IMG/VR virus record: IMGVR_UViG_2718217647_000001
Reading direction: 5' to 3' (one strand)
Source: a virus
Length of the DNA: 64,000 nt
A program made the position numbers and the translations under genes. The notes under the pieces are model-generated. The model did not search any database and was not told where the DNA came from. It saw only the letters and a list, made by a program, of their open reading frames with translations. Of this stretch, positions 1-64,000 are shown one piece after another; within the stretch, counting starts at the first letter, position 1; every line of letters begins with the position of its first letter.

Positions 1-60
1 ACACCATCAGCTTCTTCATAGGTTGCCCTGCGTTTAAGCCCAAGATACTTCCGGACACTA
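1..60 (-). pseudogene. Continuation of the IS-interrupted putative integrase (runs off the left edge)
   Basis: Removing the IS and one CTA TSD restores an open frame ...KWI-SVRKYLGLKRRATYEEADG. Confidence 0.7.
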
Positions 61-119
61 TATAATGGACTAAGAAAACTAGACAACAAAACAGCCTGAT
101 TTAAAGTGTATAATGAGGT

Positions 120-416
120 ATGCGAAAAACATTTACAGGAGAATTTAAAGCCAAGGTTGTACTGGAAATTCTAAAGGAAGAAAAATCCATATCCCAGCTT
201 GCTGCCGAATATGAAGTACATCCAAATCAGCTGTCTAGTTGGAAGAAAGAAGCAATTGAAGGGCTCCCTCAGATACTTGCAGATGGACGCAGGAAGGATG
301 ACGAAAAAGAAGATCTAAAAAAGCAAGTGCAAGATCTGTATACCCAGCTTGGAGAGGTCACCGCCCAATTCAATTGGCTTAAAAAAAAATCTGGGATCGA
401 CCCTGCCAAGAAGTGA
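120..416 (+). CDS. IS3 transposase OrfA (HTH)
   Basis: FKAKVVLE...ISQLAAEYEVHPNQLSSWKK HTH; A9 run at 391-399. Confidence 0.95.
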   Translation: MRKTFTGEFKAKVVLEILKEEKSISQLAAEYEVHPNQLSSWKKEAIEGLPQILADGRRKDDEKEDLKKQVQDLYTQLGEVTAQFNWLKKKSGIDPAKK

Positions 417-1233
417 ACGGATTGCCCTTGTAGATTTTGACGATCCCGAAATGTCCGTTTTTGTGCAAGCTCAAATGCTTTCTCTCAATCGGAGCAGTCT
501 TTACTATAAACCAGTTCCACCATCAGAAGAGGAAATTCGGCTTAAGCATGCCATTGACGAAATTTATACTAAATCACCCTATTTCGGTTCGAGAAGTATT
601 ACGACGGTCTTAAAACGAGAGGGACACTTGGTTAGTCGGTCAACGGTTCAAAAATATATGCGTGAAATGGGCTTGGTTGCAATACATCCTGGTCCTAACC
701 TCAGCAAAAGAAACCATGAACATAAGGTTTATCCATACCTACTTAGAAATATTACCGCCAGTTATCCAAACCATATTTGGGGAACTGATATTACCTATGT
801 CCGCTTACGACGCGGCTGGCTTTACCTTGTAGCATTTCTGGACTGGTATTCACGTTACGTGGTTTCATGGGAATTAAGTGATAACCTTGAAGTTGATTTT
901 GTTCTTTCCGCATTGGAAGCAGGTCTAAAAATCGGAAAACCTGTAATTGCCAATAGCGATCAGGGTAGCCAATTTACATCCAGACGATATATAGATACGC
1001 TGATAAATAGTAGCATCCAAATTAGCATGGACGGAAGAGGCCGGGCATTAGATAACATTTTCACAGAACGATTATGGAGATCTGTTAAGTACCAAGAAAT
1101 ATATATTAATGATTATGCAAGCCCTAGAGAAGCCAGGTATGGTATTGGAAGATATCTTGAAAGCTACAACACATACCGGCCACACCAAGCATTGAAGGAA
1201 CTTACTCCGGCAGAAGTTTACTTTAAAAAATGA
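349..1233 (+). CDS. IS3 transposase OrfB (rve DDE domain), probably expressed fused to OrfA
   Basis: WGTDITY, NSDQGSQF, DNIFTERLWRSVKYQE motifs. Confidence 0.95.
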   Translation: MERSPPNSIGLKKNLGSTLPRSERIALVDFDDPEMSVFVQAQMLSLNRSSLYYKPVPPSEEEIRLKHAIDEIYTKSPYFGSRSITTVLKREGHLVSRSTVQKYMREMGLVAIHPGPNLSKRNHEHKVYPYLLRNITASYPNHIWGTDITYVRLRRGWLYLVAFLDWYSRYVVSWELSDNLEVDFVLSALEAGLKIGKPVIANSDQGSQFTSRRYIDTLINSSIQISMDGRGRALDNIFTERLWRSVKYQEIYINDYASPREARYGIGRYLESYNTYRPHQALKELTPAEVYFKK

Positions 1234-1539
1234 CTTCTTAAAACCCTGGAAGGGCTCTGCCCCTCCAAACCACCCCGCCCTCGCCGGGAGGCAACCGGTC
1301 TGTTATGAACAGACCGGAAACAAAAGGGTCTTGCTGATCAACATGTCAAGGGCAAGCAGCTTCGCTGTCGGCAAAGCCGACCCTTGACATAATATCTAAT
1401 CCAGTGGAAATAATTAACGGAATTACCAATACGTTTTTAAATAAACTTACAATTATATACAATTATCAAGGAGCGAAAGGTGGTGTGAATACACCTTAAA
1501 CAGGGTCAAAAAATTGTCTTGACAAAGTAGTCCACCATA

Positions 1540-1640
1540 CTAATCCATTTGCGGTCTCTTTCCCCAAATTCATCGATATCATCATAAATAATGTAATAGA
1601 CCGGCTTTTTCTTACTTCCTTTGTTAAAAATAGACGCCAT
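1540..1640 (-). pseudogene. int: 5' fragment of putative phage tyrosine integrase (arm-binding N-terminus), interrupted by IS3
   Basis: SD GAGGTG then MASIFNKGSKKKPVYYIIYDDIDEFGERDRKWI; position at the end of the immunity cluster; catalytic domain not visible in the window. Confidence 0.7.
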
Positions 1641-1663
1641 TTTTCCACCTCACATTTATGTTG

Positions 1664-1677
1664 CGAACATATGTTTG
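1664..1677. promoter_or_regulatory. LexA/DinR (SOS) box upstream of the integrase
   Basis: CGAACATATGTTTG matches the Gram-positive consensus CGAACRNRYGTTYG. Confidence 0.8.
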
Positions 1678-1686
1678 GATAAATTA

Positions 1687-1695
1687 ATTATAACA
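1687..1695 (-). promoter_or_regulatory. Extended -10 promoter element for the integrase
   Basis: Minus strand reads TGTTATAAT (TGn-TATAAT), ending 10 nt upstream of the LexA box. Confidence 0.6.
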
Positions 1696-1745
1696 CTTAT
1701 CTACATTTTGGGAATAATTAAAACGAATTGAGAAGTAAAAAAATT

Positions 1746-1770
1746 TAAGGACCCGCTAGGCAGGTCCTTA
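1746..1770. terminator. Hairpin, probable terminator
   Basis: TAAGGACC-N9-GGTCCTTA inverted repeat downstream of the 1906-3051 gene. Confidence 0.5.
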
Positions 1771-1905
1771 GTAAAATTTCATTTTTATGTTTCATCATTT
1801 TTAAAAACTGATTATGATAGAGAAACATTTGTCATTCCTTTCTCCCATATCATCAAAAATCTGTTTGGGTCCTTCGTAAGCCAAAAGTTAAATGATTTTT
1901 AAATA

Positions 1906-3051
1906 TTAGTCTTCCAATATTTCAAAACTTCGAACAATGTATTTATCGATTTTTTTTATGTCATCAATTGTGGAAAGAATTAACCGAGATTCACCCATAC
2001 CCTTTGGAGCAGCTTCCGAATGCAGCCCATTTGCTAAAATATTGGCCTCATCAAGAGTAAGTCTTGACACTACATATTTAAATGATCCATCAATATTGAA
2101 TCTTAGAAACCATCCATTTATATTTTTTTTATAAACAGCAAAATAAGTGGTAGTGTCTTTATATCCAATTTTAGAAATGTCTTTCTTCGCATTTTGTAAG
2201 ATCGATTTGATATATTCAAATGTTTTAATTTCATCTTCAGATGTAAAGATGTGTTTCTTTTCCATCTCATTATGGGCTGCTTCTTCAACTGATTCCTGTT
2301 CGATTGGTTTCACGGTTTCTGACTCAGTTTTATTAAGATCGTCTTCAACGTTTTTCAAAATCCCTTGACTGATTATTTCAAGCAAAGCAGATTGAATAGC
2401 TTTTTTTACCAGAGGCTTAAATCGTTCAATAACATTGCTGGTTATTCTTGTTTCACTGAAGTCTTTTATCAAAAACCTGATAAATTCATCTGATGGGTTC
2501 TTAAATAATTCTTTTAGCGTATTATTTAGATTGGCCATATAGACTAGTTCTTCAGCATACTTTATCAAGTTTTCATTCTCGAAGACATCTTTTTTAAATC
2601 TGCTTAATGCCTCAATTTCTGAGTCTTTCAGATCAGTTATGTCCAACTCGAAAAAAGGAGCACTATCCATAATATTGTTTTGGTTTAAATCCGTAAAAAA
2701 CTTATATTGGACGCCGTTAGTAAGGATTCCAATCTTTACATTCGGAGTAGAATTGAAATAACGACTTAGCTGGGCATTATGGTTTTCAAGGTTTTCGTTT
2801 ACTGACTTAGATTCAATAAAGAGAATCGGATTTCCATTTTTGAAAATAGCATAATCAACTTTTTCTCCTTTTTTCTTTCCAAAGTCAGCCACATATTCTG
2901 GTTGAACTTCCAATGGATTAAACACATCGTAACCTAAAACCTGGATAAAGGGGATTATCAAGGAGTGTTTGGTGGTCTCCTCATTTGAAATGTGTCTTTT
3001 ACGTTCCCCAATCTGGACGGATAAACGCAACAGATCTTCCTTAAAACTCAT
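1906..3051 (-). CDS. HsdR_N-like PD-(D/E)XK nuclease-domain protein (standalone type I restriction enzyme R N-terminal-like)
   Basis: NEETTKHSLIIPFIQVLGYDVFNP, KVDYAI...FIESK, ILTNGVQYKFFTDL motifs. Confidence 0.8.
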   Translation of the reverse strand: MSFKEDLLRLSVQIGERKRHISNEETTKHSLIIPFIQVLGYDVFNPLEVQPEYVADFGKKKGEKVDYAIFKNGNPILFIESKSVNENLENHNAQLSRYFNSTPNVKIGILTNGVQYKFFTDLNQNNIMDSAPFFELDITDLKDSEIEALSRFKKDVFENENLIKYAEELVYMANLNNTLKELFKNPSDEFIRFLIKDFSETRITSNVIERFKPLVKKAIQSALLEIISQGILKNVEDDLNKTESETVKPIEQESVEEAAHNEMEKKHIFTSEDEIKTFEYIKSILQNAKKDISKIGYKDTTTYFAVYKKNINGWFLRFNIDGSFKYVVSRLTLDEANILANGLHSEAAPKGMGESRLILSTIDDIKKIDKYIVRSFEILED

Positions 3052-3180
3052 AATAAATTCTCCCCCTTTTTGTTGATAATTTTTTCAGGCTATAAACGCC
3101 CATGCTTTGTCCATTTTATAGACTTTAGCAGCTACGTCTTTAACTCAAATAAATCATGGCCCCCGTAGCTTGAGTAGTAT

Positions 3181-4029
3181 CTAAAAAATTATTACCAGTA
3201 GGGTAATAAAGCACATAACAAAAAGTATAGAAAGAAGACAGCCTGTTCTAGCAGCATGTTTTTTGGGGCTAGACCTGGATGAAGTGGCTGCAGTTAAGTC
3301 ATAATTAATTTGATAGGTATTCTCATCCTTGACTACATATTTTTCTCCTTTTCTTTTTTCCTTTTTCTTAACTGCTATAGCAATGTCCTTGCCGTTTTCC
3401 CATTCTGTGACGTATTCCCAAGATTTATTGGTTTTAGGATTGATTGTGTCGGGAAATGCTTTTAATTTCTGCTCAATTTTTTTAGGATTAAGAGCAGGAC
3501 ATAATAGATAGGGCTCAAGATTAGTTGAAACTGCATGAATTAATCGATTTTTATCAACAGCGAAAGAACCGTCGGATTTTATTTCCCCGAAACCATTCAG
3601 GCCATGCCATCCATAAACGTCGATGCCCGTGTGACGACAACCAAAGTCATTGTCATTGCCGTTATAAGCATCATCTCTCCCGCAGCAATATTCATCTGGA
3701 TCAAAAGCCTTCTCTCTTTGCTTATAACAATACATGCTCTGACAAATCTTTTGCGAGGGAATCTGCTGCCCTCCCATGTAGATTGCGGTGCTTTTCCATC
3801 CACTTACCAAATCATATAGTTCAAAAAATGGATTAATGTTTGCTAAAGAGTAATTTGCTGTATGTTTTACGCTCTTTCCTTGACCGGTTTCAGTGTAGGT
3901 TGGATTCTTTTTAATATATTCAACGGCAAGATCATAATTTTGAGAAGTAGACTTTCCAAATTCTAAGGTAATTTCTGGTAATTTTGTTGTTTTAAAATTA
4001 TTTTCTTCAGGTAAAGTGGACTCAGCCAT
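3181..4029 (-). CDS. Hypothetical Cys-containing protein with C-terminal TM anchor
   Basis: ORF track; ATG 4029 behind SD GGAGGAG; hydrophobic C-terminus. Confidence 0.7.
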   Translation of the reverse strand: MAESTLPEENNFKTTKLPEITLEFGKSTSQNYDLAVEYIKKNPTYTETGQGKSVKHTANYSLANINPFFELYDLVSGWKSTAIYMGGQQIPSQKICQSMYCYKQREKAFDPDEYCCGRDDAYNGNDNDFGCRHTGIDVYGWHGLNGFGEIKSDGSFAVDKNRLIHAVSTNLEPYLLCPALNPKKIEQKLKAFPDTINPKTNKSWEYVTEWENGKDIAIAVKKKEKRKGEKYVVKDENTYQINYDLTAATSSRSSPKKHAARTGCLLSILFVMCFITLLVIIF

Positions 4030-4122
4030 TTTATCTCCTCCCTTAAAAGTCAAAACTTGTCTAATTCTGTCGAATTGTTTATATAACATAAAGACCCGCT
4101 TTCCTTGTTAAAGTAGCAGGTC

Positions 4123-4554
4123 TTATTTTTGGAATTTATAAACTACAAGCTCTTTTGGCACTCCAAAGTATTGGGCTATTTGATCACAGCTCATGTCTTT
4201 TATCATATTCTTGTCGATATCATAAATTAAGAATTCTGCGGCGAATTTATTTGCCTCATTTTCCTGTATCCCTTTAGGGAACAAGGTGTACTCCCGGATC
4301 ATATAAGTGCCGCGGTTAGAGTGGAGGATGGCATGTCCCAGTTCATGGGCCAGGACAATCCGTTGTTCAAATTCAGGTAGGTTTTTGTTGACCACAATGA
4401 ATTTGTTGCGAAGGGTATTAATGAAATATCCTTTGGTATGATGGCTGTAAGATTTATATTTAATGGTTACTCCGATTGCTTGAGCGATTTTTGCCGGGTC
4501 CCGGGTCTCGTATTTTTTCACGAGGCGACGAACGCAGAGTGGGATGTTCTGCAT
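4123..4554 (-). CDS. immA: ImmA/IrrE-family Zn metallopeptidase (anti-repressor)
   Basis: LAHELGH HEXXH motif, ENEANKFAAEFL; downstream of the repressor. Confidence 0.9.
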   Translation of the reverse strand: MQNIPLCVRRLVKKYETRDPAKIAQAIGVTIKYKSYSHHTKGYFINTLRNKFIVVNKNLPEFEQRIVLAHELGHAILHSNRGTYMIREYTLFPKGIQENEANKFAAEFLIYDIDKNMIKDMSCDQIAQYFGVPKELVVYKFQK

Positions 4555-4576
4555 ATATGTAACCTCCGAGTTAAGT

Positions 4577-4921
4577 CTATTTACTGGAAGTTCTTTTACG
4601 CTTATTTAAGACTGCAATATGAATATCATGGTTTTCAACCTTCTCTTCAATGGTGTCCAGACGGGTGATCACGCGATCTATCTTTTCATTATTAGCATTC
4701 AGGCCATCAAAGAGGGCGGATATTTGAGTATCAAATTTATTTTCTATCCGAACCTGGCTTTCATTGTTCGCTTTTATATCTACTTCCATATGGTCCATTC
4801 TTTCATCCATCTTAACTATTTTACTTGCGATAACTTCGAGATAATTTAAGACGGATTCTTGAAACTTATCGTTTTGTTCTAGTTTAGATAAAACTAGGTC
4901 TTGAAATTTTTCATTTTCCAT
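4577..4921 (-). CDS. Coiled-coil hypothetical protein between repressor and ImmA
   Basis: ORF track; heptad-rich sequence. Confidence 0.7.
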   Translation of the reverse strand: MENEKFQDLVLSKLEQNDKFQESVLNYLEVIASKIVKMDERMDHMEVDIKANNESQVRIENKFDTQISALFDGLNANNEKIDRVITRLDTIEEKVENHDIHIAVLNKRKRTSSK

Positions 4922-4924
4922 TTT

Positions 4925-5341
4925 TTATTTACCCTCTTTTTTTCTACCATACTTTTTCTTGTTTTTTTCCTTTGACTCCCAAAAAAGTTCTGTTATGTCG
5001 CGGAAAATTTTTTCCTTATCTTCATCTGCAACTTCATCATCCATGAAGAAGGTTTGGGCATGGTTTCTGAAGTTTTCATATTGTTTGATGTCACGTTTGG
5101 TTACAGGGGTAGAAGCGGGGAGATAGCCGGCAGCCGCCAACATTTTTTCATAGGGATAATTATAAGCCTTAGATAAACTCTTAAGAGTATCTGGTGACGG
5201 ATATAATGGTTTCCCTGTTCGCGGGTCGCGCCCTTTTTCTAAATGACTTAAGTAACTATGACTTATTTGTGCACGTTTAGCCACGTCTCTTAAGGATTCA
5301 TCGCCTCTTAATTTAATTAATAATCTTGATAGATCGGACAC
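4925..5341 (-). CDS. XRE-family prophage repressor (ImmR/CI-like)
   Basis: SLRDVAKRAQISHSYLSHLEKG HTH; divergent from the Cro-like gene. Confidence 0.9.
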   Translation of the reverse strand: MSDLSRLLIKLRGDESLRDVAKRAQISHSYLSHLEKGRDPRTGKPLYPSPDTLKSLSKAYNYPYEKMLAAAGYLPASTPVTKRDIKQYENFRNHAQTFFMDDEVADEDKEKIFRDITELFWESKEKNKKKYGRKKEGK

Positions 5342-5430
5342 TTATAACACCTACTAAATAAAAATGTAATACGTCTACCACAAATTGTAAACCATGCAAG
5401 ACTAAAAATAAACAAAAAGTCCCTAAATAT

Positions 5431-5488
5431 TTGTTGCACATACTTGACATTTAGTTGCACATGAAATACAATTCAAATGTAGCACGTG
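5431..5488 (+). promoter_or_regulatory. Rightward lytic promoter with candidate operator repeats
   Basis: TTGACA(5444)-17-TACAAT(5467); repeated GT(T/A)GCAC at about 5433, 5454 and 5479. Confidence 0.75.
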
Positions 5489-5516
5489 GTTTACAGAAAA
5501 GGAGGTGTGCCTTGAT

Positions 5517-5774
5517 ATGAAAAATTTGGTTCGGAAATATCGTAGGGAACTTGAAATGACCCAAGAGGAATTGGCGGGACGGGCCAGCACCAGCAGACAA
5601 ACCATTATAGATATTGAGAAGGGACGTATTAAAAATCCGTCTTATAAGCTGGTTAGTAATATTTCGATAGTCCTTGGGAAGGAAGTGCATGAAATTTTTT
5701 TTGCCGAGGATGTTGCACCTGTAGAACAATTCAAGACTGATTCCAGCACTACCGGCAACCCCAGGATAGCGTAG
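5517..5774 (+). CDS. Cro-like XRE HTH regulator
   Basis: MTQEELAGRASTSRQTIIDIEKG HTH. Confidence 0.88.
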   Translation: MKNLVRKYRRELEMTQEELAGRASTSRQTIIDIEKGRIKNPSYKLVSNISIVLGKEVHEIFFAEDVAPVEQFKTDSSTTGNPRIA

Positions 5775-5789
5775 AAGGAGGTGAGAGAC

Positions 5790-6011
5790 ATGGACCAACT
5801 GGGCGACAAAGTAGCTTATACCATTCACGAAGCAATCGAGGCGACGGGCTTAGGTAAAAATTTCATATATGAGCTTATGAATACCGGTCAATTAGGTTTT
5901 GTTCGCAGGGGGAAAGGGGGGACGAAACGGGTTATTCCCAAGTTTGAGTTGGAGAGATGGCTGAAGGAGAACCTGGAGTTTGCCGAGAGGCCAAGGAGAA
6001 AGACGGGGTAA
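5790..6011 (+). CDS. Excisionase-like HTH_17 protein
   Basis: YTIHEAIEATGLGKNFIYELMNTGQL...IPKFELERWL. Confidence 0.8.
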   Translation: MDQLGDKVAYTIHEAIEATGLGKNFIYELMNTGQLGFVRRGKGGTKRVIPKFELERWLKENLEFAERPRRKTG

Positions 6012-6062
6012 AGAAAAAGGTCCCGGCCCGGGGAGGCAGACCGGGGGAGAGGAGGTGAGAAG

Positions 6063-6356
6063 GTGAAAGTTTATACGGATTACGGCAATTCTTCCGTAAA
6101 AGCATTGGAGAGCTGCGTGATCGTCATTGAAGATGTTAGCGAATGGTCCTTAATGGCACAGCTACTTGAGAAAGAAGCCGAACGCCTGCAAGAAACAATA
6201 GAAAAATATCCTGATGCTGAAGAATTGGTTAAGATGTGCCAAGAAGATCTAGACTTCATTAAGCGCATAATTCCTCAACTTAATCATAGAAATTCTCTTC
6301 CTCTTAAACAATTAGATCTTAATAAGCTGCCACTAGGCTTATGGAGGAAGAAATAG
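6063..6356 (+). CDS. Hypothetical early protein
   Basis: ORF with SD GGAGGTG. Confidence 0.65.
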   Translation: MKVYTDYGNSSVKALESCVIVIEDVSEWSLMAQLLEKEAERLQETIEKYPDAEELVKMCQEDLDFIKRIIPQLNHRNSLPLKQLDLNKLPLGLWRKK

Positions 6357-6389
6357 ACTTGACCCCAGGGGGATAGGCCGAGGGAGGGG

Positions 6390-6818
6390 GTGATATTGAT
6401 GCCAAAGCGGAGTGAAGGTGATTGGGAACAAGCCTATAAAGATTTGAAATATTTTGTAGTTCATAATCTCGAAGGTGAAGCTCTTGCAAAAGTGAGAGAT
6501 GAGATTCAAGTTATCGAGAATCATGAGCCAATTAAGGCAAAGGTCCAGGAGAAAGAAAAGAACTTTGTTATGCGTTGCATTAAGTCTGAAATTAATTTTA
6601 TTTTGGATTCATATGAAAAATGGATAGATAAAACTTCACATGGGTCAGAGATTTTGCGTTCGGAAAAAGAGAGTGTGCTCTCAGGTATTAGTTCAGCTAT
6701 TCATTATGTGGGTTATAAAAATGAATCCAATATTATTAGTGATATTGTAAAAAAATTGATTTATAAGGATTTGCCTGCGGCGAGGGAACTGCTTGAAAAG
6801 CTGATGGACAAAGAATAA
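6390..6818 (+). CDS. Hypothetical early protein (AT-rich)
   Basis: ORF with SD GGAGGGGG. Confidence 0.65.
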   Translation: MILMPKRSEGDWEQAYKDLKYFVVHNLEGEALAKVRDEIQVIENHEPIKAKVQEKEKNFVMRCIKSEINFILDSYEKWIDKTSHGSEILRSEKESVLSGISSAIHYVGYKNESNIISDIVKKLIYKDLPAARELLEKLMDKE

Positions 6819-6973
6819 AAGCATCCCGGAGAGGGAGAAAAAGTCGGTCCCCGGGGAGGTGGGGACCGGGAAGGGGAGGTAAGAGATAGGGCTTCAACAT
6901 ATTTGATACTACTCCATGATCCTGCAAATAAAAACCCGGCAAAAGTTCGCAAGATGTGAAAGGAGGTGAAGGC

Positions 6974-7522
6974 ATGTTCGCACTAGCAGAGGTGATACGT
7001 GACGAAGTAGCCAGATGTGATATGACATTCCGGCAATTGGCCAGCAAAGTATCCGTGGCGCCAAGTACCTTAAGCCAGTACGTTACCGGCGAGAGGCCAA
7101 TCCCACGGGAAACCGAGGCCAGCATCATAGAGAAACTGAATAGCCCGCGGATGTCCGAAGAAAGGTGCTCCCTATGTCGCGGCAATCTTTTCCCAACACG
7201 GTATTTGGACAACATTGATGACCACCCAGTGGTTGCTTTAAACAAGGTGATCGGGGAAGCATCGGAATTTATTAAAACCGCTAATATTGCGCGGGATGCC
7301 CTGATTAACAAGAAACAGGGAGTTTGTTTGGATAAGTCTGTTGAGGATGTTGTCAGGTCCATGGAGGATGAAGCGGCAGATCTCATTACCGGGGCCAAGA
7401 CCGTGCTTATTAAGATGCAGGAGTGGTTCGGCCGGCCGGTTATCGAGACAATGAACAGGCACATTGAAAAGCTGGAGAAAAGCGGATACTGCAGCAAAAG
7501 AATGGTCAATGAAGGGAGGTAA
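6974..7522 (+). CDS. XRE HTH protein with C-terminal helical domain
   Basis: TFRQLASKVSVAPSTLSQYVTGER HTH; SD AGGAGGTG. Confidence 0.75.
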   Translation: MFALAEVIRDEVARCDMTFRQLASKVSVAPSTLSQYVTGERPIPRETEASIIEKLNSPRMSEERCSLCRGNLFPTRYLDNIDDHPVVALNKVIGEASEFIKTANIARDALINKKQGVCLDKSVEDVVRSMEDEAADLITGAKTVLIKMQEWFGRPVIETMNRHIEKLEKSGYCSKRMVNEGR

Positions 7523-7526
7523 ACTG

Positions 7527-7985
7527 ATGTTTATAAACATAACAAAAGAAAAAGACGGCCATGTTGAGCCGCCAGTAAATAAAAATCTCCAATCCCATTA
7601 TAGCAGACCTATATTGGACAAATCAACTAAAATCGGGGACCTGGTTTTGGCCCGGGAGGAATCATACGGATCCTATGTCTGCCAAGTCGAGAAGATCATC
7701 CCCGGGGGATTCATTGAGGTGACGGTGTTGTCCGTTGAAGAGTACCCGAGTCAGCATGCAATTTTCTGGAGAGAAAAAATATCTCCCCGAAAGCCTCACG
7801 GCTTTCGTTCCCAAAAACGTTTCCACAATTATGAACCATATCTTGGGGCTACACCGGATTATCGGCAGTCATTGCTGAAGGCTATTGACACTGCCATGTT
7901 TCTGGCCGGGATCCGAGGTGATCGCGAGGAGCTCGAGGTCCTGCAAAGCCATCGGGATGAATTGATCCCCCGAGCGATAGCTTGA
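7527..7985 (+). CDS. Hypothetical protein
   Basis: ORF track; ATG 7527 behind GGGAGG. Confidence 0.65.
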   Translation: MFINITKEKDGHVEPPVNKNLQSHYSRPILDKSTKIGDLVLAREESYGSYVCQVEKIIPGGFIEVTVLSVEEYPSQHAIFWREKISPRKPHGFRSQKRFHNYEPYLGATPDYRQSLLKAIDTAMFLAGIRGDREELEVLQSHRDELIPRAIA

Positions 7986-8013
7986 ATAAAAAAAATAGTG
8001 AGGTGTAGAAAAA

Positions 8014-9066
8014 ATGACAGAGCCTTTACAGGTTCAAAAAATAGGTGCTGCCGCGGTTGAACTTAATTCCGGAAGCATCCGGGAAATGGAAGCCAGGTTG
8101 GCGGAGATAGAGGCGAAATTGAAACTTTCTCAAGATTTTTTTAAACGGGTCATGGAGAAAGATACCGATTACGGTATTATCCCTGGAACAAAAAAACCTT
8201 CACTTCTTCAGCCTGGGGCGGACAAGCTGAACTCTCTTTATGGGTTTGCGAAAACGATTGTAGATAAAATGGAGAGCAAAGATTATGCTACCGGCCATTA
8301 TGATGTCAGCGTAAAAGTCAGGCTGGTTCATAAAGCTACCGGCATAACCGCTGGAGAAGGTGAGGGCTCAGCCTGCACCAGAGAATCAAAATACCGATAT
8401 CGCTGGGTTTATGAAAAAGATTTACCTAAGAGCCTGGATAAAGATTCCCTAGTTTCTAAAGATATGGAAGGACAGTACGGCCCCTTTAAGCTCTATCGCA
8501 TTGAAAATGAGGATCTTTTTTCCCAGTGGAACACCGTCTTGAAAATGGCCATTAAGCGGGCTTACGTGGGAGCCACTCTGGCATCAACTGGGCTAAGCAG
8601 CATTTTTACTTATGCAGAAAATGAACTGGATGCCTGGATCGATGGGGAGCCCGGAGACGGTCAGGAAGGCCAGGATGGTCAGAAAAAACAGGGACAAGCC
8701 CCAGGCCAGAAAAACCAGCAGCCCCGTGGTCAAAACCAAAACCAAAATCGGTCTGGGCCCGGTTCAAGCAATAACCGGGGCGGCAACGCAAATGTTGCCT
8801 CAGAAAAACAAATAAAAGCCATTTTTGCTATCGGAAAGAGCAAAGGGCTTTCCCAGGAGGATGTAAAGCAATTGGCTCTGGTACAAGTCGGGAAAGAACC
8901 AAACAATGGCATGAGCTCCCAGGAAGCAAGCAACCTTATCGGTTTTATGCAAAGTGCTTCTCCGGAAGAACTTCAGGATTTGCTTCGTGGAGGCGAAGAT
9001 TATTCAGGGTATGACGATGATAATCTTCCTGAAGACCTATTCCCTGACCAGGGAGGAAACTACTAA
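8014..9066 (+). CDS. Putative single-strand annealing/recombination protein
   Basis: PSLLQPGADKL, GEGSACTRESKYRY, NTVLKMAIKRA motifs; G/Q/N linker; acidic tail; directly precedes SbcD/SbcC (family assignment is inference). Confidence 0.55.
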   Translation: MTEPLQVQKIGAAAVELNSGSIREMEARLAEIEAKLKLSQDFFKRVMEKDTDYGIIPGTKKPSLLQPGADKLNSLYGFAKTIVDKMESKDYATGHYDVSVKVRLVHKATGITAGEGEGSACTRESKYRYRWVYEKDLPKSLDKDSLVSKDMEGQYGPFKLYRIENEDLFSQWNTVLKMAIKRAYVGATLASTGLSSIFTYAENELDAWIDGEPGDGQEGQDGQKKQGQAPGQKNQQPRGQNQNQNRSGPGSSNNRGGNANVASEKQIKAIFAIGKSKGLSQEDVKQLALVQVGKEPNNGMSSQEASNLIGFMQSASPEELQDLLRGGEDYSGYDDDNLPEDLFPDQGGNY

Positions 9067-10214
9067 TGAAAATTGCCCATATCGGTGATATCCATTGGGG
9101 CCTGAATTATCCGGGCCCCACCCCGCAGTCAAGATTCAATGATATCTGCACTATTATGAATTGGTCCGCCGATCGGATTATAGAGGAAGGATGCGAGCTT
9201 GTTCTAATGGCTGGGGACGCCTTTAAAGATGCCCGTGTCTTTATCGACCGGGCGAGTATTGAGATTAAGGCTTTTGCTGATTGGCTCAGAAGACTAACTT
9301 CCGCTGGCATCGATGTGATTGTGATCAGCGGAACCCCGTCTCATGATGCGGTGGCAGCCTATGAGATCATAAAAGAAATGTTAATTCTGGGTGTTAAGAT
9401 TCATACTGTACCGGCAGTGGAGACTTTCAATAATGTATCTATTGTCTGCCTTCCAGGGATGAATCGTTCCGGCATTCTTACGGAAGAAGAATGCCGGGGA
9501 CTGGCCCCCCATGTGGTCCATCAAATAATGACGGATCGAATCACTGAAACCTGCCAATCCCTACGTAACTTGTGTGGATATGAGCCTCGCATTCTAATGG
9601 GACATCTAACTTTTGACATGGCTGAAAAGGGCTTTGAGGATGTTCTGATGCAGCATGAGCCGGTCTTAACCCGGGAGGCAACAGAAGGGTTTGACCTTGT
9701 CCTGCTGGGGCATATTCATCGACCTCAACGGAATGAGAATGTCTTTTATTGTGGCAGCCCAGAAAGGCTCAGCTTTAATGATGAGCATATCACCCCAGGG
9801 TTTTGGATCCATGAAGTTGGAGGTAGTTCTAGATTTATTGAAACACCAGCACGGCAGTTTTATACAGCTCAATGGAATGAAAGAGATGTTGAGAGGTACC
9901 TCGACGGCAATAATTTAAGCTTTGTGTTTGATGGCGCCATTACCCGTATCCATTATACCTGCTCTGAGGAATTGAATAGACGTCTCAACCGTAAAGCATT
10001 GGAAAAGGATCTTTATGATGCCGGCGCCTTTTTTGTCCAAGAAATCAAAGCAGATATCCAGCGTACAGACCGGGCCCGGGATCAGGAAGTCACCGAATCC
10101 TTAGGGCCGGTGGAAACCGTGGGTAAATGGGCTGTGAACCAGAACATAGCCCAATCAGAAATCGAGGCACTGCAAAGAATGACAGCCAGCCTCATCGAGG
10201 AGGTGTCAGCATGA
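9066..10214 (+). CDS. sbcD: SbcD/Mre11-like metallophosphoesterase nuclease
   Basis: HIGDIHWG, AGDAF, SGTPSHD, LGHIHRPQ, YCGSPERLSF motifs. Confidence 0.92.
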   Translation: MKIAHIGDIHWGLNYPGPTPQSRFNDICTIMNWSADRIIEEGCELVLMAGDAFKDARVFIDRASIEIKAFADWLRRLTSAGIDVIVISGTPSHDAVAAYEIIKEMLILGVKIHTVPAVETFNNVSIVCLPGMNRSGILTEEECRGLAPHVVHQIMTDRITETCQSLRNLCGYEPRILMGHLTFDMAEKGFEDVLMQHEPVLTREATEGFDLVLLGHIHRPQRNENVFYCGSPERLSFNDEHITPGFWIHEVGGSSRFIETPARQFYTAQWNERDVERYLDGNNLSFVFDGAITRIHYTCSEELNRRLNRKALEKDLYDAGAFFVQEIKADIQRTDRARDQEVTESLGPVETVGKWAVNQNIAQSEIEALQRMTASLIEEVSA

Positions 10215-12778
10215 TCCCCTTGAGAATTGAAGCAACCAATATTGGGGCGGTACCCCATGTAGATATTGACCTTTCCAACATCAACCTAGCCTCTATTTGC
10301 GGCCCCAACGGGGTGGGGAAGAGCACCATTTTCACTATTGCCCCAGTATTTGCTCTGTTCGGAGAAACCAAGAATAGCTGCGGAATGGACAACATGGTCC
10401 GGCTAGGAACCCAGGAGATGGACTCAACTTTAGAATTCGAACACCGCGGGGAGATATACCGAGTGATCCGGACCCGGTCCACCAAGGGCAAAGGGAAGAC
10501 TACTCTGGAGCTTCAGAGGTTGATCGAAGATCCGGAACTGAGTGCCAGGAAGTGGGATAGCCTATCAGGTACAACTACCTGGGAAACAGAGGATAAAATC
10601 AAGGAACTTTTGAATCTGGACGCAGAGACATTTCTGGCCAGTAGCATGATCCTCCAGGGAAAGGCCAATGAATTCACTTCCAAGCCTGCTGGCCAGAGAA
10701 AGGCTATCCTGGCCCAGATCCTGGGACTTGAAATCTATGACCGCCTCCTTGAAAAGGCTAAGGAGAAGGAGCGGGCTGTAAACATCGAATTGGAAAAGGC
10801 TAAAGCAAAACTCTCTGAATTGGATACCAGGCTGGTTGCTAAACCCGCCGTAGAATCAGAACGCGCCGTTTGCCTCGATGAAATCTCAAGGATAGAAGCA
10901 GAGATTCAATCAAAAGAGTCAGAACTGCGGCAAGCCCGGGACAGAGTCCGTCAACTAGAAATCAAGCAGCAACGTGCAAGAGAACTCGACCGACAGATCG
11001 ATACCCTCTGGACTGAGATTGAGCAGAAGGAAAGCGAGAAGTCGGAGCATGGGGATAAGCTGGTCCGGGCGCAAAAGATTCTGGATTCTGAAGCTCAGAT
11101 TCTTTCAAAATCGAATGAACATGAACAGGTTAAGCAGCGTATTACTGTATTGCAAACCAAGCAACCCCGCCTTTCTGAATTAGACATCCAGGAACGACAG
11201 ATCCGGGGGGAATTGGTAAAAATAGAAAGCCAATTGACTACCACTTCCCAGCAGGTTACAAAGACCGAAACAATACTTGCATGCCAGTCAGAGCTTGAAC
11301 AAGCTGTCAATGAATTCAATCTGTTAGGCGCGGATATTGAAAGACTGGACAAGTTGGCTGAAACTTTCCGCATCCAAGAACTTAATGCTATTCAGAAAAA
11401 AGCCGCATGGGAGAAAAAGGATACGGAAATAGAAAACCGAGCAAAGGAATTAAATGATCAAATCTCAGGACTCAAAAAAAAGGTTGAAATGCTCGGCAAT
11501 AGCGGCTGCATCAATCCGGAGAATGCTCAGTGCAGATTCCTGGCCGACGCTCAGGATGCAAAGAAGAAGCTTCCCGATCTGGAAAAAGAACTGGCGAGTA
11601 TCGATGGGTCCCAGATCCAACCGTATTGGGAAGAATACCAGAATGCAAAAAGATCCGTGGAAGAACTGAAATATGACCCGCTGCAACACAAGCAAAGTAA
11701 AGAAAGGCTGAATTTCCTCAGGCCGAAGGTGGAACAGGCGGCCCAGTTAGATTCTAAACAGGAACTCCTCCAAAACCTGAAACAGCAGAAATCACAGGCT
11801 GAAGAGCAAAAAGGACAGATATTGGATCGCATTAAGGGCTTTCAGGCCGAGAGGATCAAATTGGTCGAGGAATTAAAGCCACTAACGGAACTGGAAGCCA
11901 GACTTCCTAAGCTTGCCCAATGGGCTCAAGTCAAGGACCAGCTTCCTGCAGCCCGGGGAATGGTCGCAGTGACCAATGAGACGATCGCCAAATTGAAAAC
12001 TGAGATTGAGCTGAAGCGAAAGACCGCATACCAGCTAGGGAATGAGAAGAATGAGATTGACCGTTGGGTGGACAATCTTCCTACAGAGCTAGGTGGTATC
12101 GCTGATTTAGAAGAAAATCTGGGAACGTTGCGCAAAGAACTGACTGACTATAGTACCAGGGCCGGAGTGATCGACGCCCAATTGAAATCATTAGAAAAAG
12201 ACGAAGAGGAGCGCCGGCAGATTAAAGATCAGATCATCCCCCTTGCAAAAGACCTGGTGCGGTGGCAAACACTGGTGAAGGCTTACGGCCGGGACGGGAT
12301 CCCCGCCCTGATCATTGAGAATGCGGTCCCCGAGCTAGAGCGTATCGCCAACGAGATCCTGGGGCAGATGTCCAAGGGTGAGCATTCTCTGCGATTTGAA
12401 ACCCAGCGTGACCTGAAAAGCAGGGCGGGTGTAAAGGAAACCCTGGATATTATCGTATCAGATTGGATCGGGGACAGGCCTTATGAAACTTTCAGTGGCG
12501 GGGAGCAGCTGCGCATTGACTTTGCAATTCGGTTTGCCCTTGCGGAGCTGCTAGCCAGGCGAGCCGGCTCCCGGGTGGAATGGCTGACGATCGATGAAGG
12601 ATTAGGAAGTCAGGATGCAGTACACAGGGGTCTGGTCCTGGAGGCAATCAAGAGCGTGGCAGACCGATTTAGAAAGGTCTTGGTTATTACCCACATTGAG
12701 GAGGCTCAGGCGGTTTTTGAACAGCAAATCTATTTGGAACCTGGGGAAGATGGGGTAAGAGTAAAGCTTGCTGCATAA
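10211..12778 (+). CDS. sbcC: SbcC/Rad50-like SMC ATPase
   Basis: Walker A GPNGVGKST, long coiled coil, signature FSGGE, Walker B IDEGLGSQD, H-loop ITH. Confidence 0.92.
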   Translation: MIPLRIEATNIGAVPHVDIDLSNINLASICGPNGVGKSTIFTIAPVFALFGETKNSCGMDNMVRLGTQEMDSTLEFEHRGEIYRVIRTRSTKGKGKTTLELQRLIEDPELSARKWDSLSGTTTWETEDKIKELLNLDAETFLASSMILQGKANEFTSKPAGQRKAILAQILGLEIYDRLLEKAKEKERAVNIELEKAKAKLSELDTRLVAKPAVESERAVCLDEISRIEAEIQSKESELRQARDRVRQLEIKQQRARELDRQIDTLWTEIEQKESEKSEHGDKLVRAQKILDSEAQILSKSNEHEQVKQRITVLQTKQPRLSELDIQERQIRGELVKIESQLTTTSQQVTKTETILACQSELEQAVNEFNLLGADIERLDKLAETFRIQELNAIQKKAAWEKKDTEIENRAKELNDQISGLKKKVEMLGNSGCINPENAQCRFLADAQDAKKKLPDLEKELASIDGSQIQPYWEEYQNAKRSVEELKYDPLQHKQSKERLNFLRPKVEQAAQLDSKQELLQNLKQQKSQAEEQKGQILDRIKGFQAERIKLVEELKPLTELEARLPKLAQWAQVKDQLPAARGMVAVTNETIAKLKTEIELKRKTAYQLGNEKNEIDRWVDNLPTELGGIADLEENLGTLRKELTDYSTRAGVIDAQLKSLEKDEEERRQIKDQIIPLAKDLVRWQTLVKAYGRDGIPALIIENAVPELERIANEILGQMSKGEHSLRFETQRDLKSRAGVKETLDIIVSDWIGDRPYETFSGGEQLRIDFAIRFALAELLARRAGSRVEWLTIDEGLGSQDAVHRGLVLEAIKSVADRFRKVLVITHIEEAQAVFEQQIYLEPGEDGVRVKLAA

Positions 12779-12837
12779 ATTTTTTTACCCCTCAGCGGAA
12801 AAATTTAACTCTGTTACCAAGAAGGAGGTTAAAAACG

Positions 12838-13020
12838 ATGACGGCCATTTTAGAAATGGAGATGCCGATCACTTGCTGCGATTGTAAACTGTCCTGGTAT
12901 GAGTCCGGTGATGATGGTGAGGTTCTAATATGTGTGCCTTTGTTATCGGATTCGGAAGCTGATCTTGTAGAAGGAACTTTTTTATCGCGCCGTCCGGATT
13001 GCCCATTACGAGCCGTTTAG
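12838..13020 (+). CDS. Small Cys-rich hypothetical protein
   Basis: SD AGGAGG; CCDC...CP. Confidence 0.6.
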   Translation: MTAILEMEMPITCCDCKLSWYESGDDGEVLICVPLLSDSEADLVEGTFLSRRPDCPLRAV

Positions 13021-13245
13021 TCAGGGCGATTACCGATTATGGATAAATTAACGCTTTGAACCCAATGAAGAGGCTCCGCCCGATGATGTAATGGGATACG
13101 CATAAGGCGTTAACTGGTCGGACGGAGGGCGGGGCGATTAAGAAAATAAATGAAAATGATTAGTGAAAAAACGATTATTTGAAAACCGAATGCGCGCAGC
13201 CGGAAGCCGGGGCCGACCAGCCGGGGACCGGTTAATGTAAAGGAG

Positions 13246-13437
13246 ATGAGAATCTTGGGTAAAAAGCCTAAAGGTAGTTTTAAAGATTCGAGAGGAAAAT
13301 TGTTTGTTGATTGTGCTGAATGTAAGCGAGGCGGCAATGGCGATGACGCAGACAAGTGTTCATCAGGATGGAATAAAAAAAGAATTAACAATGGCGGCTG
13401 TTTCTGCGGTGATCTAATGGAGAAGTTTGAGATTTAG
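13246..13437 (+). CDS. Small Cys-rich hypothetical protein
   Basis: SD AAGGAG; CAEC...C...CFC. Confidence 0.6.
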   Translation: MRILGKKPKGSFKDSRGKLFVDCAECKRGGNGDDADKCSSGWNKKRINNGGCFCGDLMEKFEI

Positions 13438-13449
13438 GGGGCAAATATC

Positions 13450-13611
13450 ATGACCAGATGCAGACGATGCCACCGGCGCCTGAAGGATCCTGTATCAATC
13501 GAGCGGGAACTCGGGCCCAGTTGCTACAAAAAGGTAGGGAAGCCCCCAATAATCAAGCAGTTAGAATTGTTTTTTGAAACTGATCAGAAGAGGGAGGTGC
13601 CAAATGCGTAA
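13450..13611 (+). CDS. DUF6011-like zinc-finger microprotein (53 aa; not in ORF track)
   Basis: Manual translation MTRCRRCHRRLKDPVSIERELGPSCYKK. Confidence 0.7.
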   Translation: MTRCRRCHRRLKDPVSIERELGPSCYKKVGKPPIIKQLELFFETDQKREVPNA

Positions 13612-13915
13612 ACTTTTTGTCGTGTTTTTGATCATACTCATCTTATTTTTTATCGTTCCTGGGGTGATCGATTCTTATGCACGGGTCCAGCCCGAGCGGC
13701 CCCAGCGGTATACCATGCATGTGGTCAGGCCTGGAGATTGCTTCTGGAACCTGTCTGAGGCATATATGCCGAAGGTTGATCCCAGGATCGGGGTGAGGTG
13801 GATTCAGGAGGCGAATGGGCTTGAGGATGAGCCGGGATACGTGATGCAGCCGGGCGACCGCCTAAATGTTCCGGATGAGGATGGGGAATTAGCAGAGCCA
13901 TATGGGCAGGATTAG
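13604..13915 (+). CDS. Membrane-anchored LysM protein (YneA-like)
   Basis: N-terminal TM helix; HVVRPGDCFWNLS...IQEANGL...MQPGDRLNVP LysM. Confidence 0.8.
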   Translation: MRKLFVVFLIILILFFIVPGVIDSYARVQPERPQRYTMHVVRPGDCFWNLSEAYMPKVDPRIGVRWIQEANGLEDEPGYVMQPGDRLNVPDEDGELAEPYGQD

Positions 13916-13945
13916 ATTTATATAACGTGTTGGCGGAGTGATTCT

Positions 13946-14719
13946 ATGAACTACATAAAAGAAATCAATGCCTTTTACGATTGGCTCGAAACCAACTCTA
14001 TATCTGACTCCTGTATTGTCTTATGGCATGCCTTAATGCACATATGCAATAAAGCAGGATGGGTAACGGAGTTCGCAGTAGCTATATCCACCCTTGAAAC
14101 CAAAACTGGGTTGAAGAAAGACGCGATTATAAGGGCGCGTCAAAGGCTGCAACAATCTGGAAGAATAATATTTAAAAGTAGATCAGGCCAGCAGTCAGCA
14201 CTCTACATAATCATTCCGTTCGAAATTAATTGCGTCGTTTTAAACGACACTAACTACGACACTAACTGCAACGCAAACCGCGCACAAAGTGCAACACAAA
14301 CCACAACACAAACCGCGTCCATTATTAAACTAAACGATATTATTACTACTCCTACTATCCCCGCATGTGAGGAATTCAATATTTTTAAATTCATCGAAAG
14401 GGAGTTAGGGTATCCGCTTAGTTCCACACAGATGGACATGATCATGAAGTGGCAGGGAAATAATTCCGACGAACTAATCAAGTGCGCGGTAGCGGAGGCA
14501 CTGGCACAAAACGTCAGGACATTTGCCTATATTGACAAAATTATTTTGTCCTGGGAAACAAGTGGGATAAAAACTATTCAGCAGGTATCTGCAGCCAAAG
14601 AAGAATTCCAGAAAAGGCGTGAAAAATCTCGGGATAAAAAGGGGAGGAGAGGGCAAATAGCCGAACCCAAGAAGGAAGAAAAAGGAAAATATAATTGGCT
14701 ATATGAAAATCTTAAGTAG
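13946..14719 (+). CDS. Phage replication initiator with DnaD domain
   Basis: MNYIKEINAFYDWLE N-terminus; LIKCAVAEAL...FAYIDKIILSWETSGIKT DnaD motif. Confidence 0.88.
   Translation: MNYIKEINAFYDWLETNSISDSCIVLWHALMHICNKAGWVTEFAVAISTLETKTGLKKDAIIRARQRLQQSGRIIFKSRSGQQSALYIIIPFEINCVVLNDTNYDTNCNANRAQSATQTTTQTASIIKLNDIITTPTIPACEEFNIFKFIERELGYPLSSTQMDMIMKWQGNNSDELIKCAVAEALAQNVRTFAYIDKIILSWETSGIKTIQQVSAAKEEFQKRREKSRDKKGRRGQIAEPKKEEKGKYNWLYENLK
14234..14320. repeat. Iteron-like repeats inside the initiator gene (candidate ori)
   Basis: GTCGTTT-T-AAACGAC IR; tandem ACGACACTAACT x2 (14244-14267); CAAC(A/G)CAAACC x3. Confidence 0.6.
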
Positions 14720-14742
14720 ATGGATTTGGAGGGATAAAAAAT

Positions 14743-14997
14743 ATGAAAAATGGTCTTGATGATTTACAGAATCATTTATTTGCCCAGCTGGAGCGGCTTG
14801 GTGATGAGGACCTGAAAGGGGACGATCTCTCGGAAGAAATTAATAGGGCAAAGGCTATTTCCGATATTGCAACGCAAGTAATAGCAAACAGCAATTTGGT
14901 GCTGAAAGCAATGACATTTACAAAGGAGTATGGCATTGGGGGAAATGAAAGTAAAAAAATGCCTACAATGCTGAAGGAGTTATTTTTGAAGGAGTAG
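14743..14997 (+). CDS. Hypothetical protein (commonly found upstream of HNH genes)
   Basis: LQNHLFAQLERL...EEINRAKAI. Confidence 0.7.
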   Translation: MKNGLDDLQNHLFAQLERLGDEDLKGDDLSEEINRAKAISDIATQVIANSNLVLKAMTFTKEYGIGGNESKKMPTMLKELFLKE

Positions 14998-15000
14998 AGG

Positions 15001-15786
15001 ATGATCGTGAAAAACTATCCGGAAGAAGTAAAGGCTTTTATCGCTCAAAACGTAAAAGGAATGACGCTAAAAACCCTGATTGAGCTTGTTAATGCGAAAT
15101 TCGGCATGGATTTCACAGAAAGTAAAATGAAGTCGTATAAGACAAATCATGGACTAAAAAGTGGAATTGGACAAGGTGTTCCGGCCGGACTGCCTACAAA
15201 GCTGTATCCCGAAGAAGTCCGGAAGTTTATCAACGATCATTATATCGGGGTTGGTCATCAGGGGATGGCAGATCTGCTGAATAAGATGTTTGGAACGAAC
15301 TATACCAAGGATCAGATGAAAGCCTATTATGCTAGATTCAAGCTCGACAGTGGTTTAAAAGGATACTTCCAGAAGGGACGTAATCCCTGGAACAAAGGAA
15401 AAAAAGGTACTGGTGGATGGGAACCCACTCAATTCAAAAAGGGGCACACACCAACTAATTACAGGCCGGTTGGATCTGAACGGATTAATGTTGATGGCTA
15501 TATAGAGATAAAGATTGCTGATCCAAACAAGTGGAGACCAAAACACCAAGTAGTATGGGAACAAACAAACGGTCCAATTCCAAAAGGCCATACCATCATT
15601 TTTGGCGACGGAAACAAGCAAAATTTAGAACCCAATAACCTTATTCTTGTTTCCCGGAAGCAGCTCGTAAGGTTAAATAAGCATAATTTGATTCAAAACG
15701 ATGCTAATCTAACAAGAACAGCGATAGTGATTGCTGATATTTATAACAAAATTGGAGAAAGAAAGCGGAAAAATAAAATACGTTAG
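15001..15786 (+). CDS. HNH endonuclease with duplicated N-terminal domain
   Basis: Two YPEEV... repeats; KHQVVWEQTNGPIPKGHTIIFGDGNKQNL...NLIL. Confidence 0.85.
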   Translation: MIVKNYPEEVKAFIAQNVKGMTLKTLIELVNAKFGMDFTESKMKSYKTNHGLKSGIGQGVPAGLPTKLYPEEVRKFINDHYIGVGHQGMADLLNKMFGTNYTKDQMKAYYARFKLDSGLKGYFQKGRNPWNKGKKGTGGWEPTQFKKGHTPTNYRPVGSERINVDGYIEIKIADPNKWRPKHQVVWEQTNGPIPKGHTIIFGDGNKQNLEPNNLILVSRKQLVRLNKHNLIQNDANLTRTAIVIADIYNKIGERKRKNKIR

Positions 15787-15801
15787 CGGAGGTGTAAAAA
15801 A

Positions 15802-15990
15802 ATGCCTCGGAAGAACTGCAATGCCCGCCTACGTGAGCGGGGGAAAAAGATAAAAGCACAGCCGAATTTCCGGATTGAGGTTGACATTCCCTCCAGGCCG
15901 TGGCGGCTTATAAACGATTTTAGACCGGGAGTGATAGTGGCTGAGGCCAGAATTGAAAATTCTACTCTAAAATTGGACAAGGTGGTGTGA
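15802..15990 (+). CDS. Hypothetical protein
   Basis: ORF with SD GGAGG. Confidence 0.55.
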   Translation: MPRKNCNARLRERGKKIKAQPNFRIEVDIPSRPWRLINDFRPGVIVAEARIENSTLKLDKVV

Positions 15991-15993
15991 AAA

Positions 15994-16362
15994 ATGTTTG
16001 ATAAGGCAGTAGCTAAGATAAAGTCCGAAATGGACCAGAATAAAAATAATTCTTATATCCAGGTGGTCGGGGGATTCCTGCTGCAGCACCTGAACGAAAA
16101 CCTGGGCGCTGCGGAGAAGATCATGCAGGAGGGCAAGACCATCGCGAAGAGCCTGGATTCCATGAGGAACGAAGCGTCAAAGAAGAAGGTCGGGAATTGC
16201 GCAATGTTTACACCAACAGAAGGATTTAATATTGTGCTGAAATATTTTAATATCGCCGGCACGCCTTCTCCTGATCCAGCTCCAGCAGCTACCACAACTC
16301 CTGCTCCTGAGCCGGTAAAAGAGGAGATTGGCTTTAGTCTCTGCTTGGAAGACTTATTGTAG
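15994..16362 (+). CDS. PcfK-like protein (AcrIIA9-related family)
   Basis: KIMQEGKTIAKSLDSMRNEASKKKVGNCAMF...IVLKYF; directly upstream of PcfJ. Confidence 0.65.
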   Translation: MFDKAVAKIKSEMDQNKNNSYIQVVGGFLLQHLNENLGAAEKIMQEGKTIAKSLDSMRNEASKKKVGNCAMFTPTEGFNIVLKYFNIAGTPSPDPAPAATTTPAPEPVKEEIGFSLCLEDLL

Positions 16363-16374
16363 GAGGGAAGGCAG

Positions 16375-18309
16375 ATGCTGATCAAAAAAGAGTTAGAACA
16401 AATCCCTGTCCAGGCTTTCCCTGTTCTGCCCGTAAAAGGCAAGCGGGACAAATACGCGGCTGCTGTCCAGGTGATTAGCATGGAAAAGTGCGGAAATATC
16501 CTCGTCATTGACGTCTTCAGACGCGAGGGACAATTCCTGGCCATGCGGTTTTTCTCGGACGGAAACACATTTTTAGTCTCTAATGAGCGGCCAGGCAAGG
16601 GCTGGGAAAAACGGATGCCGAGCGCTGTACTGGAGGGTGTCTGCTCGTACGGATGGGACATAGACGCCGCGGCCGCCGACATACAGCTTGCCAACAGCGT
16701 GCTTAAAAATAAGCAGGTCTCTTGGCATTACGTCCGCGGAATCAGGGGCGAAATGGACGCCTTCGTCGGAGGAATCAACGAGAAAAAACGGGAGCAGTCC
16801 ATGGAGCGTAAGTACGGCAAGATGAAGGAACATTTTGCAATGTTCCCGGACTACCCGGCAGACCTGCCTGAATTTTGCGAGACGCAAGTGTTTAAAAACA
16901 CTGTCGTTTTTCTGGACAAAGTCCAAAAAACCACAAGAAAGGCGGTTTGCGGCCACTGCGGACACAAATATTCAGTGGCGAAAGAAATTAAGCCGGGCCA
17001 AAGCGGATCCTGCCCGAAGTGCAAAATGCCCGCGAAGTACCGCGCAAGCTGGGCAAAAGGCCTGTACAGGGAAAAGGCGAAAATCTGCATCACTCACAAG
17101 GTCAATAATCAGTTGCTGGTTCGCTGGGCGAATGTGGAGCGCATTTTCCCAAAGCAAAAATACCAGTATTCTTTCTGGGACTTTTACCGGAATCTGCATC
17201 TGTGGGAGCAGAGGAAACCGGTTTTGTACGCCTATGACTACAAGCCGATAATGCAATGGGGTGAAAACTGGTATCGCCAGAAAAACGGCTCAACACACCA
17301 AAACCCGGCGTACATCTACACGAATAACCTCCGGGAAGTTTTCGGCGAGTCATATTACCACGTTGACCTGCAGGCAGGACTGCAGAACACCGGCCAGCTG
17401 CCATTTAGCAGACTGCTCGACAACCTGGAAAACATCCCTGCGGCCGAATATCTATTTAAGATGGGCCTGACCGCCTTGGCGGCCGCCTACATGGGCGAGG
17501 AGAAGCTTGGCCAAAAAGCAGGTTTTGCCGAGGTGCTGGGCGTCAGCAAGCAGTATCTGCCCATGTATCAAAAATTTAACATCGAACCGCTGGAGCACAA
17601 GATTATCCGGGCGTCGAGGACCTGGGTGAGCGAAAAAAATTTCCTGAAATTCCGAGCCCTGGCACCTGACCCCTGGGATTATGGCTATATTGCGGGATAC
17701 TTAGAAAAGATGTCCTTTGAGCGCTTCGCCAACTACTTCACAAAGCAAAAAGAACTGAACGGCAAGCAAAATCTCCACTACAGCCTGATGCTCTACCGGG
17801 ACTATCTTGATATGTCGGACGCGCTGAAAGTGGACATGTCGCATAAATCCGTCCGTTTCCCGAGCAATATTCAAGCGGCCCATGACCAGATCCTGCCCCG
17901 GTTTAATCAGATGAAGCATAAGGTTGAGGATGAGAAGTTTAAACTGGCTGTTGAAAAGCTCTATTCCGGGATGAAAGATTACGCAAAGGGAGATTATTGT
18001 ATCGTATTCCCGGCGCTCCGGAGCGATCTAATAACAGAAGGCCAATCCTTAAAACATTGCGTCGGCGGGCAGCGGTATGCCGATAACCACATGGCCGGTA
18101 CTCAGATGATTTTCTTCGTCAGGCGGGCCCAGGAGCCAGGCAAGCCCTTCTTCACGATGGAAATTGACATGAAGGAACTGAAAATATTACAACTGCATGG
18201 CTACAACCACCGCGCAGCGCCGCCGGATGTGAAGAAATTCGCCCAAGAATTTTTAAGGACATTGCCCAGAAGGGAAATTAACAGGGTCCGGGTAACAATC
18301 CCGGCATAA
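16375..18309 (+). CDS. PcfJ-domain protein
   Basis: YRDYLDM, AAHD, LITEGQSLKHCVG, FFVRRAQEPGKPFFTMEI motifs. Confidence 0.88.
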   Translation: MLIKKELEQIPVQAFPVLPVKGKRDKYAAAVQVISMEKCGNILVIDVFRREGQFLAMRFFSDGNTFLVSNERPGKGWEKRMPSAVLEGVCSYGWDIDAAAADIQLANSVLKNKQVSWHYVRGIRGEMDAFVGGINEKKREQSMERKYGKMKEHFAMFPDYPADLPEFCETQVFKNTVVFLDKVQKTTRKAVCGHCGHKYSVAKEIKPGQSGSCPKCKMPAKYRASWAKGLYREKAKICITHKVNNQLLVRWANVERIFPKQKYQYSFWDFYRNLHLWEQRKPVLYAYDYKPIMQWGENWYRQKNGSTHQNPAYIYTNNLREVFGESYYHVDLQAGLQNTGQLPFSRLLDNLENIPAAEYLFKMGLTALAAAYMGEEKLGQKAGFAEVLGVSKQYLPMYQKFNIEPLEHKIIRASRTWVSEKNFLKFRALAPDPWDYGYIAGYLEKMSFERFANYFTKQKELNGKQNLHYSLMLYRDYLDMSDALKVDMSHKSVRFPSNIQAAHDQILPRFNQMKHKVEDEKFKLAVEKLYSGMKDYAKGDYCIVFPALRSDLITEGQSLKHCVGGQRYADNHMAGTQMIFFVRRAQEPGKPFFTMEIDMKELKILQLHGYNHRAAPPDVKKFAQEFLRTLPRREINRVRVTIPA

Positions 18310-18325
18310 AGGAAGGAGAATAAAG

Positions 18326-19339
18326 ATGGAAGCACCTGCTATTTATAGAACGCCCGAGCTTATCGCGGCCGAAATTAATAATATCAAACGCCAAACCCGG
18401 ACCATGCTTCTATATAACAGCATCGAGATAGGCCGGCGTCTTTACGAGGCCAAGAATTATATCCCCCATGGTGAATGGGGCAAGTGGCTCCAGGAGTCTG
18501 TGGAATATTCCCAAAGCACGGCCAATAATCTAATGCGGATCTTTGAGGAATATGGCGCCGACCAACTTAGCCTTTTTGACAACAATGCAAAATCCCAAGC
18601 GCTTGGGATTTTGAGCTACACGCAAGCAGTCGCCCTCTTGGGGATCCCCCAGGAGGAGCGGGAACAGTTCATCGAGGATCATGATGTCGATAATATGTCC
18701 TCGCGGGAGCTGCAGGCGGCGATTAAGGAGCGGGATAAAGCACTGAAAGAAAAACAAAAGCTGGAGAAGACGGTTGCAAACATCGGAGATACCGTCACTC
18801 AAATCTCCAAGGAGAGGGACAAGCTTCGCGATGAAGCGTCCCAGCTTCGATCTGATATGCGAGTGACCAACGATGTGCTGAAAGAGAAGCAGGATACTGT
18901 TAAGACGCTTGGGGATGTATTGAAAGCAGAGAGGGAGCAATCCAAGGCTGAGATGGAGAAATTATCAAAACTTTTAGATGAGGCAAGAAAGAACGGATCC
19001 TCGGATGAGAAGGTAAAACAGCTCGAGGAAGAGCTTAAGGTAGCTCAGAGGCAGATTGATGTCCTGAACGATGAACTGAAAAAACCGGTTGAGCTGGAGC
19101 CGGCCGTTGTGGAAAAGATTCCGGAAGAGGTTGAGAAAGAGCTGGAGGAGCTCCGGAAGAAAGCGGCCCAACAGAACCCGGCTGCAATCAAGTTTAAAGT
19201 GATCTTTGACGGGCTAGTGAAGAACTTTCAGGAACTACTGGCTACACTGGCTGAAATCGGGAAAGCGGATCCGGAGGCCCATGAGAAGTACAAGAACGCG
19301 GTGGCAGTGCTGATCGGAAAGATGGGGGAGCGGCTATGA
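18326..19339 (+). CDS. DUF3102-domain protein with C-terminal coiled coil
   Basis: IAAEINNIK, IEIGRRLYEAK...PHGEWGKWLQESVEYSQSTANNLMRIFEEYG motif. Confidence 0.88.
   Translation: MEAPAIYRTPELIAAEINNIKRQTRTMLLYNSIEIGRRLYEAKNYIPHGEWGKWLQESVEYSQSTANNLMRIFEEYGADQLSLFDNNAKSQALGILSYTQAVALLGIPQEEREQFIEDHDVDNMSSRELQAAIKERDKALKEKQKLEKTVANIGDTVTQISKERDKLRDEASQLRSDMRVTNDVLKEKQDTVKTLGDVLKAEREQSKAEMEKLSKLLDEARKNGSSDEKVKQLEEELKVAQRQIDVLNDELKKPVELEPAVVEKIPEEVEKELEELRKKAAQQNPAAIKFKVIFDGLVKNFQELLATLAEIGKADPEAHEKYKNAVAVLIGKMGERL
18588..18613. repeat. 26-bp perfect palindrome, copy A (inside the DUF3102 CDS)
   Basis: CAAAATCCCAAGCGCTTGGGATTTTG. Confidence 0.97.
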
Positions 19340-19845
19340 GCAAAATCATCGTTTCAGTAAATCCTATTCTAGATTATTCTGTTCGCGAATTGTGCAAGAA
19401 GCCATATTACAGTCATCCAAACGGATGCCCGAATTTTAATAAAAAACAAGGTTGCCCTCCACAAGTTAAATATTTTGATCAGATATTTGATATAACAAAA
19501 CCTATTTATGCGATATGCAATGTATTTAGTTTTTTAGAACATGTAAAAAGAATGAGGCGCCTCCATCCTGAATGGTCAGATCACCAATTAAAATGTTGCC
19601 TATACTGGCAGGGCACGGCTAGAAAACAGCTTAGAAGCCATGTGGCGGAATTTACAAAAGAGCATAATGGACATTTTGTTACATATTGCCCTGAGGGCAT
19701 GGGAGTTAATGTGACCGAAACATTGAAAAACGTTGGGATTTTTCTTGAGTGGCCACCCGTATATGTGTCTTATCAAGTGGCTCTAGCTGGTATTATGGTT
19801 CAGAAAGGCGGCAAATGCGATGGCAAGAACGTCAAGACAGGCTGA
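19336..19845 (+). CDS. Cys-rich putative metal-binding protein (DUF2284-like)
   Basis: LCKK...GCPNF...GCPP, CCLYWQG, CPEGMGVNV. Confidence 0.55.
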   Translation: MSKIIVSVNPILDYSVRELCKKPYYSHPNGCPNFNKKQGCPPQVKYFDQIFDITKPIYAICNVFSFLEHVKRMRRLHPEWSDHQLKCCLYWQGTARKQLRSHVAEFTKEHNGHFVTYCPEGMGVNVTETLKNVGIFLEWPPVYVSYQVALAGIMVQKGGKCDGKNVKTG

Positions 19846-20389
19846 AGCGGCTGCACCTAAAAGGCAATATGCTCTTCCGGATGTCTATGAGAGAAAATTA
19901 CCCCGGGTAATGGGCAGATTGAAAGCGGCGGAGGACTTCGACTTCAACTGGGGGCGCTTTGATGCCTGGATTCAATTCCGGTATCAAGAGAACTTTTACC
20001 GGTTTGAGTATTCCATTCAAAAGAGTAAGGAACGGAATAAAGAAAACCCGATTGTCAAAGAACTCCATTATGGATCGGATTGTTTTGCGGTATTAGTGCT
20101 CCAACTAGAGGCCCTGGCCGGCATGGTGGAAAAAGGAATCTATGACCTGTCAGTTTGGGTGTCGGGTATGAAATACCTGCCGCCAGCAGTTGAGATCCCT
20201 AGTTTCTTTCGTGCTCTCGGGTTTGACCGGATCCCGGAGAGCTGCGAAAAAGTTAATATCCAGTACAAGCAGAAGGCCAAGATGTTGCACCCGGATGCCG
20301 GTGGAGATACGGCAGACTTTGAAATACTTACCCGGGCGAAAGAGCAATGTCTGCAATATTTGGGGAAAGGGGAGCGGAGTCATGGGTAA
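19820..20389 (+). CDS. J-domain-containing protein
   Basis: YKQKAKMLHPDAGG HPD motif near the C-terminus. Confidence 0.8.
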   Translation: MARTSRQAEAAAPKRQYALPDVYERKLPRVMGRLKAAEDFDFNWGRFDAWIQFRYQENFYRFEYSIQKSKERNKENPIVKELHYGSDCFAVLVLQLEALAGMVEKGIYDLSVWVSGMKYLPPAVEIPSFFRALGFDRIPESCEKVNIQYKQKAKMLHPDAGGDTADFEILTRAKEQCLQYLGKGERSHG

Positions 20390-20516
20390 ATGGATTGGAA
20401 TCGGCCTACTGATCGCCTATGCTTTGTTCTTTATGGTTACTACTTACTATTTTGCAGATCAGGCACTCCGGTATAAGAAGGAGAATGAGAGGCTAAAAAA
20501 ATTATGCAGCCGGTGA
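20382..20516 (+). CDS. Small membrane protein
   Basis: ATG 20382 behind GGAG; single TM helix. Confidence 0.55.
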   Translation: MGKWIGIGLLIAYALFFMVTTYYFADQALRYKKENERLKKLCSR

Positions 20517-21040
20517 GAGCGAAGCCTAAGAATCGGAAATATGCCAATAAGGGAGCCATTTTCGAGCGAGAAATAAGGATGTCCAATGCGGGTTATGAAA
20601 CCCGGGGCATCGCCCTGGTCCAGAAAATCAGCACTCCCTGGAATGTGGTCCGAGACGGTCCAAGGATCGTCTCGGCCTTCCCGGAGGAAAAGTCAACCCT
20701 GGATTTCAGGGGTACGGTCCGGGGCGGTACGTCAATTAGTTTTGATTGTAAGGAGTCGGAGGATGAACGAGGCCTCCCCTTGAAACACATCGAGCCTCAC
20801 CAAATAGACTACATCCGGAAAGCCCTCCAGGTCGGAGAGATCAGTTTCATTCTCTGCTACATGAAACTATTGGACAAGCGGTACTTCATCCCGGGAGCAA
20901 CGGTCCTAGAGCGCTGGGATGCTTGGCAACAGAATAAGGGGAAGCGGGGGTTCAATTACATCGATGTGGCGGATATGATTGAGGTCCGGTCCCGGAATGG
21001 AATAGTGTTGGATTATCTGGCTGGGCTGGAGGTTGGATGA
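20504..21040 (+). CDS. recU: RecU Holliday junction resolvase
   Basis: ANKGAIFE, QKISTP, STLDF, FDCKES motifs. Confidence 0.9.
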   Translation: MQPVRAKPKNRKYANKGAIFEREIRMSNAGYETRGIALVQKISTPWNVVRDGPRIVSAFPEEKSTLDFRGTVRGGTSISFDCKESEDERGLPLKHIEPHQIDYIRKALQVGEISFILCYMKLLDKRYFIPGATVLERWDAWQQNKGKRGFNYIDVADMIEVRSRNGIVLDYLAGLEVG

Positions 21041-21393
21041 TGAATAGAAAAGGCCAAGCAAATTATGAAACATTTCCTTATCTGACAGACGAAAATGGAA
21101 ACAACCTTTGCCGTACATGCAGAAAGCCTCTCAATTCAAAAAGGAAGACATTTTGCAATCAGCGATGTATACGAGATTTTTTTATGAAAACAGACTGGAA
21201 GAGAGTCCAAAAAGTGATTTATGCCCGCGATGGCGGGATATGCATGAAATGCGGGAAGGAAGTCAGTAAAGATAACTTCCATGTTGATCATATTGTTCCA
21301 GTCTCAAAAGGTGGAGATGAATGGGATTTAGAGAATTTGGAGCTTTCTTGCCCAGAATGTAATTTAAAGAAAGGTGCTAAGGAGGATTGTTAG
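21037..21393 (+). CDS. HNH endonuclease
   Basis: RDGGICMKC, HVDHIVPVSKGG, SCPECNLKK. Confidence 0.9.
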   Translation: MMNRKGQANYETFPYLTDENGNNLCRTCRKPLNSKRKTFCNQRCIRDFFMKTDWKRVQKVIYARDGGICMKCGKEVSKDNFHVDHIVPVSKGGDEWDLENLELSCPECNLKKGAKEDC

Positions 21394-21681
21394 GTGATGA
21401 TGAAGCAACTGCTTAAAGCTAAAGACGACATACGCTTGGATGATTTCCTGAAAATAAAACTCAGCTCACTGGTACGGGTGCCCGTTATTGTAATTTATAA
21501 GAACCAGAAAGATTATCCAGACAAATATGTGGCCAGACTCTGGGATATAAAAAATAAGCCCACTCACTACGCAGTGGTCAAGGACACTCTGGAAGAAGTG
21601 AGAGAGGCCATACCTTCTGGTATGTGCCGGATGGGGCCATCATCAAAAGATGATCCCGTGATTGTGGAAACCTGGGCATAA
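21394..21681 (+). CDS. Hypothetical protein
   Basis: DYPDKYVARLW...DDPVIVETW. Confidence 0.7.
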   Translation: MMMKQLLKAKDDIRLDDFLKIKLSSLVRVPVIVIYKNQKDYPDKYVARLWDIKNKPTHYAVVKDTLEEVREAIPSGMCRMGPSSKDDPVIVETWA

Positions 21682-21695
21682 GGGGGGAGTGTCAG

Positions 21696-21848
21696 ATGAC
21701 AAAAAAGATGCAATCGGTAATCATCTCTGAGCTGGACCGGCGGGGAATCAGATACGGGATCGATTCCACCGGCGCCCTTTTCTTCGAGGACGAGGATGAC
21801 CGGGAGAGAGGGATGAAGATTATTGCCGGCATTATGGGGAGGCGGTAA
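21696..21848 (+). CDS. Hypothetical microprotein (50 aa; not in ORF track)
   Basis: SD GGGGAG; fills the gap between flanking ORFs. Confidence 0.55.
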   Translation: MTKKMQSVIISELDRRGIRYGIDSTGALFFEDEDDRERGMKIIAGIMGRR

Positions 21849-21850
21849 CT

Positions 21851-22240
21851 GTGGAGAAGATAGTGGAGGCCCGGGGCGAATATGTTACGATCGGGGATCT
21901 AGCACTGCAGCTGGGGACAAGCCGGAAGAGGATCGGGCAAATAGTAAGGGCCAATAAAATTGAGATTGCCAAAAAAAGAGTTCAGGCACCAAAAGGGGAA
22001 TTCTACTATGCAAAAGCGGTTTCAGATACCTCTGTGATACAGATCCAGGAACTGCTTCAAAAATTTAATCCTCCGAAAGACAAAAGGCAAAAGAAAGGGA
22101 AAATAGAAGAGGTTCCCGCTGATGTCTCTTATGGAGAAGGAATAATTATCAGCCAGGATTTTAAAACTGGCCAAACCTGGGGGCAGGGGATCCGGGCTTG
22201 GTGGGAAAGAGAACGGGTGGAGAGGTTGATGATAGTCTAA
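21851..22240 (+). CDS. Hypothetical HTH-like protein
   Basis: VTIGDLALQLGTSRKRIGQIVR. Confidence 0.6.
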   Translation: MEKIVEARGEYVTIGDLALQLGTSRKRIGQIVRANKIEIAKKRVQAPKGEFYYAKAVSDTSVIQIQELLQKFNPPKDKRQKKGKIEEVPADVSYGEGIIISQDFKTGQTWGQGIRAWWERERVERLMIV

Positions 22241-22272
22241 AAGAGGATAACCAAGGGGAGGTGGGTCTCAAG

Positions 22273-22806
22273 ATGGGGAAATCAAGCGTAAAGGTTCAAG
22301 AGATAGCAAAAGCTGCTGCACGGGAAGCCTTAAAACTTCAGAGGGATGAGGAGCGGCAGAGAATCCGGAAGAATCGTTTTCACAATACAGAATTACTTTT
22401 AAAGAATTATATGAGCCTAATGGACCATTATGAGAACGCCCAAGATAAGGCATCAGAGGAATTATTGGAATCGCTGGGATGCGATGATATGGATCCGGAT
22501 GATGTGATAATCCAATCCATTAAGCGTAGCCGGGTCCGCACTCGAATCATGATCAACCATATTGAGACTTACATGGAGGTCTTAAGATTCCGATTGAAAA
22601 GTAGAAGCCAAGAAGAAAAGTATGAAGTAATATACCGGTTGTATTTAGACCGAGCAAGGAGAGACATCTCATGGGGAGAGAAGGTACAAATTATTGCAGA
22701 GGAACTACACTGCAGTACAGACTCGGTAAGGCGATGGAAAAATGAAATGGTAGACGAATTGAGCATACTTTTATTTGGTATAGATGGCTTAAAGCTAGAG
22801 ATGTAG
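22273..22806 (+). CDS. Late transcriptional activator (ArpU/RinA-like)
   Basis: NTELLLKNY N-terminus; C-terminal HTH IAEELHCSTDSVRRWKNEMVDELSILLFG; last gene of the early operon. Confidence 0.75.
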   Translation: MGKSSVKVQEIAKAAAREALKLQRDEERQRIRKNRFHNTELLLKNYMSLMDHYENAQDKASEELLESLGCDDMDPDDVIIQSIKRSRVRTRIMINHIETYMEVLRFRLKSRSQEEKYEVIYRLYLDRARRDISWGEKVQIIAEELHCSTDSVRRWKNEMVDELSILLFGIDGLKLEM

Positions 22807-22820
22807 CGGGTTTTCAGGTT

Positions 22821-22876
22821 TGCAAAAATCTTGCAAAAAAGCTGCAATTTACATGCAAAATCGTCCATGGTAAAAT
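22821..22876 (+). promoter_or_regulatory. Late promoter with four phased TGCAA repeats
   Basis: TGCAA at 22821, 22832, 22843, 22854 (11-bp period); TTTACA(22848)-17-TAAAAT(22871) with TG extension. Confidence 0.7.
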
Positions 22877-23096
22877 TGTATCGTAAAATGTTGTCAGGAA
22901 AAATAATAAAAGAAGGGGGAGTTGCAGCCGCAGGTGTGCTCCCCCGCGTGATGAAAAAACCGCACGGTGACCCCGGAGCGGTTTTTATGTCTCCAAAAAA
23001 CCAGCTAAAAATCGGCTAAAAATCGACTAAAATACTTGAACCAATAGGAATTCACTTCTCATTACCGAACCATTCTTGTGAAAGGAAGTGAATTTT

Positions 23097-23279
23097 ATGG
23101 AAAAGAAGTCTGGAATTGTTGGTTGGGACTGCTGGGTTGATTTTATTGATCCCAATACAAATGCAGAAAAAGGAAAAGTTTTGAGGGTTGAAGAACATGG
23201 GATTATTATCTTTGATAGGTATAATCATCGTCAATTTATTCCATGGTGCCAAATAAAAGGCATTGTTGAGCGGACATAA
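23097..23279 (+). CDS. Small hypothetical protein
   Basis: SD AAGGAAG; preceded by AGGA-N17-GAAC. Confidence 0.65.
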   Translation: MEKKSGIVGWDCWVDFIDPNTNAEKGKVLRVEEHGIIIFDRYNHRQFIPWCQIKGIVERT

Positions 23280-23299
23280 CGTAAAAATTTAAACTATTT

Positions 23300-23324
23300 A
23301 GAGCCTCTGGGCTCTTTTCTTTTT
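23300..23324 (+). terminator. Intrinsic terminator
   Basis: AGAGCC-TCTG-GGCTCT followed by T-tract. Confidence 0.65.
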
Positions 23325-23345
23325 GCCAGAAAAGGAAGTGAGGCC

Positions 23346-23573
23346 ATGTGCACAGATTTAATTCTATATGAGGTAACGGTTTTGAAAGCTCATAACAGCA
23401 CCCGGGGCATCAAGAAAGCGCCAGGTGAGAAGTATTACTGTCTTGGAACAAACCCCGTTGAGGTAAAAGATTTGGTGGAGATCCATGACCGAATTCCCGG
23501 TATAAAGTTTGTCCTAAGTGTAAGGCCGGTGAGTCCGGAGGAGTATTTTGATCATAGTAAATTAATATCATAG
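23346..23573 (+). CDS. Small hypothetical protein
   Basis: ORF track; SD GAGG. Confidence 0.55.
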   Translation: MCTDLILYEVTVLKAHNSTRGIKKAPGEKYYCLGTNPVEVKDLVEIHDRIPGIKFVLSVRPVSPEEYFDHSKLIS

Positions 23574-23625
23574 AAGGAAATTCTCTCCTTTTGACGAAAT
23601 GTGAAAGCTTAAAGGAGGCGTTAAT

Positions 23626-24111
23626 TTGGAAGTAATTTGGGAAATATTAAAGAATACCATAATACCGGCTATTTTTGGCGTAATGGGATATGTTTTTAAA
23701 CAAAAATATGATGAAGGATCAAAGATAAAGACAAGCGCTAGGTTATTAATATACGATATTAATCGAACGACGGAAATACTCAGATCTTTTTTGGATGGGG
23801 ATGACCATTCGATTCCACTAGTTTCATTAACAGCTATTAATGATTGGAAGCAGTACTTTTGTGTAGTGAATACAAAGTTAGCAACGGAAACCGCAAAAAG
23901 TGTCTTTGAGTTTTATTCAAGGATTGAAAATTTGATATACATTCAAAAAGATGCTATTGGCATAATGGAACAAATTAATCCTCATTATCCAAATGATTAT
24001 CTAAGACGTAGAATAATGGCACTAACCAAAGTTTTTGAAGAATATACCAAGGTAGTTCTAGAAACGCCGAGATTAGCTGATTCATTAAACAATTTAGATA
24101 GACTAACATAG
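23626..24111 (+). CDS. AT-rich moron with N-terminal TM helix
   Basis: SD AAGGAGG; own promoter motif at 23575-23599. Confidence 0.7.
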   Translation: MEVIWEILKNTIIPAIFGVMGYVFKQKYDEGSKIKTSARLLIYDINRTTEILRSFLDGDDHSIPLVSLTAINDWKQYFCVVNTKLATETAKSVFEFYSRIENLIYIQKDAIGIMEQINPHYPNDYLRRRIMALTKVFEEYTKVVLETPRLADSLNNLDRLT

Positions 24112-24478
24112 TAGGAACGAATATTACTTCAACTGGAGAAGGAACATTTGTTTTTTTACGAGGTACTAAGGTGACGCCAAGAGATATTGAGTATGTCGAA
24201 GAAAAGTTGATGATTGATAAAACATTAACCGGCCAACAAAAGGTAATGGGATTAATTGGAAATTAGCTGAGCGGAGTTGGATCAATTAAACGATATTGCT
24301 ACAAAAACGTTGGCAAAACAGCAAAAAATTAGAGGGAGTCTTCGGGCTCTTTTTCTTCTGAAAGGCTAGATTCTGACGACTTGCTTATAGTAAAGTGGTG
24401 TAGTAGATAACAGAAAATTATATTAAAGAAGGAGATATCTTTCTTGTGGTCGAAGTTTAAACCTTGAGGTGAGGAGGA

Positions 24479-25057
24479 ATGTTCTCAGAAGATCCTATAA
24501 ATATATGGTCCTATGTTTATTTCATTCAAGCAGGCTATGAGGGACCAATCAAAATTGGTTCATCAAACAATGTAGAGAAAAGGTTAAATAGTTTACAAAC
24601 TAGTTGCCCTGATAAACTAATGGTTTTACACTTTACCACAGGTGGGCGAGCACTGGAAAAATATCTCCATAAAAAATTTGAAAAGCATGTTAAACACGGA
24701 GAATGGTTTTCTCCTGACCAAGAGATACTAGATTATATTGTTGAAATAAAGCATGAAGATGAGTTTTATGGCCGACCACTCTCCATCGTTGAATTTGCTT
24801 TGAATAATGGTTTTGAACTAAGTAAAGATGATTGGGAAGTTGCAGTATTACTAACTAGAGGTGGTATGATAAGCAGTTATAATAATGATCATATAAATTA
24901 CAAACTAAAATTTTGGAAACTCTTAGATGCTTATTGGGAATATTTAAAACATATCCCGTCGAAGTTATATCACAAAAGAGAAATCACATGCTTGATTAAT
25001 GAAGGGTATGGGATCGAGGATAAAGAAATAAAACGAAAGCTATGTATTCCTTTTTAA
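24479..25057 (+). CDS. GIY-YIG nuclease (T5orf172/MUG113-like) moron
   Basis: YVYFIQ...IKIGSSNNVEKRLNSLQTS...LEKYLHKKF...GEWF. Confidence 0.85.
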   Translation: MFSEDPINIWSYVYFIQAGYEGPIKIGSSNNVEKRLNSLQTSCPDKLMVLHFTTGGRALEKYLHKKFEKHVKHGEWFSPDQEILDYIVEIKHEDEFYGRPLSIVEFALNNGFELSKDDWEVAVLLTRGGMISSYNNDHINYKLKFWKLLDAYWEYLKHIPSKLYHKREITCLINEGYGIEDKEIKRKLCIPF

Positions 25058-25063
25058 CTTGTT

Positions 25064-25095
25064 AACACCTTAGTGATAAGGTGTTTATTTATTTC
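25064..25095 (+). terminator. Intrinsic terminator
   Basis: AACACCTTA-GTGA-TAAGGTGTT followed by T-rich tail. Confidence 0.7.
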
Positions 25096-25143
25096 AACCC
25101 TTATCAAAACAAACTTAATACCCTGGGGGGTGGGTGATATGTA

Positions 25144-25523
25144 GTGGCACGTGAGCGAAATCCCAATAGAGAAAAGGCCAAAGAACTATGGACAGAACAC
25201 CACGGAAATATTACAAACCGTAAAATTGCCGAACTTCTCGGGGAAAATGAAAAGGTAGTGGCCGTCTGGAAGCAGCGGGACAAATGGAATGTTGTACAAC
25301 AAAAAAAAGAATGTTGTACAACAAAGAAACGCGGAGCCCCAAAAGGGAATAAAAATGCCAAGGATAACAAGGGCGGTGCTGCACCGGAGAAAAATAAGAA
25401 CGCTGAAAAGCATGGTTTCTTCTCTAAGATCTTTCCTGACGATCCGGAGACGATGGATATCATTAATTCCATTGAGTTTAAAAGCCCTATTGATATTCTC
25501 TGGGAGAACATAGTTATACAATA
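25144..25523 (+). pseudogene. terS: Terminase small subunit, truncated by IS3 copy 2
   Basis: HTH IAELLGENEKVVAVWKQRDKW; GAPKGNKNA and KNKNAEKHGFFSK motifs; frame runs into the IS end. Confidence 0.88.
25288..25325. repeat. Two 12-bp palindromes TGTTGTACAACA in direct repeat within terS
   Basis: AATGTTGTACAACAAA at 25288 and 25310 (22-bp period). Confidence 0.9.
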
Positions 25524-25829
25524 TATGGTGGACTACTTTGTCAAGACAATTTTTTGACCCTGTTTAAGGTGTATTCACACCACCTTTCGCTCCTTGATAA
25601 TTGTATATAATTGTAAGTTTATTTAAAAACGTATTGGTAATTCCGTTAATTATTTCCACTGGATTAGATATTATGTCAAGGGTCGGCTTTGCCGACAGCG
25701 AAGCTGCTTGCCCTTGACATGTTGATCAGCAAGACCCTTTTGTTTCCGGTCTGTTCATAACAGACCGGTTGCCTCCCGGCGAGGGCGGGGTGGTTTGGAG
25801 GGGCAGAGCCCTTCCAGGGTTTTAAGAAG

Positions 25830-26714
25830 TCATTTTTTAAAGTAAACTTCTGCCGGAGTAAGTTCCTTCAATGCTTGGTGTGGCCGGTATGTGTTGTAGC
25901 TTTCAAGATATCTTCCAATACCATACCTGGCTTCTCTAGGGCTTGCATAATCATTAATATATATTTCTTGGTACTTAACAGATCTCCATAATCGTTCTGT
26001 GAAAATGTTATCTAATGCCCGGCCTCTTCCGTCCATGCTAATTTGGATGCTACTATTTATCAGCGTATCTATATATCGTCTGGATGTAAATTGGCTACCC
26101 TGATCGCTATTGGCAATTACAGGTTTTCCGATTTTTAGACCTGCTTCCAATGCGGAAAGAACAAAATCAACTTCAAGGTTATCACTTAATTCCCATGAAA
26201 CCACGTAACGTGAATACCAGTCCAGAAATGCTACAAGGTAAAGCCAGCCGCGTCGTAAGCGGACATAGGTAATATCAGTTCCCCAAATATGGTTTGGATA
26301 ACTGGCGGTAATATTTCTAAGTAGGTATGGATAAACCTTATGTTCATGGTTTCTTTTGCTGAGGTTAGGACCAGGATGTATTGCAACCAAGCCCATTTCA
26401 CGCATATATTTTTGAACCGTTGACCGACTAACCAAGTGTCCCTCTCGTTTTAAGACCGTCGTAATACTTCTCGAACCGAAATAGGGTGATTTAGTATAAA
26501 TTTCGTCAATGGCATGCTTAAGCCGAATTTCCTCTTCTGATGGTGGAACTGGTTTATAGTAAAGACTGCTCCGATTGAGAGAAAGCATTTGAGCTTGCAC
26601 AAAAACGGACATTTCGGGATCGTCAAAATCTACAAGGGCAATCCGTTCACTTCTTGGCAGGGTCGATCCCAGATTTTTTTTTAAGCCAATTGAATTGGGC
26701 GGTGACCTCTCCAA
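25830..26714 (-). CDS. IS3 transposase OrfB
   Basis: Identical protein to 349-1233. Confidence 0.95.
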   Translation of the reverse strand: MERSPPNSIGLKKNLGSTLPRSERIALVDFDDPEMSVFVQAQMLSLNRSSLYYKPVPPSEEEIRLKHAIDEIYTKSPYFGSRSITTVLKREGHLVSRSTVQKYMREMGLVAIHPGPNLSKRNHEHKVYPYLLRNITASYPNHIWGTDITYVRLRRGWLYLVAFLDWYSRYVVSWELSDNLEVDFVLSALEAGLKIGKPVIANSDQGSQFTSRRYIDTLINSSIQISMDGRGRALDNIFTERLWRSVKYQEIYINDYASPREARYGIGRYLESYNTYRPHQALKELTPAEVYFKK

Positions 26715-26943
26715 GCTGGGTATACAGATCTTGCACTTGCTTTTTTAGATCTTCTTTTTCGTCATCCTTCCTGCGTCCATCTGCAAGTATCTGAGGGAGC
26801 CCTTCAATTGCTTCTTTCTTCCAACTAGACAGCTGATTTGGATGTACTTCATATTCGGCAGCAAGCTGGGATATGGATTTTTCTTCCTTTAGAATTTCCA
26901 GTACAACCTTGGCTTTAAATTCTCCTGTAAATGTTTTTCGCAT
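26647..26943 (-). CDS. IS3 transposase OrfA
   Basis: Identical protein to 120-416. Confidence 0.95.
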   Translation of the reverse strand: MRKTFTGEFKAKVVLEILKEEKSISQLAAEYEVHPNQLSSWKKEAIEGLPQILADGRRKDDEKEDLKKQVQDLYTQLGEVTAQFNWLKKKSGIDPAKK

Positions 26944-27002
26944 ACCTCATTATACACTTTAAATCAGGCTGTTTTGTTGTCTAGTTTTCTTAGTCCATTA
27001 TA

Positions 27003-28184
27003 AAGCAGCAGCTCTATGATGTCCTTTGGGCGGAAATATCTAAATGGTTAAGTTCTTCAAAAATAAAGAACTTGCTTAAGTGGACCAAAACCCGGGTGTA
27101 TATGGTTGGACATGAAGATCGATGGTTCGCTACGGCCAGGACAGCCACCCGACCTGAAAACATGCAGGGCTTCCATGAAGATTACATGCTTCTTATCGTG
27201 GATGAAGCATCAGGGGTTGCGGATCCAATCCTGGAGCCCATACTCGGTACCTTGACCGGTTATGAAAACAAGCTCTTAATGTGCGGAAACCCTACGAAGA
27301 TCAGCGGGGTTTTTTATGATTCACACAATAAGGACCGGGACCTCTATAAGACCCATAAAGTATCTAGTTTAGACAGCAAACGGACCAGCAAGGAAAACAT
27401 TGAGATGCTGATCCGGAAATATGGGAGAGATAGTGATGTAGTCCGGGTCCGTGTTTATGGCGAGTTTCCAAAAACTGAACCGGATACCTTGATTGCCCTT
27501 GAAGTTGTGGAGCTGGCGGCCAAGACCAGCAAAGTTAATCCGACGGGCAGTATTCTTCACCTGGGTGTGGACGTTGCCCGGTTTGGAGACGATGAGACGG
27601 TCATTGCCCCTCGTATAGGGGGGAAGGTCTTCCCCCTGCACGGTTACAATAAGCAGGATACGATGAAAACAGCCGGATGGGTGCTCAATATTGCCCGGTC
27701 TTTTCGAGAGCAAAGACCGGATATCTGGATGGTGGTAATCAAAGTTGACGATACCGGTGTTGGTGGAGGGGTAACCGATAGGCTGAATGAAGTAATTCTG
27801 GAAGATGGATTACCGTATATAGTTGTTCCTGTTAACAATGGCGGTAAGTCCGATGATGAAGAAGGTCACTTTGAGAACAAAGGAACTGAATCCTGGGTTG
27901 TAGTCAAAGAAATCCTGCAGCAGAACTTCTCAAACTTTGTGCAGGGTCAAGAAGCTCTGGTTGAACTGCCCAATGATGAAAAACTTATCAGCCAGCTGAC
28001 CACAAGAAAATATCGGATGACCAGCAAAGGCCGGATTGCACTGGAGCGAAAAGAAGACATGAAGAAGCGGGGGCTGCCGTCCCCGGACCGGGCAGATGCG
28101 GTGGTATTATCGTTTATCGAAAGTGTAGTTGTCCCCCTAGACGAAATTAATAACGATTCGGCTTATGACAATGAAATTGAGTAG
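27003..28184 (+). pseudogene. terL: Terminase large subunit lacking its N-terminus (no Walker A)
   Basis: Frame open from the IS edge (KQQLYDVLWAEISKW...); Walker B LLIVDEASG, CGNPT, nuclease GVDVARFGDD and SPDRAD. Confidence 0.9.
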
Positions 28185-29672
28185 GTGAGAAATGTGAACC
28201 CATTAAAGCCTTTAGCCCAGAAAGTATTGAAAGATGACTTAAGTGTTATGCAGGAGAGTATTTCGAAGCTCTCTGAAGCCGTTTCCTCCCTTCAGATTGA
28301 AGAAAGAGGATGGATCAACGTATCTCAGGGCTTTGTCCCCTGGGAGATCACGGGGGAACAACGGCAGCATGTTATTGAGAAGGTCCGAGATGCTTTTAAG
28401 AAAAATCCTCTTGCCGGCCAGATAGCAGATATCAAGAAATACTTTACGATGGGGCAAGGCATTGGGTTTAAAGCTGAGGATCCGGATGTCAATGAGGTGC
28501 TTAAAAGTTTTTGGAATGATGAATCCAACAAATGGTTCCTGAGGCAAAGCCAGCTCTCCGATGACTTAGAGGTCGATGGAGAGTTTTTTATTAGGTTTTT
28601 CAAAAACGATATAACCGGCCGGGTCCAAGTCCGCTGTATTCCCGCCTGGCAGATTACTGACGTTGTAACTGACCAGGAAGATGCAGAGACTCCACTGTGG
28701 TACCGGCGGGAATGGGTGGAGCAAAAGTGGGATCCCCAAGCAAAATTATATGCTATCGTCAAATACCATATCGGTGTTGAAGCGGACTATATTCCTGCAG
28801 ATGAGATCCTTCATGTTAAGGTTGGAGCTCCTTTGTACGCGAAGTTCGGGAATTCCCCTTTATACCGGACGCTGGGGTATTTGAACGCATACAAAGAATG
28901 GCTGGAAGATAGGGCCAAGCTCAATAAGGCCCGGGCTGCCTTCGCCTGGAAAAAGAAGATCAAGAATATGGGTAACAGTGTCGCTACGGCTGTCAACGGA
29001 GTTTTAAATACATTGAATAAAGCCTTTAATGGGAACGAAAAGCCGGTTCCGCCGAAAACCGGGGGTGTGATTGTCGAGAATGACGGTGTGGAGTGGACTG
29101 TCGTTAACTCCGACGTAAAGGCAGACAATGCCAGTGAAGACGGCCGTGCCATTAAACTAATGATCTGTGCCGGCTCCGGAATCTTCGAACATTACCTGGG
29201 TGATGCCAAGGTGGGGAACCTGGCCAGTACCAAAAGTATGGAGCTACCTATGATGAAGATGTTTGAATGGCGCCAGAAGCTATTTGAGATGGCAGTTTTC
29301 CTTCCGATATTCCGACGGGTAATTCGTGCCGCCGTTGAAGCGGGAGCACTCCCTGAAAAGAGCAAGGTGACCCGGCAGGAAGGTGGAAAACAAATTGAAC
29401 TGGAGATCGAAACAGACCAGGTGTACATCGATATCGATTTCCCACCGCTGGTTTTGAAAGAAATCAAAGAGCTTACCGACGCCTTGGTGAAGCAGGTCCA
29501 GGAAAGGCTTAAATCCAGGCAGACAGCGGGCATGGAATTAGGTATAGAGGATTGGGAACAGGAAGTTGCTATGATCCTAGCTGAGGAGGAGGAGCTGAGA
29601 AAACGGCAGCGAGAGGATGATACAAATTCCTATCCCCCCTTTAACCCTCCCAAGGGGGATGAGGAAGAATGA
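28185..29672 (+). CDS. Portal protein
   Basis: Position after terL; size; NPLAGQIAD, DGEFFIRF, ILHVKV motifs. Confidence 0.8.
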   Translation: MRNVNPLKPLAQKVLKDDLSVMQESISKLSEAVSSLQIEERGWINVSQGFVPWEITGEQRQHVIEKVRDAFKKNPLAGQIADIKKYFTMGQGIGFKAEDPDVNEVLKSFWNDESNKWFLRQSQLSDDLEVDGEFFIRFFKNDITGRVQVRCIPAWQITDVVTDQEDAETPLWYRREWVEQKWDPQAKLYAIVKYHIGVEADYIPADEILHVKVGAPLYAKFGNSPLYRTLGYLNAYKEWLEDRAKLNKARAAFAWKKKIKNMGNSVATAVNGVLNTLNKAFNGNEKPVPPKTGGVIVENDGVEWTVVNSDVKADNASEDGRAIKLMICAGSGIFEHYLGDAKVGNLASTKSMELPMMKMFEWRQKLFEMAVFLPIFRRVIRAAVEAGALPEKSKVTRQEGGKQIELEIETDQVYIDIDFPPLVLKEIKELTDALVKQVQERLKSRQTAGMELGIEDWEQEVAMILAEEEELRKRQREDDTNSYPPFNPPKGDEEE

Positions 29673-30526
29673 GCCCTCCGGATCTTGATAAACTGGAAAA
29701 GCTCCATGGCAAATTAAACCGTAAATTGGCAGCTTGGGAAAAAAAGAAGTTAAGAGAGTTGCTTCGCACCTTCGCAGAGACTGAAGTTGAGATCAAAGCG
29801 CTTCTGGTAACGGCCGAGGGATGGGAAAAGACGCGGTTAGAATCATTACTCGCGGAAATTGACCGGATAATGGATAACATGGGGCGCGCTGCGGAAATGT
29901 GGGTTACCGGCCAGAGCGATGTTCCTCCGGAAAGTCCACTGGCGGGGTTGAGTCAATTCCCGGCTCTTTCTGGCGGGAGTGCGGCGTTTGCCTCCTTAGG
30001 GGTTACTGGATCATTTACAACGATCCATTTGCCGGTGCTCTCCTATATGCAGGATTACCAATTGGGACTCATCCGGAGGATCACCCAGGAAGTTCGGGAC
30101 CAGATCAAAGAGGAATTGAAGCGAGGATATATCCAGGGTGAAAGCATTCCGGATATTGCAAAACGGCTACGGAATACAAAATTGGATAAAGGTGTCTGGC
30201 CCAGCGTAGAAAAAAGGGCCACGGTAATTGCCAGAACCGAGATCCTGAGAGCGTCCAACCAAGGAGCTCTTCATGTTTACAATCAGTATCAGGTGAAAAG
30301 AGTGATATGGTTGACGGCGAAGGACGAAAGGGTATGCAAAGTTTGCGGGCCATTGCATAAGAAGATATTCCCTATTGATCAAATTCCTTTCGGAGGACCT
30401 CCCGCTCATCCAAGGTGCCGATGCTTTATTGTCCCTCATATTGTCACTACGGAAGAAGAGGGCCGAGCAGGAGATCAAAAGGCAAAAGAAAACGTGAAAT
30501 GGTGGAAAGAGAAACAGGCTGCTTAA
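29669..30526 (+). CDS. Minor head/head morphogenesis protein (SPP1 gp7/Mu gpF-like)
   Basis: RATVIARTE, WLTAKDERVCKVCGPLH, PPAHPRCRC. Confidence 0.9.
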   Translation: MSPPDLDKLEKLHGKLNRKLAAWEKKKLRELLRTFAETEVEIKALLVTAEGWEKTRLESLLAEIDRIMDNMGRAAEMWVTGQSDVPPESPLAGLSQFPALSGGSAAFASLGVTGSFTTIHLPVLSYMQDYQLGLIRRITQEVRDQIKEELKRGYIQGESIPDIAKRLRNTKLDKGVWPSVEKRATVIARTEILRASNQGALHVYNQYQVKRVIWLTAKDERVCKVCGPLHKKIFPIDQIPFGGPPAHPRCRCFIVPHIVTTEEEGRAGDQKAKENVKWWKEKQAA

Positions 30527-30631
30527 TGGCCTGCTTTTTTGAAAGGATGTGATATTTATGGGACTCAGGTGTCGATGCCCTACTGGAAACCAGACATAGT
30601 TGAAAATATAGAAGTACCGTAAGGACGGTGA

Positions 30632-32089
30632 TTGTTCATGCCCGTAAAAAACATTGATAAAGCCCTAGCTGAAATAACGGCACTGTTAGAGGGTAGTAAA
30701 ATTGAGTTGCCTGAGGCTCTAATAGAAGTAATGAGTTTTGACAAACTTGAACAGAAGATTAGGGATTTAATAGATCCCCGAGATTCAAACGGAAACCGCA
30801 CCTGGCGATATTCAATCCGTGATACATACCCTGGCTTTGCTGTGGTCAAGGATACGGAAGCCGATAAGATTTATCGGGTTGATTATACGGTTGATGCCAA
30901 TGATAACGTGACAATAGGTCAGTGGCAGGAAGCTGAATATGTCTTGCAAATTAAACCCGGGGGAAGCATTGGCCCGGCCCCATCGGTCACGGTGGTGACT
31001 GAAAGCGCATCAGTTCAGGAAATAGATTTCAGTGAACTGACACCAATCGTTGAAGCTCAAGCAAATGGAGAAGGGATGGCATTCCGGGTAACGGTTTTAA
31101 AACCGGGTTGGAATGTTGGCCTAAATGGGCGGCCGGGTGATAAGTATTATACCCGGGAGGCTTGCGGGACCCTGGTATCATTATTAGCCGGTGCCAAAGC
31201 CTATGCCGATCATCCTACTCGGGCAGAGGATAACTTGCGGCCGGAACGGAGCATTCGGGATTTGGTGGGGTGGTATTCGGATCCAAGGCAAGAAACAGAC
31301 GGCAGGACAACCGCAATTTTTAACCTGTTTGAAAGTGCTGTTTGGCTGAAAGATATTCTTAAGGTGATTGCTTCCGGAAAGGCTCCCAAAAATTTAGCCG
31401 GGATTAGTATTAATGGTTTCGGCTCCACTAAAATAGGAGCCGCAGAGGGCAGGGCCGGGAAGATTGTTGAGTCTATAAAGATTTTGCGCAGCGCTGATGT
31501 TGTCACTGAAGCAAGTGCCGGCGGGGAATTTGAACAGTTAGTAGCAAGTGCAAGAAATTTAGAAAAAGGAGAGGATATTGTGGATTGGAGTAAAATCACA
31601 TTGGATGAGATCCGTCAAAATAGACCTGACCTGGTTCAGACCATCGGCCAGGAAAGGCTGACTGAGGCCAAAACAGATTTCCAAAAGGATCTCGAAGCCA
31701 TCAGGGAAAGTGTCACGGTAGTGAGCGGTGAGAATAAGAAACTCCGCGATGAACTGGCAGCAGAACGGATTAAGGTTAGTATCAAAGGAAAAATCACCGA
31801 TTTACTCCGGGAAAGCAAGCTGCCCGAAATCTCCCAAAAGAGATTAGCGACCGTATTGGAAACCCGGGATTACACCAAAGAGGGTGTCCTTGATGAAACT
31901 GCCCTCAAGGAAGCCGTTACTGCGGCTGTTACAGAGGAGAGGGAATACCTGACTAAGTTAACCGAGTCCGGAAGAGTAGTCGGGATGGGTGCCGGTGGAG
32001 ACCAGGGAACCCCCGGGGACCGGCTCCAGGAAGTGCAAAACAAATTTGATAATATGTTCGGTGTGGCCATGCCCACTGAACAGAAGTAA
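30632..32089 (+). CDS. Prohead protease/scaffold fusion
   Basis: YADHP, GISING, SADVVTEASAGGEF followed by a helical scaffold region; N-terminal extension. Confidence 0.75.
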   Translation: MFMPVKNIDKALAEITALLEGSKIELPEALIEVMSFDKLEQKIRDLIDPRDSNGNRTWRYSIRDTYPGFAVVKDTEADKIYRVDYTVDANDNVTIGQWQEAEYVLQIKPGGSIGPAPSVTVVTESASVQEIDFSELTPIVEAQANGEGMAFRVTVLKPGWNVGLNGRPGDKYYTREACGTLVSLLAGAKAYADHPTRAEDNLRPERSIRDLVGWYSDPRQETDGRTTAIFNLFESAVWLKDILKVIASGKAPKNLAGISINGFGSTKIGAAEGRAGKIVESIKILRSADVVTEASAGGEFEQLVASARNLEKGEDIVDWSKITLDEIRQNRPDLVQTIGQERLTEAKTDFQKDLEAIRESVTVVSGENKKLRDELAAERIKVSIKGKITDLLRESKLPEISQKRLATVLETRDYTKEGVLDETALKEAVTAAVTEEREYLTKLTESGRVVGMGAGGDQGTPGDRLQEVQNKFDNMFGVAMPTEQK

Positions 32090-32103
32090 GGAGGAGATGG
32101 ATC

Positions 32104-32445
32104 ATGGCAAAAAATTTCGTGCAAGAAGGGCGCCGGCTTTTCTTAACTGCTGGGTCCGGTGTTAAATCCGGAGATCCCGTTGCAGTCGGGCAAATCGCCG
32201 GTGTCGCAGTAGCAGACGTTGACAGCAATAATCAAACCACCGTTGATACGGAAGGGGTTTACAAACTGTCTGTCAAGGGCATTGATGGCAGCGGGAATAG
32301 TGCTGTGGCTATAGGGGATGCCATCTATTTTGTTTCTGGCGACACACCTAAGTTGAGCAAAAAGGCTACCGGAGTCTTATTCGGGTATTCCTTGGGAACT
32401 GTCGATTCCGGAGCTACCGCGATCATTCCAGTTAAACTTAAATAA
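32104..32445 (+). CDS. DUF2190-family capsid decoration protein
   Basis: MAKNFVQEG, VKSGDPV, TEGVYKL, AIGDAIYF. Confidence 0.85.
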   Translation: MAKNFVQEGRRLFLTAGSGVKSGDPVAVGQIAGVAVADVDSNNQTTVDTEGVYKLSVKGIDGSGNSAVAIGDAIYFVSGDTPKLSKKATGVLFGYSLGTVDSGATAIIPVKLK

Positions 32446-32460
32446 GAAAGTGAGGGGATA

Positions 32461-33495
32461 ATGGTGTTTGAGAAATTAACCGAAAGCCAACAGGCGAAAC
32501 TCAATGAAGCCATTGAATTAGGCAGTATCAGACGTGTTTATGAAGTACTGGTTGAAGCGGCCAGTACTTCTGATTTTCCATACCTACTGGCCAATACAAT
32601 GGGAAAGGTGCTGCAGCGTGCTTATCAGGCTGTGCCGGATCAATGGCGCCGGCTTGTAAACATTGCAACGCTGCCCGATTTTAAGGATAAGACAATCCTC
32701 CGGGTATCTGAAGCGGACGATCTCGAAGAAATTAAGGGAGAACTGGGCGAATACAAGGACAGCACCCTAGAAGAAAGCAAAGAGACGTATCAGTTGTCCA
32801 TCTTTGGCCGAACTTTTTCAATTACCTACAAGTCCATTATCAACGATGATATGGATGCCATTCGGAAGCAGCCGGACCGCTTTGGAAAAGCAGCCGCCAG
32901 GTTATTAAATCAATTGGTATTTGGAATATTGATTAATAACCCGAATATGGGTGACGGTAAAGCTTTATTCCATGTGGATCATAAAAATCTTGGGAGTGCA
33001 GCTTTAGCTGAAGCTAGCTTAACTGCTGCTATTACAGCCATGCGAAACCAAACGGATGACAAGGGCAATAAAATTGTCGTACAGCCCAAGTATTTGCTTG
33101 TACCCAACGAGCTGGAATGGACAGCCCGGAAGCTTTTGCAGAGTGCTCAAGTACCCCAGGCAGGAAATACCAGTGCCTCTTTTGCTCCAAATGATCAGAA
33201 CGTGCTTCGGGATGTTGGCTTAGAGCCGGTTATTTGCCCATGGTTGACAGATGCAAATGACTGGTACCTGACTGCGGACCCTGCAACCATTGACACCATT
33301 GAAGTCGGTTTCCTCCGTGGAGTAGGGGAGAGTCCCCAATTGTTCCTGAAGTCTCCCGGGTGGACAACGATCAGTGGCATGGCAGTTGATCCCTTCGGTA
33401 TGGATGATGAGCCTATCAAGTATAAGGTTCGTCATATTGCAAAGGCAAAAGCAGTGGATTGGCGTGGAATGTATAAATCTGCGGTATCGAATTAA
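32461..33495 (+). CDS. Major capsid protein (Mu gpT-like)
   Basis: STSDFPYLLAN, PDFK, FSITYKSIINDD, PKYLLVP motifs. Confidence 0.88.
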   Translation: MVFEKLTESQQAKLNEAIELGSIRRVYEVLVEAASTSDFPYLLANTMGKVLQRAYQAVPDQWRRLVNIATLPDFKDKTILRVSEADDLEEIKGELGEYKDSTLEESKETYQLSIFGRTFSITYKSIINDDMDAIRKQPDRFGKAAARLLNQLVFGILINNPNMGDGKALFHVDHKNLGSAALAEASLTAAITAMRNQTDDKGNKIVVQPKYLLVPNELEWTARKLLQSAQVPQAGNTSASFAPNDQNVLRDVGLEPVICPWLTDANDWYLTADPATIDTIEVGFLRGVGESPQLFLKSPGWTTISGMAVDPFGMDDEPIKYKVRHIAKAKAVDWRGMYKSAVSN

Positions 33496-33513
33496 TAAAT
33501 CCTAAAGGTTCAA

Positions 33514-33544
33514 AAATAGGGGAGGCATTTTGTCTCCCCTATTT
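33514..33544. terminator. Hairpin terminator after the capsid gene
   Basis: AAATAGGGGAG...CTCCCCTATTT. Confidence 0.6.
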
Positions 33545-33564
33545 CTAAATAGGAGGGGATCATT

Positions 33565-33786
33565 ATGGCAGCTATTCAAAAGCCAACCATAGGCAGAATT
33601 GTTTTCTTTGTGACCGAAGAGGAGGAAACTCTTCCCGGGATAATCACCAAGGTCAACGATGACGGAACTATTAATCTTCGAGTATTTACCAACCAAGAGC
33701 ACGGTTCGGGAGCAATACTTTTGACCAATGTTCACCAGGGCAAGAAGGAGAAGCAATGGAGCTGGCCGGCCAAGGACGGTGAGTAA
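33565..33786 (+). CDS. Small virion-associated hypothetical protein
   Basis: KPTIGRIVFF...INLRVF...WSWP; SD AGGAGG. Confidence 0.7.
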   Translation: MAAIQKPTIGRIVFFVTEEEETLPGIITKVNDDGTINLRVFTNQEHGSGAILLTNVHQGKKEKQWSWPAKDGE

Positions 33787-33788
33787 GC

Positions 33789-34115
33789 ATGACAGATTTG
33801 GAATTGGTCCGGGCGAATGTCGTCGATGAGGTAGAGCCATATACCTTTAATGATCCAATGATTACAGCTTTGCTGTCGCGATATAACAACGATGTTAACC
33901 AGGTCAGCTCCCACATTTGGCTTATCCGGGCTGGTCAAGCTGCAAAAAGAAATTTTAAGTTTACAGTTGATGGCACGACGATCGACAAAACGATGACAGC
34001 AAAAGAGTGTCGGGAGCAGGCAGTATTTTTCAAGGAACTGGCCATGCTTACTCCTGGTGATGGGCTGGCAGAAATTGAGTGGACCAATGCCTTCGATCCG
34101 CCGGAGGGATATTAA
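33789..34115 (+). CDS. Head-tail adaptor (inferred)
   Basis: Position; YTFND...I helical adaptor-like motif. Confidence 0.6.
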   Translation: MTDLELVRANVVDEVEPYTFNDPMITALLSRYNNDVNQVSSHIWLIRAGQAAKRNFKFTVDGTTIDKTMTAKECREQAVFFKELAMLTPGDGLAEIEWTNAFDPPEGY

Positions 34116-34543
34116 TGATTACTACAGATGATATGGACTTTATTCGAGAATGCCTTTCAGACGTAGCCGGGGACGTAGAGGAATCTATTGTCTACAAGAA
34201 ATATCTTAATACCACTCCTGGTGATCAGGTGATGGGTATTCCTGATACTCCGAATTACGAGAGCTTTGATATTACCGCAAGAGTGAGAGCATTAACCCTT
34301 GAAGAGATTCAGGTTTCCGGCGGGGCCTACATTTTCGGCGATGTAGAGTTTAAGATTCGTAAACAAGACTGGATGCAATGGGATCTTAATCTAACCGGGG
34401 GGTATGATCCAGAATCATCCACCATAAGGCCGGATTATCCTGATCGTATTATTTACGATGGGTTGACCTATAAACCTAAAAGCTACAGTCATGCATGGCT
34501 TGGTGGTGTACTGTGGTACAAGGTAAAGGCAGGGAAGTTGTGA
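34115..34543 (+). CDS. Head closure protein (inferred)
   Basis: Position; beta-rich sequence, DRIIYDG. Confidence 0.55.
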   Translation: MITTDDMDFIRECLSDVAGDVEESIVYKKYLNTTPGDQVMGIPDTPNYESFDITARVRALTLEEIQVSGGAYIFGDVEFKIRKQDWMQWDLNLTGGYDPESSTIRPDYPDRIIYDGLTYKPKSYSHAWLGGVLWYKVKAGKL

Positions 34544-35199
34544 TGGAAAAGGATCTGTTTAATATCACTTTTAAGGGCGTGGATGAGTTAATTAAAGTAG
34601 CCGAGAGGAAAGCGCAGCTGCTTGATGCAAACGTGAGAAATGCAGTCGCTCGGACGGTGCTTTGGGGAGCAGGGAGAATCGCGGAAGAGTGCCCCACAGA
34701 CACAGGGCGGCTGAGGGCGAGTATTCTGGGATACCTGGTGCATAAATATGGACTAAGAGTAGAGGGGGACCCGGTCGCGGTCGCCGACGGGATAAGCCAG
34801 TCGGTGACGCAGATAAATGGATATGAGGGCAGAATCGGTACCAACGTCGCCTATGCCAGCCATCAGGAGTATGGATTTAATGCTACTGGCCCCAAAAAGT
34901 TAACGGACAAACAGCGGCGGTACTTATTTGCTGTTGGCATCTTGCAAAGTAAAGACGGGAGGGTTGTGCCGGGTACCGTAACCGTCTTAGTCCGTAAATC
35001 CGGAAAGATTACTGGCGGGAAGACCTATATAGGGGGCATCAATAAAGTGATTAACCGACGCGCGGGGAGTGTTTCTCACGTGAAGGGGAAGGGCTTTTTT
35101 AGGCGCAATCTGGTGCTAATAGACCAGTACTTTCAAGAGCAGATGGAAGAAGCAATAAAAGCAACGGAAGAAGATCGGCTAATCCCGGTCACGTTTTAG
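34543..35199 (+). CDS. HK97 gp10-like neck protein
   Basis: CPTDTGRLRASI, IGTNVAYASHQEYG, GKGFFRR. Confidence 0.85.
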   Translation: MEKDLFNITFKGVDELIKVAERKAQLLDANVRNAVARTVLWGAGRIAEECPTDTGRLRASILGYLVHKYGLRVEGDPVAVADGISQSVTQINGYEGRIGTNVAYASHQEYGFNATGPKKLTDKQRRYLFAVGILQSKDGRVVPGTVTVLVRKSGKITGGKTYIGGINKVINRRAGSVSHVKGKGFFRRNLVLIDQYFQEQMEEAIKATEEDRLIPVTF

Positions 35200-35367
35200 A
35201 GGGATTATGTCGGCAGGCTTGTCCGGCTTTTTTCCTTCTAAGCCGAATGTTTTTCGGATCATAGGGCCGATATCATGCTGGATAATGATCGTTTCAGGCC
35301 AATCTTTATTGATGACTGTCAGCCGGCGGGTCGGAAATAGATCTTTTTCCTTTGTCAAAGTTACCAC
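35179..35367 (-). CDS. Small antisense-oriented moron
   Basis: SD AAAGGGGG; own AGGA-N17-GAAT promoter at 35410-35386; occupies the gap between neck genes. Confidence 0.55.
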   Translation of the reverse strand: MVTLTKEKDLFPTRRLTVINKDWPETIIIQHDIGPMIRKTFGLEGKKPDKPADIIPLKRDRD

Positions 35368-35424
35368 CCCCTTTCTGGCATGTAAATTCGCTACAAACCA
35401 AAATATTCCTGCCGAGGTGAGACC

Positions 35425-35955
35425 ATGAACAATACAATGATGAGTATAGCGGAATACATTGCCACCAATTTTTCTGTTTTTGGATTGGGGTCCAAAGAGG
35501 ATTTAATCACTATTGAGAAGCCCAAGAAAAGATTAGTCAACGGTGGCAAATGGCTTATCATGCTTCCTTTGCGGACCCTGCCAGACACCGATTTCAAAGT
35601 CCCTTTCGGGAATCTACTTGCCAATGGGGTTAGGGGTGAGAGGTTCCTGACCATGGTTGAATTTGAGTGCAAGACCCGTGCGCCAGAACCGGAAAAAGAT
35701 TTTCTTTGGAATACAGCCAGAAAGTTGCGGGATAAGGTTTATAATGTGCTGGCCGGTCCTTATCGCGGAGGATTGACGGTCCCCCGTAAGGACTGGACGG
35801 ATCCTCAAAACCCCATGCCGGCCGGCGAGATCTGGTTCGAAGTAGATCCAGAAAAGAACTCTCCTATTGAGGACCCAATAGAGGATCCAAATGACCCGGC
35901 AAACAAGAGCATATTTCTTACGTATAACGTCCACTGGGTAAGACCAGTGACGTAA
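35425..35955 (+). CDS. Tail terminator-like protein (inferred)
   Basis: Position between gp10-like gene and major tail gene. Confidence 0.55.
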   Translation: MNNTMMSIAEYIATNFSVFGLGSKEDLITIEKPKKRLVNGGKWLIMLPLRTLPDTDFKVPFGNLLANGVRGERFLTMVEFECKTRAPEPEKDFLWNTARKLRDKVYNVLAGPYRGGLTVPRKDWTDPQNPMPAGEIWFEVDPEKNSPIEDPIEDPNDPANKSIFLTYNVHWVRPVT

Positions 35956-35965
35956 AGGAGGGCTT

Positions 35966-36325
35966 ATGTCAAAGGTAAAAATTAAACTTGACTCTAAACC
36001 CCAGGACTCTTATGTTGAGGTAGATGGAGAAAGGGTAAATAGCGTTACCAAGGTGATAGTTGAGGGTGTGGCCGGGAAGGCCCAAAAGGTACTGGTAGAA
36101 TTGGATCCTCTAATGGTGGAGATAGAGGCCGATGCAGAGGTGGTATCAAAGGATCATTTAAAAGTAACCGTTAGCCTCAAACCCTGGTATAGTATGCTAC
36201 AAAAGAACACTATTGAGGTAGTAACGGGAGCTGTAGAGATGGGAATGCCATCTAGGATTGCTGAGGAAATATTAAAGGATACATTATATACTGCCTTACG
36301 GGAAGGAATAGAAATAAAGGGTTAG
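35966..36325 (+). CDS. Hypothetical protein
   Basis: ORF with SD AAGGAGG. Confidence 0.65.
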   Translation: MSKVKIKLDSKPQDSYVEVDGERVNSVTKVIVEGVAGKAQKVLVELDPLMVEIEADAEVVSKDHLKVTVSLKPWYSMLQKNTIEVVTGAVEMGMPSRIAEEILKDTLYTALREGIEIKG

Positions 36326-36339
36326 CGAGGTGAATGATC

Positions 36340-36489
36340 ATGCCTGAACCGTTTAAGTTGTCGTGCCCCTGCGGGTACGATTTTGTTTTTCCTGCAAAGC
36401 CCTGGTGCAAGACGGAGGTAAAATGCCCGGAATGCGGCCAGGTAGTCGCCTATGATCCTAAAGAAAAACCTAAGAAAAAAGGAGAGTGA
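36340..36489 (+). CDS. Zinc-ribbon microprotein (49 aa; not in ORF track)
   Basis: MPEPFKLSCPCG...KCPECG; SD GAGGTG. Confidence 0.6.
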   Translation: MPEPFKLSCPCGYDFVFPAKPWCKTEVKCPECGQVVAYDPKEKPKKKGE

Positions 36490-36495
36490 TAATTA

Positions 36496-37269
36496 ATGTC
36501 CTTTGAAAAGAAACGGAATGCAAATTTGCTGGTGCTTTCCACCCCGGCAGTTTTTGCCGGAACCTTTACCGATTCGGCCGGCGTGACGGCTGCCATGGCA
36601 AATAATGCAATCCCTGGGGCTACTGACTTCGGATATGACCATGACCTTGGAGTCACGCTTCAGGGGAAAGGGCAATTCGGGTTAAACAAGCCTGTTGGTC
36701 TCACCGACGAATATGGCGGAATTAAAGGAAACTTTGACATTCAGGGGACAGATGGGGAGGCTGCGGTACTTGCCGCGGTTAGCCGTATTGCCCGGTCCGC
36801 ATTCGTCAACGCAAACTACAATAAGTTATATGAATGTTTTCTAATTGCGAATATATTAGAGGATGACGGCGCTGCCCTACGGGCCCATTTCTGCGAGACA
36901 TGCCGGATCGATGCTGTTCCCAAAAAGGTGGGCCCTGATGCAAAGCGTTTCTCTTTCCAAGGTGTTATCGGCCGTGACTTCGTAAATAAGAAGATCAGGG
37001 TAGCCGTGATAAACGGAGCTGCATCGCCGGTGACTGCCGTGAACTATCCTACAGGAGAAACTGCAGCTGCATGGATCGATGATAACGGGACCAGCAGGTA
37101 TGCTTTGTTGGTTCTAAAGTACAAGGACTCTGACAAGACTGTCAAACGGCTAGAACTGGCATCAGCGGCCGCGGCGGGCTATTATTCCGAAACCGGTAGC
37201 GCAATTACCTTGCACACCGCGGATGGGTTAGCCACAAATGACAAAGCATTGATAGTGTATCTGGCATAA
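36496..37269 (+). CDS. Major tail protein (inferred)
   Basis: Position before chaperone and TMP; small-residue-rich; followed by a terminator. Confidence 0.65.
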   Translation: MSFEKKRNANLLVLSTPAVFAGTFTDSAGVTAAMANNAIPGATDFGYDHDLGVTLQGKGQFGLNKPVGLTDEYGGIKGNFDIQGTDGEAAVLAAVSRIARSAFVNANYNKLYECFLIANILEDDGAALRAHFCETCRIDAVPKKVGPDAKRFSFQGVIGRDFVNKKIRVAVINGAASPVTAVNYPTGETAAAWIDDNGTSRYALLVLKYKDSDKTVKRLELASAAAAGYYSETGSAITLHTADGLATNDKALIVYLA

Positions 37270-37294
37270 AGGCGGGTTATTTAACCCGCCTTTT
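37268..37294 (+). terminator. Intrinsic terminator
   Basis: AAAGGCGGGTTA-TT-TAACCCGCCTTT. Confidence 0.8.
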
Positions 37295-37301
37295 CCTTTA
37301 C

Positions 37302-37327
37302 CAAATTCCCAAGCGCTTGGGAATTTG
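37302..37327. repeat. 26-bp perfect palindrome, copy B (intergenic)
   Basis: CAAATTCCCAAGCGCTTGGGAATTTG. Confidence 0.97.
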
Positions 37328-37351
37328 AATTTATGAAAGGTGGTATTTGTT

Positions 37352-38083
37352 ATGGCCGAATTAACAAATGAAATGATTCAAAAAAGATTTGAGACGGTAT
37401 CTTCTGGCACCTATTCTCCGGAGATCCCGGGCCTGCCGGGCATCACTTTTATAAAGCTGGGACTGAAAGAGCGTGGGCAATCCTCCCGGGCCTATAGCGC
37501 CCGACTGAAGGAACTTATGGCTGCCGGCGGATATTTCTCTGAGGCTCTATTGCCTACAGTCCTGGAAAAGGCCTGCAGGGAGAATGGAATGGATCTTTCC
37601 GTAATCGGGAAGCAGCGGGCTATCCAAAAGAGATTCTATGACAGCATCCCCCCGGAGCTAATGGATCCTTACGACAAACTGACCGAAGAAGAAGTGGCCT
37701 TGCTTCCGGAAGAAGTGAAAGCGGAAAGGCAGGAGGCCATCGAGGAGCGCGGCCGGCAGATCATGGAGTTTATGCAGAACTTTTACAGCGTAGCAGATAA
37801 AAAGGTGTTCGAACAGTGTCGGCAGATTGAGGCGCTGGAACAACATCTTAAGGCTAACACGGCAGAGCATCACGCCCGGAAACACCAGATGGAGACGGAG
37901 ATCCTCCTATGCGCCAGGCGGTCGGATGATATTAATATCCCTTACTTTTCGAGCATTGAGGACATTCAGGAGCTGGAGGACCGGAATAGAACAGGGCTTG
38001 TACAGTTGTACTTGAAATGGAAGCAGTTCCGAGAAGGGCTAACGCCAGAATTTTTTCGTCCCAATAGTGCTGCTCTGCAATGA
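37352..38083 (+). CDS. Tail assembly chaperone (gpG-like)
   Basis: Position after the major tail gene; acidic helical protein; ends at GAA TTT TTT CGT slippery site. Confidence 0.7.
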   Translation: MAELTNEMIQKRFETVSSGTYSPEIPGLPGITFIKLGLKERGQSSRAYSARLKELMAAGGYFSEALLPTVLEKACRENGMDLSVIGKQRAIQKRFYDSIPPELMDPYDKLTEEEVALLPEEVKAERQEAIEERGRQIMEFMQNFYSVADKKVFEQCRQIEALEQHLKANTAEHHARKHQMETEILLCARRSDDINIPYFSSIEDIQELEDRNRTGLVQLYLKWKQFREGLTPEFFRPNSAALQ

Positions 38084-38363
38084 GTGGATATACTCCTTTA
38101 GGGATGCAGGAGAAAACACCGGGACCATATTTCCCGGCGCGGTTGCAGCATGGACAGCTGACCAAAAGCGCTTGGTCTCAGTAAGTAAAGAATATGCAAA
38201 TGTCTTTTCATCTCTGGCCATGCGGGGCCACGACCGCCCCGATGAAGAGATCCTTCATAATTATCGCAAGTTTCAGGAGTGGTGGGATGAATACACCCGG
38301 GATCCGGAGATAGGGGAAAATCCGTACAAGAAATATAGCCAGGGATTTAGTACACGAGGTTAA
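38043..38363 (+). CDS. gpT-like frameshift extension of the tail chaperone (+1 frame)
   Basis: Frame open from 38043, overlapping the chaperone end; no SD before GTG 38067. Confidence 0.6.
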   Translation, partial: RQNFFVPIVLLCNEWIYSFRDAGENTGTIFPGAVAAWTADQKRLVSVSKEYANVFSSLAMRGHDRPDEEILHNYRKFQEWWDEYTRDPEIGENPYKKYSQGFSTRG

Positions 38364-38415
38364 ATATCTTTCTGACACGAGCAGGAAAAATGCAAGTATA
38401 AAGGAATATTTAGGG

Positions 38416-39099
38416 GTGAAAGGAGGTTCTATTTTGGAAAATCTTTTAGCATATATTTTGTTACTTGCTCCTGGCCTTGTAGTTATGCTAATCAATGAAA
38501 GAGCTGGCTCTCATCCTGCCTCTAAATATACTAATACAGAAAAAATTGTAATGGCGGTATTGTTCTCGGTTCCAGTTTTTATTCTGAATCTAGTGTTACT
38601 TGGATTCAAAAATAGAAATATCGGGGAGGCAAGTGCGACTGGGTTATTAATAGAAATTCAATCATTGGGAAATTTGTTATTTTATTCAATTACAAGTATT
38701 TTATTTTCTTTCCTTGTGTGCTTATGTTGGCATACCTTTGTTAAGAGAGAATTGGTTGTCGATTTTATTAACAAGTTAAGAAAGACTGGAGATAAAGCGG
38801 AAGTCAATGAAGGTAATTTGGTTTGGGAGGATGCCTTTCATGGCGCCGAGAGACAGGCAGTAAGGGTCACTATTAAAGACGCAAGGTTTTATGGAAGTCC
38901 TGTTAATATGTCTGAAATCATTTCAGATGAGCGGTGTTTGCTACTTGATGATTCAGAAATAATTAGGGATATCGTAGAACGGTACAATATCCCTGTAAAA
39001 AAGGTTTATGTTGATACAAAGTCAGGTGTTGCTGTTGAAATATTTGATTCTAACAAGTTCGTTGAAGCTTATTATAGGGGTCGCTATATAAAATATTAG
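38416..39099 (+). CDS. Membrane moron (DUF6338-like)
   Basis: Three hydrophobic helices plus a soluble C-terminal domain; ILLLAPG motif. Confidence 0.6.
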   Translation: MKGGSILENLLAYILLLAPGLVVMLINERAGSHPASKYTNTEKIVMAVLFSVPVFILNLVLLGFKNRNIGEASATGLLIEIQSLGNLLFYSITSILFSFLVCLCWHTFVKRELVVDFINKLRKTGDKAEVNEGNLVWEDAFHGAERQAVRVTIKDARFYGSPVNMSEIISDERCLLLDDSEIIRDIVERYNIPVKKVYVDTKSGVAVEIFDSNKFVEAYYRGRYIKY

Positions 39100-39327
39100 T
39101 TATTTATTTTCCTGGCTTTTTGCCGGCGTGATCGGAGGAACAATACTATCCTTCTTTACTGAGAAGTTTTCATGTTGCTTTATCCCTGAAAGGTCTCCTG
39201 TGCTTTTTTGTATTGTCTGCTGTTGATCTTGTTTTGGTATAGGCGGTATAATGCTTGATTTTGTTACTGATTCTATACATTTCTCTAGCTTGTTTTTCTC
39301 TGATGTTTTATTTGTTTCATCTGCCAT
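39100..39327 (-). CDS. Small low-complexity moron
   Basis: SD AGGAGGTG; internal repeat SIIPPIP / SIVPPIT. Confidence 0.6.
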   Translation of the reverse strand: MADETNKTSEKNKLEKCIESVTKSSIIPPIPKQDQQQTIQKSTGDLSGIKQHENFSVKKDSIVPPITPAKSQENK

Positions 39328-39470
39328 AAGGCTTCACCTCCTTCCTGACGTATGATCCTGTCAACTCATATTTCGACAGGAAGGAGGTAATTCCTGTAAA
39401 AGATTGAATTGGGCAACAGGATAAATTTCCCTTCTGTCGAAAATATAAGCAGAAGGGAGGTGAGTTCTGT

Positions 39471-39863
39471 ATGGAGCGAGATGCAAAGCAAACAGTATTA
39501 TTGGCTATATATACTGAGTATCAAAAAGATATACCTGATATGGAAAATGCAATAAAAGCTGCAAACCTTGGTTTAGAGAAAAATGTATTTAAAGTTGCTT
39601 TAGATAAACTTGAGAATGAAGGATTAATCAACGGGGTTGAATTCAGAAGGGGCGGGAATACAGCGATACCTCTGACGGCTTTAACAACATATATAAAAAT
39701 AACTCCTATTGGCATAAGATACGTGGAAGACAAGCTGAATATTGATGGAGCATCGACTGGGGAACAAAAAGTAAAAGGATTATTAAGTAGGTTTACTGAG
39801 TGGGGATGGGAGCAATTAAAAGATGTGGCAGCCAGAACACTGGCAGAAATGGCAAAGAATTAA
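39471..39863 (+). CDS. YjcQ-like winged-helix protein
   Basis: ALDKLENEGLING...ITPIGIRYVEDKL. Confidence 0.65.
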   Translation: MERDAKQTVLLAIYTEYQKDIPDMENAIKAANLGLEKNVFKVALDKLENEGLINGVEFRRGGNTAIPLTALTTYIKITPIGIRYVEDKLNIDGASTGEQKVKGLLSRFTEWGWEQLKDVAARTLAEMAKN

Positions 39864-39966
39864 TGGGTGCCGCCAGGCTCTTTTTGTTTGTCGTAAAGTG
39901 TCGGAATTTTGGGTAAGGATTTTGCCTCCCTGTGGCGAAATAAGGGGGAAGAAGGGAGGCGAAGAA

Positions 39967-40272
39967 ATGCCAATATGTGTATCAAGAGAAGACTATCCAA
40001 ATATAACAGAAATTTGGGGACATGGGGAAAATACAATTGTTGTAAATACAACTGACGGAAGACGTGTAAAAATTACTGCTGCGCATAATATACGTAGTGG
40101 AGCAATTCCAAATTATTATGCTGATTACGAAGAAGTAAGAGAAATTGAGATTGACGGTGAGACGTTAGAAGTTTGGGTAGATGCTCATTATCCTTGGCAA
40201 GATGGAGATACTGTTGAGGACTGTTTATTAGGTGCATTGGTTTGGGTTAATAGCGGCGAGAAGGACAATTGA
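39967..40272 (+). CDS. Acidic hypothetical moron
   Basis: ATG 39967 behind GGGAGG; own promoter motif. Confidence 0.65.
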   Translation: MPICVSREDYPNITEIWGHGENTIVVNTTDGRRVKITAAHNIRSGAIPNYYADYEEVREIEIDGETLEVWVDAHYPWQDGDTVEDCLLGALVWVNSGEKDN

Positions 40273-40513
40273 GAAGCACGAAATGAGTTGATTGAGTTGA
40301 AACGTATTCTAATCAAAGAGTCCTCCGGGCTCTTTTCTTTTGTCGTAATATGTCGAAATTTTTGTCAAGGAAAGTCGCATTTTATGTTGAATAATAGTGA
40401 TAACCGGAAAATATCTTTAAAACTCAATAGTATTGCTTGCGATAGGCTTAATTTTTCCATATTTGGTTGACTTTTTCTTTGGCTAATAATACTATTCTAT
40501 AGAGAGGTTCAAT

Positions 40514-40960
40514 ATGTGGCAAACTGTTAAGAATTTCCTCTTACAGTACTCTTTAAAAGATTATATTGAGGCAATAATTGCAATATTGGTAGGGTGTTCT
40601 GCTTTGTATAGTGCCAGAATTTCAAAGAAAGTAGAAGAAGGAATCACAAAAATTACCGATATTCAATATTATAATAAAAGCAGAAAAAAATTAGCTGGAA
40701 ATTTAAAAGAATGCGAACGGTTTTTTTCTGATAAGGATATTAAAATTGACTTAACAGTAATTTCCAAAACCCAAAAGGCAATACAAGATTTACGAGTATA
40801 TTCTATAATATTTAATAAGAAAGAGCAGAAAAAGCTAAATCAGGTATTAAAGTTAATTAATGAGAATGAGAGTAATTATGCAAATGCGGAAAGAACCCAA
40901 ATTTTAGAGATTATTAATGCATTTATTGCAAAGCTTGAGAAGGGGGATATATTGTTATGA
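40514..40960 (+). CDS. AT-rich moron with N-terminal TM helix
   Basis: ORF track; SD GAGG. Confidence 0.7.
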   Translation: MWQTVKNFLLQYSLKDYIEAIIAILVGCSALYSARISKKVEEGITKITDIQYYNKSRKKLAGNLKECERFFSDKDIKIDLTVISKTQKAIQDLRVYSIIFNKKEQKKLNQVLKLINENESNYANAERTQILEIINAFIAKLEKGDILL

Positions 40961-41391
40961 ATGTAACCAATAAAATTAAGGAGCTAATTGAGAGTTTAAC
41001 TGCCTTGACAAAACAAAAAAAGATTGAATGGAATACCATTGCTGAGTATATGGAAGAAAATAGGAATGAAGTTCTGCGGTATCTGATTATTAATAATAAC
41101 CGGTATTATGATAGTAATTGGAGGGAACCACATCTAAACGAATACTATTCTTATTGTGCGCCATTTATGGAGGGACTTGTATATATATTTATGTATCATA
41201 ATTATCCCTCAGAAAGTAGATATTTTATTTTGAGTGTACAGAATAAAAAAGTTAGTCAGATTATTCCTTTAAACACGGCCGAGACTTTCCAAAATGAATT
41301 GGAAAACCTTGTATTTTATATAAGTAACGAATTTGACAATATAGATTCATTTGTGGATTTGATTATTGCCAAAGGAAAATCTCCCGAGTAA
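40957..41391 (+). CDS. AT-rich hypothetical moron
   Basis: ATGA overlap with the previous gene. Confidence 0.7.
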   Translation: MNVTNKIKELIESLTALTKQKKIEWNTIAEYMEENRNEVLRYLIINNNRYYDSNWREPHLNEYYSYCAPFMEGLVYIFMYHNYPSESRYFILSVQNKKVSQIIPLNTAETFQNELENLVFYISNEFDNIDSFVDLIIAKGKSPE

Positions 41392-42021
41392 TTGAAATCA
41401 ATTAACAACATGATGGATAAAAGAGGCAATAAATACAGAAAAATATGTGATGAAAGACGAATATCAAGCCACCAAAAATATATTCAGCATCTGAATGGCC
41501 TATCCATTAAATATGGTGTCCCTAAAAATATATTAATTGGAATATATTTCATAGAGACAAGCTTTCGCCCTTTATATTTTAGGATTTGTGAGTATATATT
41601 TGTTATTTTGGGGGTCTTGTTAAATTTTGCATTTAAAGTACCTTTAAAAAATTATACCATTGGAAGATGTCAAATTGGTATTTCATCAATTTTAATTTTT
41701 TCAGGGAAAGATATTTATAAACATAGTCGATATATAAAAAAGGTCAGCAAGTCAGACTTCTTAAATATTGTCAAGGCTATGCATTATAAAAGAAACCTTG
41801 AGATTTCCGCATTAATAGTTCGTAGACTATATGTTAAATCTTTTAAAACTGCAAATAACTATAACAACCAATTACGCCACATTGGAGAAAATTATAATGG
41901 GCGATATTCTTATGGATTGTTATTGGATGAAATAGTAAGCTGTTTGGATAAAAGAAATAAAGTTAACAAATTAATGAAACGTCCCGATACGAAAAATTCC
42001 ATAATAGTGGAACGCAAATAA
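41392..42021 (+). CDS. Moron with lysozyme/SLT-like motifs and a TM segment
   Basis: GIYFIET, IGRCQI, YNG motifs in SLT order (inference). Confidence 0.5.
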   Translation: MKSINNMMDKRGNKYRKICDERRISSHQKYIQHLNGLSIKYGVPKNILIGIYFIETSFRPLYFRICEYIFVILGVLLNFAFKVPLKNYTIGRCQIGISSILIFSGKDIYKHSRYIKKVSKSDFLNIVKAMHYKRNLEISALIVRRLYVKSFKTANNYNNQLRHIGENYNGRYSYGLLLDEIVSCLDKRNKVNKLMKRPDTKNSIIVERK

Positions 42022-42030
42022 CCAGACTAA

Positions 42031-42052
42031 AAAGCACCCATGCGGGTGCTTT
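42031..42052. terminator. Bidirectional terminator between convergent morons
   Basis: AAAGCACCC-ATGC-GGGTGCTTT. Confidence 0.8.
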
Positions 42053-42079
42053 CGTTGTTGAAAGGGGGAATTATTTTAA

Positions 42080-42589
42080 TCACACTGCTATCATCTGTTT
42101 TAGCATAGGGTATTGATTCATGATATCTTTACCCCCGAAGAATAGTTCATAAGATATCCCGGCCTCATTGTAGGTTAGCTGGATCAGATTGCCATTTGCC
42201 GGATTACTTCCTGACATGGCAGCACCTGCAAAGGCTCCGGCGGGACCGAGGAGTAAACCGCCGAGCGCGGCTCCGGCGAGTACATTGCTGGAATCAGAGT
42301 GTGGGATGAATTTGATTTCCTTAATATCAGTTTTCAGAAGTTCAATGTCGTGAATTAGGAGGTTATTATTTTGAGGCTTGACGTAAATAAGTTTCGGTCC
42401 CTTTAATTTAGGGTGACCGCCCAGGTAATATATTTGGAGCCGGGTATTTTTATTCTTATAATAGTCAATAATTTTGTATATACCTACTGCAATAAAGGCT
42501 AAAGAAACAAACAGTGCAAATATCCAGGACTCCATTAATAACCACCTCCAAAAAGGGAATTTCACTATATTATTCTTCTTTTGGCCCAT
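42080..42589 (-). CDS. Membrane moron with glycine-zipper motif
   Basis: TM helix; GAALGGLLLGPAGAFAGA. Confidence 0.7.
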   Translation of the reverse strand: MGQKKNNIVKFPFWRWLLMESWIFALFVSLAFIAVGIYKIIDYYKNKNTRLQIYYLGGHPKLKGPKLIYVKPQNNNLLIHDIELLKTDIKEIKFIPHSDSSNVLAGAALGGLLLGPAGAFAGAAMSGSNPANGNLIQLTYNEAGISYELFFGGKDIMNQYPMLKQMIAV

Positions 42590-42673
42590 TTTACCTTTCT
42601 ATTAATAATATTTTTTAAACAGGCGTAAATTGCCTGTTTTAATTTTTGCCTAAAAATATAAGGAGGTGATACC

Positions 42674-45600
42674 TTGTCAGAGGCAGTTCTACAGGCTACC
42701 ATCCGTGCTTTTGACGAATTTTCTGCTTTGTTTCAAAAGTTTCAGCAAGAACTGCAAAAAACTGAACAGGCTGAGAAGCAGGTAGAGACATCTACGGTAA
42801 GTGTAAACCAGGCAATGGGAGAATTGGTCAAAGCAAAGAATAGGGCTCGGGAAGCAACAGAGAGCTTCAACAGGATCTTAGCAGAGATGGCCCGAGGAGA
42901 AAAGCAAGGGATAGACATCACTAAACAGTTTGATGCAGCTTTCACGGAATTTGTTGCTGCAGAAAAAGCGGTGGAGCAAGAAACAAATCGACTGAATCAA
43001 GTATTTGCACAAAATGGGGTTGCAGGGAAGCAGGCCCAGACGGCTCTAAAGCAAGTCGATCAAGCGTTAGATGGTGTCGATAATCAAGCAAAGCAGGCTC
43101 ATAGATCCACATCGGACTTTTTGCAGACTATAGGCCAGCTAGGGGCCTTGTATTCTTTTAAGCGCGGGCTGGAAGAAGTCCTAATAACGGGTAGAGAGTT
43201 TGAACGTACTATCACACAAGCCCAAGTTATTGTCGGAGATTTTAGCGATACTTTAGAAGAGTCTGCCATGTCAATGAAAGATAGTATTTTTCTACCGCGC
43301 CAAGTTGCAGAAGCATACCGGGAATTGGGAGCTGCGGGACTTGAAACTAATGAGGTATTGATGTCCAGTCCGGACATAATGAATTTCGCAACCGCGGCCA
43401 TGATCGACATGACCAGTTCGGCAGAAGCAACAATCGCTGCAGTAAAGGGGTTTAATCTTTCTTTTGAACAGTCTGAGGATGTTGTTGATGCCTTCTCGGT
43501 GGCCATGGACAAGACAACATTGGCAGGAGAAGATTTTGTCCGTGCCCTGGCTTCTGTAGGTCCTGTGGCTGGCGGATTGGCGAAACAGTCCTTAGAAGAT
43601 ACTTTGAGCTTAGTGGCTGCATTAAAGGATATGGGGGCCTCTGCGGAAGACTCATCAACCTCGGTCCGTAGTATGCTTCTCCAATTAATAAATCCTACAA
43701 GAGAGGCACAGGAAACTCTGGAAGCTTTAAGTATTTCACTTTATGATTCAGCTGGGAACATGAAATCTCTTCCGGATATCATCGCCCAATTTGAAGTTGC
43801 TCTGGCGGGCTACAATGAGAGATCAAGGCAGTTAATCATGACAACTGTAGCTGGAAGTGATGGAATTAGGGCATTAGCTGCAGGATTAAGTATGGGAAGC
43901 GATAGACTTAAAGAGCTATCCCGGGCAATGGCAGAAGGTCAAGGAAGAGCCGCTGAATATGCCAGCATCATGGGGGACACATTCGATGGAAGCGTTCGGA
44001 AAGCTGCGGCGAGTTGGGAACGCCTCAAGATCGCAATGTTTGAAAGTGCTTCTCCAAAGATAATGGATTTACTAAATGGAATTACTGCTCTGGTAGATGG
44101 CTTTAATTCCCTTGATGAATCAACGCAAAAAGTAATTGAATCCTTAGTCGGCAACGGCGGTTTTATAGTAGCTTTAGGATTAGCAACGGCAATGCTCAGA
44201 ACATTTCTCATAACTCTTGGGCTGGCAGCAGGACCAGCAGGAATAGCTGCATTGGTTACCACTGGGTTAATTGCTTTAACAGGGGTAATTATAGGAATTA
44301 CAGGAGCTCAGCAATCAGCCAAGCAAGCCCAGGACGAGGCCAACAAATCCCTGGCCGAGTACCAAAAACTGATCGCCGGCACGGCCACCACCGAAGAAAT
44401 TAAAAACCTTGACACGCGGATCGAGAAGCTAAAGGAGTTGACCCAGCGGTACGATGAGTTGAAAAAGAAAATGTCTGAGCCAACAACAAAAATGGTTGAA
44501 CCGACTGGTGAAGTAGAAATAGTTGCTTTTGGACGTGGCGGGGGAGTAGCACGTACGGTAGCAGACGGGATGCGAGAGGTAAACGCCGAACTTGAAAAGC
44601 TGGGACTGACCTACGAAAAGGCCCAGGAGGTTATTGCCGCCTACAGTAGGGAGCAGGAAAAGGCGACCCTTCTCGACTACCAGTCAGCTGTGGCCACGGC
44701 GAACAGCACGATACAGAAAGCCCTAGATGCCAAGGCGACATCGTCACTTATGAACGAATACCTGAGGCTCACGGCCAACGTCAAGTCCGATACAGACGTC
44801 GCGAAGCTGTCGATCCAGACTAAGGCGCGCCTTTCCACGGTTGTGGACCAGCTCTCCGGAAGTTACGGCTACCTGGTTAGCGCCATCGATGGACACGGGA
44901 AAGCAATGCTTCTTGACCGTGAGGGAGTCCAGCGACAGATTGACATCACCAGCGGACTTGCCCAAGCAGAAATGGCTGAAGCCCGGACATCTATGGAGAC
45001 CCAGCGACAGAAAACCCAGGTGGTGATCGAAGAAACAAAAACCCGCTTGAAAGTGTTACTCGAAGAACAGAACTCACTGTTTAAAGGCCAGCTTAATTAT
45101 GGTGATGCATTCGTTACGGTACACCGCATGGAAGATATACAGGCTATTCCAGGTCTCCAGGAGCAGTTGAACCAGGCCCAGCAGGCCGCCCTGGCTTACG
45201 AAAAAGCCATCAGCGCATTGAATAACATGAAGCCTGTGAACCTTGGTGGCATTTCCGGCGCCGGCACAAAGACGTGGACGCCGCCAGAGACCGATAAAAA
45301 ATCCAGCAGCGAGAACAAGGGCCTGGAAGAGGCGAAAGGGAAAATTGAATATATAACCAGTATTCTTTCTCCATTCAAAGATGCCACTGAAGCGGCCGCA
45401 AATGCCGTGTCTATACTTGGAGCAAAGGAACAATATCTTTTTCAGGTCATGGAGAGCGGGCAGGGCACCCTGCTGAAAGCGGCTGAGCTGAATAAAATTC
45501 GCATCGACCAGGTTGGCCAGTTGGGGGCCCAGCAGCAGGCACTACATAAAGAAAATAATGAGTATGAATATCAACTTCAAAAATTACGGGAATTGGAGCA

Positions 45601-47212
45601 GGCATACAAGGCTGCCAACAACCCTGAAGCTGCCAAGGAAGTCAGGTCCGAAATAGATAACATCACCCGTAGCATCGCCCAGAACTCCCAGGCATGGTGG
45701 CAGTTAGAGCAGACGCAATTCCAGATCAACCAGAAGATCGCACAGGAGCAGGAGAAGAAATACAATGATGCCTATCAGCAGGCAATGGATCTGATGCGTC
45801 ACGAAATAAATATGGCCAGTATGAGCGCTGATCAACAGATTGCCTATCTTGAAAAGGTCCGGGAGCGGCATGAATGGACTGAACAGCAAAAATGGCAGCT
45901 GGAGGAACAACTTTATAATCTCCGTAGGCAGCAGCTGAGCAAATACCTGGAGAAACTGGATGAGGCTTATCAGGATCAGGTTGATGATATTAACAAAAAA
46001 GTAGAAAAGAAGATTGAGAAGCTCCAAGATCAGATCGATTCTCTCGATGAGGAGGACACCTCCTCCGACCGGGAGGAAACCGAACGCCAGCATAACCAAA
46101 AGATCGCCGACCTCCAGGAAGAGTATAACTACCATGATTTGCGCACCGGGAAAGAGCATGAAGAAAAGAAAAACGAGATCCTGGAGCAGATCGCGGAAGA
46201 GAACCACCAATGGGAACTGCAGCAGCAGAAGTGGGAGAGGGAAGATCAAAAGAAGCACCTGCAGGAGCAGATCGACCAGACTCGGGAATGGGGCGAAGAG
46301 GAAAAAGAAGAGCTTCAGGAGCACTACGACGAAGCCCAGAAGATTGCGGAGGAGAGTATTCTGGATACCATTGCCGCCTTGGCTGCAACGAATCCAGAGT
46401 GGCAAAAAACTGGTGAGGACCTCATTGATGCTCTCATAGAGGGCCTAGAAACTGGAGATTACAGCGGAATTAGGCGGGATCTGGAGAGGATCAAGGAAGA
46501 GTTTGAAGAGACCTTTCCAGGCGTTGACCCGGATGTTCCTGATAATGAAGATGAGGATGAAGACGAAGACGAGGGAAGCAGCGGAGGCGGCAAAAAGAAG
46601 CTTATCGCAACCATAACCCCTGATAAATATGAAATAATCAATAATCAGGCAGCCATGGCCGCAAGGGCATTGGGCGACATCCTTAATAAGAAAGTTGAAT
46701 GGAAGAATGGCCAGGTCGTCATCGGGGGGGAAGAAGTGGATACGCTGAAAAATGTCAACGGGACCGCCTATGTGTCCATTAGGGAGGCTGCTGAGGCATT
46801 GGGCTACACTGTTGACTGGAATAAGTCGGATGGCGTGAAGATTTACAAGGCGGCTCTTGGGGGGATCTTTACTCAACCATCATTGGCCATGATCCGGGAA
46901 GCCGGCGAGGATGAAGCGGTGCTGCCCCTGAAAATGCTGCAGCCCATGATCGATGAAGCTATGCAGAAGGCCATGGCTGTTGATCTGTACGAAGCTATCC
47001 GGAGAGAAGTACTCCCTAAATTAATCATATCCGGATTCGGAACCGGGGGAGCTGGGGCGGGGGGCGTCATATATCAGAACAATTACAACGCCCCGTTGTA
47101 TGGCACAGATAAAACCTATATCAACGACGAGACTGATGCCAGGCTGGTCGCCCGGGAGATTTACGGGCTGCAGCAGTCAGCACTCCGGGTGAGGGGAGCA
47201 AAGGGGAAATAA
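42674..47212 (+). CDS. Tape measure protein (TP901-type core)
   Basis: 1512 aa; VAEAYRELGAAG, SSVRSML...LINPT, YDSAGNMKSLPDII motifs; C-terminal GGIFTQPSLAMIREAGEDEAVLPL. Confidence 0.93.
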   Translation: MSEAVLQATIRAFDEFSALFQKFQQELQKTEQAEKQVETSTVSVNQAMGELVKAKNRAREATESFNRILAEMARGEKQGIDITKQFDAAFTEFVAAEKAVEQETNRLNQVFAQNGVAGKQAQTALKQVDQALDGVDNQAKQAHRSTSDFLQTIGQLGALYSFKRGLEEVLITGREFERTITQAQVIVGDFSDTLEESAMSMKDSIFLPRQVAEAYRELGAAGLETNEVLMSSPDIMNFATAAMIDMTSSAEATIAAVKGFNLSFEQSEDVVDAFSVAMDKTTLAGEDFVRALASVGPVAGGLAKQSLEDTLSLVAALKDMGASAEDSSTSVRSMLLQLINPTREAQETLEALSISLYDSAGNMKSLPDIIAQFEVALAGYNERSRQLIMTTVAGSDGIRALAAGLSMGSDRLKELSRAMAEGQGRAAEYASIMGDTFDGSVRKAAASWERLKIAMFESASPKIMDLLNGITALVDGFNSLDESTQKVIESLVGNGGFIVALGLATAMLRTFLITLGLAAGPAGIAALVTTGLIALTGVIIGITGAQQSAKQAQDEANKSLAEYQKLIAGTATTEEIKNLDTRIEKLKELTQRYDELKKKMSEPTTKMVEPTGEVEIVAFGRGGGVARTVADGMREVNAELEKLGLTYEKAQEVIAAYSREQEKATLLDYQSAVATANSTIQKALDAKATSSLMNEYLRLTANVKSDTDVAKLSIQTKARLSTVVDQLSGSYGYLVSAIDGHGKAMLLDREGVQRQIDITSGLAQAEMAEARTSMETQRQKTQVVIEETKTRLKVLLEEQNSLFKGQLNYGDAFVTVHRMEDIQAIPGLQEQLNQAQQAALAYEKAISALNNMKPVNLGGISGAGTKTWTPPETDKKSSSENKGLEEAKGKIEYITSILSPFKDATEAAANAVSILGAKEQYLFQVMESGQGTLLKAAELNKIRIDQVGQLGAQQQALHKENNEYEYQLQKLRELEQAYKAANNPEAAKEVRSEIDNITRSIAQNSQAWWQLEQTQFQINQKIAQEQEKKYNDAYQQAMDLMRHEINMASMSADQQIAYLEKVRERHEWTEQQKWQLEEQLYNLRRQQLSKYLEKLDEAYQDQVDDINKKVEKKIEKLQDQIDSLDEEDTSSDREETERQHNQKIADLQEEYNYHDLRTGKEHEEKKNEILEQIAEENHQWELQQQKWEREDQKKHLQEQIDQTREWGEEEKEELQEHYDEAQKIAEESILDTIAALAATNPEWQKTGEDLIDALIEGLETGDYSGIRRDLERIKEEFEETFPGVDPDVPDNEDEDEDEDEGSSGGGKKKLIATITPDKYEIINNQAAMAARALGDILNKKVEWKNGQVVIGGEEVDTLKNVNGTAYVSIREAAEALGYTVDWNKSDGVKIYKAALGGIFTQPSLAMIREAGEDEAVLPLKMLQPMIDEAMQKAMAVDLYEAIRREVLPKLIISGFGTGGAGAGGVIYQNNYNAPLYGTDKTYINDETDARLVAREIYGLQQSALRVRGAKGK

Positions 47213-47226
47213 AGGGGGGATGATCC

Positions 47227-48036
47227 TTGGCAGAAGGTTTCACTTTTAACGGGATACACAGCAGCACATTCGGGCTATCCGTCCTAAGCAAAGAGGATCC
47301 TGTACTGCCTCCCATTAAAGACTACAAAGAAGAAATCCCAGGTATGGACGGTGCCTGGGATTTTGGCTGTGATTATGGGCCTCGGCCGCTTGCGTATGTA
47401 ATTGCATTTAAAAAGGATTCCAGGCCGGATATAAGGTCCGCTATCCGGCAGATTGCCGCATGGCTAAACCCGAAGGCGGGATCTAAGCCCTTAATCGACG
47501 ATGAGGAGCCCGATAAGTACTACATGGCCCGGGTGACGGGGAACATTCCCCTGGAACACTTGATGAACACGTACCGGGAGGTAACGGTCAACTTTATCGC
47601 ATACGATCCCATGGCCATGAATGATTGGATTACCTGGGATCAGATCGTTGACTCCGGTGCCTTCGTGATTAATAACCCGGGTACCTATGAAATGGCGCCA
47701 GTGATCACTATCACGGCTCTGGACGGCGGGATGCCAGGGGATGTAAATTTAACCGGGGGATACGATCCGGCCGAGGCGGTGGTGGATACGATCACAGACC
47801 CGGTTATCACCCTAGGAGGTAAAACAATCCAGTATGCCGGAGTGATTGCCTTAAACAAATCTCTGATCATTGACTGTTTTAAGAAGCAGGCTTCTTATGA
47901 CGGGTTAAACGCTGCCACGGCTATCTCGGGAAGCTTCCCGGTCCTTCGGCCGGGCAACAACATATTAACTGTGACCGACTCTACCAGCACCAACGGGGCA
48001 AGGGTAAGGGTTCAATATCGTGGGAGGTGGTTATAA
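47227..48036 (+). CDS. Distal tail protein (Dit)
   Basis: GFTFNGIHSSTFGL, PGMDGAW, DEEPDKYYMARV, FPVLRPGNN, YRGRWL. Confidence 0.88.
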   Translation: MAEGFTFNGIHSSTFGLSVLSKEDPVLPPIKDYKEEIPGMDGAWDFGCDYGPRPLAYVIAFKKDSRPDIRSAIRQIAAWLNPKAGSKPLIDDEEPDKYYMARVTGNIPLEHLMNTYREVTVNFIAYDPMAMNDWITWDQIVDSGAFVINNPGTYEMAPVITITALDGGMPGDVNLTGGYDPAEAVVDTITDPVITLGGKTIQYAGVIALNKSLIIDCFKKQASYDGLNAATAISGSFPVLRPGNNILTVTDSTSTNGARVRVQYRGRWL

Positions 48037-48926
48037 TGACTCAGTATGCTCAACCTTTAAATCAGGATCAAAACACCAAATTAACGAGCTCTTTCTGGGA
48101 TGCAAATGTGACCAAGTGGGTCCAGGCTACCCAGGGATATGCCTTAAACACGGGGGGAATTCTGGTCCCTCTGAAAAGTGATGACTCGGGCAATCTGAAA
48201 AATGATGTCATTGACCGGGCGGCGAGACTACTTGGAAAAATCACATCAGATGACGGCGCCATTGCCACACTGGGAGCATTGGCGAACGCGGCAGTAACGG
48301 ATCCGACTGCAAGCGGCAGCGTTGTGGCCCTGCTGAAAGGAGCCCTGACAGACTTGGGACAGATTTCCGATGCAGTGGTGACGGCCGGGGCCACCGGGTC
48401 CCTGAGTGCAAAGATTCGAAGGTTATCCACGGATCTCAATGACCTGCTCACACGAATCGGCGAGGTGCAGGCTAGCCCCACGGCAAATACTGCCTTGGAC
48501 AGGCTAAAAACATTGGCCACAGTATTGGGAACAGTGGCCGATGCCGCTGTCACTGATCCGGCAGCTTCCGGAAGTCAGACCGCACTTTTAAAGGGAATAA
48601 TCAAGCAGTTTCAGGGGGCAGGCAGCGGAGCTGCACCCGTAAAGCCGGTAGGTAATGATAGCCTCCTTCAGGGCAACCTCATCCTGACCGGGGCCGCCCA
48701 GCAGCTTAATGCCGCCAGTGTACCAAGCAAGATCGTAACACCCCAGGCTCATCCGGAGAATAAAGGATATGTCTACGTTGGGAAATCGGATATTAACCCT
48801 AACACACCAGTGTATATGTTTGTTCTTTCCCCTGGCAGCAGTATTACCGTTACCTGCTCAAACCTTAATTTGCTTTGGGTTTGGGGAACGGCCGGAGAAA
48901 AGCTATCCTACGGGGGTGAAGTCTAA
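48036..48926 (+). CDS. Tail-associated protein with AVTDP.ASGS..ALLKG repeats
   Basis: Two internal repeats; position. Confidence 0.6.
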   Translation: MTQYAQPLNQDQNTKLTSSFWDANVTKWVQATQGYALNTGGILVPLKSDDSGNLKNDVIDRAARLLGKITSDDGAIATLGALANAAVTDPTASGSVVALLKGALTDLGQISDAVVTAGATGSLSAKIRRLSTDLNDLLTRIGEVQASPTANTALDRLKTLATVLGTVADAAVTDPAASGSQTALLKGIIKQFQGAGSGAAPVKPVGNDSLLQGNLILTGAAQQLNAASVPSKIVTPQAHPENKGYVYVGKSDINPNTPVYMFVLSPGSSITVTCSNLNLLWVWGTAGEKLSYGGEV

Positions 48927-51307
48927 TGGTCAGCAGACTCGATTATGTCCCGATCCCGGACCTCTCGGCCCAACAAGCTTTCTTCGCCCGGAATGTCTTA
49001 AACCCCCGAGAACGCAACAAAGTTATGGCCTCCGTTGCTGGGGCAGTGGGAAATGTAATCCCCATTCCCACGGATGCCATGAGAGATTATATGCAAATGC
49101 TCATCAAAGGACAAACATTAAAGCCTGAAACTCCGTATACACCAAGTACGTGGGTAGAATGGTCAAAATCTTCAGGAGTAGTAGCAGATTTAACCGGACT
49201 AACCATTCCTGCTGATTTAAGTGTAGATAAAGAAATAGTATTAGGAGTTCATATGAAACCTAATACAAAGTATGGTTTATTGTATGTATTGGTGTCAAAT
49301 AGCTTGGCGAGTTGCTCGTCTAGGCTTTATAGTCTTACAGATTCTGCAGTATATTTAATAGATTCTGCTTCACCTTTAGGAAATAGAAAAAATACTTTCA
49401 CAACAAGCGCTTCTTTGTCTTCTAATGGCAATTTTAGATGGCGCGTAAATTCTGGAGGATCTGGAGAAATAAAAATAAAAGATATACGTGTTTTTGAGCT
49501 TCCTAGTGGTAGCGAAATTGAAACTGATTTTACAAATTTAACTGCAGATCAACTTGCAATAAAGTACCCATTTATAACGGGAGATATATGTAGTGTTCAG
49601 GCATTAATGGCTCGAGGTATTGGAAAGAATTTAACGAAAAACGATGTGTCTTCTTTTGTTGCTCCTGATCAGAGTTCATATTCACATAATGTAACATTCA
49701 ATCCAAATGGAACCATCACACTTAACCCGACTGGATCAGTAGGCACTTATGCGCATTTAGTTCAAAGAATTAATGGATCAGATAACAAATTGATTAGACA
49801 AAATTCACTCAGAGTTTTTCCAAGTACATCATATAAATTATGTCTTTATTTCGATTCGGCCGATAATGGTAAAGTAATATCAACATTAATATTGAGACAA
49901 TCAGATGATTTTACAAGTACTGTAGGCACAGCAACGGCTGGTACCGAAATTAGCAAAACTGTTACTGATGGTAAAATAGTATATAACATGACAACTCCTA
50001 TTGACGTAAAAAAATATATTGGTCTCCAACCAAGATGTAATGCTTCTCTAACATTAACTCATATTGCTTTGTTTCGAAGTGATGTAATAGATACTACTTT
50101 TGAAGCTCATGCAGAAACTTTTGCAATTAGTCCAATAATTTTACGTCGTATTGGGACTGTGGCAGATATTTTTGATCCTGTTACAGGTGTTCTCTCAAAA
50201 AGAATTGGGGATCCTGCAAATTTACCTGGAAATTTAAACTGGGCACATCACAATAACTATTCAGGATATAAAGCTGCAAGCGTAGCTAATTTTATAACTA
50301 GTCTTGGCGGGATACCTAATGCCTATTCAGCAGCAAAAGCCGGAGAAGTATATAGATATGATAATTATCTTGCTAATTGGGGCGCAGCATCTGATGGGGC
50401 TTATAATTTTAACTTTGTTAATGGAACTTTTTACTTAACAGTTCCAAATAGTGAAACGGGATTTTCTGAAGATATGGTCCCTATATCAAATGAATGGAAA
50501 GCTTATTTTTATGGTTGGCGTATGTGCAACCCAGATGGTTCCGTTCCTTGGGATGGCATTCAAACAAAATCATGGAAAAAAATTACTGATGGTACAGGAA
50601 TAACTAGTGTATTACCAACTGCATCATATACTGGATATCTTCCTTATCGTGTATTTTGTCAACTTGTTAACCCAATTATCACTCATTTTCAGCCTCAGCC
50701 TCTTTTTGCGCAGCTTTATGGAGTTTTAATTATAGAACCAGTTATTCGGGATTGTAAGAAACCGGTCGCAGGAACCGGCAAGATCACCGTCACTGACGCC
50801 TCCGCGCCGATAGATAGCATTAGGAAGGTTGAGCGGGTGGATATGCTTGGTGGTCTTGTCCGATATGTGGATGTGACCAGCAGTTGCACGATCACGGACT
50901 CAGGGACGACTCTTACGATCACCGGCTTCGACCCGACCAAACAGTATGTGTATGAATGCGGCATCACGTCCTGGTACTCGTGCCTCCCGACGATCGACTA
51001 TCAATATCCCCAAGCCGACTATGTTAAGTTTGATACGGCATCCCATGACTACCAGGCGGCAGCCGCAGACTGGACGCTATCGGATGCAGAACAGAAATGC
51101 TTACTGCTTACATTAACCAATGCGGGGGCGGCAGTAAATATCATTGCAAAAGATTTAGAGGGCTGGCCTCACGCAGTGAGAAATCTATCAGGGCAAGCGG
51201 CTACGATCAAAAAGAGTGGTGGAACTGGTGTAGTAATAGCAGCAGGTAAAACAGCATGGGTTATTCATAACGGAACTGACTATGTAAGATTAACGGCGGA
51301 TGCCTAA
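48926..51307 (+). CDS. Putative receptor-binding/baseplate protein, mosaic
   Basis: 793 aa beta-rich; AT-rich core about 49100-50750 between GC-richer ends. Confidence 0.6.
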   Translation: MVSRLDYVPIPDLSAQQAFFARNVLNPRERNKVMASVAGAVGNVIPIPTDAMRDYMQMLIKGQTLKPETPYTPSTWVEWSKSSGVVADLTGLTIPADLSVDKEIVLGVHMKPNTKYGLLYVLVSNSLASCSSRLYSLTDSAVYLIDSASPLGNRKNTFTTSASLSSNGNFRWRVNSGGSGEIKIKDIRVFELPSGSEIETDFTNLTADQLAIKYPFITGDICSVQALMARGIGKNLTKNDVSSFVAPDQSSYSHNVTFNPNGTITLNPTGSVGTYAHLVQRINGSDNKLIRQNSLRVFPSTSYKLCLYFDSADNGKVISTLILRQSDDFTSTVGTATAGTEISKTVTDGKIVYNMTTPIDVKKYIGLQPRCNASLTLTHIALFRSDVIDTTFEAHAETFAISPIILRRIGTVADIFDPVTGVLSKRIGDPANLPGNLNWAHHNNYSGYKAASVANFITSLGGIPNAYSAAKAGEVYRYDNYLANWGAASDGAYNFNFVNGTFYLTVPNSETGFSEDMVPISNEWKAYFYGWRMCNPDGSVPWDGIQTKSWKKITDGTGITSVLPTASYTGYLPYRVFCQLVNPIITHFQPQPLFAQLYGVLIIEPVIRDCKKPVAGTGKITVTDASAPIDSIRKVERVDMLGGLVRYVDVTSSCTITDSGTTLTITGFDPTKQYVYECGITSWYSCLPTIDYQYPQADYVKFDTASHDYQAAAADWTLSDAEQKCLLLTLTNAGAAVNIIAKDLEGWPHAVRNLSGQAATIKKSGGTGVVIAAGKTAWVIHNGTDYVRLTADA

Positions 51308-51325
51308 AGAAAAGGAGAGGATATT

Positions 51326-51568
51326 ATGCAAATTAAACTTAAGGTAGCAAAGATCACTTATAACGAGGACGGCACAGTAACAACAAAACTTACCACGGAG
51401 CTGGCCGGGGCAGTCGAAGGAGCAACTCCTTCAGGTGCTCTTTTTATCACAGTGCCCTCCCAAGCGGACCAACCAGAGAGTTTGACTTATGGAGCTGAAC
51501 TGAACAGTGACCTAGCCCCATTCGTGGACCTCACGCCTCCAGAGCCGCCGGAGGCACCGGGAGAATGA
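51326..51568 (+). CDS. Small hypothetical tail-region protein
   Basis: SD AGGAGAGG. Confidence 0.6.
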   Translation: MQIKLKVAKITYNEDGTVTTKLTTELAGAVEGATPSGALFITVPSQADQPESLTYGAELNSDLAPFVDLTPPEPPEAPGE

Positions 51569-51679
51569 TCTCCCAGCAACGAATCGTATTTAACAAAGGA
51601 CTGATCTATAACATAAGCTTTAGACCTAAAGATATTTCCCATGACTCCGATATATTTATTTGAGGGGGGTGGCAGATAC

Positions 51680-52246
51680 ATGAAAAAAGTGGTATCAATG
51701 AATGAGCTAATATGGGGTACATTATTTTCAACAGTAATCGTGATGGAAATAATTGTCTTATTCATTGAAACTACTTTAAATACATTTTATTTGTTCTTAA
51801 TAATGGCTAGTATTATTTTATTAGAGTGGTTGATAATTTTTTTGATTCTTAAGTATGTTTTAGGTAAAGGATTACCATTAGATTCTATTCTTAGTCCATT
51901 CGGATTTATTGAACCACATGTAGGAAGAAAATGTCGTAAAAATATTTTTTATTTCGAAAAGGTTTGTCTTGAGATTACTATTATTGCTATTCAGAAAAAG
52001 AAAGATATCCTTATTGATTCATGGTTAATATCAAAGCGAAATCTAGAGAAATATTTTGGAAAATCGGTAGAATATTTTGGACCTACTTGCATCCAAAAAT
52101 TTGTAAATTGGATTAATAGGGTAACCTTTCAGCGAAAAAATAGGAAGAAATGTATCCGATGTGTTATTCACACTAATGCGCTTACAAGTGAACAAATAGG
52201 GGTAATTGATGCAAAACTTAAAGAATTAGAAGAGAGAAATAATTAA
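51680..52246 (+). CDS. AT-rich membrane moron
   Basis: Two TM helices; followed by a GAAA-loop terminator. Confidence 0.65.
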   Translation: MKKVVSMNELIWGTLFSTVIVMEIIVLFIETTLNTFYLFLIMASIILLEWLIIFLILKYVLGKGLPLDSILSPFGFIEPHVGRKCRKNIFYFEKVCLEITIIAIQKKKDILIDSWLISKRNLEKYFGKSVEYFGPTCIQKFVNWINRVTFQRKNRKKCIRCVIHTNALTSEQIGVIDAKLKELEERNN

Positions 52247-52258
52247 CAGTACAGACAA

Positions 52259-52283
52259 TAGAGCCGAAAGGCTCTATTTTGTT
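52259..52283 (+). terminator. Intrinsic terminator
   Basis: TAGAGCC-GAAA-GGCTCTA followed by T-tract. Confidence 0.75.
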
Positions 52284-52298
52284 TGGAGGTGATGCCTA

Positions 52299-54476
52299 AT
52301 GCTAGCAGCAGAGTACATGGAAGTGCTTAATATCAATGATTCCCGTTCCGCCTTCCTCAGCCCATCTTCTGATGGGGTAAAACAGGCCAGACTGAAACGG
52401 GTAGTCAACGGGGAATGCGAACTGAAGTTCATCCTCCCCCGCACTTCGGAGAAGTGGGCCTATATTGATGGCTTGCACAAGATCAGGGTCAATGGCCATA
52501 TCTTTTGGATCGTCGGGACCGAGGAGGAGAGGGATCAGCAGGGGAGGCTGCTCTCAAACGTCCAATGTGAAGAGATCTGGGTCAAGGACCTGGGGGCTAA
52601 GAGAGCCAATTACCTAACGGTTGAGATCCTCAGCTCCACAGCTGAAAATGCCTTGACAACTCTTCTGGCCGGTACCGGGTGGTCCATAGGATTAGTTACT
52701 GTGGGCACCGACCTTCACGATCTGGAGACCGAAAAGGGGACCTGTCTATCGAACCTTAAAAAGGTCCAGGAGCTCTGGGGCGGAATTCTCGATTTCAACA
52801 GCGCCGAAAAGAAGGTTAATCTATTCGCTGATGCCGACTTCGGGCAGAATCGTGGGGTGCAGTTCCGGTACGGGAAGAATCTTAAATCTATTTCCCGGAA
52901 GATTGATTACAATGTGATAACCAGGCTTTTCCCATTCGGCAAGGATGACCTTGACATCAGCTCAGTAAACGAAGAGCATCTGTACATTGATAACTTCCAA
53001 TATACAACCGAGGTATGGGAGGATAACTGGGTCAATCAGGACTATGATGACCCGGCCGAACTTAAGGCGAAAGCTATTGAGTATCTTGACACAATATCCC
53101 GACCCCGGGCAAATTACGCTGGCGAAGTAGATGATCTTTCCTCCCTCACGGGCTATGAAGTAGAGTCCTTTGAATACGGAGACTGGATCACTATATTTGA
53201 TCCGGACATTGCCCCCACCGGCATTTTAAATCGGATATATCAATATGAGTATGACGTGTTCCAGCCATGGGATGCCGATGTAGAATTCGGCGATCCACAG
53301 GAGACCCTGGCTGACATCCTGGCCGGCCACCAGGTGGCAGCTGAGGTCGTGAATAACGTGGTAGTTAAGAACCCTACGCTTCAGAACCTGTTTAAGGGGT
53401 TCGTCAATACCTTTACGACTCTCATCAATTCCGCAAACGGTAAACTTAGGTGGGAGAATGGGGTACTTGAGGCAATTGAGGTAGATGGAAGCGGTAATGA
53501 AACCGGCCAGCGGGTCCGGTTGACACCCGGGGGGTTAGGCATCAGTGAGGATTTTGGACAAACATATGTTACAGCTGTTACAGGTCAAGGCATACTTGGG
53601 GATAAGGTTATCGCTAATTCGGCTTATGTGCTTAGAATTTTGACTGGTGGTATCTCAATCCAGGACGGCCTCTCGGACGATCAGATTGCCGGCGCCGGCA
53701 CATGGAATGCAGCTGCAACGATTGCTGCCAATTCCGTACAGAAAGGGGTGCCCTATAACAGCGTGTCGATTACCCCGCTGGATGGGATCTTAGCTGCTTT
53801 GGCAAATGGAAACTATACTCGCCTTTCAGGATTAGGGCTAAAACATCAGATAGTTTTGTCGGCTACCTTAGCAAGTCCCGGAATGACCGATAGTGCAACT
53901 ACAGCAACACTGACGTCAGACGTTTTACTACCAGCCCCATTTTCTCTCCAAATAGATAATGAAATCATGATAGTCAGGACAAAAAGCGGGACTTCTTTAA
54001 GTGATATATTAAGGGGCCAAAGTGGATCTACAGCAACAAGTCACAATGCAGAAACACCAATTCTGCTTATCAAGGATTACCACTTTTTGACAGAGATAAG
54101 TAGAGTATCAACGGTAGGAGGTGGGTCTCATACTTCTTCCCCATGGTGGGATGAATCAGACGTTTTGTCACAAGTCCCTATAATTACGATTCAGTTGCCT
54201 GAAGATTTCAAAGAAAAGATATTTAAAATATCTGTAGAACCACGCATGAGTGATGCAAATATGAATTATATGTTTGACGGATTTACTTTTGCAGGTTCAG
54301 GAAGCGCATACTGGCAATTAAGAAAAGTTATTTGCGAGGTAGTGGGGACGCCTGATTTTGTAAATGCAACCTTTCAAATTAAGGCATATGCTCAATTTAG
54401 ACGGGGGACCTCGGTTACAACCACATCTTACGAAGGATGTTCCGGAATAGATGTCACTTATACCGTTACTGCATAA
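52299..54476 (+). CDS. Tail spike/hub (Tal, prophage tail endopeptidase-like)
   Basis: GVQFRYGKNLKSISR, ITRLFPFGKD, GDWITIFD, FGDP motifs. Confidence 0.85.
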   Translation: MLAAEYMEVLNINDSRSAFLSPSSDGVKQARLKRVVNGECELKFILPRTSEKWAYIDGLHKIRVNGHIFWIVGTEEERDQQGRLLSNVQCEEIWVKDLGAKRANYLTVEILSSTAENALTTLLAGTGWSIGLVTVGTDLHDLETEKGTCLSNLKKVQELWGGILDFNSAEKKVNLFADADFGQNRGVQFRYGKNLKSISRKIDYNVITRLFPFGKDDLDISSVNEEHLYIDNFQYTTEVWEDNWVNQDYDDPAELKAKAIEYLDTISRPRANYAGEVDDLSSLTGYEVESFEYGDWITIFDPDIAPTGILNRIYQYEYDVFQPWDADVEFGDPQETLADILAGHQVAAEVVNNVVVKNPTLQNLFKGFVNTFTTLINSANGKLRWENGVLEAIEVDGSGNETGQRVRLTPGGLGISEDFGQTYVTAVTGQGILGDKVIANSAYVLRILTGGISIQDGLSDDQIAGAGTWNAAATIAANSVQKGVPYNSVSITPLDGILAALANGNYTRLSGLGLKHQIVLSATLASPGMTDSATTATLTSDVLLPAPFSLQIDNEIMIVRTKSGTSLSDILRGQSGSTATSHNAETPILLIKDYHFLTEISRVSTVGGGSHTSSPWWDESDVLSQVPIITIQLPEDFKEKIFKISVEPRMSDANMNYMFDGFTFAGSGSAYWQLRKVICEVVGTPDFVNATFQIKAYAQFRRGTSVTTTSYEGCSGIDVTYTVTA

Positions 54477-54613
54477 GTCCAGCTAAGAAAAGTCAAGCAA
54501 AAAAATAAAAAAGTTAGAAATATTATGCTGGGGCAAAAAAGGGTAACCTTAACAAAGCTTTTTCAGACATTGAAAAAAGCGCACCTTGGCAATGTATAAA
54601 AAATTATGTATGT

Positions 54614-54657
54614 TTATGCAGCATTCGTTAGCTTTACTGAATATTCTGCGCAATGCT
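54614..54657 (-). pseudogene. Displaced C-terminal 13 codons of the IS110 transposase
   Basis: After removing IS3 and one TSD the frame reads ...KTPDQ-HCAEYSVKLTNAA*. Confidence 0.8.
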
Positions 54658-54963
54658 TATGGTGGACTACTTTGTCAAGACAATTTTTTGACCCTGTTTA
54701 AGGTGTATTCACACCACCTTTCGCTCCTTGATAATTGTATATAATTGTAAGTTTATTTAAAAACGTATTGGTAATTCCGTTAATTATTTCCACTGGATTA
54801 GATATTATGTCAAGGGTCGGCTTTGCCGACAGCGAAGCTGCTTGCCCTTGACATGTTGATCAGCAAGACCCTTTTGTTTCCGGTCTGTTCATAACAGACC
54901 GGTTGCCTCCCGGCGAGGGCGGGGTGGTTTGGAGGGGCAGAGCCCTTCCAGGGTTTTAAGAAG

Positions 54964-55848
54964 TCATTTTTTAAAGTAAACTTCTGCCGGAGTAAGTTCC
55001 TTCAATGCTTGGTGTGGCCGGTATGTGTTGTAGCTTTCAAGATATCTTCCAATACCATACCTGGCTTCTCTAGGGCTTGCATAATCATTAATATATATTT
55101 CTTGGTACTTAACAGATCTCCATAATCGTTCTGTGAAAATGTTATCTAATGCCCGGCCTCTTCCGTCCATGCTAATTTGGATGCTACTATTTATCAGCGT
55201 ATCTATATATCGTCTGGATGTAAATTGGCTACCCTGATCGCTATTGGCAATTACAGGTTTTCCGATTTTTAGACCTGCTTCCAATGCGGAAAGAACAAAA
55301 TCAACTTCAAGGTTATCACTTAATTCCCATGAAACCACGTAACGTGAATACCAGTCCAGAAATGCTACAAGGTAAAGCCAGCCGCGTCGTAAGCGGACAT
55401 AGGTAATATCAGTTCCCCAAATATGGTTTGGATAACTGGCGGTAATATTTCTAAGTAGGTATGGATAAACCTTATGTTCATGGTTTCTTTTGCTGAGGTT
55501 AGGACCAGGATGTATTGCAACCAAGCCCATTTCACGCATATATTTTTGAACCGTTGACCGACTAACCAAGTGTCCCTCTCGTTTTAAGACCGTCGTAATA
55601 CTTCTCGAACCGAAATAGGGTGATTTAGTATAAATTTCGTCAATGGCATGCTTAAGCCGAATTTCCTCTTCTGATGGTGGAACTGGTTTATAGTAAAGAC
55701 TGCTCCGATTGAGAGAAAGCATTTGAGCTTGCACAAAAACGGACATTTCGGGATCGTCAAAATCTACAAGGGCAATCCGTTCACTTCTTGGCAGGGTCGA
55801 TCCCAGATTTTTTTTTAAGCCAATTGAATTGGGCGGTGACCTCTCCAA
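54964..55848 (-). CDS. IS3 transposase OrfB
   Basis: Identical protein. Confidence 0.95.
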   Translation of the reverse strand: MERSPPNSIGLKKNLGSTLPRSERIALVDFDDPEMSVFVQAQMLSLNRSSLYYKPVPPSEEEIRLKHAIDEIYTKSPYFGSRSITTVLKREGHLVSRSTVQKYMREMGLVAIHPGPNLSKRNHEHKVYPYLLRNITASYPNHIWGTDITYVRLRRGWLYLVAFLDWYSRYVVSWELSDNLEVDFVLSALEAGLKIGKPVIANSDQGSQFTSRRYIDTLINSSIQISMDGRGRALDNIFTERLWRSVKYQEIYINDYASPREARYGIGRYLESYNTYRPHQALKELTPAEVYFKK

Positions 55849-56077
55849 GCTGGGTATACAGATCTTGCACTTGCTTTTTTAGATCTTCTTTTTCGTCATC
55901 CTTCCTGCGTCCATCTGCAAGTATCTGAGGGAGCCCTTCAATTGCTTCTTTCTTCCAACTAGACAGCTGATTTGGATGTACTTCATATTCGGCAGCAAGC
56001 TGGGATATGGATTTTTCTTCCTTTAGAATTTCCAGTACAACCTTGGCTTTAAATTCTCCTGTAAATGTTTTTCGCAT
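55781..56077 (-). CDS. IS3 transposase OrfA
   Basis: Identical protein. Confidence 0.95.
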   Translation of the reverse strand: MRKTFTGEFKAKVVLEILKEEKSISQLAAEYEVHPNQLSSWKKEAIEGLPQILADGRRKDDEKEDLKKQVQDLYTQLGEVTAQFNWLKKKSGIDPAKK

Positions 56078-56131
56078 ACCTCATTATACACTTTAAATCA
56101 GGCTGTTTTGTTGTCTAGTTTTCTTAGTCCA

Positions 56132-57394
56132 TTATAGCTGATCCGGAGTTTTCATCTCATATGGTTTGTTATCCCGGAGCATGGCAAATATCGTGTTGCA
56201 CACCTTATGCATAACTGCACCAAGTGCAACCATCTTACATTTAGATTGACACTTTTTCAGGTAAAATTCACGCAGGACAGGGTTCTTAGCAACTCCTTTC
56301 TTATCACTGCCGATTGCCTGAAGTGCCATCGTGTAAACTACTCTGCGAGCCAGAGCAGATCCCCGCTTGGAAATCTTGACATCGGTGCCCTTAAAGTTAC
56401 CGGACTGCTTTACCTCCGGGTCTAATCCAAAGTAAGCATAAAGCTGTTTTGGTTTACGGAAAGCGCCGAAATCACCGATTTCGCACATAAGAGTTACCGC
56501 GCTTAGGAAACCGGCACCTCGATAGGATTCCAGCAAATGAATCTGCTGGATAAAGGGTTCTTCCGGATGGGCATCCACAATGGAGGCCATCTCAGAAAGA
56601 ACAGCCTGAGTCTCCTCATCATATTTCTGAATGAAAGAGATATGTTGGCAGATCAGAAAAAAGTTGCTGTCCAGAGCATGGCCGAAAGAAAAAGATTCTT
56701 TAGCTGCCAGTACCAGTTGCTCATATTTTGCAGCGGCGGAGGCAATCCCTTTCCTGGAGGCTTTTGCAATGGCAGGAATCAAGGTGCTGGGGTCGGCATC
56801 AAGGATAGCCTGAGGGGAGGTATATTCCTTTAAAATCATAAGAGAAGCACTTCCCGTCACTTTGGAGAAGATACCGAGGTATTGCGGAAAAGCAACCCGG
56901 AGCTGGCCTAAAAGCTTGTTCACATAAGCAGAACGGGCATCCATGAGATTGTAATATTCCCTAGTAAGATTGCGCAGGTTTAAAACCAGGTCTGTCGGTA
57001 TGAGAGATAACTTGATGTTTGGATTCAAACCGAGGATGGCAGCCTTTTTGGAATCGAAGCTATCATTATGAACTTTCCTGATGTTCATGTTTCTGCTAGA
57101 ATTGGTGATGAGGGGATTGATGACGGAAACGTCAAATCCCGACTCACGGAGATAGCAGAAGAGAGGGAAATGGTAGATTCCCGTGGATTCCAGAAAGATA
57201 CGAGCTTTCAAGGAATTCAACTCTTCTGCTTTTTTAATTCTGTCAACGGCAGAAGAGAGAGAATCCAACCGATTATGAAAAATCTTAAAGGGCTTACCAA
57301 GAAGTTGGAAATTGGGGAGTGCTATGGACATTTCAGAGAAATCGGCACCCACATCAATCCCAACAGATAAATAAGGTTCAAAAGTTTGGTGCAT
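56132..57394 (-). CDS. IS110-family recombinase/transposase, C-terminally clipped by IS3
   Basis: DEDD RuvC motifs VGIDVG / FLESTG / NDSFDS; Tnp domain YFGLDPEVKQSG; ATG 57394 behind AAGGAG. Confidence 0.92.
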   Translation of the reverse strand: MHQTFEPYLSVGIDVGADFSEMSIALPNFQLLGKPFKIFHNRLDSLSSAVDRIKKAEELNSLKARIFLESTGIYHFPLFCYLRESGFDVSVINPLITNSSRNMNIRKVHNDSFDSKKAAILGLNPNIKLSLIPTDLVLNLRNLTREYYNLMDARSAYVNKLLGQLRVAFPQYLGIFSKVTGSASLMILKEYTSPQAILDADPSTLIPAIAKASRKGIASAAAKYEQLVLAAKESFSFGHALDSNFFLICQHISFIQKYDEETQAVLSEMASIVDAHPEEPFIQQIHLLESYRGAGFLSAVTLMCEIGDFGAFRKPKQLYAYFGLDPEVKQSGNFKGTDVKISKRGSALARRVVYTMALQAIGSDKKGVAKNPVLREFYLKKCQSKCKMVALGAVMHKVCNTIFAMLRDNKPYEMKTPDQL

Positions 57395-57399
57395 GAGTA

Positions 57400-57736
57400 A
57401 TCTCCTTTCGAATAGGCATCCATTTCCAGACAATAGCTACACAGCCTAGCATGTGATGCAGGTATAGCACAAAGGCTCCCAACCAGCCGAATCATAAAGG
57501 ACTATTGAATGGATTAATTGACTTATTTACAGGTATAGGGCAATAAGAAAAGCCCGCCCTAGGAGGAGTCCATTTATCTTCCTATTCAACAAATGAATAT
57601 ACCTTAAAAACGGTCTGGTGTCTATTAGGAGCCTGTGTACATGATGAATAAAAATACATTGTTTTAAAGTTGGAAGATAGGAAAGAAACCAGACTACTCT
57701 TTGTCCAACTTAGGTATAAAAAATTATTAACCATAT
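57400..57736 (-). ncRNA. Candidate bridge/seek RNA in the IS110 left non-coding end
   Basis: About 340-nt leader; contains CTTTTCTTA (57552-57544), identical to the donor sequence abutting the core. Confidence 0.5.
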
Positions 57737-57777
57737 AGCTTTAATGCTATATCAATATGATACTAGGAGGGGTAAAA

Positions 57778-58083
57778 GTGTTATTGCTTTACAAAAAGTC
57801 GACTGGTCATATTGTAGGGACAAACAATAGTCCCCTGGCTACGTTTGAAAACATGTATCCCCATGCTACAGAAGAATTCAAGCAAATGTATGGGGGATTA
57901 GTAGTAGAAGATGATCCTGAATATGACAGAAATAGGCAATGGTATAAAGTTGAAGATGATATTAGGGTTGTAAGACTGGAATCTCCTTGGATTGAAGAAC
58001 AGGTTAGACCACCAGATCCGGGAGATCAGCGTATTCTTGACTTAGAACTGGCTGTAGCCGCTATCCTGGGAGGTGCGTCATGA
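57778..58083 (+). CDS. Hypothetical tail-fibre-assembly-like protein
   Basis: SD AGGAGG; C-terminal QRILDLELAVAAILGG. Confidence 0.65.
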   Translation: MLLLYKKSTGHIVGTNNSPLATFENMYPHATEEFKQMYGGLVVEDDPEYDRNRQWYKVEDDIRVVRLESPWIEEQVRPPDPGDQRILDLELAVAAILGGAS

Positions 58084-58223
58084 TGCCGGAGTGGAAGCGA
58101 AATATCTTTGTCCGGGCGATAACAGCCCGGATGGCAGGGGAGGGGAGGACAAAGGAGGATCTGATTGCCGAATATGTCTTACTGACGGAGGAGGAGAAAG
58201 CGGAAATACTGAGCTATATTTGA
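58080..58223 (+). CDS. XkdX-like microprotein (47 aa; not in ORF track)
   Basis: MMPEWKRNIFVRAI...LTEEEKAEIL; SD GGAGG; typical position before the holin. Confidence 0.6.
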   Translation: MMPEWKRNIFVRAITARMAGEGRTKEDLIAEYVLLTEEEKAEILSYI

Positions 58224-58266
58224 GCCTAAAAGGCTCATTAATTTTGTTACCGAGGAGGGGGTTATA

Positions 58267-58794
58267 TTGGGCATCATAGAAATGTTTGCAGGCACTATCA
58301 GTAAAGTAGGGGAGAACCACTGGGCGCAGTTTTGGGGTGTGTTGCTAGGGATCTTTTTTTATCTGGTGGAGCCGGGAGCAGCTTTTGGGGCATTATGGAT
58401 TGCCGTGGCTGGCGATTTATTCAGCAGACTGATAGCCGAGGCAAGGACCCATGGTGGACTGTATCATGCAGCCAAAGAAGGATTTATTAATTCCGAAAAA
58501 ATGTTTTGGCAAACGGCGGTAAAGATTACCGCATATTTTTTTATGTGCGTGATGGCCAATCAGAGCAAATACATATTCAGGTATGACGCACCGTCGGAGC
58601 TGTTCTCAACTATTGTTTATTCAATTCTTTTTTTGGTGGAGTTTTTCTCGGTCTCTAAGAATTTTCAAGACGCAGGCGTCAATTCTTTTAAATGGTTGGC
58701 CATGTTCGCAAAGCAAAGATTAGATAAAATTGTACCTGGTGGAGGTGATATTTGTGAGGGAGATAAACCTTCTTCATCCGGACCTACAGACTAA
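58267..58794 (+). CDS. Holin (phage holin family 4-like)
   Basis: TM helices; INSEKM...AVK, LVEFFSVSKNF motifs. Confidence 0.75.
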   Translation: MGIIEMFAGTISKVGENHWAQFWGVLLGIFFYLVEPGAAFGALWIAVAGDLFSRLIAEARTHGGLYHAAKEGFINSEKMFWQTAVKITAYFFMCVMANQSKYIFRYDAPSELFSTIVYSILFLVEFFSVSKNFQDAGVNSFKWLAMFAKQRLDKIVPGGGDICEGDKPSSSGPTD

Positions 58795-59347
58795 ATGTAA
58801 TAGGTTGATCGACCTGGCAAAAAGTAAGGGGCATAACATCATTATCACGCAAACACTCCGGAGCAAGCAGGAGCAAGATGATATGTATGCCCAGGGCCGG
58901 ACAAAGCCTGGAAAAATTGTTACCGAGGTTAAATATCCCCGGTCGATGCATTGCTGGGGATTGGCGTTCGACATTGCTGTCTTGCTAAACGGTCTGGTTA
59001 CCTGGGATACAAAGTTTTATGATCAGATCGGGCCATTGGCTGCGGCCATCGGCCTGGAGTGGGGCGGATCCTGGAAGAGCTTTGTAGACAAGCCTCACTA
59101 CCAGCTTCCCGGGTACGATGTTGATGATCTGATCAAGAAGTATGGTGCACCGGAGAAATTTATGAAATCGTGGGAGGGGATTAATGTGCCGGGATTTGAG
59201 GGGCCAGCCAAAGTAATTTTTAAAGGGAAGGAGCTTTCAGCAGGACTGCTGGAAGGGAGAACTTACGTGGAGATTCGGGCCCTGGCTGAGGCCATGGGCC
59301 TGAAGATTTCCTACGACAATGCCACCAAGACTGTAACCCTGTCATAG
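58754..59347 (+). CDS. Endolysin: M15-family peptidase plus copper-amine-oxidase-N-like binding domain
   Basis: TLRSKQEQDDMYAQGRT, SMHCWGLAFDI, WGGSW..FVDKPHYQ; C-terminal GRTYVEIRALAEAMG. Confidence 0.9.
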   Translation: MREINLLHPDLQTKCNRLIDLAKSKGHNIIITQTLRSKQEQDDMYAQGRTKPGKIVTEVKYPRSMHCWGLAFDIAVLLNGLVTWDTKFYDQIGPLAAAIGLEWGGSWKSFVDKPHYQLPGYDVDDLIKKYGAPEKFMKSWEGINVPGFEGPAKVIFKGKELSAGLLEGRTYVEIRALAEAMGLKISYDNATKTVTLS

Positions 59348-59386
59348 GGTTTTATTTTTTTACCAAAATTTAAATGGAGGGGATCT

Positions 59387-59773
59387 TTGATGAGTACAAT
59401 GTTCTATGATGTGTTTCAGGTTTTGATCTGCCTTTTGGCGGTTCTGCTGGCCGGCGGTCTGGTCTGGTTTATCAAAGAAAAAATCGGCGTCGAGAAAATG
59501 AAGAAAATATCCAGTGAGCTTTATGCCAATAAGGAGCTGGCTGCTGCAGCCGTCCGATATGCCCAACAAGTTTTTTGGAACCAGGCCGGCGAGATTCGGT
59601 ATCAGAAAGCTGCAGAGTGGATGTCTACACAGTGCAAGAAGGTTGGCTTAAATATTGCTGATAGTGAAATCAAAACATTAATTGAAAGTGCCCTCCGAGC
59701 CTTCAAAGACGAATTCGGTGAGGAGTGGGGAAAAGCCATTGCCGAGCCGGCCGGCGCGGAAGGAACTGAATAA
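59387..59773 (+). CDS. LL-H-family holin
   Basis: N-terminal TM helix; AVRYAQQ, RYQKA, IESA motifs. Confidence 0.8.
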   Translation: MMSTMFYDVFQVLICLLAVLLAGGLVWFIKEKIGVEKMKKISSELYANKELAAAAVRYAQQVFWNQAGEIRYQKAAEWMSTQCKKVGLNIADSEIKTLIESALRAFKDEFGEEWGKAIAEPAGAEGTE

Positions 59774-59818
59774 GGGGGTGATCCCTATCTGCCGGCCCAC
59801 TACGACCCCAGCATACGA

Positions 59819-59855
59819 GCCCTGTCTCTTCGGAGGCAGGGCCTTTTTATTTTTT
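59819..59855 (+). terminator. Late-operon terminator
   Basis: GCCCTGTCTC-TTCG-GAGGCAGGGC followed by T-tract. Confidence 0.85.
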
Positions 59856-59862
59856 CCGCCAC

Positions 59863-59927
59863 TTGACAAAACAGAGAAAAAACTGTAAAATCATTTACAA
59901 GATAATCGTCAATGATTTTACAGTTTT
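59863..59927 (+). promoter_or_regulatory. sigmaA promoter overlapped by a 17-bp inverted-repeat operator
   Basis: TTGACA(59863)-17-TAAAAT(59886); AAAACTGTAAAATCATT (59879-95) and AATGATTTTACAGTTTT (59911-27). Confidence 0.85.
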
Positions 59928-59962
59928 GGTGTTATTTTGTCAATCTTAAGGAGGATAGTTAA

Positions 59963-60568
59963 ATGGATCCAAAGCTTTTTATTGAGAATTGCTTTCCTAA
60001 AAAAGTACAAATGGAATTTTTAAGCTGTGTTCGGGATGGCTATAAGTTAGCCGATAGCATGTATGAATTATTGCCTGTTAAAGCTAAATATTTCGATGAG
60101 TTTAGAGTCAGAGCAATTAATTATACTGTTGAGGCGACTCTTATTTATGCAGTCAAACAAAACAAAATACCGTTTAATTGGATAGAAGAAAGAAACTCTG
60201 CTAACAACTGCTCACATCTTAAACTACATAGGGATGATGTTATTTTGACCGTAAGTCAAGTTGAAAGAAGGCGTTTAATGCCTAGGGAGGCTGTGTTCCG
60301 TACTTATCACAGTCAAGGAAACCAAATGTCCCTTTTTGAAGAGTTGTTAGGAGAGATTCCTTATGTTATTTTAACACATGGATATAAATCTAAAGAACCA
60401 AAGTTTGCGATGCTTGGGATGCCAGAACCACCATCTGCAATGGGTTGGGCCGGTGAACCTATTGACATAACAGATTCAATAGTTGTTGGGAGTATCGAAG
60501 AAAGAATTCCAGAAAAAGATGCTTTTAAAATGAAGAATGAGGTCCTTGAAAGGTTGAGTCGAGAATGA
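59963..60568 (+). CDS. Hypothetical protein coupled to the XRE-peptidase gene
   Basis: SD AAGGAGG; ATGA overlap with the next gene. Confidence 0.8.
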   Translation: MDPKLFIENCFPKKVQMEFLSCVRDGYKLADSMYELLPVKAKYFDEFRVRAINYTVEATLIYAVKQNKIPFNWIEERNSANNCSHLKLHRDDVILTVSQVERRRLMPREAVFRTYHSQGNQMSLFEELLGEIPYVILTHGYKSKEPKFAMLGMPEPPSAMGWAGEPIDITDSIVVGSIEERIPEKDAFKMKNEVLERLSRE

Positions 60569-61719
60569 GAAACAGTAATATGATATATGATGTTAATCCT
60601 TTGCCAGAAAGAATTAAAGAAGCTAGGATGGCTAAGGGTTATACTATGTCTCAGTTAGCTGAAAAACTGAGTATTTCTCGCCAAGCGATTTCCCAGTACG
60701 AGCTAGGTGTTAATACCCCCAAGGATGAAGTTTTTAGTAAAATGGTTGATTTTTTGGGGTTTCCAGTTAATTATTTTTACAAGCCAATTGAATATCGGTT
60801 AAATAATCCAGTTTTTTTTAGAAGCTTTAAAACAGCTGAAAAACGGGTTCGTGATATTTCGAGGGTACGAATTGGATGGATGATTGAAATACTTTTATAT
60901 TTAAAAAGATATATAGAATTTGAACAAGTTACTGAAGGTTTAATAAGATCAGCACCATCAAAAGATGATTATTACGATGACGAAATTGAAGAAATAGCTC
61001 TAAAAGTTAGAAAAAGTTTTGGACTAGGTTTAGGACCAATTAGTGATGTTGCCTTGCTGTTAGAAAATCATGGTTTTATTGTTTCCAAAATGGCATTAAA
61101 TGAACAAAAAGTAGATGCTTGTTCAGTACTTAATACTTTTGAAGATAGAAGGCCGCTTATTTTTTTGACTGAGGATAAAACTGCTGTTCATTCTAGGTTT
61201 GATGTAGCGCATGAACTAGGACATGTTGTTTTACATTCTTGGGTAGATGAGGAATATTTAGAAGATCCTCAGAATCTGAAAAGAATTGAAAAAGAAGCAT
61301 TTAGATTTGCATCAGCATTTTTAATGCCAGAGGAAACCTTCTCAAGAGAAATTTATTCAACTTCGCTTGAATCTTTTTTACCATTAAAAAAGCGATGGAA
61401 AGTATCAATTCAAGCGATGATTCGTAGATGTTATGACCTTGAGCTATTTAATCAGAATCAATATGAATATTTACAACGACAGATTTCTTCTAGGAGGGCC
61501 AGAATAAATGAGCCATTAGATGATGAGATCTGTCATGAGCAACCTAAGACTCTGAAAAAGGCAATGCAGATGTTAATTGATCATAAGGTTCAGACTCCAG
61601 TAGAAATTGTAGAAAATTTACGTCTTCCAGTTGATCAAATTGAAATGCTTTGTGGATTAGAAAAAGGGATATTGCGTGATAAAAAGGAACCTTACTTGAG
61701 AATTGTTAAGAACAATTAA
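60565..61719 (+). CDS. XRE HTH + ImmA/IrrE (DUF955) Zn-peptidase fusion
   Basis: YTMSQLAEKLSISRQAISQYELG HTH; RFDVAHELGH; EKEAFRFASAFLMP. Confidence 0.92.
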   Translation: MRNSNMIYDVNPLPERIKEARMAKGYTMSQLAEKLSISRQAISQYELGVNTPKDEVFSKMVDFLGFPVNYFYKPIEYRLNNPVFFRSFKTAEKRVRDISRVRIGWMIEILLYLKRYIEFEQVTEGLIRSAPSKDDYYDDEIEEIALKVRKSFGLGLGPISDVALLLENHGFIVSKMALNEQKVDACSVLNTFEDRRPLIFLTEDKTAVHSRFDVAHELGHVVLHSWVDEEYLEDPQNLKRIEKEAFRFASAFLMPEETFSREIYSTSLESFLPLKKRWKVSIQAMIRRCYDLELFNQNQYEYLQRQISSRRARINEPLDDEICHEQPKTLKKAMQMLIDHKVQTPVEIVENLRLPVDQIEMLCGLEKGILRDKKEPYLRIVKNN

Positions 61720-61764
61720 TATCTTTAAACTTTACTTACTGTAGTGGCTTTATGGGGGTGAAGA

Positions 61765-62418
61765 ATGCAATATTTTGAAATAAAAGCAGACCTTCAGTTT
61801 ATGAAGGATTTTTTAAAAAATGTATATGATTTGTGGCAAATTGAATCAGAGGTTGCAAAGAAGATCGGACGAGGCCACTGGGTGTTGCATAATGAATATA
61901 AAAAAATTGTACGAAATCAGGCGGCTAGCGTTGGAGGTTACCAACATATTCGATCATTAGTTGCAACTGGTTCTCTAAGAGCCATAAAAATTGCAGATGC
62001 TTTCGGAATACCTATTCATGCAAATTCGTTCCCGGCACCGGCAGTTGGTGGACCAGTTATACCTCTTAATCTTTTTTCCGCAATTCTAAATGACACTTCC
62101 TATAATGGGATTGACAAACAGGTGATTATTGATGCAATTAATCAAACAATTGAGGCTTGCGAAATAAGGGTAAAACAAGAACTCTGGAATCTAATAAACC
62201 CTTTATATTGGGTTAAAACAATTTTTATATTTATTATACGAATACCGTTTTTGCTTATCAAATTTTCGGGTTTCAACGTAGATAAAATTGAAGAACACAT
62301 CTTTTCAAAATTATTTAAGGTAATAGAGTTGGGAGTGTTAATAATTATACTCCTAAAATATGGTTTTAATCTTGATGAAATTGTAAAACAGGTTATGCTC
62401 CCAATTTTTACAAAGTGA
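61765..62418 (+). CDS. Hypothetical protein with C-terminal TM helices
   Basis: ORF track; hydrophobic C-terminus. Confidence 0.75.
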   Translation: MQYFEIKADLQFMKDFLKNVYDLWQIESEVAKKIGRGHWVLHNEYKKIVRNQAASVGGYQHIRSLVATGSLRAIKIADAFGIPIHANSFPAPAVGGPVIPLNLFSAILNDTSYNGIDKQVIIDAINQTIEACEIRVKQELWNLINPLYWVKTIFIFIIRIPFLLIKFSGFNVDKIEEHIFSKLFKVIELGVLIIILLKYGFNLDEIVKQVMLPIFTK

Positions 62419-62635
62419 GATTCTTAGCAAGTCAAAGCGCGTTCGATATGATAACAGTACCACCATCAAGGAGGTACTGCTTATTTTATCTGCCGATCCT
62501 AACCAAGCCCGCCATCTTGATTATTTTTTGAAATAAGACTGTCCGAAAGGCACTTATATTATAAGTGGGCAGAGGACAAATTTTCACTTGAAAAATCATC
62601 AAAAAATACATGAATACTTGATAAACCATTCCCTT

Positions 62636-62661
62636 CAAATTCCCAAGCGCTTGGGAATTTG
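62636..62661. repeat. 26-bp perfect palindrome, copy C (identical to copy B)
   Basis: CAAATTCCCAAGCGCTTGGGAATTTG. Confidence 0.97.
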
Positions 62662-62830
62662 CCCTCATGGAATCGTGACCAGCTCGGCTGGCCGGACAAG
62701 AACTATGATCAAAAACCTCAAGAAGTACTGTCCGGAATTTTCCGGGTCTCTTTGTTTTATTGGAGGAATTTGGAGATTTATGTGGAAATACATTTTACAA
62801 AATTTGTGCTGTTAAATGGAGGAGAAAATT

Positions 62831-64000
62831 GTGAAGAAACTTGTTGATATTCAATCTTTTGGATCTATAGATGCCGATAATGATGAGTATCTTTTACAAT
62901 CTTTCGAGGATCATGAAGCCTATATAAAGGTATTAAAACGTGAAAAATTCTTAGTAACGGGAAGAAAGGGTTCAGGAAAAACTGCAATTTATAAGAAAAT
63001 TATTACGACTAAAGAAAGAGATTTTTTTACATTCGGGCATGCATTTTCAGACTATCCTTGGCATTTCCATGAAAAACAAGCAAAGGAGGGGGTTCCTGAC
63101 TTTGATAAATTCACTCATAGTTGGAAATATTTGATATTGCTCACAACGGCAAAAATTATTTTAAATCAGGACCAATCACTCCCATTTGATGATGCGTCAT
63201 TTGAATATTTATCAAAAATTGAAGGCTTTGTAGTTGACTCATACGGAACAAGAGATCCTGATGTAACGCAAATATTTTCTCCATCAAAAAAACTAAAATT
63301 AAAACCAACCTTTGATATTGATGTTGGAATTCTACATGCAGGCATATCCCCTGAAAGTGTTCCTATAGCTGAGTTACCACTTATAGTATCGGAAGTTAAT
63401 AAAAATCTTGCCCATTATATTATTTATAGTTTAAATCCGAATAATGGATATTACATTTGTTTTGACCAGTTAGATTTAGGGTTTGATCCAAATAGTCCGC
63501 AATATTATAATCGATTAATAGGACTTATTCTTGCTGCTCGGGACCTTAATATACTAGCAAAAGAAATGAAAAGAAAATTTTTTGTAGTAATATTTTTACG
63601 AGATGATATTTATGATCAGTTACATTTTGAGGATAAGAATAAAATTACCGAAAATTTTTATACTCTAATTGAATGGGATACTCAGCGGACTAGTCGTACA
63701 TTAAAAGGTCTTATGGAGAAAAGATTCAAGGCAACAATTGGTGAATTTAAGGATGAGGTTACTTGGGAACGGGTGTTTGATGAAGCCCAGGAAATGCCTG
63801 GTCACCAGACAAAGTATAAATATATTACTGAACGAACTTATTTAAGACCTCGCGATATTATTAAATTTACGAATTCGGTTCTCCAATCGTATAAAAATAG
63901 TGTAGGTTTAGAAGGTGGCGATCAATCAAATTTATTTTTAAACCAAGATTTGCATAATGCTCGTGAAGAATATGGAAGATATTTTCAAAGAGAGATAGAT
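62831..64000 (+). CDS. P-loop ATPase (Sll1717-like), partial; runs off the right edge and is not in the ORF track
   Basis: Manual translation open for 390 codons; Walker A GRKGSGKT, Walker B ICFDQLD, FLRDDIYDQLHFEDKNK, LRPRDII. Confidence 0.85.
   Translation, partial: MKKLVDIQSFGSIDADNDEYLLQSFEDHEAYIKVLKREKFLVTGRKGSGKTAIYKKIITTKERDFFTFGHAFSDYPWHFHEKQAKEGVPDFDKFTHSWKYLILLTTAKIILNQDQSLPFDDASFEYLSKIEGFVVDSYGTRDPDVTQIFSPSKKLKLKPTFDIDVGILHAGISPESVPIAELPLIVSEVNKNLAHYIIYSLNPNNGYYICFDQLDLGFDPNSPQYYNRLIGLILAARDLNILAKEMKRKFFVVIFLRDDIYDQLHFEDKNKITENFYTLIEWDTQRTSRTLKGLMEKRFKATIGEFKDEVTWERVFDEAQEMPGHQTKYKYITERTYLRPRDIIKFTNSVLQSYKNSVGLEGGDQSNLFLNQDLHNAREEYGRYFQREID

Follow-up and report, generated by a model that had tools for sequence, protein, structure and literature searches.

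The DUF3102 gene (18326..19339, + strand), located in the 64,000 nt stretch of DNA analyzed here, termed the window, probably encodes a dimeric, site-specific DNA-binding protein and carries the protein's own binding site within its coding sequence. From sequence comparisons and predicted structures we infer DNA binding, the dimer and a downstream function; it is the symmetry of the site, and that alone, that points to a dimer. The original prediction, that the protein binds a palindrome present both in its own gene and elsewhere on the element, gains support from palindromes in homologous genes, from matching copies in related phages, from the predicted fold and from covariation of a putative DNA-reading residue with the site.

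Three perfect 26 bp palindromes are present in the window at the positions originally noted, copy A at 18588..18613 (CAAAATCCCAAGCGCTTGGGATTTTG) and copies B and C at 37302..37327 and 62636..62661 (both CAAATTCCCAAGCGCTTGGGAATTTG), all three without strand assignment; the 16 bp core is expected by chance 0.01 times in the window. In copy A, as originally described, A and T are exchanged symmetrically relative to copies B and C, in both arms and 9 positions from the center. A fourth copy, D, with one mismatch (CAAATTACCAAGCGCTTGGGAATTTG) was located at C1:1026790 in the genome, equivalent to window position 64743 and so 743 bases beyond the window end. There are no further copies in the 6.44 Mb genome, even with up to 6 mismatches allowed in the 26-mer. 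All four lie within 46 kb, inside one defective prophage; the host genes rimP and nusA begin at ~68.2 kb in window terms. As the rest of the 6.44 Mb genome has no copy, a host repeat was ruled out.

Copy A encodes residues 88 to 96 of DUF3102, AKSQALGIL, which includes the KSQALGIL noted originally, and is perfect because residue 95 is Ile (ATT). This residue is Asn in 132 of 177 homologues and Ile solely in the window's DUF3102. Copy B is intergenic, between genes at 36496-37269 and 37340-38083. The former (257 aa) probably encodes a major tail protein, and the latter was noted as a tail chaperone in the original prediction. Copy C is also intergenic, in an accessory region past the lysis genes and upstream of a gene encoding a Sll1717-family P-loop ATPase. 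Alignment identified a leader common to copies C and D (62662..62815, + strand), which totals ~180 nt and contains both a tiny upstream ORF (MWKY...) and a small hairpin; its D counterpart is outside the window. As had been observed, neither B nor C is followed by a U-tail. Directly upstream of copy B, the sequence does contain a terminator-like hairpin with a T-run (37271..37299, + strand), separate from the palindrome, and the palindromes themselves, having no T-run, are ruled out as terminators. No promoter-like sites overlap copy B or copy C, evidence against function as a simple operator. A restriction or methylation site was also rejected: the central hexamer differs between variants (AGCGCT, ACCGGT, ATCGAT, ACTAGT), so that no single enzyme site is conserved. 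A search for known RNA families with Rfam gave no match in the window.

Comparison with ~170 related phages revealed that the palindrome persists in homologous genes although, as the original prediction had anticipated, the peptide varies. When 153 distinct homologue sequences were scored, 11 or more of the 13 pairs in the same codons were palindromic in 76, whereas only 1 of 128,949 other windows of these genes reached 11 pairs. The mean best palindrome score was 9.7, versus 6.6 in synonymous-codon shuffles, in agreement with the selection on DNA symmetry that had been suspected from the double change in copy A. At position 2 from the center, all four Watson-Crick pair types occur (in 49, 10, 9 and 6 sequences), and at position 6, G-C is present in 45 and C-G in 34 sequences; perfect in-gene variants with other cores include TCGTCAGC, TCGTCACC, TCGGAATC and CTCCAAGC. 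The in-gene codons are palindromic far beyond the needs of the peptide, and their arms vary by compensatory changes. This coding segment shows a clear case of selection on DNA, as a candidate binding site. Phages of a short-loop subfamily are without a good in-gene palindrome, yet have the exact palindrome elsewhere on the contig. Cultured phages of Paenibacillus larvae, for example Tripp, encode a distant DUF3102 homologue with its own in-gene palindrome (TTAGCGACGTCGCTAA in Tripp).

Matching copies in the same genome or prophage, the second property originally proposed for comparison, were also found. Additional copies that match the phage's own in-gene variant are present within 10 kb at 19 of 113 loci, versus 0 of 565 cross-controls. 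Related phages, including ten whole viral records, have from 1 to 4 copies each, most of them intergenic and located where modules meet. The extra copies occupy short gaps that separate genes of the same direction, often 10 to 25 nt upstream of a ribosome-binding site (RBS). In some phages (G202, G207 and Tripp) the in-gene copy is the only copy. The orientation of asymmetric copies is seemingly conserved in TCGC-type phages and flipped in G208. One host genome (G167) has at least four distinct site specificities among ten copies.

The DUF3102 protein (337 aa) was evaluated by Pfam, AlphaFold2 modeling and fold searches. Residues 8 to 136 match PF11300 (E 1.5e-57; 193.8 bits versus a cut-off of 24.4), the only match in a Pfam scan of the protein; the ParB/Srx CTPase domain (PF02195) is absent and there is no match to KfrA_N (PF11740) at E up to 0.001. 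Searching the sequences of solved structures returned coiled-coil noise alone for DUF3102 and nothing for its neighbors PcfJ and PcfK. In the AlphaFold2 model, residues ~27-135 form an N-terminal helix-turn-helix domain, with one long helix ahead of the helix-turn-helix itself. An antiparallel coiled coil follows (126-252), and helices at the C-terminus form a bundle, consistent with the DNA-binding-like domain and long coiled coil originally proposed. The predicted recognition helix, residues 63 to 80, is encoded by 18512..18565 (+ strand), with Ser64 (18515-18517) and Asn68 as candidate specificity residues. Fold searches with the whole protein were swamped by the coiled coil and the N-domain was refolded alone (pLDDT 82.6). 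When this model was compared with 48,161 chains, 7 of the top 21 were DNA-binding domains of the ParB superfamily, namely ParB-parS (6s6h; Z 5.7), Spo0J (1vz0; Z 5.5), KorB (8qa8 and 1r71; both Z 5.5), SopB (Z 4.3), P1 ParB (Z 4.2) and VirB (Z 3.9), with Z scores of just 3.9 to 5.7 and so all <8. Foldseek returned probabilities of up to 0.99-1.0 for ParB, Noc, chlamydial pGP6-D and NovE, at E values of 0.08 to 1; for the ParB-type match, the probability was up to 0.99 but with E ~0.3. Profile-profile alignment of DUF3102 with ParB by hhalign gave a weak match (probability 6.9%; P 0.005). The N-terminal domain is predicted, with modest scores, to fold like the DNA-binding domains of ParB, Noc and KorB.

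Among all residues that the site itself does not encode, mutual information is highest for residue 64, at the start of the predicted recognition helix. Where base 6 of the half-site is C, this residue is Ser (47 sequences), and where it is G, the residue is Arg or Lys (44), counts that come from related phages and so from non-independent samples. As the residue 64 codon is 73 nt from the in-gene site, linkage explains part of this in-gene correlation. In independent pairs, taken from a tree built without residues 58 to 100, residue 64 changed in the same direction in ~7, in the opposite direction in 0 and with no difference in ~1 (p 0.016). At copies located 2 to 37 kb from the gene, 6 of 6 Arg64 phages have G/G, and of the Ser64 phages, 8 have C/C, 1 has G/G and 3 are mixed.

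DUF3102 is the last of three adjacent, co-directional genes (15994-19339), following genes for a PcfK-like protein (15994..16362, + strand; 122 aa), whose Atlas look-alikes carry PF14058, and a PcfJ-like protein (16375..18309, + strand; 644 aa; PF14284, E 5e-32). Homologues of PcfK, PcfJ and DUF3102 are present at matching relative positions in 129, 127 and 157, respectively, of 160 related loci. Modules of DUF3102 with PcfJ/PcfK-like genes gave >450 matches in each of two collections and are found in hundreds of temperate phages of Bacillota. No ParA-type ATPase was detected among the ~70 ORFs scanned. Our literature searches found mentions of DUF3102 solely in passing, with no published function, and nothing useful on the function of PcfJ/PcfK.

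Apart from a DNA-binding domain that may fold similarly, the DUF3102 system resembles ParB-parS, Noc-NBS and KorB-OB in having a palindromic, putative cognate site on the same replicon, here one in-gene and three further, element-specific copies. The sites of those systems are palindromes of the 14-16 bp class that are read by dimers and, like KorB OB and Noc NBS sites, the DUF3102 sites are dispersed, with one to several per replicon. In B. subtilis, a parS site is reportedly located inside spo0J. The NBS half-site recognized by Noc is ATTTCCC, and the outer DUF3102 half-site, ATTCCC, recalls this sequence. That the 16 bp core has the length of parS, as invoked in the original prediction, carries no weight. 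In contrast to the ParB family, DUF3102 does not have the ParB/Srx CTPase domain, so that no CTP-driven sliding clamp is expected, its C-terminus is a long coiled coil, its site is 22 to 26 bp with 8 extra central base pairs, and the sequence similarity is at noise level. When the comparison spans the entire N-domain with its long first helix, the best fold matches in the Swiss-Prot set of the AlphaFold DB are the chlamydial plasmid protein pGP6-D and the regulators LmbU/NovE (TM by query 0.54 to 0.66; probability 1.0; E just 0.08 to 0.4), although these have no sequence similarity to DUF3102 and how they act is itself poorly defined.

In the KfrA proteins of IncP-1 and IncU plasmids, a globular N-terminal head that binds DNA is joined to an extended alpha-helical coiled-coil tail. 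These proteins recognize an inverted repeat linked to the gene that encodes them, regulate their own expression, and interact with the partition proteins IncC and KorB (PMC7821693, PMC7783346). The DUF3102 model similarly has a predicted head (~27-135) and coiled coil (126-252), whereas its site is in coding sequence rather than in a promoter, there are more copies across the element, and the partners are PcfJ/PcfK-like. The behavior proposed for DUF3102 is closer to that of KfrA, KorB or RacA than to that of a simple repressor. Among replication initiators, lambda O (ori) and SPP1 G38P (oriL and oriR) have binding sites inside their own genes, in a linker-coding segment, and a second SPP1 site is located at a distance, in the late region. 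The DUF3102 site differs from these in being a single palindrome, not an iteron array with an AT-rich region, with up to five dispersed copies, and the window encodes a DnaD-like replication organizer in a separate gene (13946-14719).

The palindrome is not exclusive to DUF3102 phages. The exact 20-mer is present in 45 viral contigs, 23 without DUF3102, and four of these are proviruses, 96 to 100% complete, in which a sensitive HMM search finds no DUF3102. In some cases, a DUF3102-negative provirus and a DUF3102-positive one occupy the same host genome. In the contigs without DUF3102, the site is either read by another protein, or by DUF3102 from another prophage, or is a passenger. This keeps in play, as a rather unlikely explanation, that DUF3102 merely hosts a copy of a site read by the PcfJ-like or PcfK-like protein, another phage protein or a factor from a co-resident prophage, and the PcfK and PcfJ genes are linked to the site as tightly as DUF3102. 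The four complete DUF3102-negative proviruses, however, match neither PcfJ nor PcfK from the window, the site is in the codons of a predicted ParB-like DNA-binding domain, and a residue of the putative recognition helix tracks a base of the site even in unlinked copies.

That the palindrome functions as an RNA hairpin in transcripts, to serve in their processing, stability or attenuation or as a stem bound by a protein, with the extra copies marking intercistronic processing points, seems improbable. The short co-directional spacers, with copies so near to an RBS, would be appropriate for this and compensatory arm changes suit a stem equally well, but G.U pairs are not favored (32 mismatches are G.U-type and 28 A.C-type, with 98 of other kinds), a mid-stem C.C mismatch (TCGCAAGCGCTTGCCA) is kept in every copy of several phages, sequence and not pairing alone is conserved across distant hosts, and the absence of an Rfam match also counts against it. 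The original prediction offered a further alternative, hairpins processed by the co-encoded SbcCD. The prophage does encode SbcCD-like proteins (9066-12778) and RecU (20504-21040), and sites in related phages adjoin Holliday-junction resolvase genes and module boundaries, as if extruded hairpins or cruciforms were substrates for SbcCD-like or RecU/RusA nucleases that seed recombination and module exchange. SbcCD-like genes are, however, present in 0 and RecU in 14 of the 160 related loci, asymmetric variants are conserved across copies, and the residue 64 covariation is left unexplained. A length of 26 bp is short for extrusion, and we consider this alternative highly improbable.

With DUF3102 as the reader, the 26 bp palindrome would be its cognate double-stranded DNA site, bound by a dimer in which the ParB-type helix-turn-helix of each subunit occupies one half-site (AAWT-TCCC-AAGC). 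The variable inner bases would be read by recognition-helix residues 64 and 68 together with residue 99, which is in the following helix. With the site inside the codons of the DNA-binding domain, specificity and site would be inherited as a unit in mosaic phage genomes, and as many as four more copies lie between genes where modules meet. Both the long coiled coil and the co-conserved PcfK-like and PcfJ-like partners suggest that bound DUF3102 might organize, bridge or tether phage DNA, or recruit these partners to the DNA. The outcome may be genome organization or segregation, regulation, self-marking, or PcfJ/PcfK-like recruitment.

Tentatively, and with slightly less than even confidence, we propose that DUF3102 represents a widespread, CTPase-less branch of the ParB fold in Bacillota phages. 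If so, the site, in the codons of the DNA-binding domain, and the residues that read it (Ser/Arg64, Asn/Lys/Arg68 and Thr/Ser99) would evolve together, as a single cassette of portable specificity. Amino acid changes such as Asn95Ile here would be forced by selection on the DNA, different specificities coexisting in one host would reflect an incompatibility-like pressure against cross-talk of co-resident prophages, and at module boundaries DUF3102, with PcfJ/PcfK, would mark the phage DNA, organize it or tether it. DUF3102 so gains a falsifiable role, for which the 26 bp site is defined, candidate residues for specificity are named and a switch of specificity by Ser64Arg is predicted, and cultured P. 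larvae phages such as Tripp, which have both a homologue and a palindrome, provide an experimental system. The finding bears on how protein-site pairs may remain linked in mosaic genomes.

The three palindromes of the original prediction are present in the window with the positions and sequences reported, at 18588-18613 (copy A), 37302-37327 (copy B) and 62636-62661 (copy C); by chance, 0.01 occurrences of their 16-bp core would be expected. A whole-genome search added a fourth copy, D, with one mismatch, 743 bases past the window end (C1:1026790 on the host contig), and the 6.44-Mb genome has no copy besides these four even with six mismatches tolerated in the 26-mer. The palindrome is therefore not a host repeat, and the four copies, which span 46 kb, are private to one element. 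This is a siphovirus-type prophage, with a tRNA-Pro gene 1.2 kb to the left of the window and host rimP and nusA starting at ~68.2 kb in window terms. It has lysogeny genes (ImmA-like peptidase and HTH repressor, 4123-5341), an early region with SbcCD-like, DnaD-like organiser, HNH and RecU genes, and a late region that runs from the small terminase subunit at 25144 through portal, head, tail and lysis genes to 59347, followed by an accessory region. The prophage is probably defective: an IS3-type element of at least 1,440 bp occurs in three copies with 100% identity, at 61-1500, 25563-27002 (reverse) and 54697-56136 (reverse), one of which separates the small terminase gene from a fragment comprising the C-terminal part of the large terminase (27072-28184). 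The host genome has a single ParB_N match (C1:3970467) and, apparently, one ParB without a Noc paralogue.

Copy A lies inside the DUF3102 gene (18326-19339). Copy B occupies the gap that separates the gene at 36496-37269 from the tail gene after it, with a terminator-like hairpin immediately 5' of the palindrome. Copies C and D are each followed by a leader of the same type, ~180 nt long (62662-62815; L005:760-900), in which a tiny upstream ORF (MWKYILQNLCC; MWKYAVNH) accompanies a small hairpin. The leader stands in front of unrelated accessory genes and may represent either the junction of a cassette or a regulatory leader that is repeated. No promoter-like sites were found overlapping copies B and C. 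Directly 3' of copy C, 62816-64000 and on to ~64380 encode a P-loop ATPase of the Sll1717 family (NCBIfam E 8e-73), a candidate prophage-borne defence gene that also matches an anti-phage family weakly.

Palindromy at the codons of copy A is maintained among DUF3102 homologues even as the peptide changes, with compensatory changes on both arms. Sampling 176 loci from genomes and viral contigs gave 153 different DNA sequences across the aligned codons. In 76 of them, 11 or more of the 13 pairs are complementary, although kinship among phages inflates this and all other homologue counts; 11 pairs are attained in only 1 of 128,949 windows from the rest of the same genes. The mean best pair score is 9.7, versus 6.6 in synonymous-codon shuffles that keep each peptide, with p ≤0.01 individually for 61% of homologues. 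All four Watson-Crick pair types occur at position 2 from the centre, and at position 6 the arms covary between G-C (45 sequences) and C-G (34). Some homologues have perfect palindromes with very different cores, and the peptide is altered accordingly. Copy A itself is perfect solely through Ile at residue 95, found in the window's protein alone; 132 of 177 homologue sequences have Asn.

With homologues sorted by half-site, residue 64, which opens the predicted recognition helix, tracks base 6: C accompanies Ser64 in 47 sequences and G accompanies Arg/Lys64 in 44, the exceptions being one Arg/C and 10 Ser/G, the latter in a class whose site differs also at base 5. Among residues that the site does not encode, none shares more mutual information with base 6 than residue 64, which exceeds residues nearer the site in the gene. 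In independent pairs, from a tree built without residues 58-100, ~7 changed the same way, none the opposite way and ~1 was unchanged (p 0.016). The correspondence extends to copies 2-37 kb from the gene, where G is on both arms in 6/6 Arg64 phages, Ser64 phages have 8 C/C, 1 G/G and 3 mixed, and T is at base 7 in 2/2 Lys63 phages. Asn68 to Lys/Arg, one helical turn from residue 64, accompanies changes at bases 4-5, and a G-to-A change at base 2 comes with Thr99 to Ser.

The DUF3102 gene comes third in a conserved trio with PcfK-like and PcfJ-like genes (present in 157, 129 and 127 of 160 loci, respectively) around which the phage genes vary, and no function for it was found in the published literature. 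AlphaFold2 models the protein with confidence (pLDDT 87.7; 82.6 for residues 1-135) as a helical head followed by a long antiparallel coiled coil and, last, a bundle at the C-terminus. With the head alone as query, a search independent of Foldseek across 48,161 chains placed the DNA-binding domains of ParB, Spo0J, KorB, SopB, P1 ParB and VirB within the top 21, with modest scores (ParB Z 5.7, Spo0J 5.5, KorB 5.5). Foldseek returned ParB and Noc (probability up to 0.99, again with modest scores) and, among Swiss-Prot models, chlamydial pGP6-D, NovE, YhcG, ParB and Noc. Given these scores and weak profile-profile similarity to ParB, the modelled head is termed ParB-like and the protein is not placed in the ParB family, whose CTPase domain it lacks.

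As predicted, related phages carry matching copies: a second copy of the phage's own variant is present within 10 kb in 19 of 113 loci (allowing up to three mismatches in 22 positions), versus 0/565 in control searches with foreign variants. Ten whole viral records have one to four copies each, and the variant is invariably that of the record's own DUF3102 gene; in some phages the in-gene copy is the only one. Most extra copies are intergenic, after a Holliday-junction resolvase gene, beside the gene for the late regulator or the small terminase, or before or after the lysis genes. In Desulfosporosinus prophages (L057:1686, L062:3672, L064:9069, L069), a conserved stretch of ~90 nt containing the hairpin GCGGCCCTTGGGCCGC comes after the extra copies of the TCGGAATC variant. 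The cultured Paenibacillus phage Tripp (L190, NC_028930.1), with a distant DUF3102 homologue (32% identity), carries a perfect palindrome of 16 bp, TTAGCGACGTCGCTAA, in the corresponding codons (29640-29655) and no other copy in its 54-kb genome.

The exact 20-mer is present in 45 viral contigs, 22 encoding DUF3102, an enormous enrichment, and 23 not. Four of the latter are complete proviruses (G215, G213, G216, G221; L262-L275) that have no DUF3102 by sensitive HMM search, and in which searches with the window's proteins detect no PcfJ or PcfK homologue; their sites are again at lysis or late-operon boundaries. Some DUF3102-negative proviruses sit in a host genome that also has a DUF3102-positive one. 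Sites in the DUF3102-negative contigs may be read from another prophage, be read by a different protein, or have come along as passengers when modules were exchanged. That a different protein reads the palindrome in general is unlikely. Action as an RNA hairpin is less likely still, and hairpins or cruciforms processed by nucleases are a very improbable explanation. G.U-type pairs (32) are not favoured over A.C-type (28), and several phages keep, in every copy, a variant made asymmetric by a C.C mismatch. Both features speak for a palindrome read on duplex DNA, and against a cruciform or an RNA stem.

DUF3102 is likely to be a dimeric, site-specific DNA-binding protein whose own gene carries its site. 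Ten DUF3102 genes (L012, L019, L022-L029) with at least four in-gene variants are present in one 2.9-Mb genome of the same phylum (G167), and Desulfosporosinus nitroreducens P130 also has several, which suggests diversification of specificity among prophages that share a host. A role in organising, tethering or recruiting, closer to those of KfrA, KorB and ParB than to a simple repressor, would fit the coiled coil, the dispersed copies, the lack of promoter overlap at copies B and C and the several specificities in G167.

What the first reader, a model, noticed from the sequence alone, without database searches (positions are those of the whole stretch)
54481..57740. IS110 element with inferable AGCT core, junction promoter and bridge-RNA-like leader with a donor-matching guide
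Seen: AGCT flanks both ends. The empty site reconstructs as GCATAAGTCC-AGCT-TTAATGC, right after the Tal stop codon. The circle junction would read TTGACT-tttcttAGCTatatggt-TAATAAT. The ~340-nt leader contains CTTTTCTTA (57552-57544), a 9-nt match to the donor arm abutting the core. Weaker 7-nt matches: TAGCTAT (57439-57433) spanning the core and ATAAGTC (57526-57520) complementary to the target flank; 7-mers can arise by chance. Established: IS110 recombinases use a bridge/seek RNA transcribed from the circular form. Inference: a divergent bridge RNA with a different core from IS621.
Basis: partly seen in the sequence, partly recalled or inferred. Interest (0 to 1): 0.62.

Follow-up and report, generated by a model that had tools for sequence, protein, structure and literature searches.

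The report
IS110 bridge element targeting ribosome-binding sites

Summary
A real IS110 bridge-RNA element, but not as described. About 100 homologous loci, some 94% identical, put its ends at a CT core as in IS621 (54476-77 and 57765-66), not at AGCT. The circle junction is TTGACT-17-TATCAT; the spacer is 17 bp in 61/61 loci. The empty site is a Shine-Dalgarno between the tail-gene stop and the next start, an arrangement matched by an uninterrupted homologous phage locus.

The real guides are LTG ACTCCTCCT, RTG ATAAG, handshake TC, LDG GGCTGG and RDG ATGCTAG. The LTG covaries with insertion sites (5.3 vs 3.9 of 7 matches, p<5e-5; kin not fully independent); RTG, RDG and handshake show compensatory changes too. 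39/49 sites lie 5-16 nt before a start codon (control 16%). One lineage is retargeted to a REP-like repeat.

Expression was not tested. RBS targeting is known for IS900, and this scan noted RBS-targeting bridge/seek elements on other DNA. Verdict: new member of a known kind.

The parts
54476..57766 (-). Whole IS110 element including both CT cores and the nested IS3 (1807 bp counting one core once IS3 and one TSD are removed)
   Evidence: Ends fixed by 92-94% identical copies at other sites, five-copy genome; length
57765..57766 (-). Left CT core (AG on +; first two bases of the regenerated AGGAGGGG Shine-Dalgarno)
   Evidence: CT[AT]GTATHAT left end in 74 loci
54476..54477 (-). Right CT core (AG on +; overlaps last base of the tail-gene stop codon TAA)
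   Evidence: TAGCTGGACT right end in 82 loci
54491..54496 (-). -35 box TTGACT in the right end
   Evidence: 17-bp spacer to the -10 across the CT junction in 61/61 loci
57757..57762 (-). -10 box TATCAT in the left end (TATAAT or TATTAT in all relatives)
57734..57751 (-).
   Evidence: fold; alignment
57400..57590 (-). Conserved structured core of the bridge RNA (target-binding and donor-binding loops)
   Evidence: 13 of 30 pairs with two-sided changes, 93% of cells paired vs 26-48% for slid controls; RNAalifold; no Rfam match
57561..57569 (-). Left target guide ACTCCTCCT; 8/9 match to the left flank plus core ACCCCTC-CT
   Evidence: covariation with 53 sites, 24 guide groups
57529..57560 (-).
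   Evidence: six pairs, all with compensatory changes; loop sequence variable
57522..57526 (-). Right target guide ATAAG, reverse complement of core plus right flank CT-TAT
   Evidence: position-10 T/non-T table 42/2/1/7, Fisher p=2e-6, kin not independent
57520..57521 (-). Handshake guide TC, complementary to donor positions 6-7 (GA)
   Evidence: GA/TC in 71 loci, GT/AC in 4, 2 distant loci unpaired
57481..57488 (-). Left donor guide GGCTGGTT vs donor AGCTGGAC (GCTGG exact, position 7 mismatched)
   Evidence: no compensatory variation available to test it
57446..57452 (-). Right donor guide ATGCTAG vs reverse complement of core plus left end (6/7 and one G-T wobble)
   Evidence: LE/guide CTAG/CTAG 67, CTTG/CAAG 6, CTGG/CCAG 3, mismatched 3
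56132..57394 (-). IS110 recombinase, 420 aa as it stands; DEDD D14/E69/D111/D114 and S331 present; last 13 residues replaced by one Leu
   Evidence: Pfam PF01548+PF02371, NF033542 above cut-off, alignment, match to IS621 chain E=2e-12
54658..56136 (-). Nested IS3-family element, 1479 bp, orfA 56077-55781 and orfB to 54964; 3-bp duplication GCT (54655-57, 56137-39); 8 copies in the genome
54614..54657 (-). Separated 3' end of the recombinase gene (last codons and stop)
   Evidence: joined reading gives 432 aa, the length of the 94% homologues
52299..54476 (+). Prophage tail endopeptidase (Tal-like) gene, left intact by the insertion
   Evidence: PF06605, PHROG tail hits
57765..57780 (+). Regenerated Shine-Dalgarno AGGAGGGG and GTG start of the downstream 101-aa phage gene

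Best explanation
An IS110-group element that works like IS621. On excision the right and left ends join across a CT core and form a sigma70/sigmaA promoter (TTGACT-17-TATCAT) that transcribes the left end. The RNA carries a target-binding loop (LTG ACTCCTCCT, RTG ATAAG) and a donor-binding loop (LDG GGCTGG, RDG ATGCTAG), plus handshake bases. Its target guide reads the reverse complement of a Shine-Dalgarno (AAGGAGG), so the element inserts inside RBSs, opposite to the host gene, and the retained AG core rebuilds AGGAGG so the gene keeps its RBS. This copy entered the RBS between a prophage tail gene and the next gene, and was later hit by an IS3 that clipped 13 C-terminal residues. SHOWN by comparison: ends, core, promoter geometry, guide-target and guide-donor covariation, RNA stems, IS3 insertion. 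INFERRED from IS621: circle formation, transcription, RNA binding, catalysis, and that RBS targeting is adaptive.
For: Ends and CT core. LTG vs left flank 5.32 matches of 7 vs 3.88+/-0.18 permuted, none of 20,000 permutations reaching it; sliding the guide 1-3 nt drops the mean to 2.2-3.3. Distinctive cases: five CCCC-CT sites for guide ACACCCC; CCGTCCC-CT for guide CCGTCCC; sister elements on one plasmid with guides TCGCCAC and TCGTCTC at sites ATACCAC and TCGTCTC. RDG three-state covariation. Handshake GA/TC vs GT/AC, matching the rule in PMC11208158. 39/49 sites before a start codon vs 174/1080 control. Catalytic residues.
Against: No expression, binding or circle data. The left donor guide matches only GCTGG exactly, mismatches position 7, and varies while the donor does not. 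Related loci are not independent, so p-values overstate. Several sites fit best with a 1-nt slip (L041, L092, L099, L105, L120). The empty site comes from a ~50% identical phage, not the same prophage; the exact 21-mer was not found in viral contigs. The window's -10 is a one-off variant and the enzyme is clipped, so this copy may be inactive.
Confidence: 0.92

Rival explanations
1. One reading: AGCT core, ends at 54481 and 57740, donor guide CTTTTCTTA, a divergent bridge RNA with a non-IS621 core.
For: AGCT does occur near both ends and gives a 17-bp spacer to a TAATAAT; the 9-mer is present.
Against: Near-identical copies at other sites extend 26 bp beyond the left AGCT and 5 bp beyond the right one. 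The left AGCT is absent in many relatives. The 9-mer changes while the donor does not. The implied empty site keeps element DNA in the intergenic gap.
Confidence: 0.02
2. Target choice is set by the protein or by a general preference for RBS regions; the CCTCCT in the leader is a coincidence, or a relic of self-similarity, not a guide.
For: Most guides and most targets share CCTC, so much of the match is invariant; positions 1-3 match only 57-70%.
Against: The match exceeds permutation among guides that all share that bias. Non-SD guides go with non-SD sites (CCGTCCC lineage; CCAC and TCGTCTC sisters at near-identical proteins). RTG, RDG and handshake also covary.
Confidence: 0.04
3. The family is as described but this copy is dead: the IS3 truncation and the TATCAT -10 abolish activity. 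Compatible with the best explanation; concerns this copy only.
For: Single copy in the genome by DNA, protein and RNA-model search; last 13 residues lost; unique -10 variant.
Against: All catalytic residues, both Pfam domains, both ends and all guides are intact; the lost tail is poorly conserved.
Confidence: 0.5

Closest known systems
IS621 bridge recombinase and bridge RNA (Durrant et al. 2024, PMC11208160; Hiraizumi et al. 2024, PMC11208158)
   Same: CT core, long left end, promoter rebuilt across the RE-LE junction, order LTG-hairpin-RTG then LDG-hairpin-RDG, 9-nt LTG including the core, handshake bases, DEDD plus Ser, a G-T pair at donor position 12.
   Different: 432-aa vs ~326-aa enzyme, distant in sequence (E=2e-12); leader ~370 nt vs ~190; LDG mismatched at position 7 throughout the clade; covariation also allows a stem that encloses both loops; target is the Shine-Dalgarno.
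IS900 of Mycobacterium avium subsp. paratuberculosis (IS110 family; motif CATG-N6-TCTCCTT in PMC8141618, citing Doran et al. [quoted passage not shown]
   Same: Inserts at the reverse complement of an RBS a few bases from a start codon, opposite to the host gene.
   Different: Actinobacterial, 1451 bp, carries the antisense hed ORF; relationship to this clade and its guide were not tested here.
ISEc21 seekRNA, IS110 type (Siddiquee et al. 2024, PMC11187229)
   Same: Upstream non-coding region, junction promoter, RNA with matches to both target strands, natural retargeting in relatives.
   Different: Different target; active RNA there is a processed 58-74 nt form; processing here is unknown.
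CazIS110-1 of Caloranaerobacter azorensis (bioRxiv 10.1101/2025.10.25.684509)
   Same: Clostridial IS110 with a two-loop bridge RNA.
   Different: Its sequences were not in the text read, so kinship to this clade could not be tested.

Membership tests
IS110 family, IS110 (IS621-like) group | DEDD RuvC-like domain plus Tnp20 domain with catalytic Ser | tested here: met
   PF01548, PF02371, NF033542 187.9 bits vs cut-off 140; D14/E69/D111/D114/S331 invariant
IS110 family, IS110 (IS621-like) group | Long non-coding left end, short right end | tested here: met
   372 nt upstream of the ATG, about 138 nt downstream of the stop
IS110 family, IS110 (IS621-like) group | Short core present at both ends, once in the empty site, no longer target duplication | tested here: met
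   CT at both ends in 74 and 82 loci; empty-site arrangement from a homologous phage; same-strain empty allele not found
IS110 family, IS110 (IS621-like) group | Sigma70-type promoter formed at the RE-LE junction | tested here: met
   TTGAC[AT]-17-TAT[ATC]AT in 61/61 loci with both ends; sequence geometry only
IS621-type bridge RNA | LTG and RTG covary with the target | tested here: met
   plus out-of-sample plasmid and phage loci
IS621-type bridge RNA | RDG covaries with the right donor | tested here: met
   three matched states, one mismatched element
IS621-type bridge RNA | LDG matches donor positions 1-8 | tested here: inconclusive
   GCTGG exact, wobble at 1 and 8, mismatch at 7 in this clade; matches position 7 in relatives with a GGT-CT donor
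IS621-type bridge RNA | Handshake guides pair with the non-cognate DNA | tested here: met
   GA/TC 71, GT/AC 4; G after the RDG faces target C7 in most sites
IS621-type bridge RNA | Two tandem stem-loops with internal loops | tested here: inconclusive
   Inner stems covary; both a tandem and a nested closing stem fit the alignment
IS621-type bridge RNA | RNA is expressed, binds the recombinase and is needed for recombination | not testable with these tools
   needs RNA-seq, pull-down and a recombination assay
IS1111 group (seekRNA in the right end) | Long downstream non-coding region and long sub-terminal inverted repeats | tested here: not met
   Long region is upstream; no terminal inverted repeat among those listed

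The most novel reading that the evidence does not exclude
This Clostridia-wide clade uses a bridge-RNA architecture unlike IS621: one stem (57581-87 with the bases just before the recombinase RBS) encloses both binding loops and can switch with a tandem fold, and the clade keeps a fixed left-donor-guide mismatch at position 7 that is paired only by the target-loop handshake base. That would be a natural device for tuning insertion vs excision or for coupling RNA folding to recombinase translation.
Probability: 0.25. Interest if true: 0.55.

Novelty: new member of a known kind. Interest (0 to 1): 0.3.

Why it matters
The mechanism is known. The value is a corrected, well-supported map of an uncharacterised Clostridia bridge-recombinase clade with exact ends, donor, four guides and handshake bases. 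It explains RBS targeting by an anti-Shine-Dalgarno-like guide, shows natural reprogramming (including to a REP-like repeat), and supplies intact 94%-identical orthologues as candidates for editing tools in Firmicutes. It also shows how such elements can land in operons while leaving coding sequences and the RBS intact.

Tried and rejected
CTTTTCTTA and TAGCTAT as guides: rejected. The AGCT at 56136-39 is the IS3 end plus its GCT duplication, not a third core. No second copy in the genome by DNA, protein or covariance model, and none in the 60 relatives searched by DNA. The exact empty-site 21-mer and the downstream gene were not found in viral contigs. Rfam gave no match. The promoter scan cannot see the junction promoter in the linear form. 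Literature searches for IS110 with Shine-Dalgarno or RBS and IS900 together gave no direct paper; IS900 targeting rests on PMC8141618 and the title of its reference. First extractions with loose patterns mis-registered some guides and were replaced. The tree lost several rows, so the number of independent handshake changes was not counted; one RDG label in it (L010) is a pattern error, corrected. No ISfinder look-up was available, so the clade may already have a name. No structure or complex prediction was run; it would not change the verdict.

Full report
Setting. The interval lies in a prophage late region: tail genes upstream, holin and endolysin genes downstream. It holds an IS110 recombinase gene on the minus strand (PF01548, PF02371; NF033542 above cut-off). 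The IS3 has eight near-identical copies in the genome, seven with a 3-bp duplication, GCT at this site. Removing it gives a 432-aa reading, the length of the 94% identical homologues. As it stands the enzyme is 420 aa, with the last 13 residues replaced by one Leu; D14, E69, D111, D114 and S331 are intact, corresponding to the IS621 catalytic set. The IS110 is single-copy in this genome.

Ends and core. Five identical copies of a 62% relative in one chromosome share sequence from CCCC-CT-AGTATAAT to TTAGCTGGA-CT-TT. Copies 92-94% identical to this element, at unrelated sites, stay aligned from window 57766-57770 down to 54475. Across all loci the right end reads TAGCTGGACT (82 loci) and the left end CT[AT]GTATHAT (74 loci). 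The core is CT, at 54476-77 and 57765-66, the same dinucleotide as IS621. Joining the ends gives a 17-bp spacer in 61 of 61 loci, TTGACA-17-TATAAT in 40 of them and TTGACT-17-TATCAT here.

Empty site. With the CT core the pre-insertion sequence is tail-gene stop TAA, GGAGGGGTAAAA, GTG: a Shine-Dalgarno overlapping the stop, with a 12-nt gap. A homologue of the downstream gene (52% identical) sits 15 nt after a gene ending in the same DITYTVTA-type C-terminus (48.5% over 134 aa), with GGAAGGAG in the gap. This is a homologous phage, not the same allele; the exact empty sequence was not found.

The RNA. The 190 nt before the recombinase RBS are conserved and structured. In 28 distinct leaders, 93% of cells pair and 13 of 30 pairs show two-sided changes, against 26-48% paired for slid controls (RNAalifold). 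Rfam has no match. A 9-mer match of that kind arises in about 5% of shuffles. Two closing stems fit the alignment: an IS621-like tandem one and a nested one that pairs 57581-87 with the bases just before the recombinase RBS. One sequence favours each, so this is unresolved.

Guides. LTG 57569-61 ACTCCTCCT matches the left flank plus core at 8/9. Over 53 distinct sites in 24 guide groups the cognate match is 5.32 of 7 against 3.88 +/- 0.18 for permuted guides, with no permutation of 20,000 reaching it. Sliding the guide by 1-3 nt drops the per-site mean from 5.49 to 2.2-3.3. Kin are not independent, so the telling cases are individual ones. Guide ACACCCC goes with CCCC-CT sites. Guide CCGTCCC goes with AACCGTCCC-CT sites in a REP-like repeat. 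Two sister elements on one plasmid, found after the test was set up, carry TCGCCAC and TCGTCTC and sit at ATACCAC and TCGTCTC. RTG 57526-22 ATAAG is the reverse complement of CT-TAT; at the first base after the core, guide and flank agree on T vs non-T in 49 of 52 sites. RDG 57452-46 ATGCTAG pairs with CT-AGTAT and follows the left end through three states: CTAG/CTAG 67, CTTG/CAAG 6, CTGG/CCAG 3, with 3 mismatched loci of one element. The two bases after the RTG are TC where the donor has GA (71 loci) and AC where it has GT (4 loci), the handshake rule of Hiraizumi 2024. The LDG is the weakest part: GCTGG is exact, but position 7 is mismatched throughout this clade and matched in relatives with a GGT-CT donor.

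Target biology. 39 of 49 distinct sites have a start codon with an open frame 5-16 nt from the core on the opposite strand, mostly at 10-13 nt, against 16% at random flank positions. Annotated records agree, for example an S8 peptidase gene starting at the left end of L118. In this genome CCTCCTT occurs 1540 times, 745 of them before such a start, so targets are plentiful. Because the AG core is kept, the downstream gene keeps AGGAGG. That this is selected for is inference, as is any polar effect on the phage lysis genes.

Mechanism. By analogy with IS621 (PMC11208160, PMC11208158): excision or copy-out to a circle, junction promoter, bridge RNA, recombinase tetramer, cleavage next to CT by the RuvC/Ser sites, handshake-assisted strand exchange into an RBS. 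Ends, core, promoter geometry and covariation are shown here; transcription, binding and catalysis are not. Whether this IS3-clipped copy still moves is about even odds.

Comparison and novelty. It meets every testable criterion of the IS110 (IS621-like) group except a full LDG match, which is inconclusive, and fails the IS1111 criteria. RBS targeting in this family is old: the IS900 motif is CATG-N6-TCTCCTT (PMC8141618). Earlier notes of this scan describe RBS-targeting bridge or seek elements on other DNA; I did not test them and do not count them as support. The claimed novelty, a different core, is refuted. What remains is a well-mapped new member with natural reprogramming and two small open points, the nested stem and the fixed LDG mismatch. 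Interest 0.3.

Noticed in passing
L102-L107, left flank: A 72%-identical lineage has guide CCGTCCC-CT and inserts at the end of a GGGGACGGTT...AACCGTCCCC inverted repeat (REP-like) instead of an RBS: natural retargeting.
   Followed up: partly
L005:1365-1385: This relative inserted at TTAGCTGGT-CT, a site matching its left DONOR guide rather than its target guide; possibly a natural donor-loop-guided ('half-match') insertion. One case only.
   Followed up: partly
L120 (Clostridium phage Villandry, ON453902.1): A 50%-identical member with the same ends and guides sits between tail genes of a phage, opposite to them, like the window's copy.
   Followed up: partly
L118, L123-L128 (plasmid NZ_CP007453.1): One megaplasmid carries seven copies of three subfamilies of this clade with different guides and donors.
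   Followed up: partly
window 57757-57780: The variant -10 box TATCAT creates, on the plus strand, an in-frame ATG seven codons before the downstream GTG; relatives lack it.
   Followed up: no
window 54530-54555: A short G/C stem followed by a T run in the right end is conserved among relatives; likely the terminator of the recombinase transcript. Not tested.
   Followed up: no
window 54820-54960: The nested IS3 has a ~300-nt structured-looking 3' non-coding region, with a weak 74% match elsewhere in the genome (G000:C1:5583939-5584043).
   Followed up: no
G000:C1:1566521-1572431: Two copies of the IS3 lie about 3 kb apart in opposite orientation, a possible composite transposon.
   Followed up: no
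window 51641-52246: A low-GC 201-aa ORF with a hydrophobic N-terminus and no Pfam or PHROG match sits between tail genes; moron-like.
   Followed up: no
window 59963-61719: A 201-aa ORF without family match overlaps an HTH plus metallopeptidase (ImmA/IrrE-like) gene right after the lysis genes.
   Followed up: no
L057-L069: A group of metagenome members has leaders 60-100 nt shorter, lacking the middle hairpin but keeping both guide loops; useful for defining a minimal RNA.
   Followed up: no
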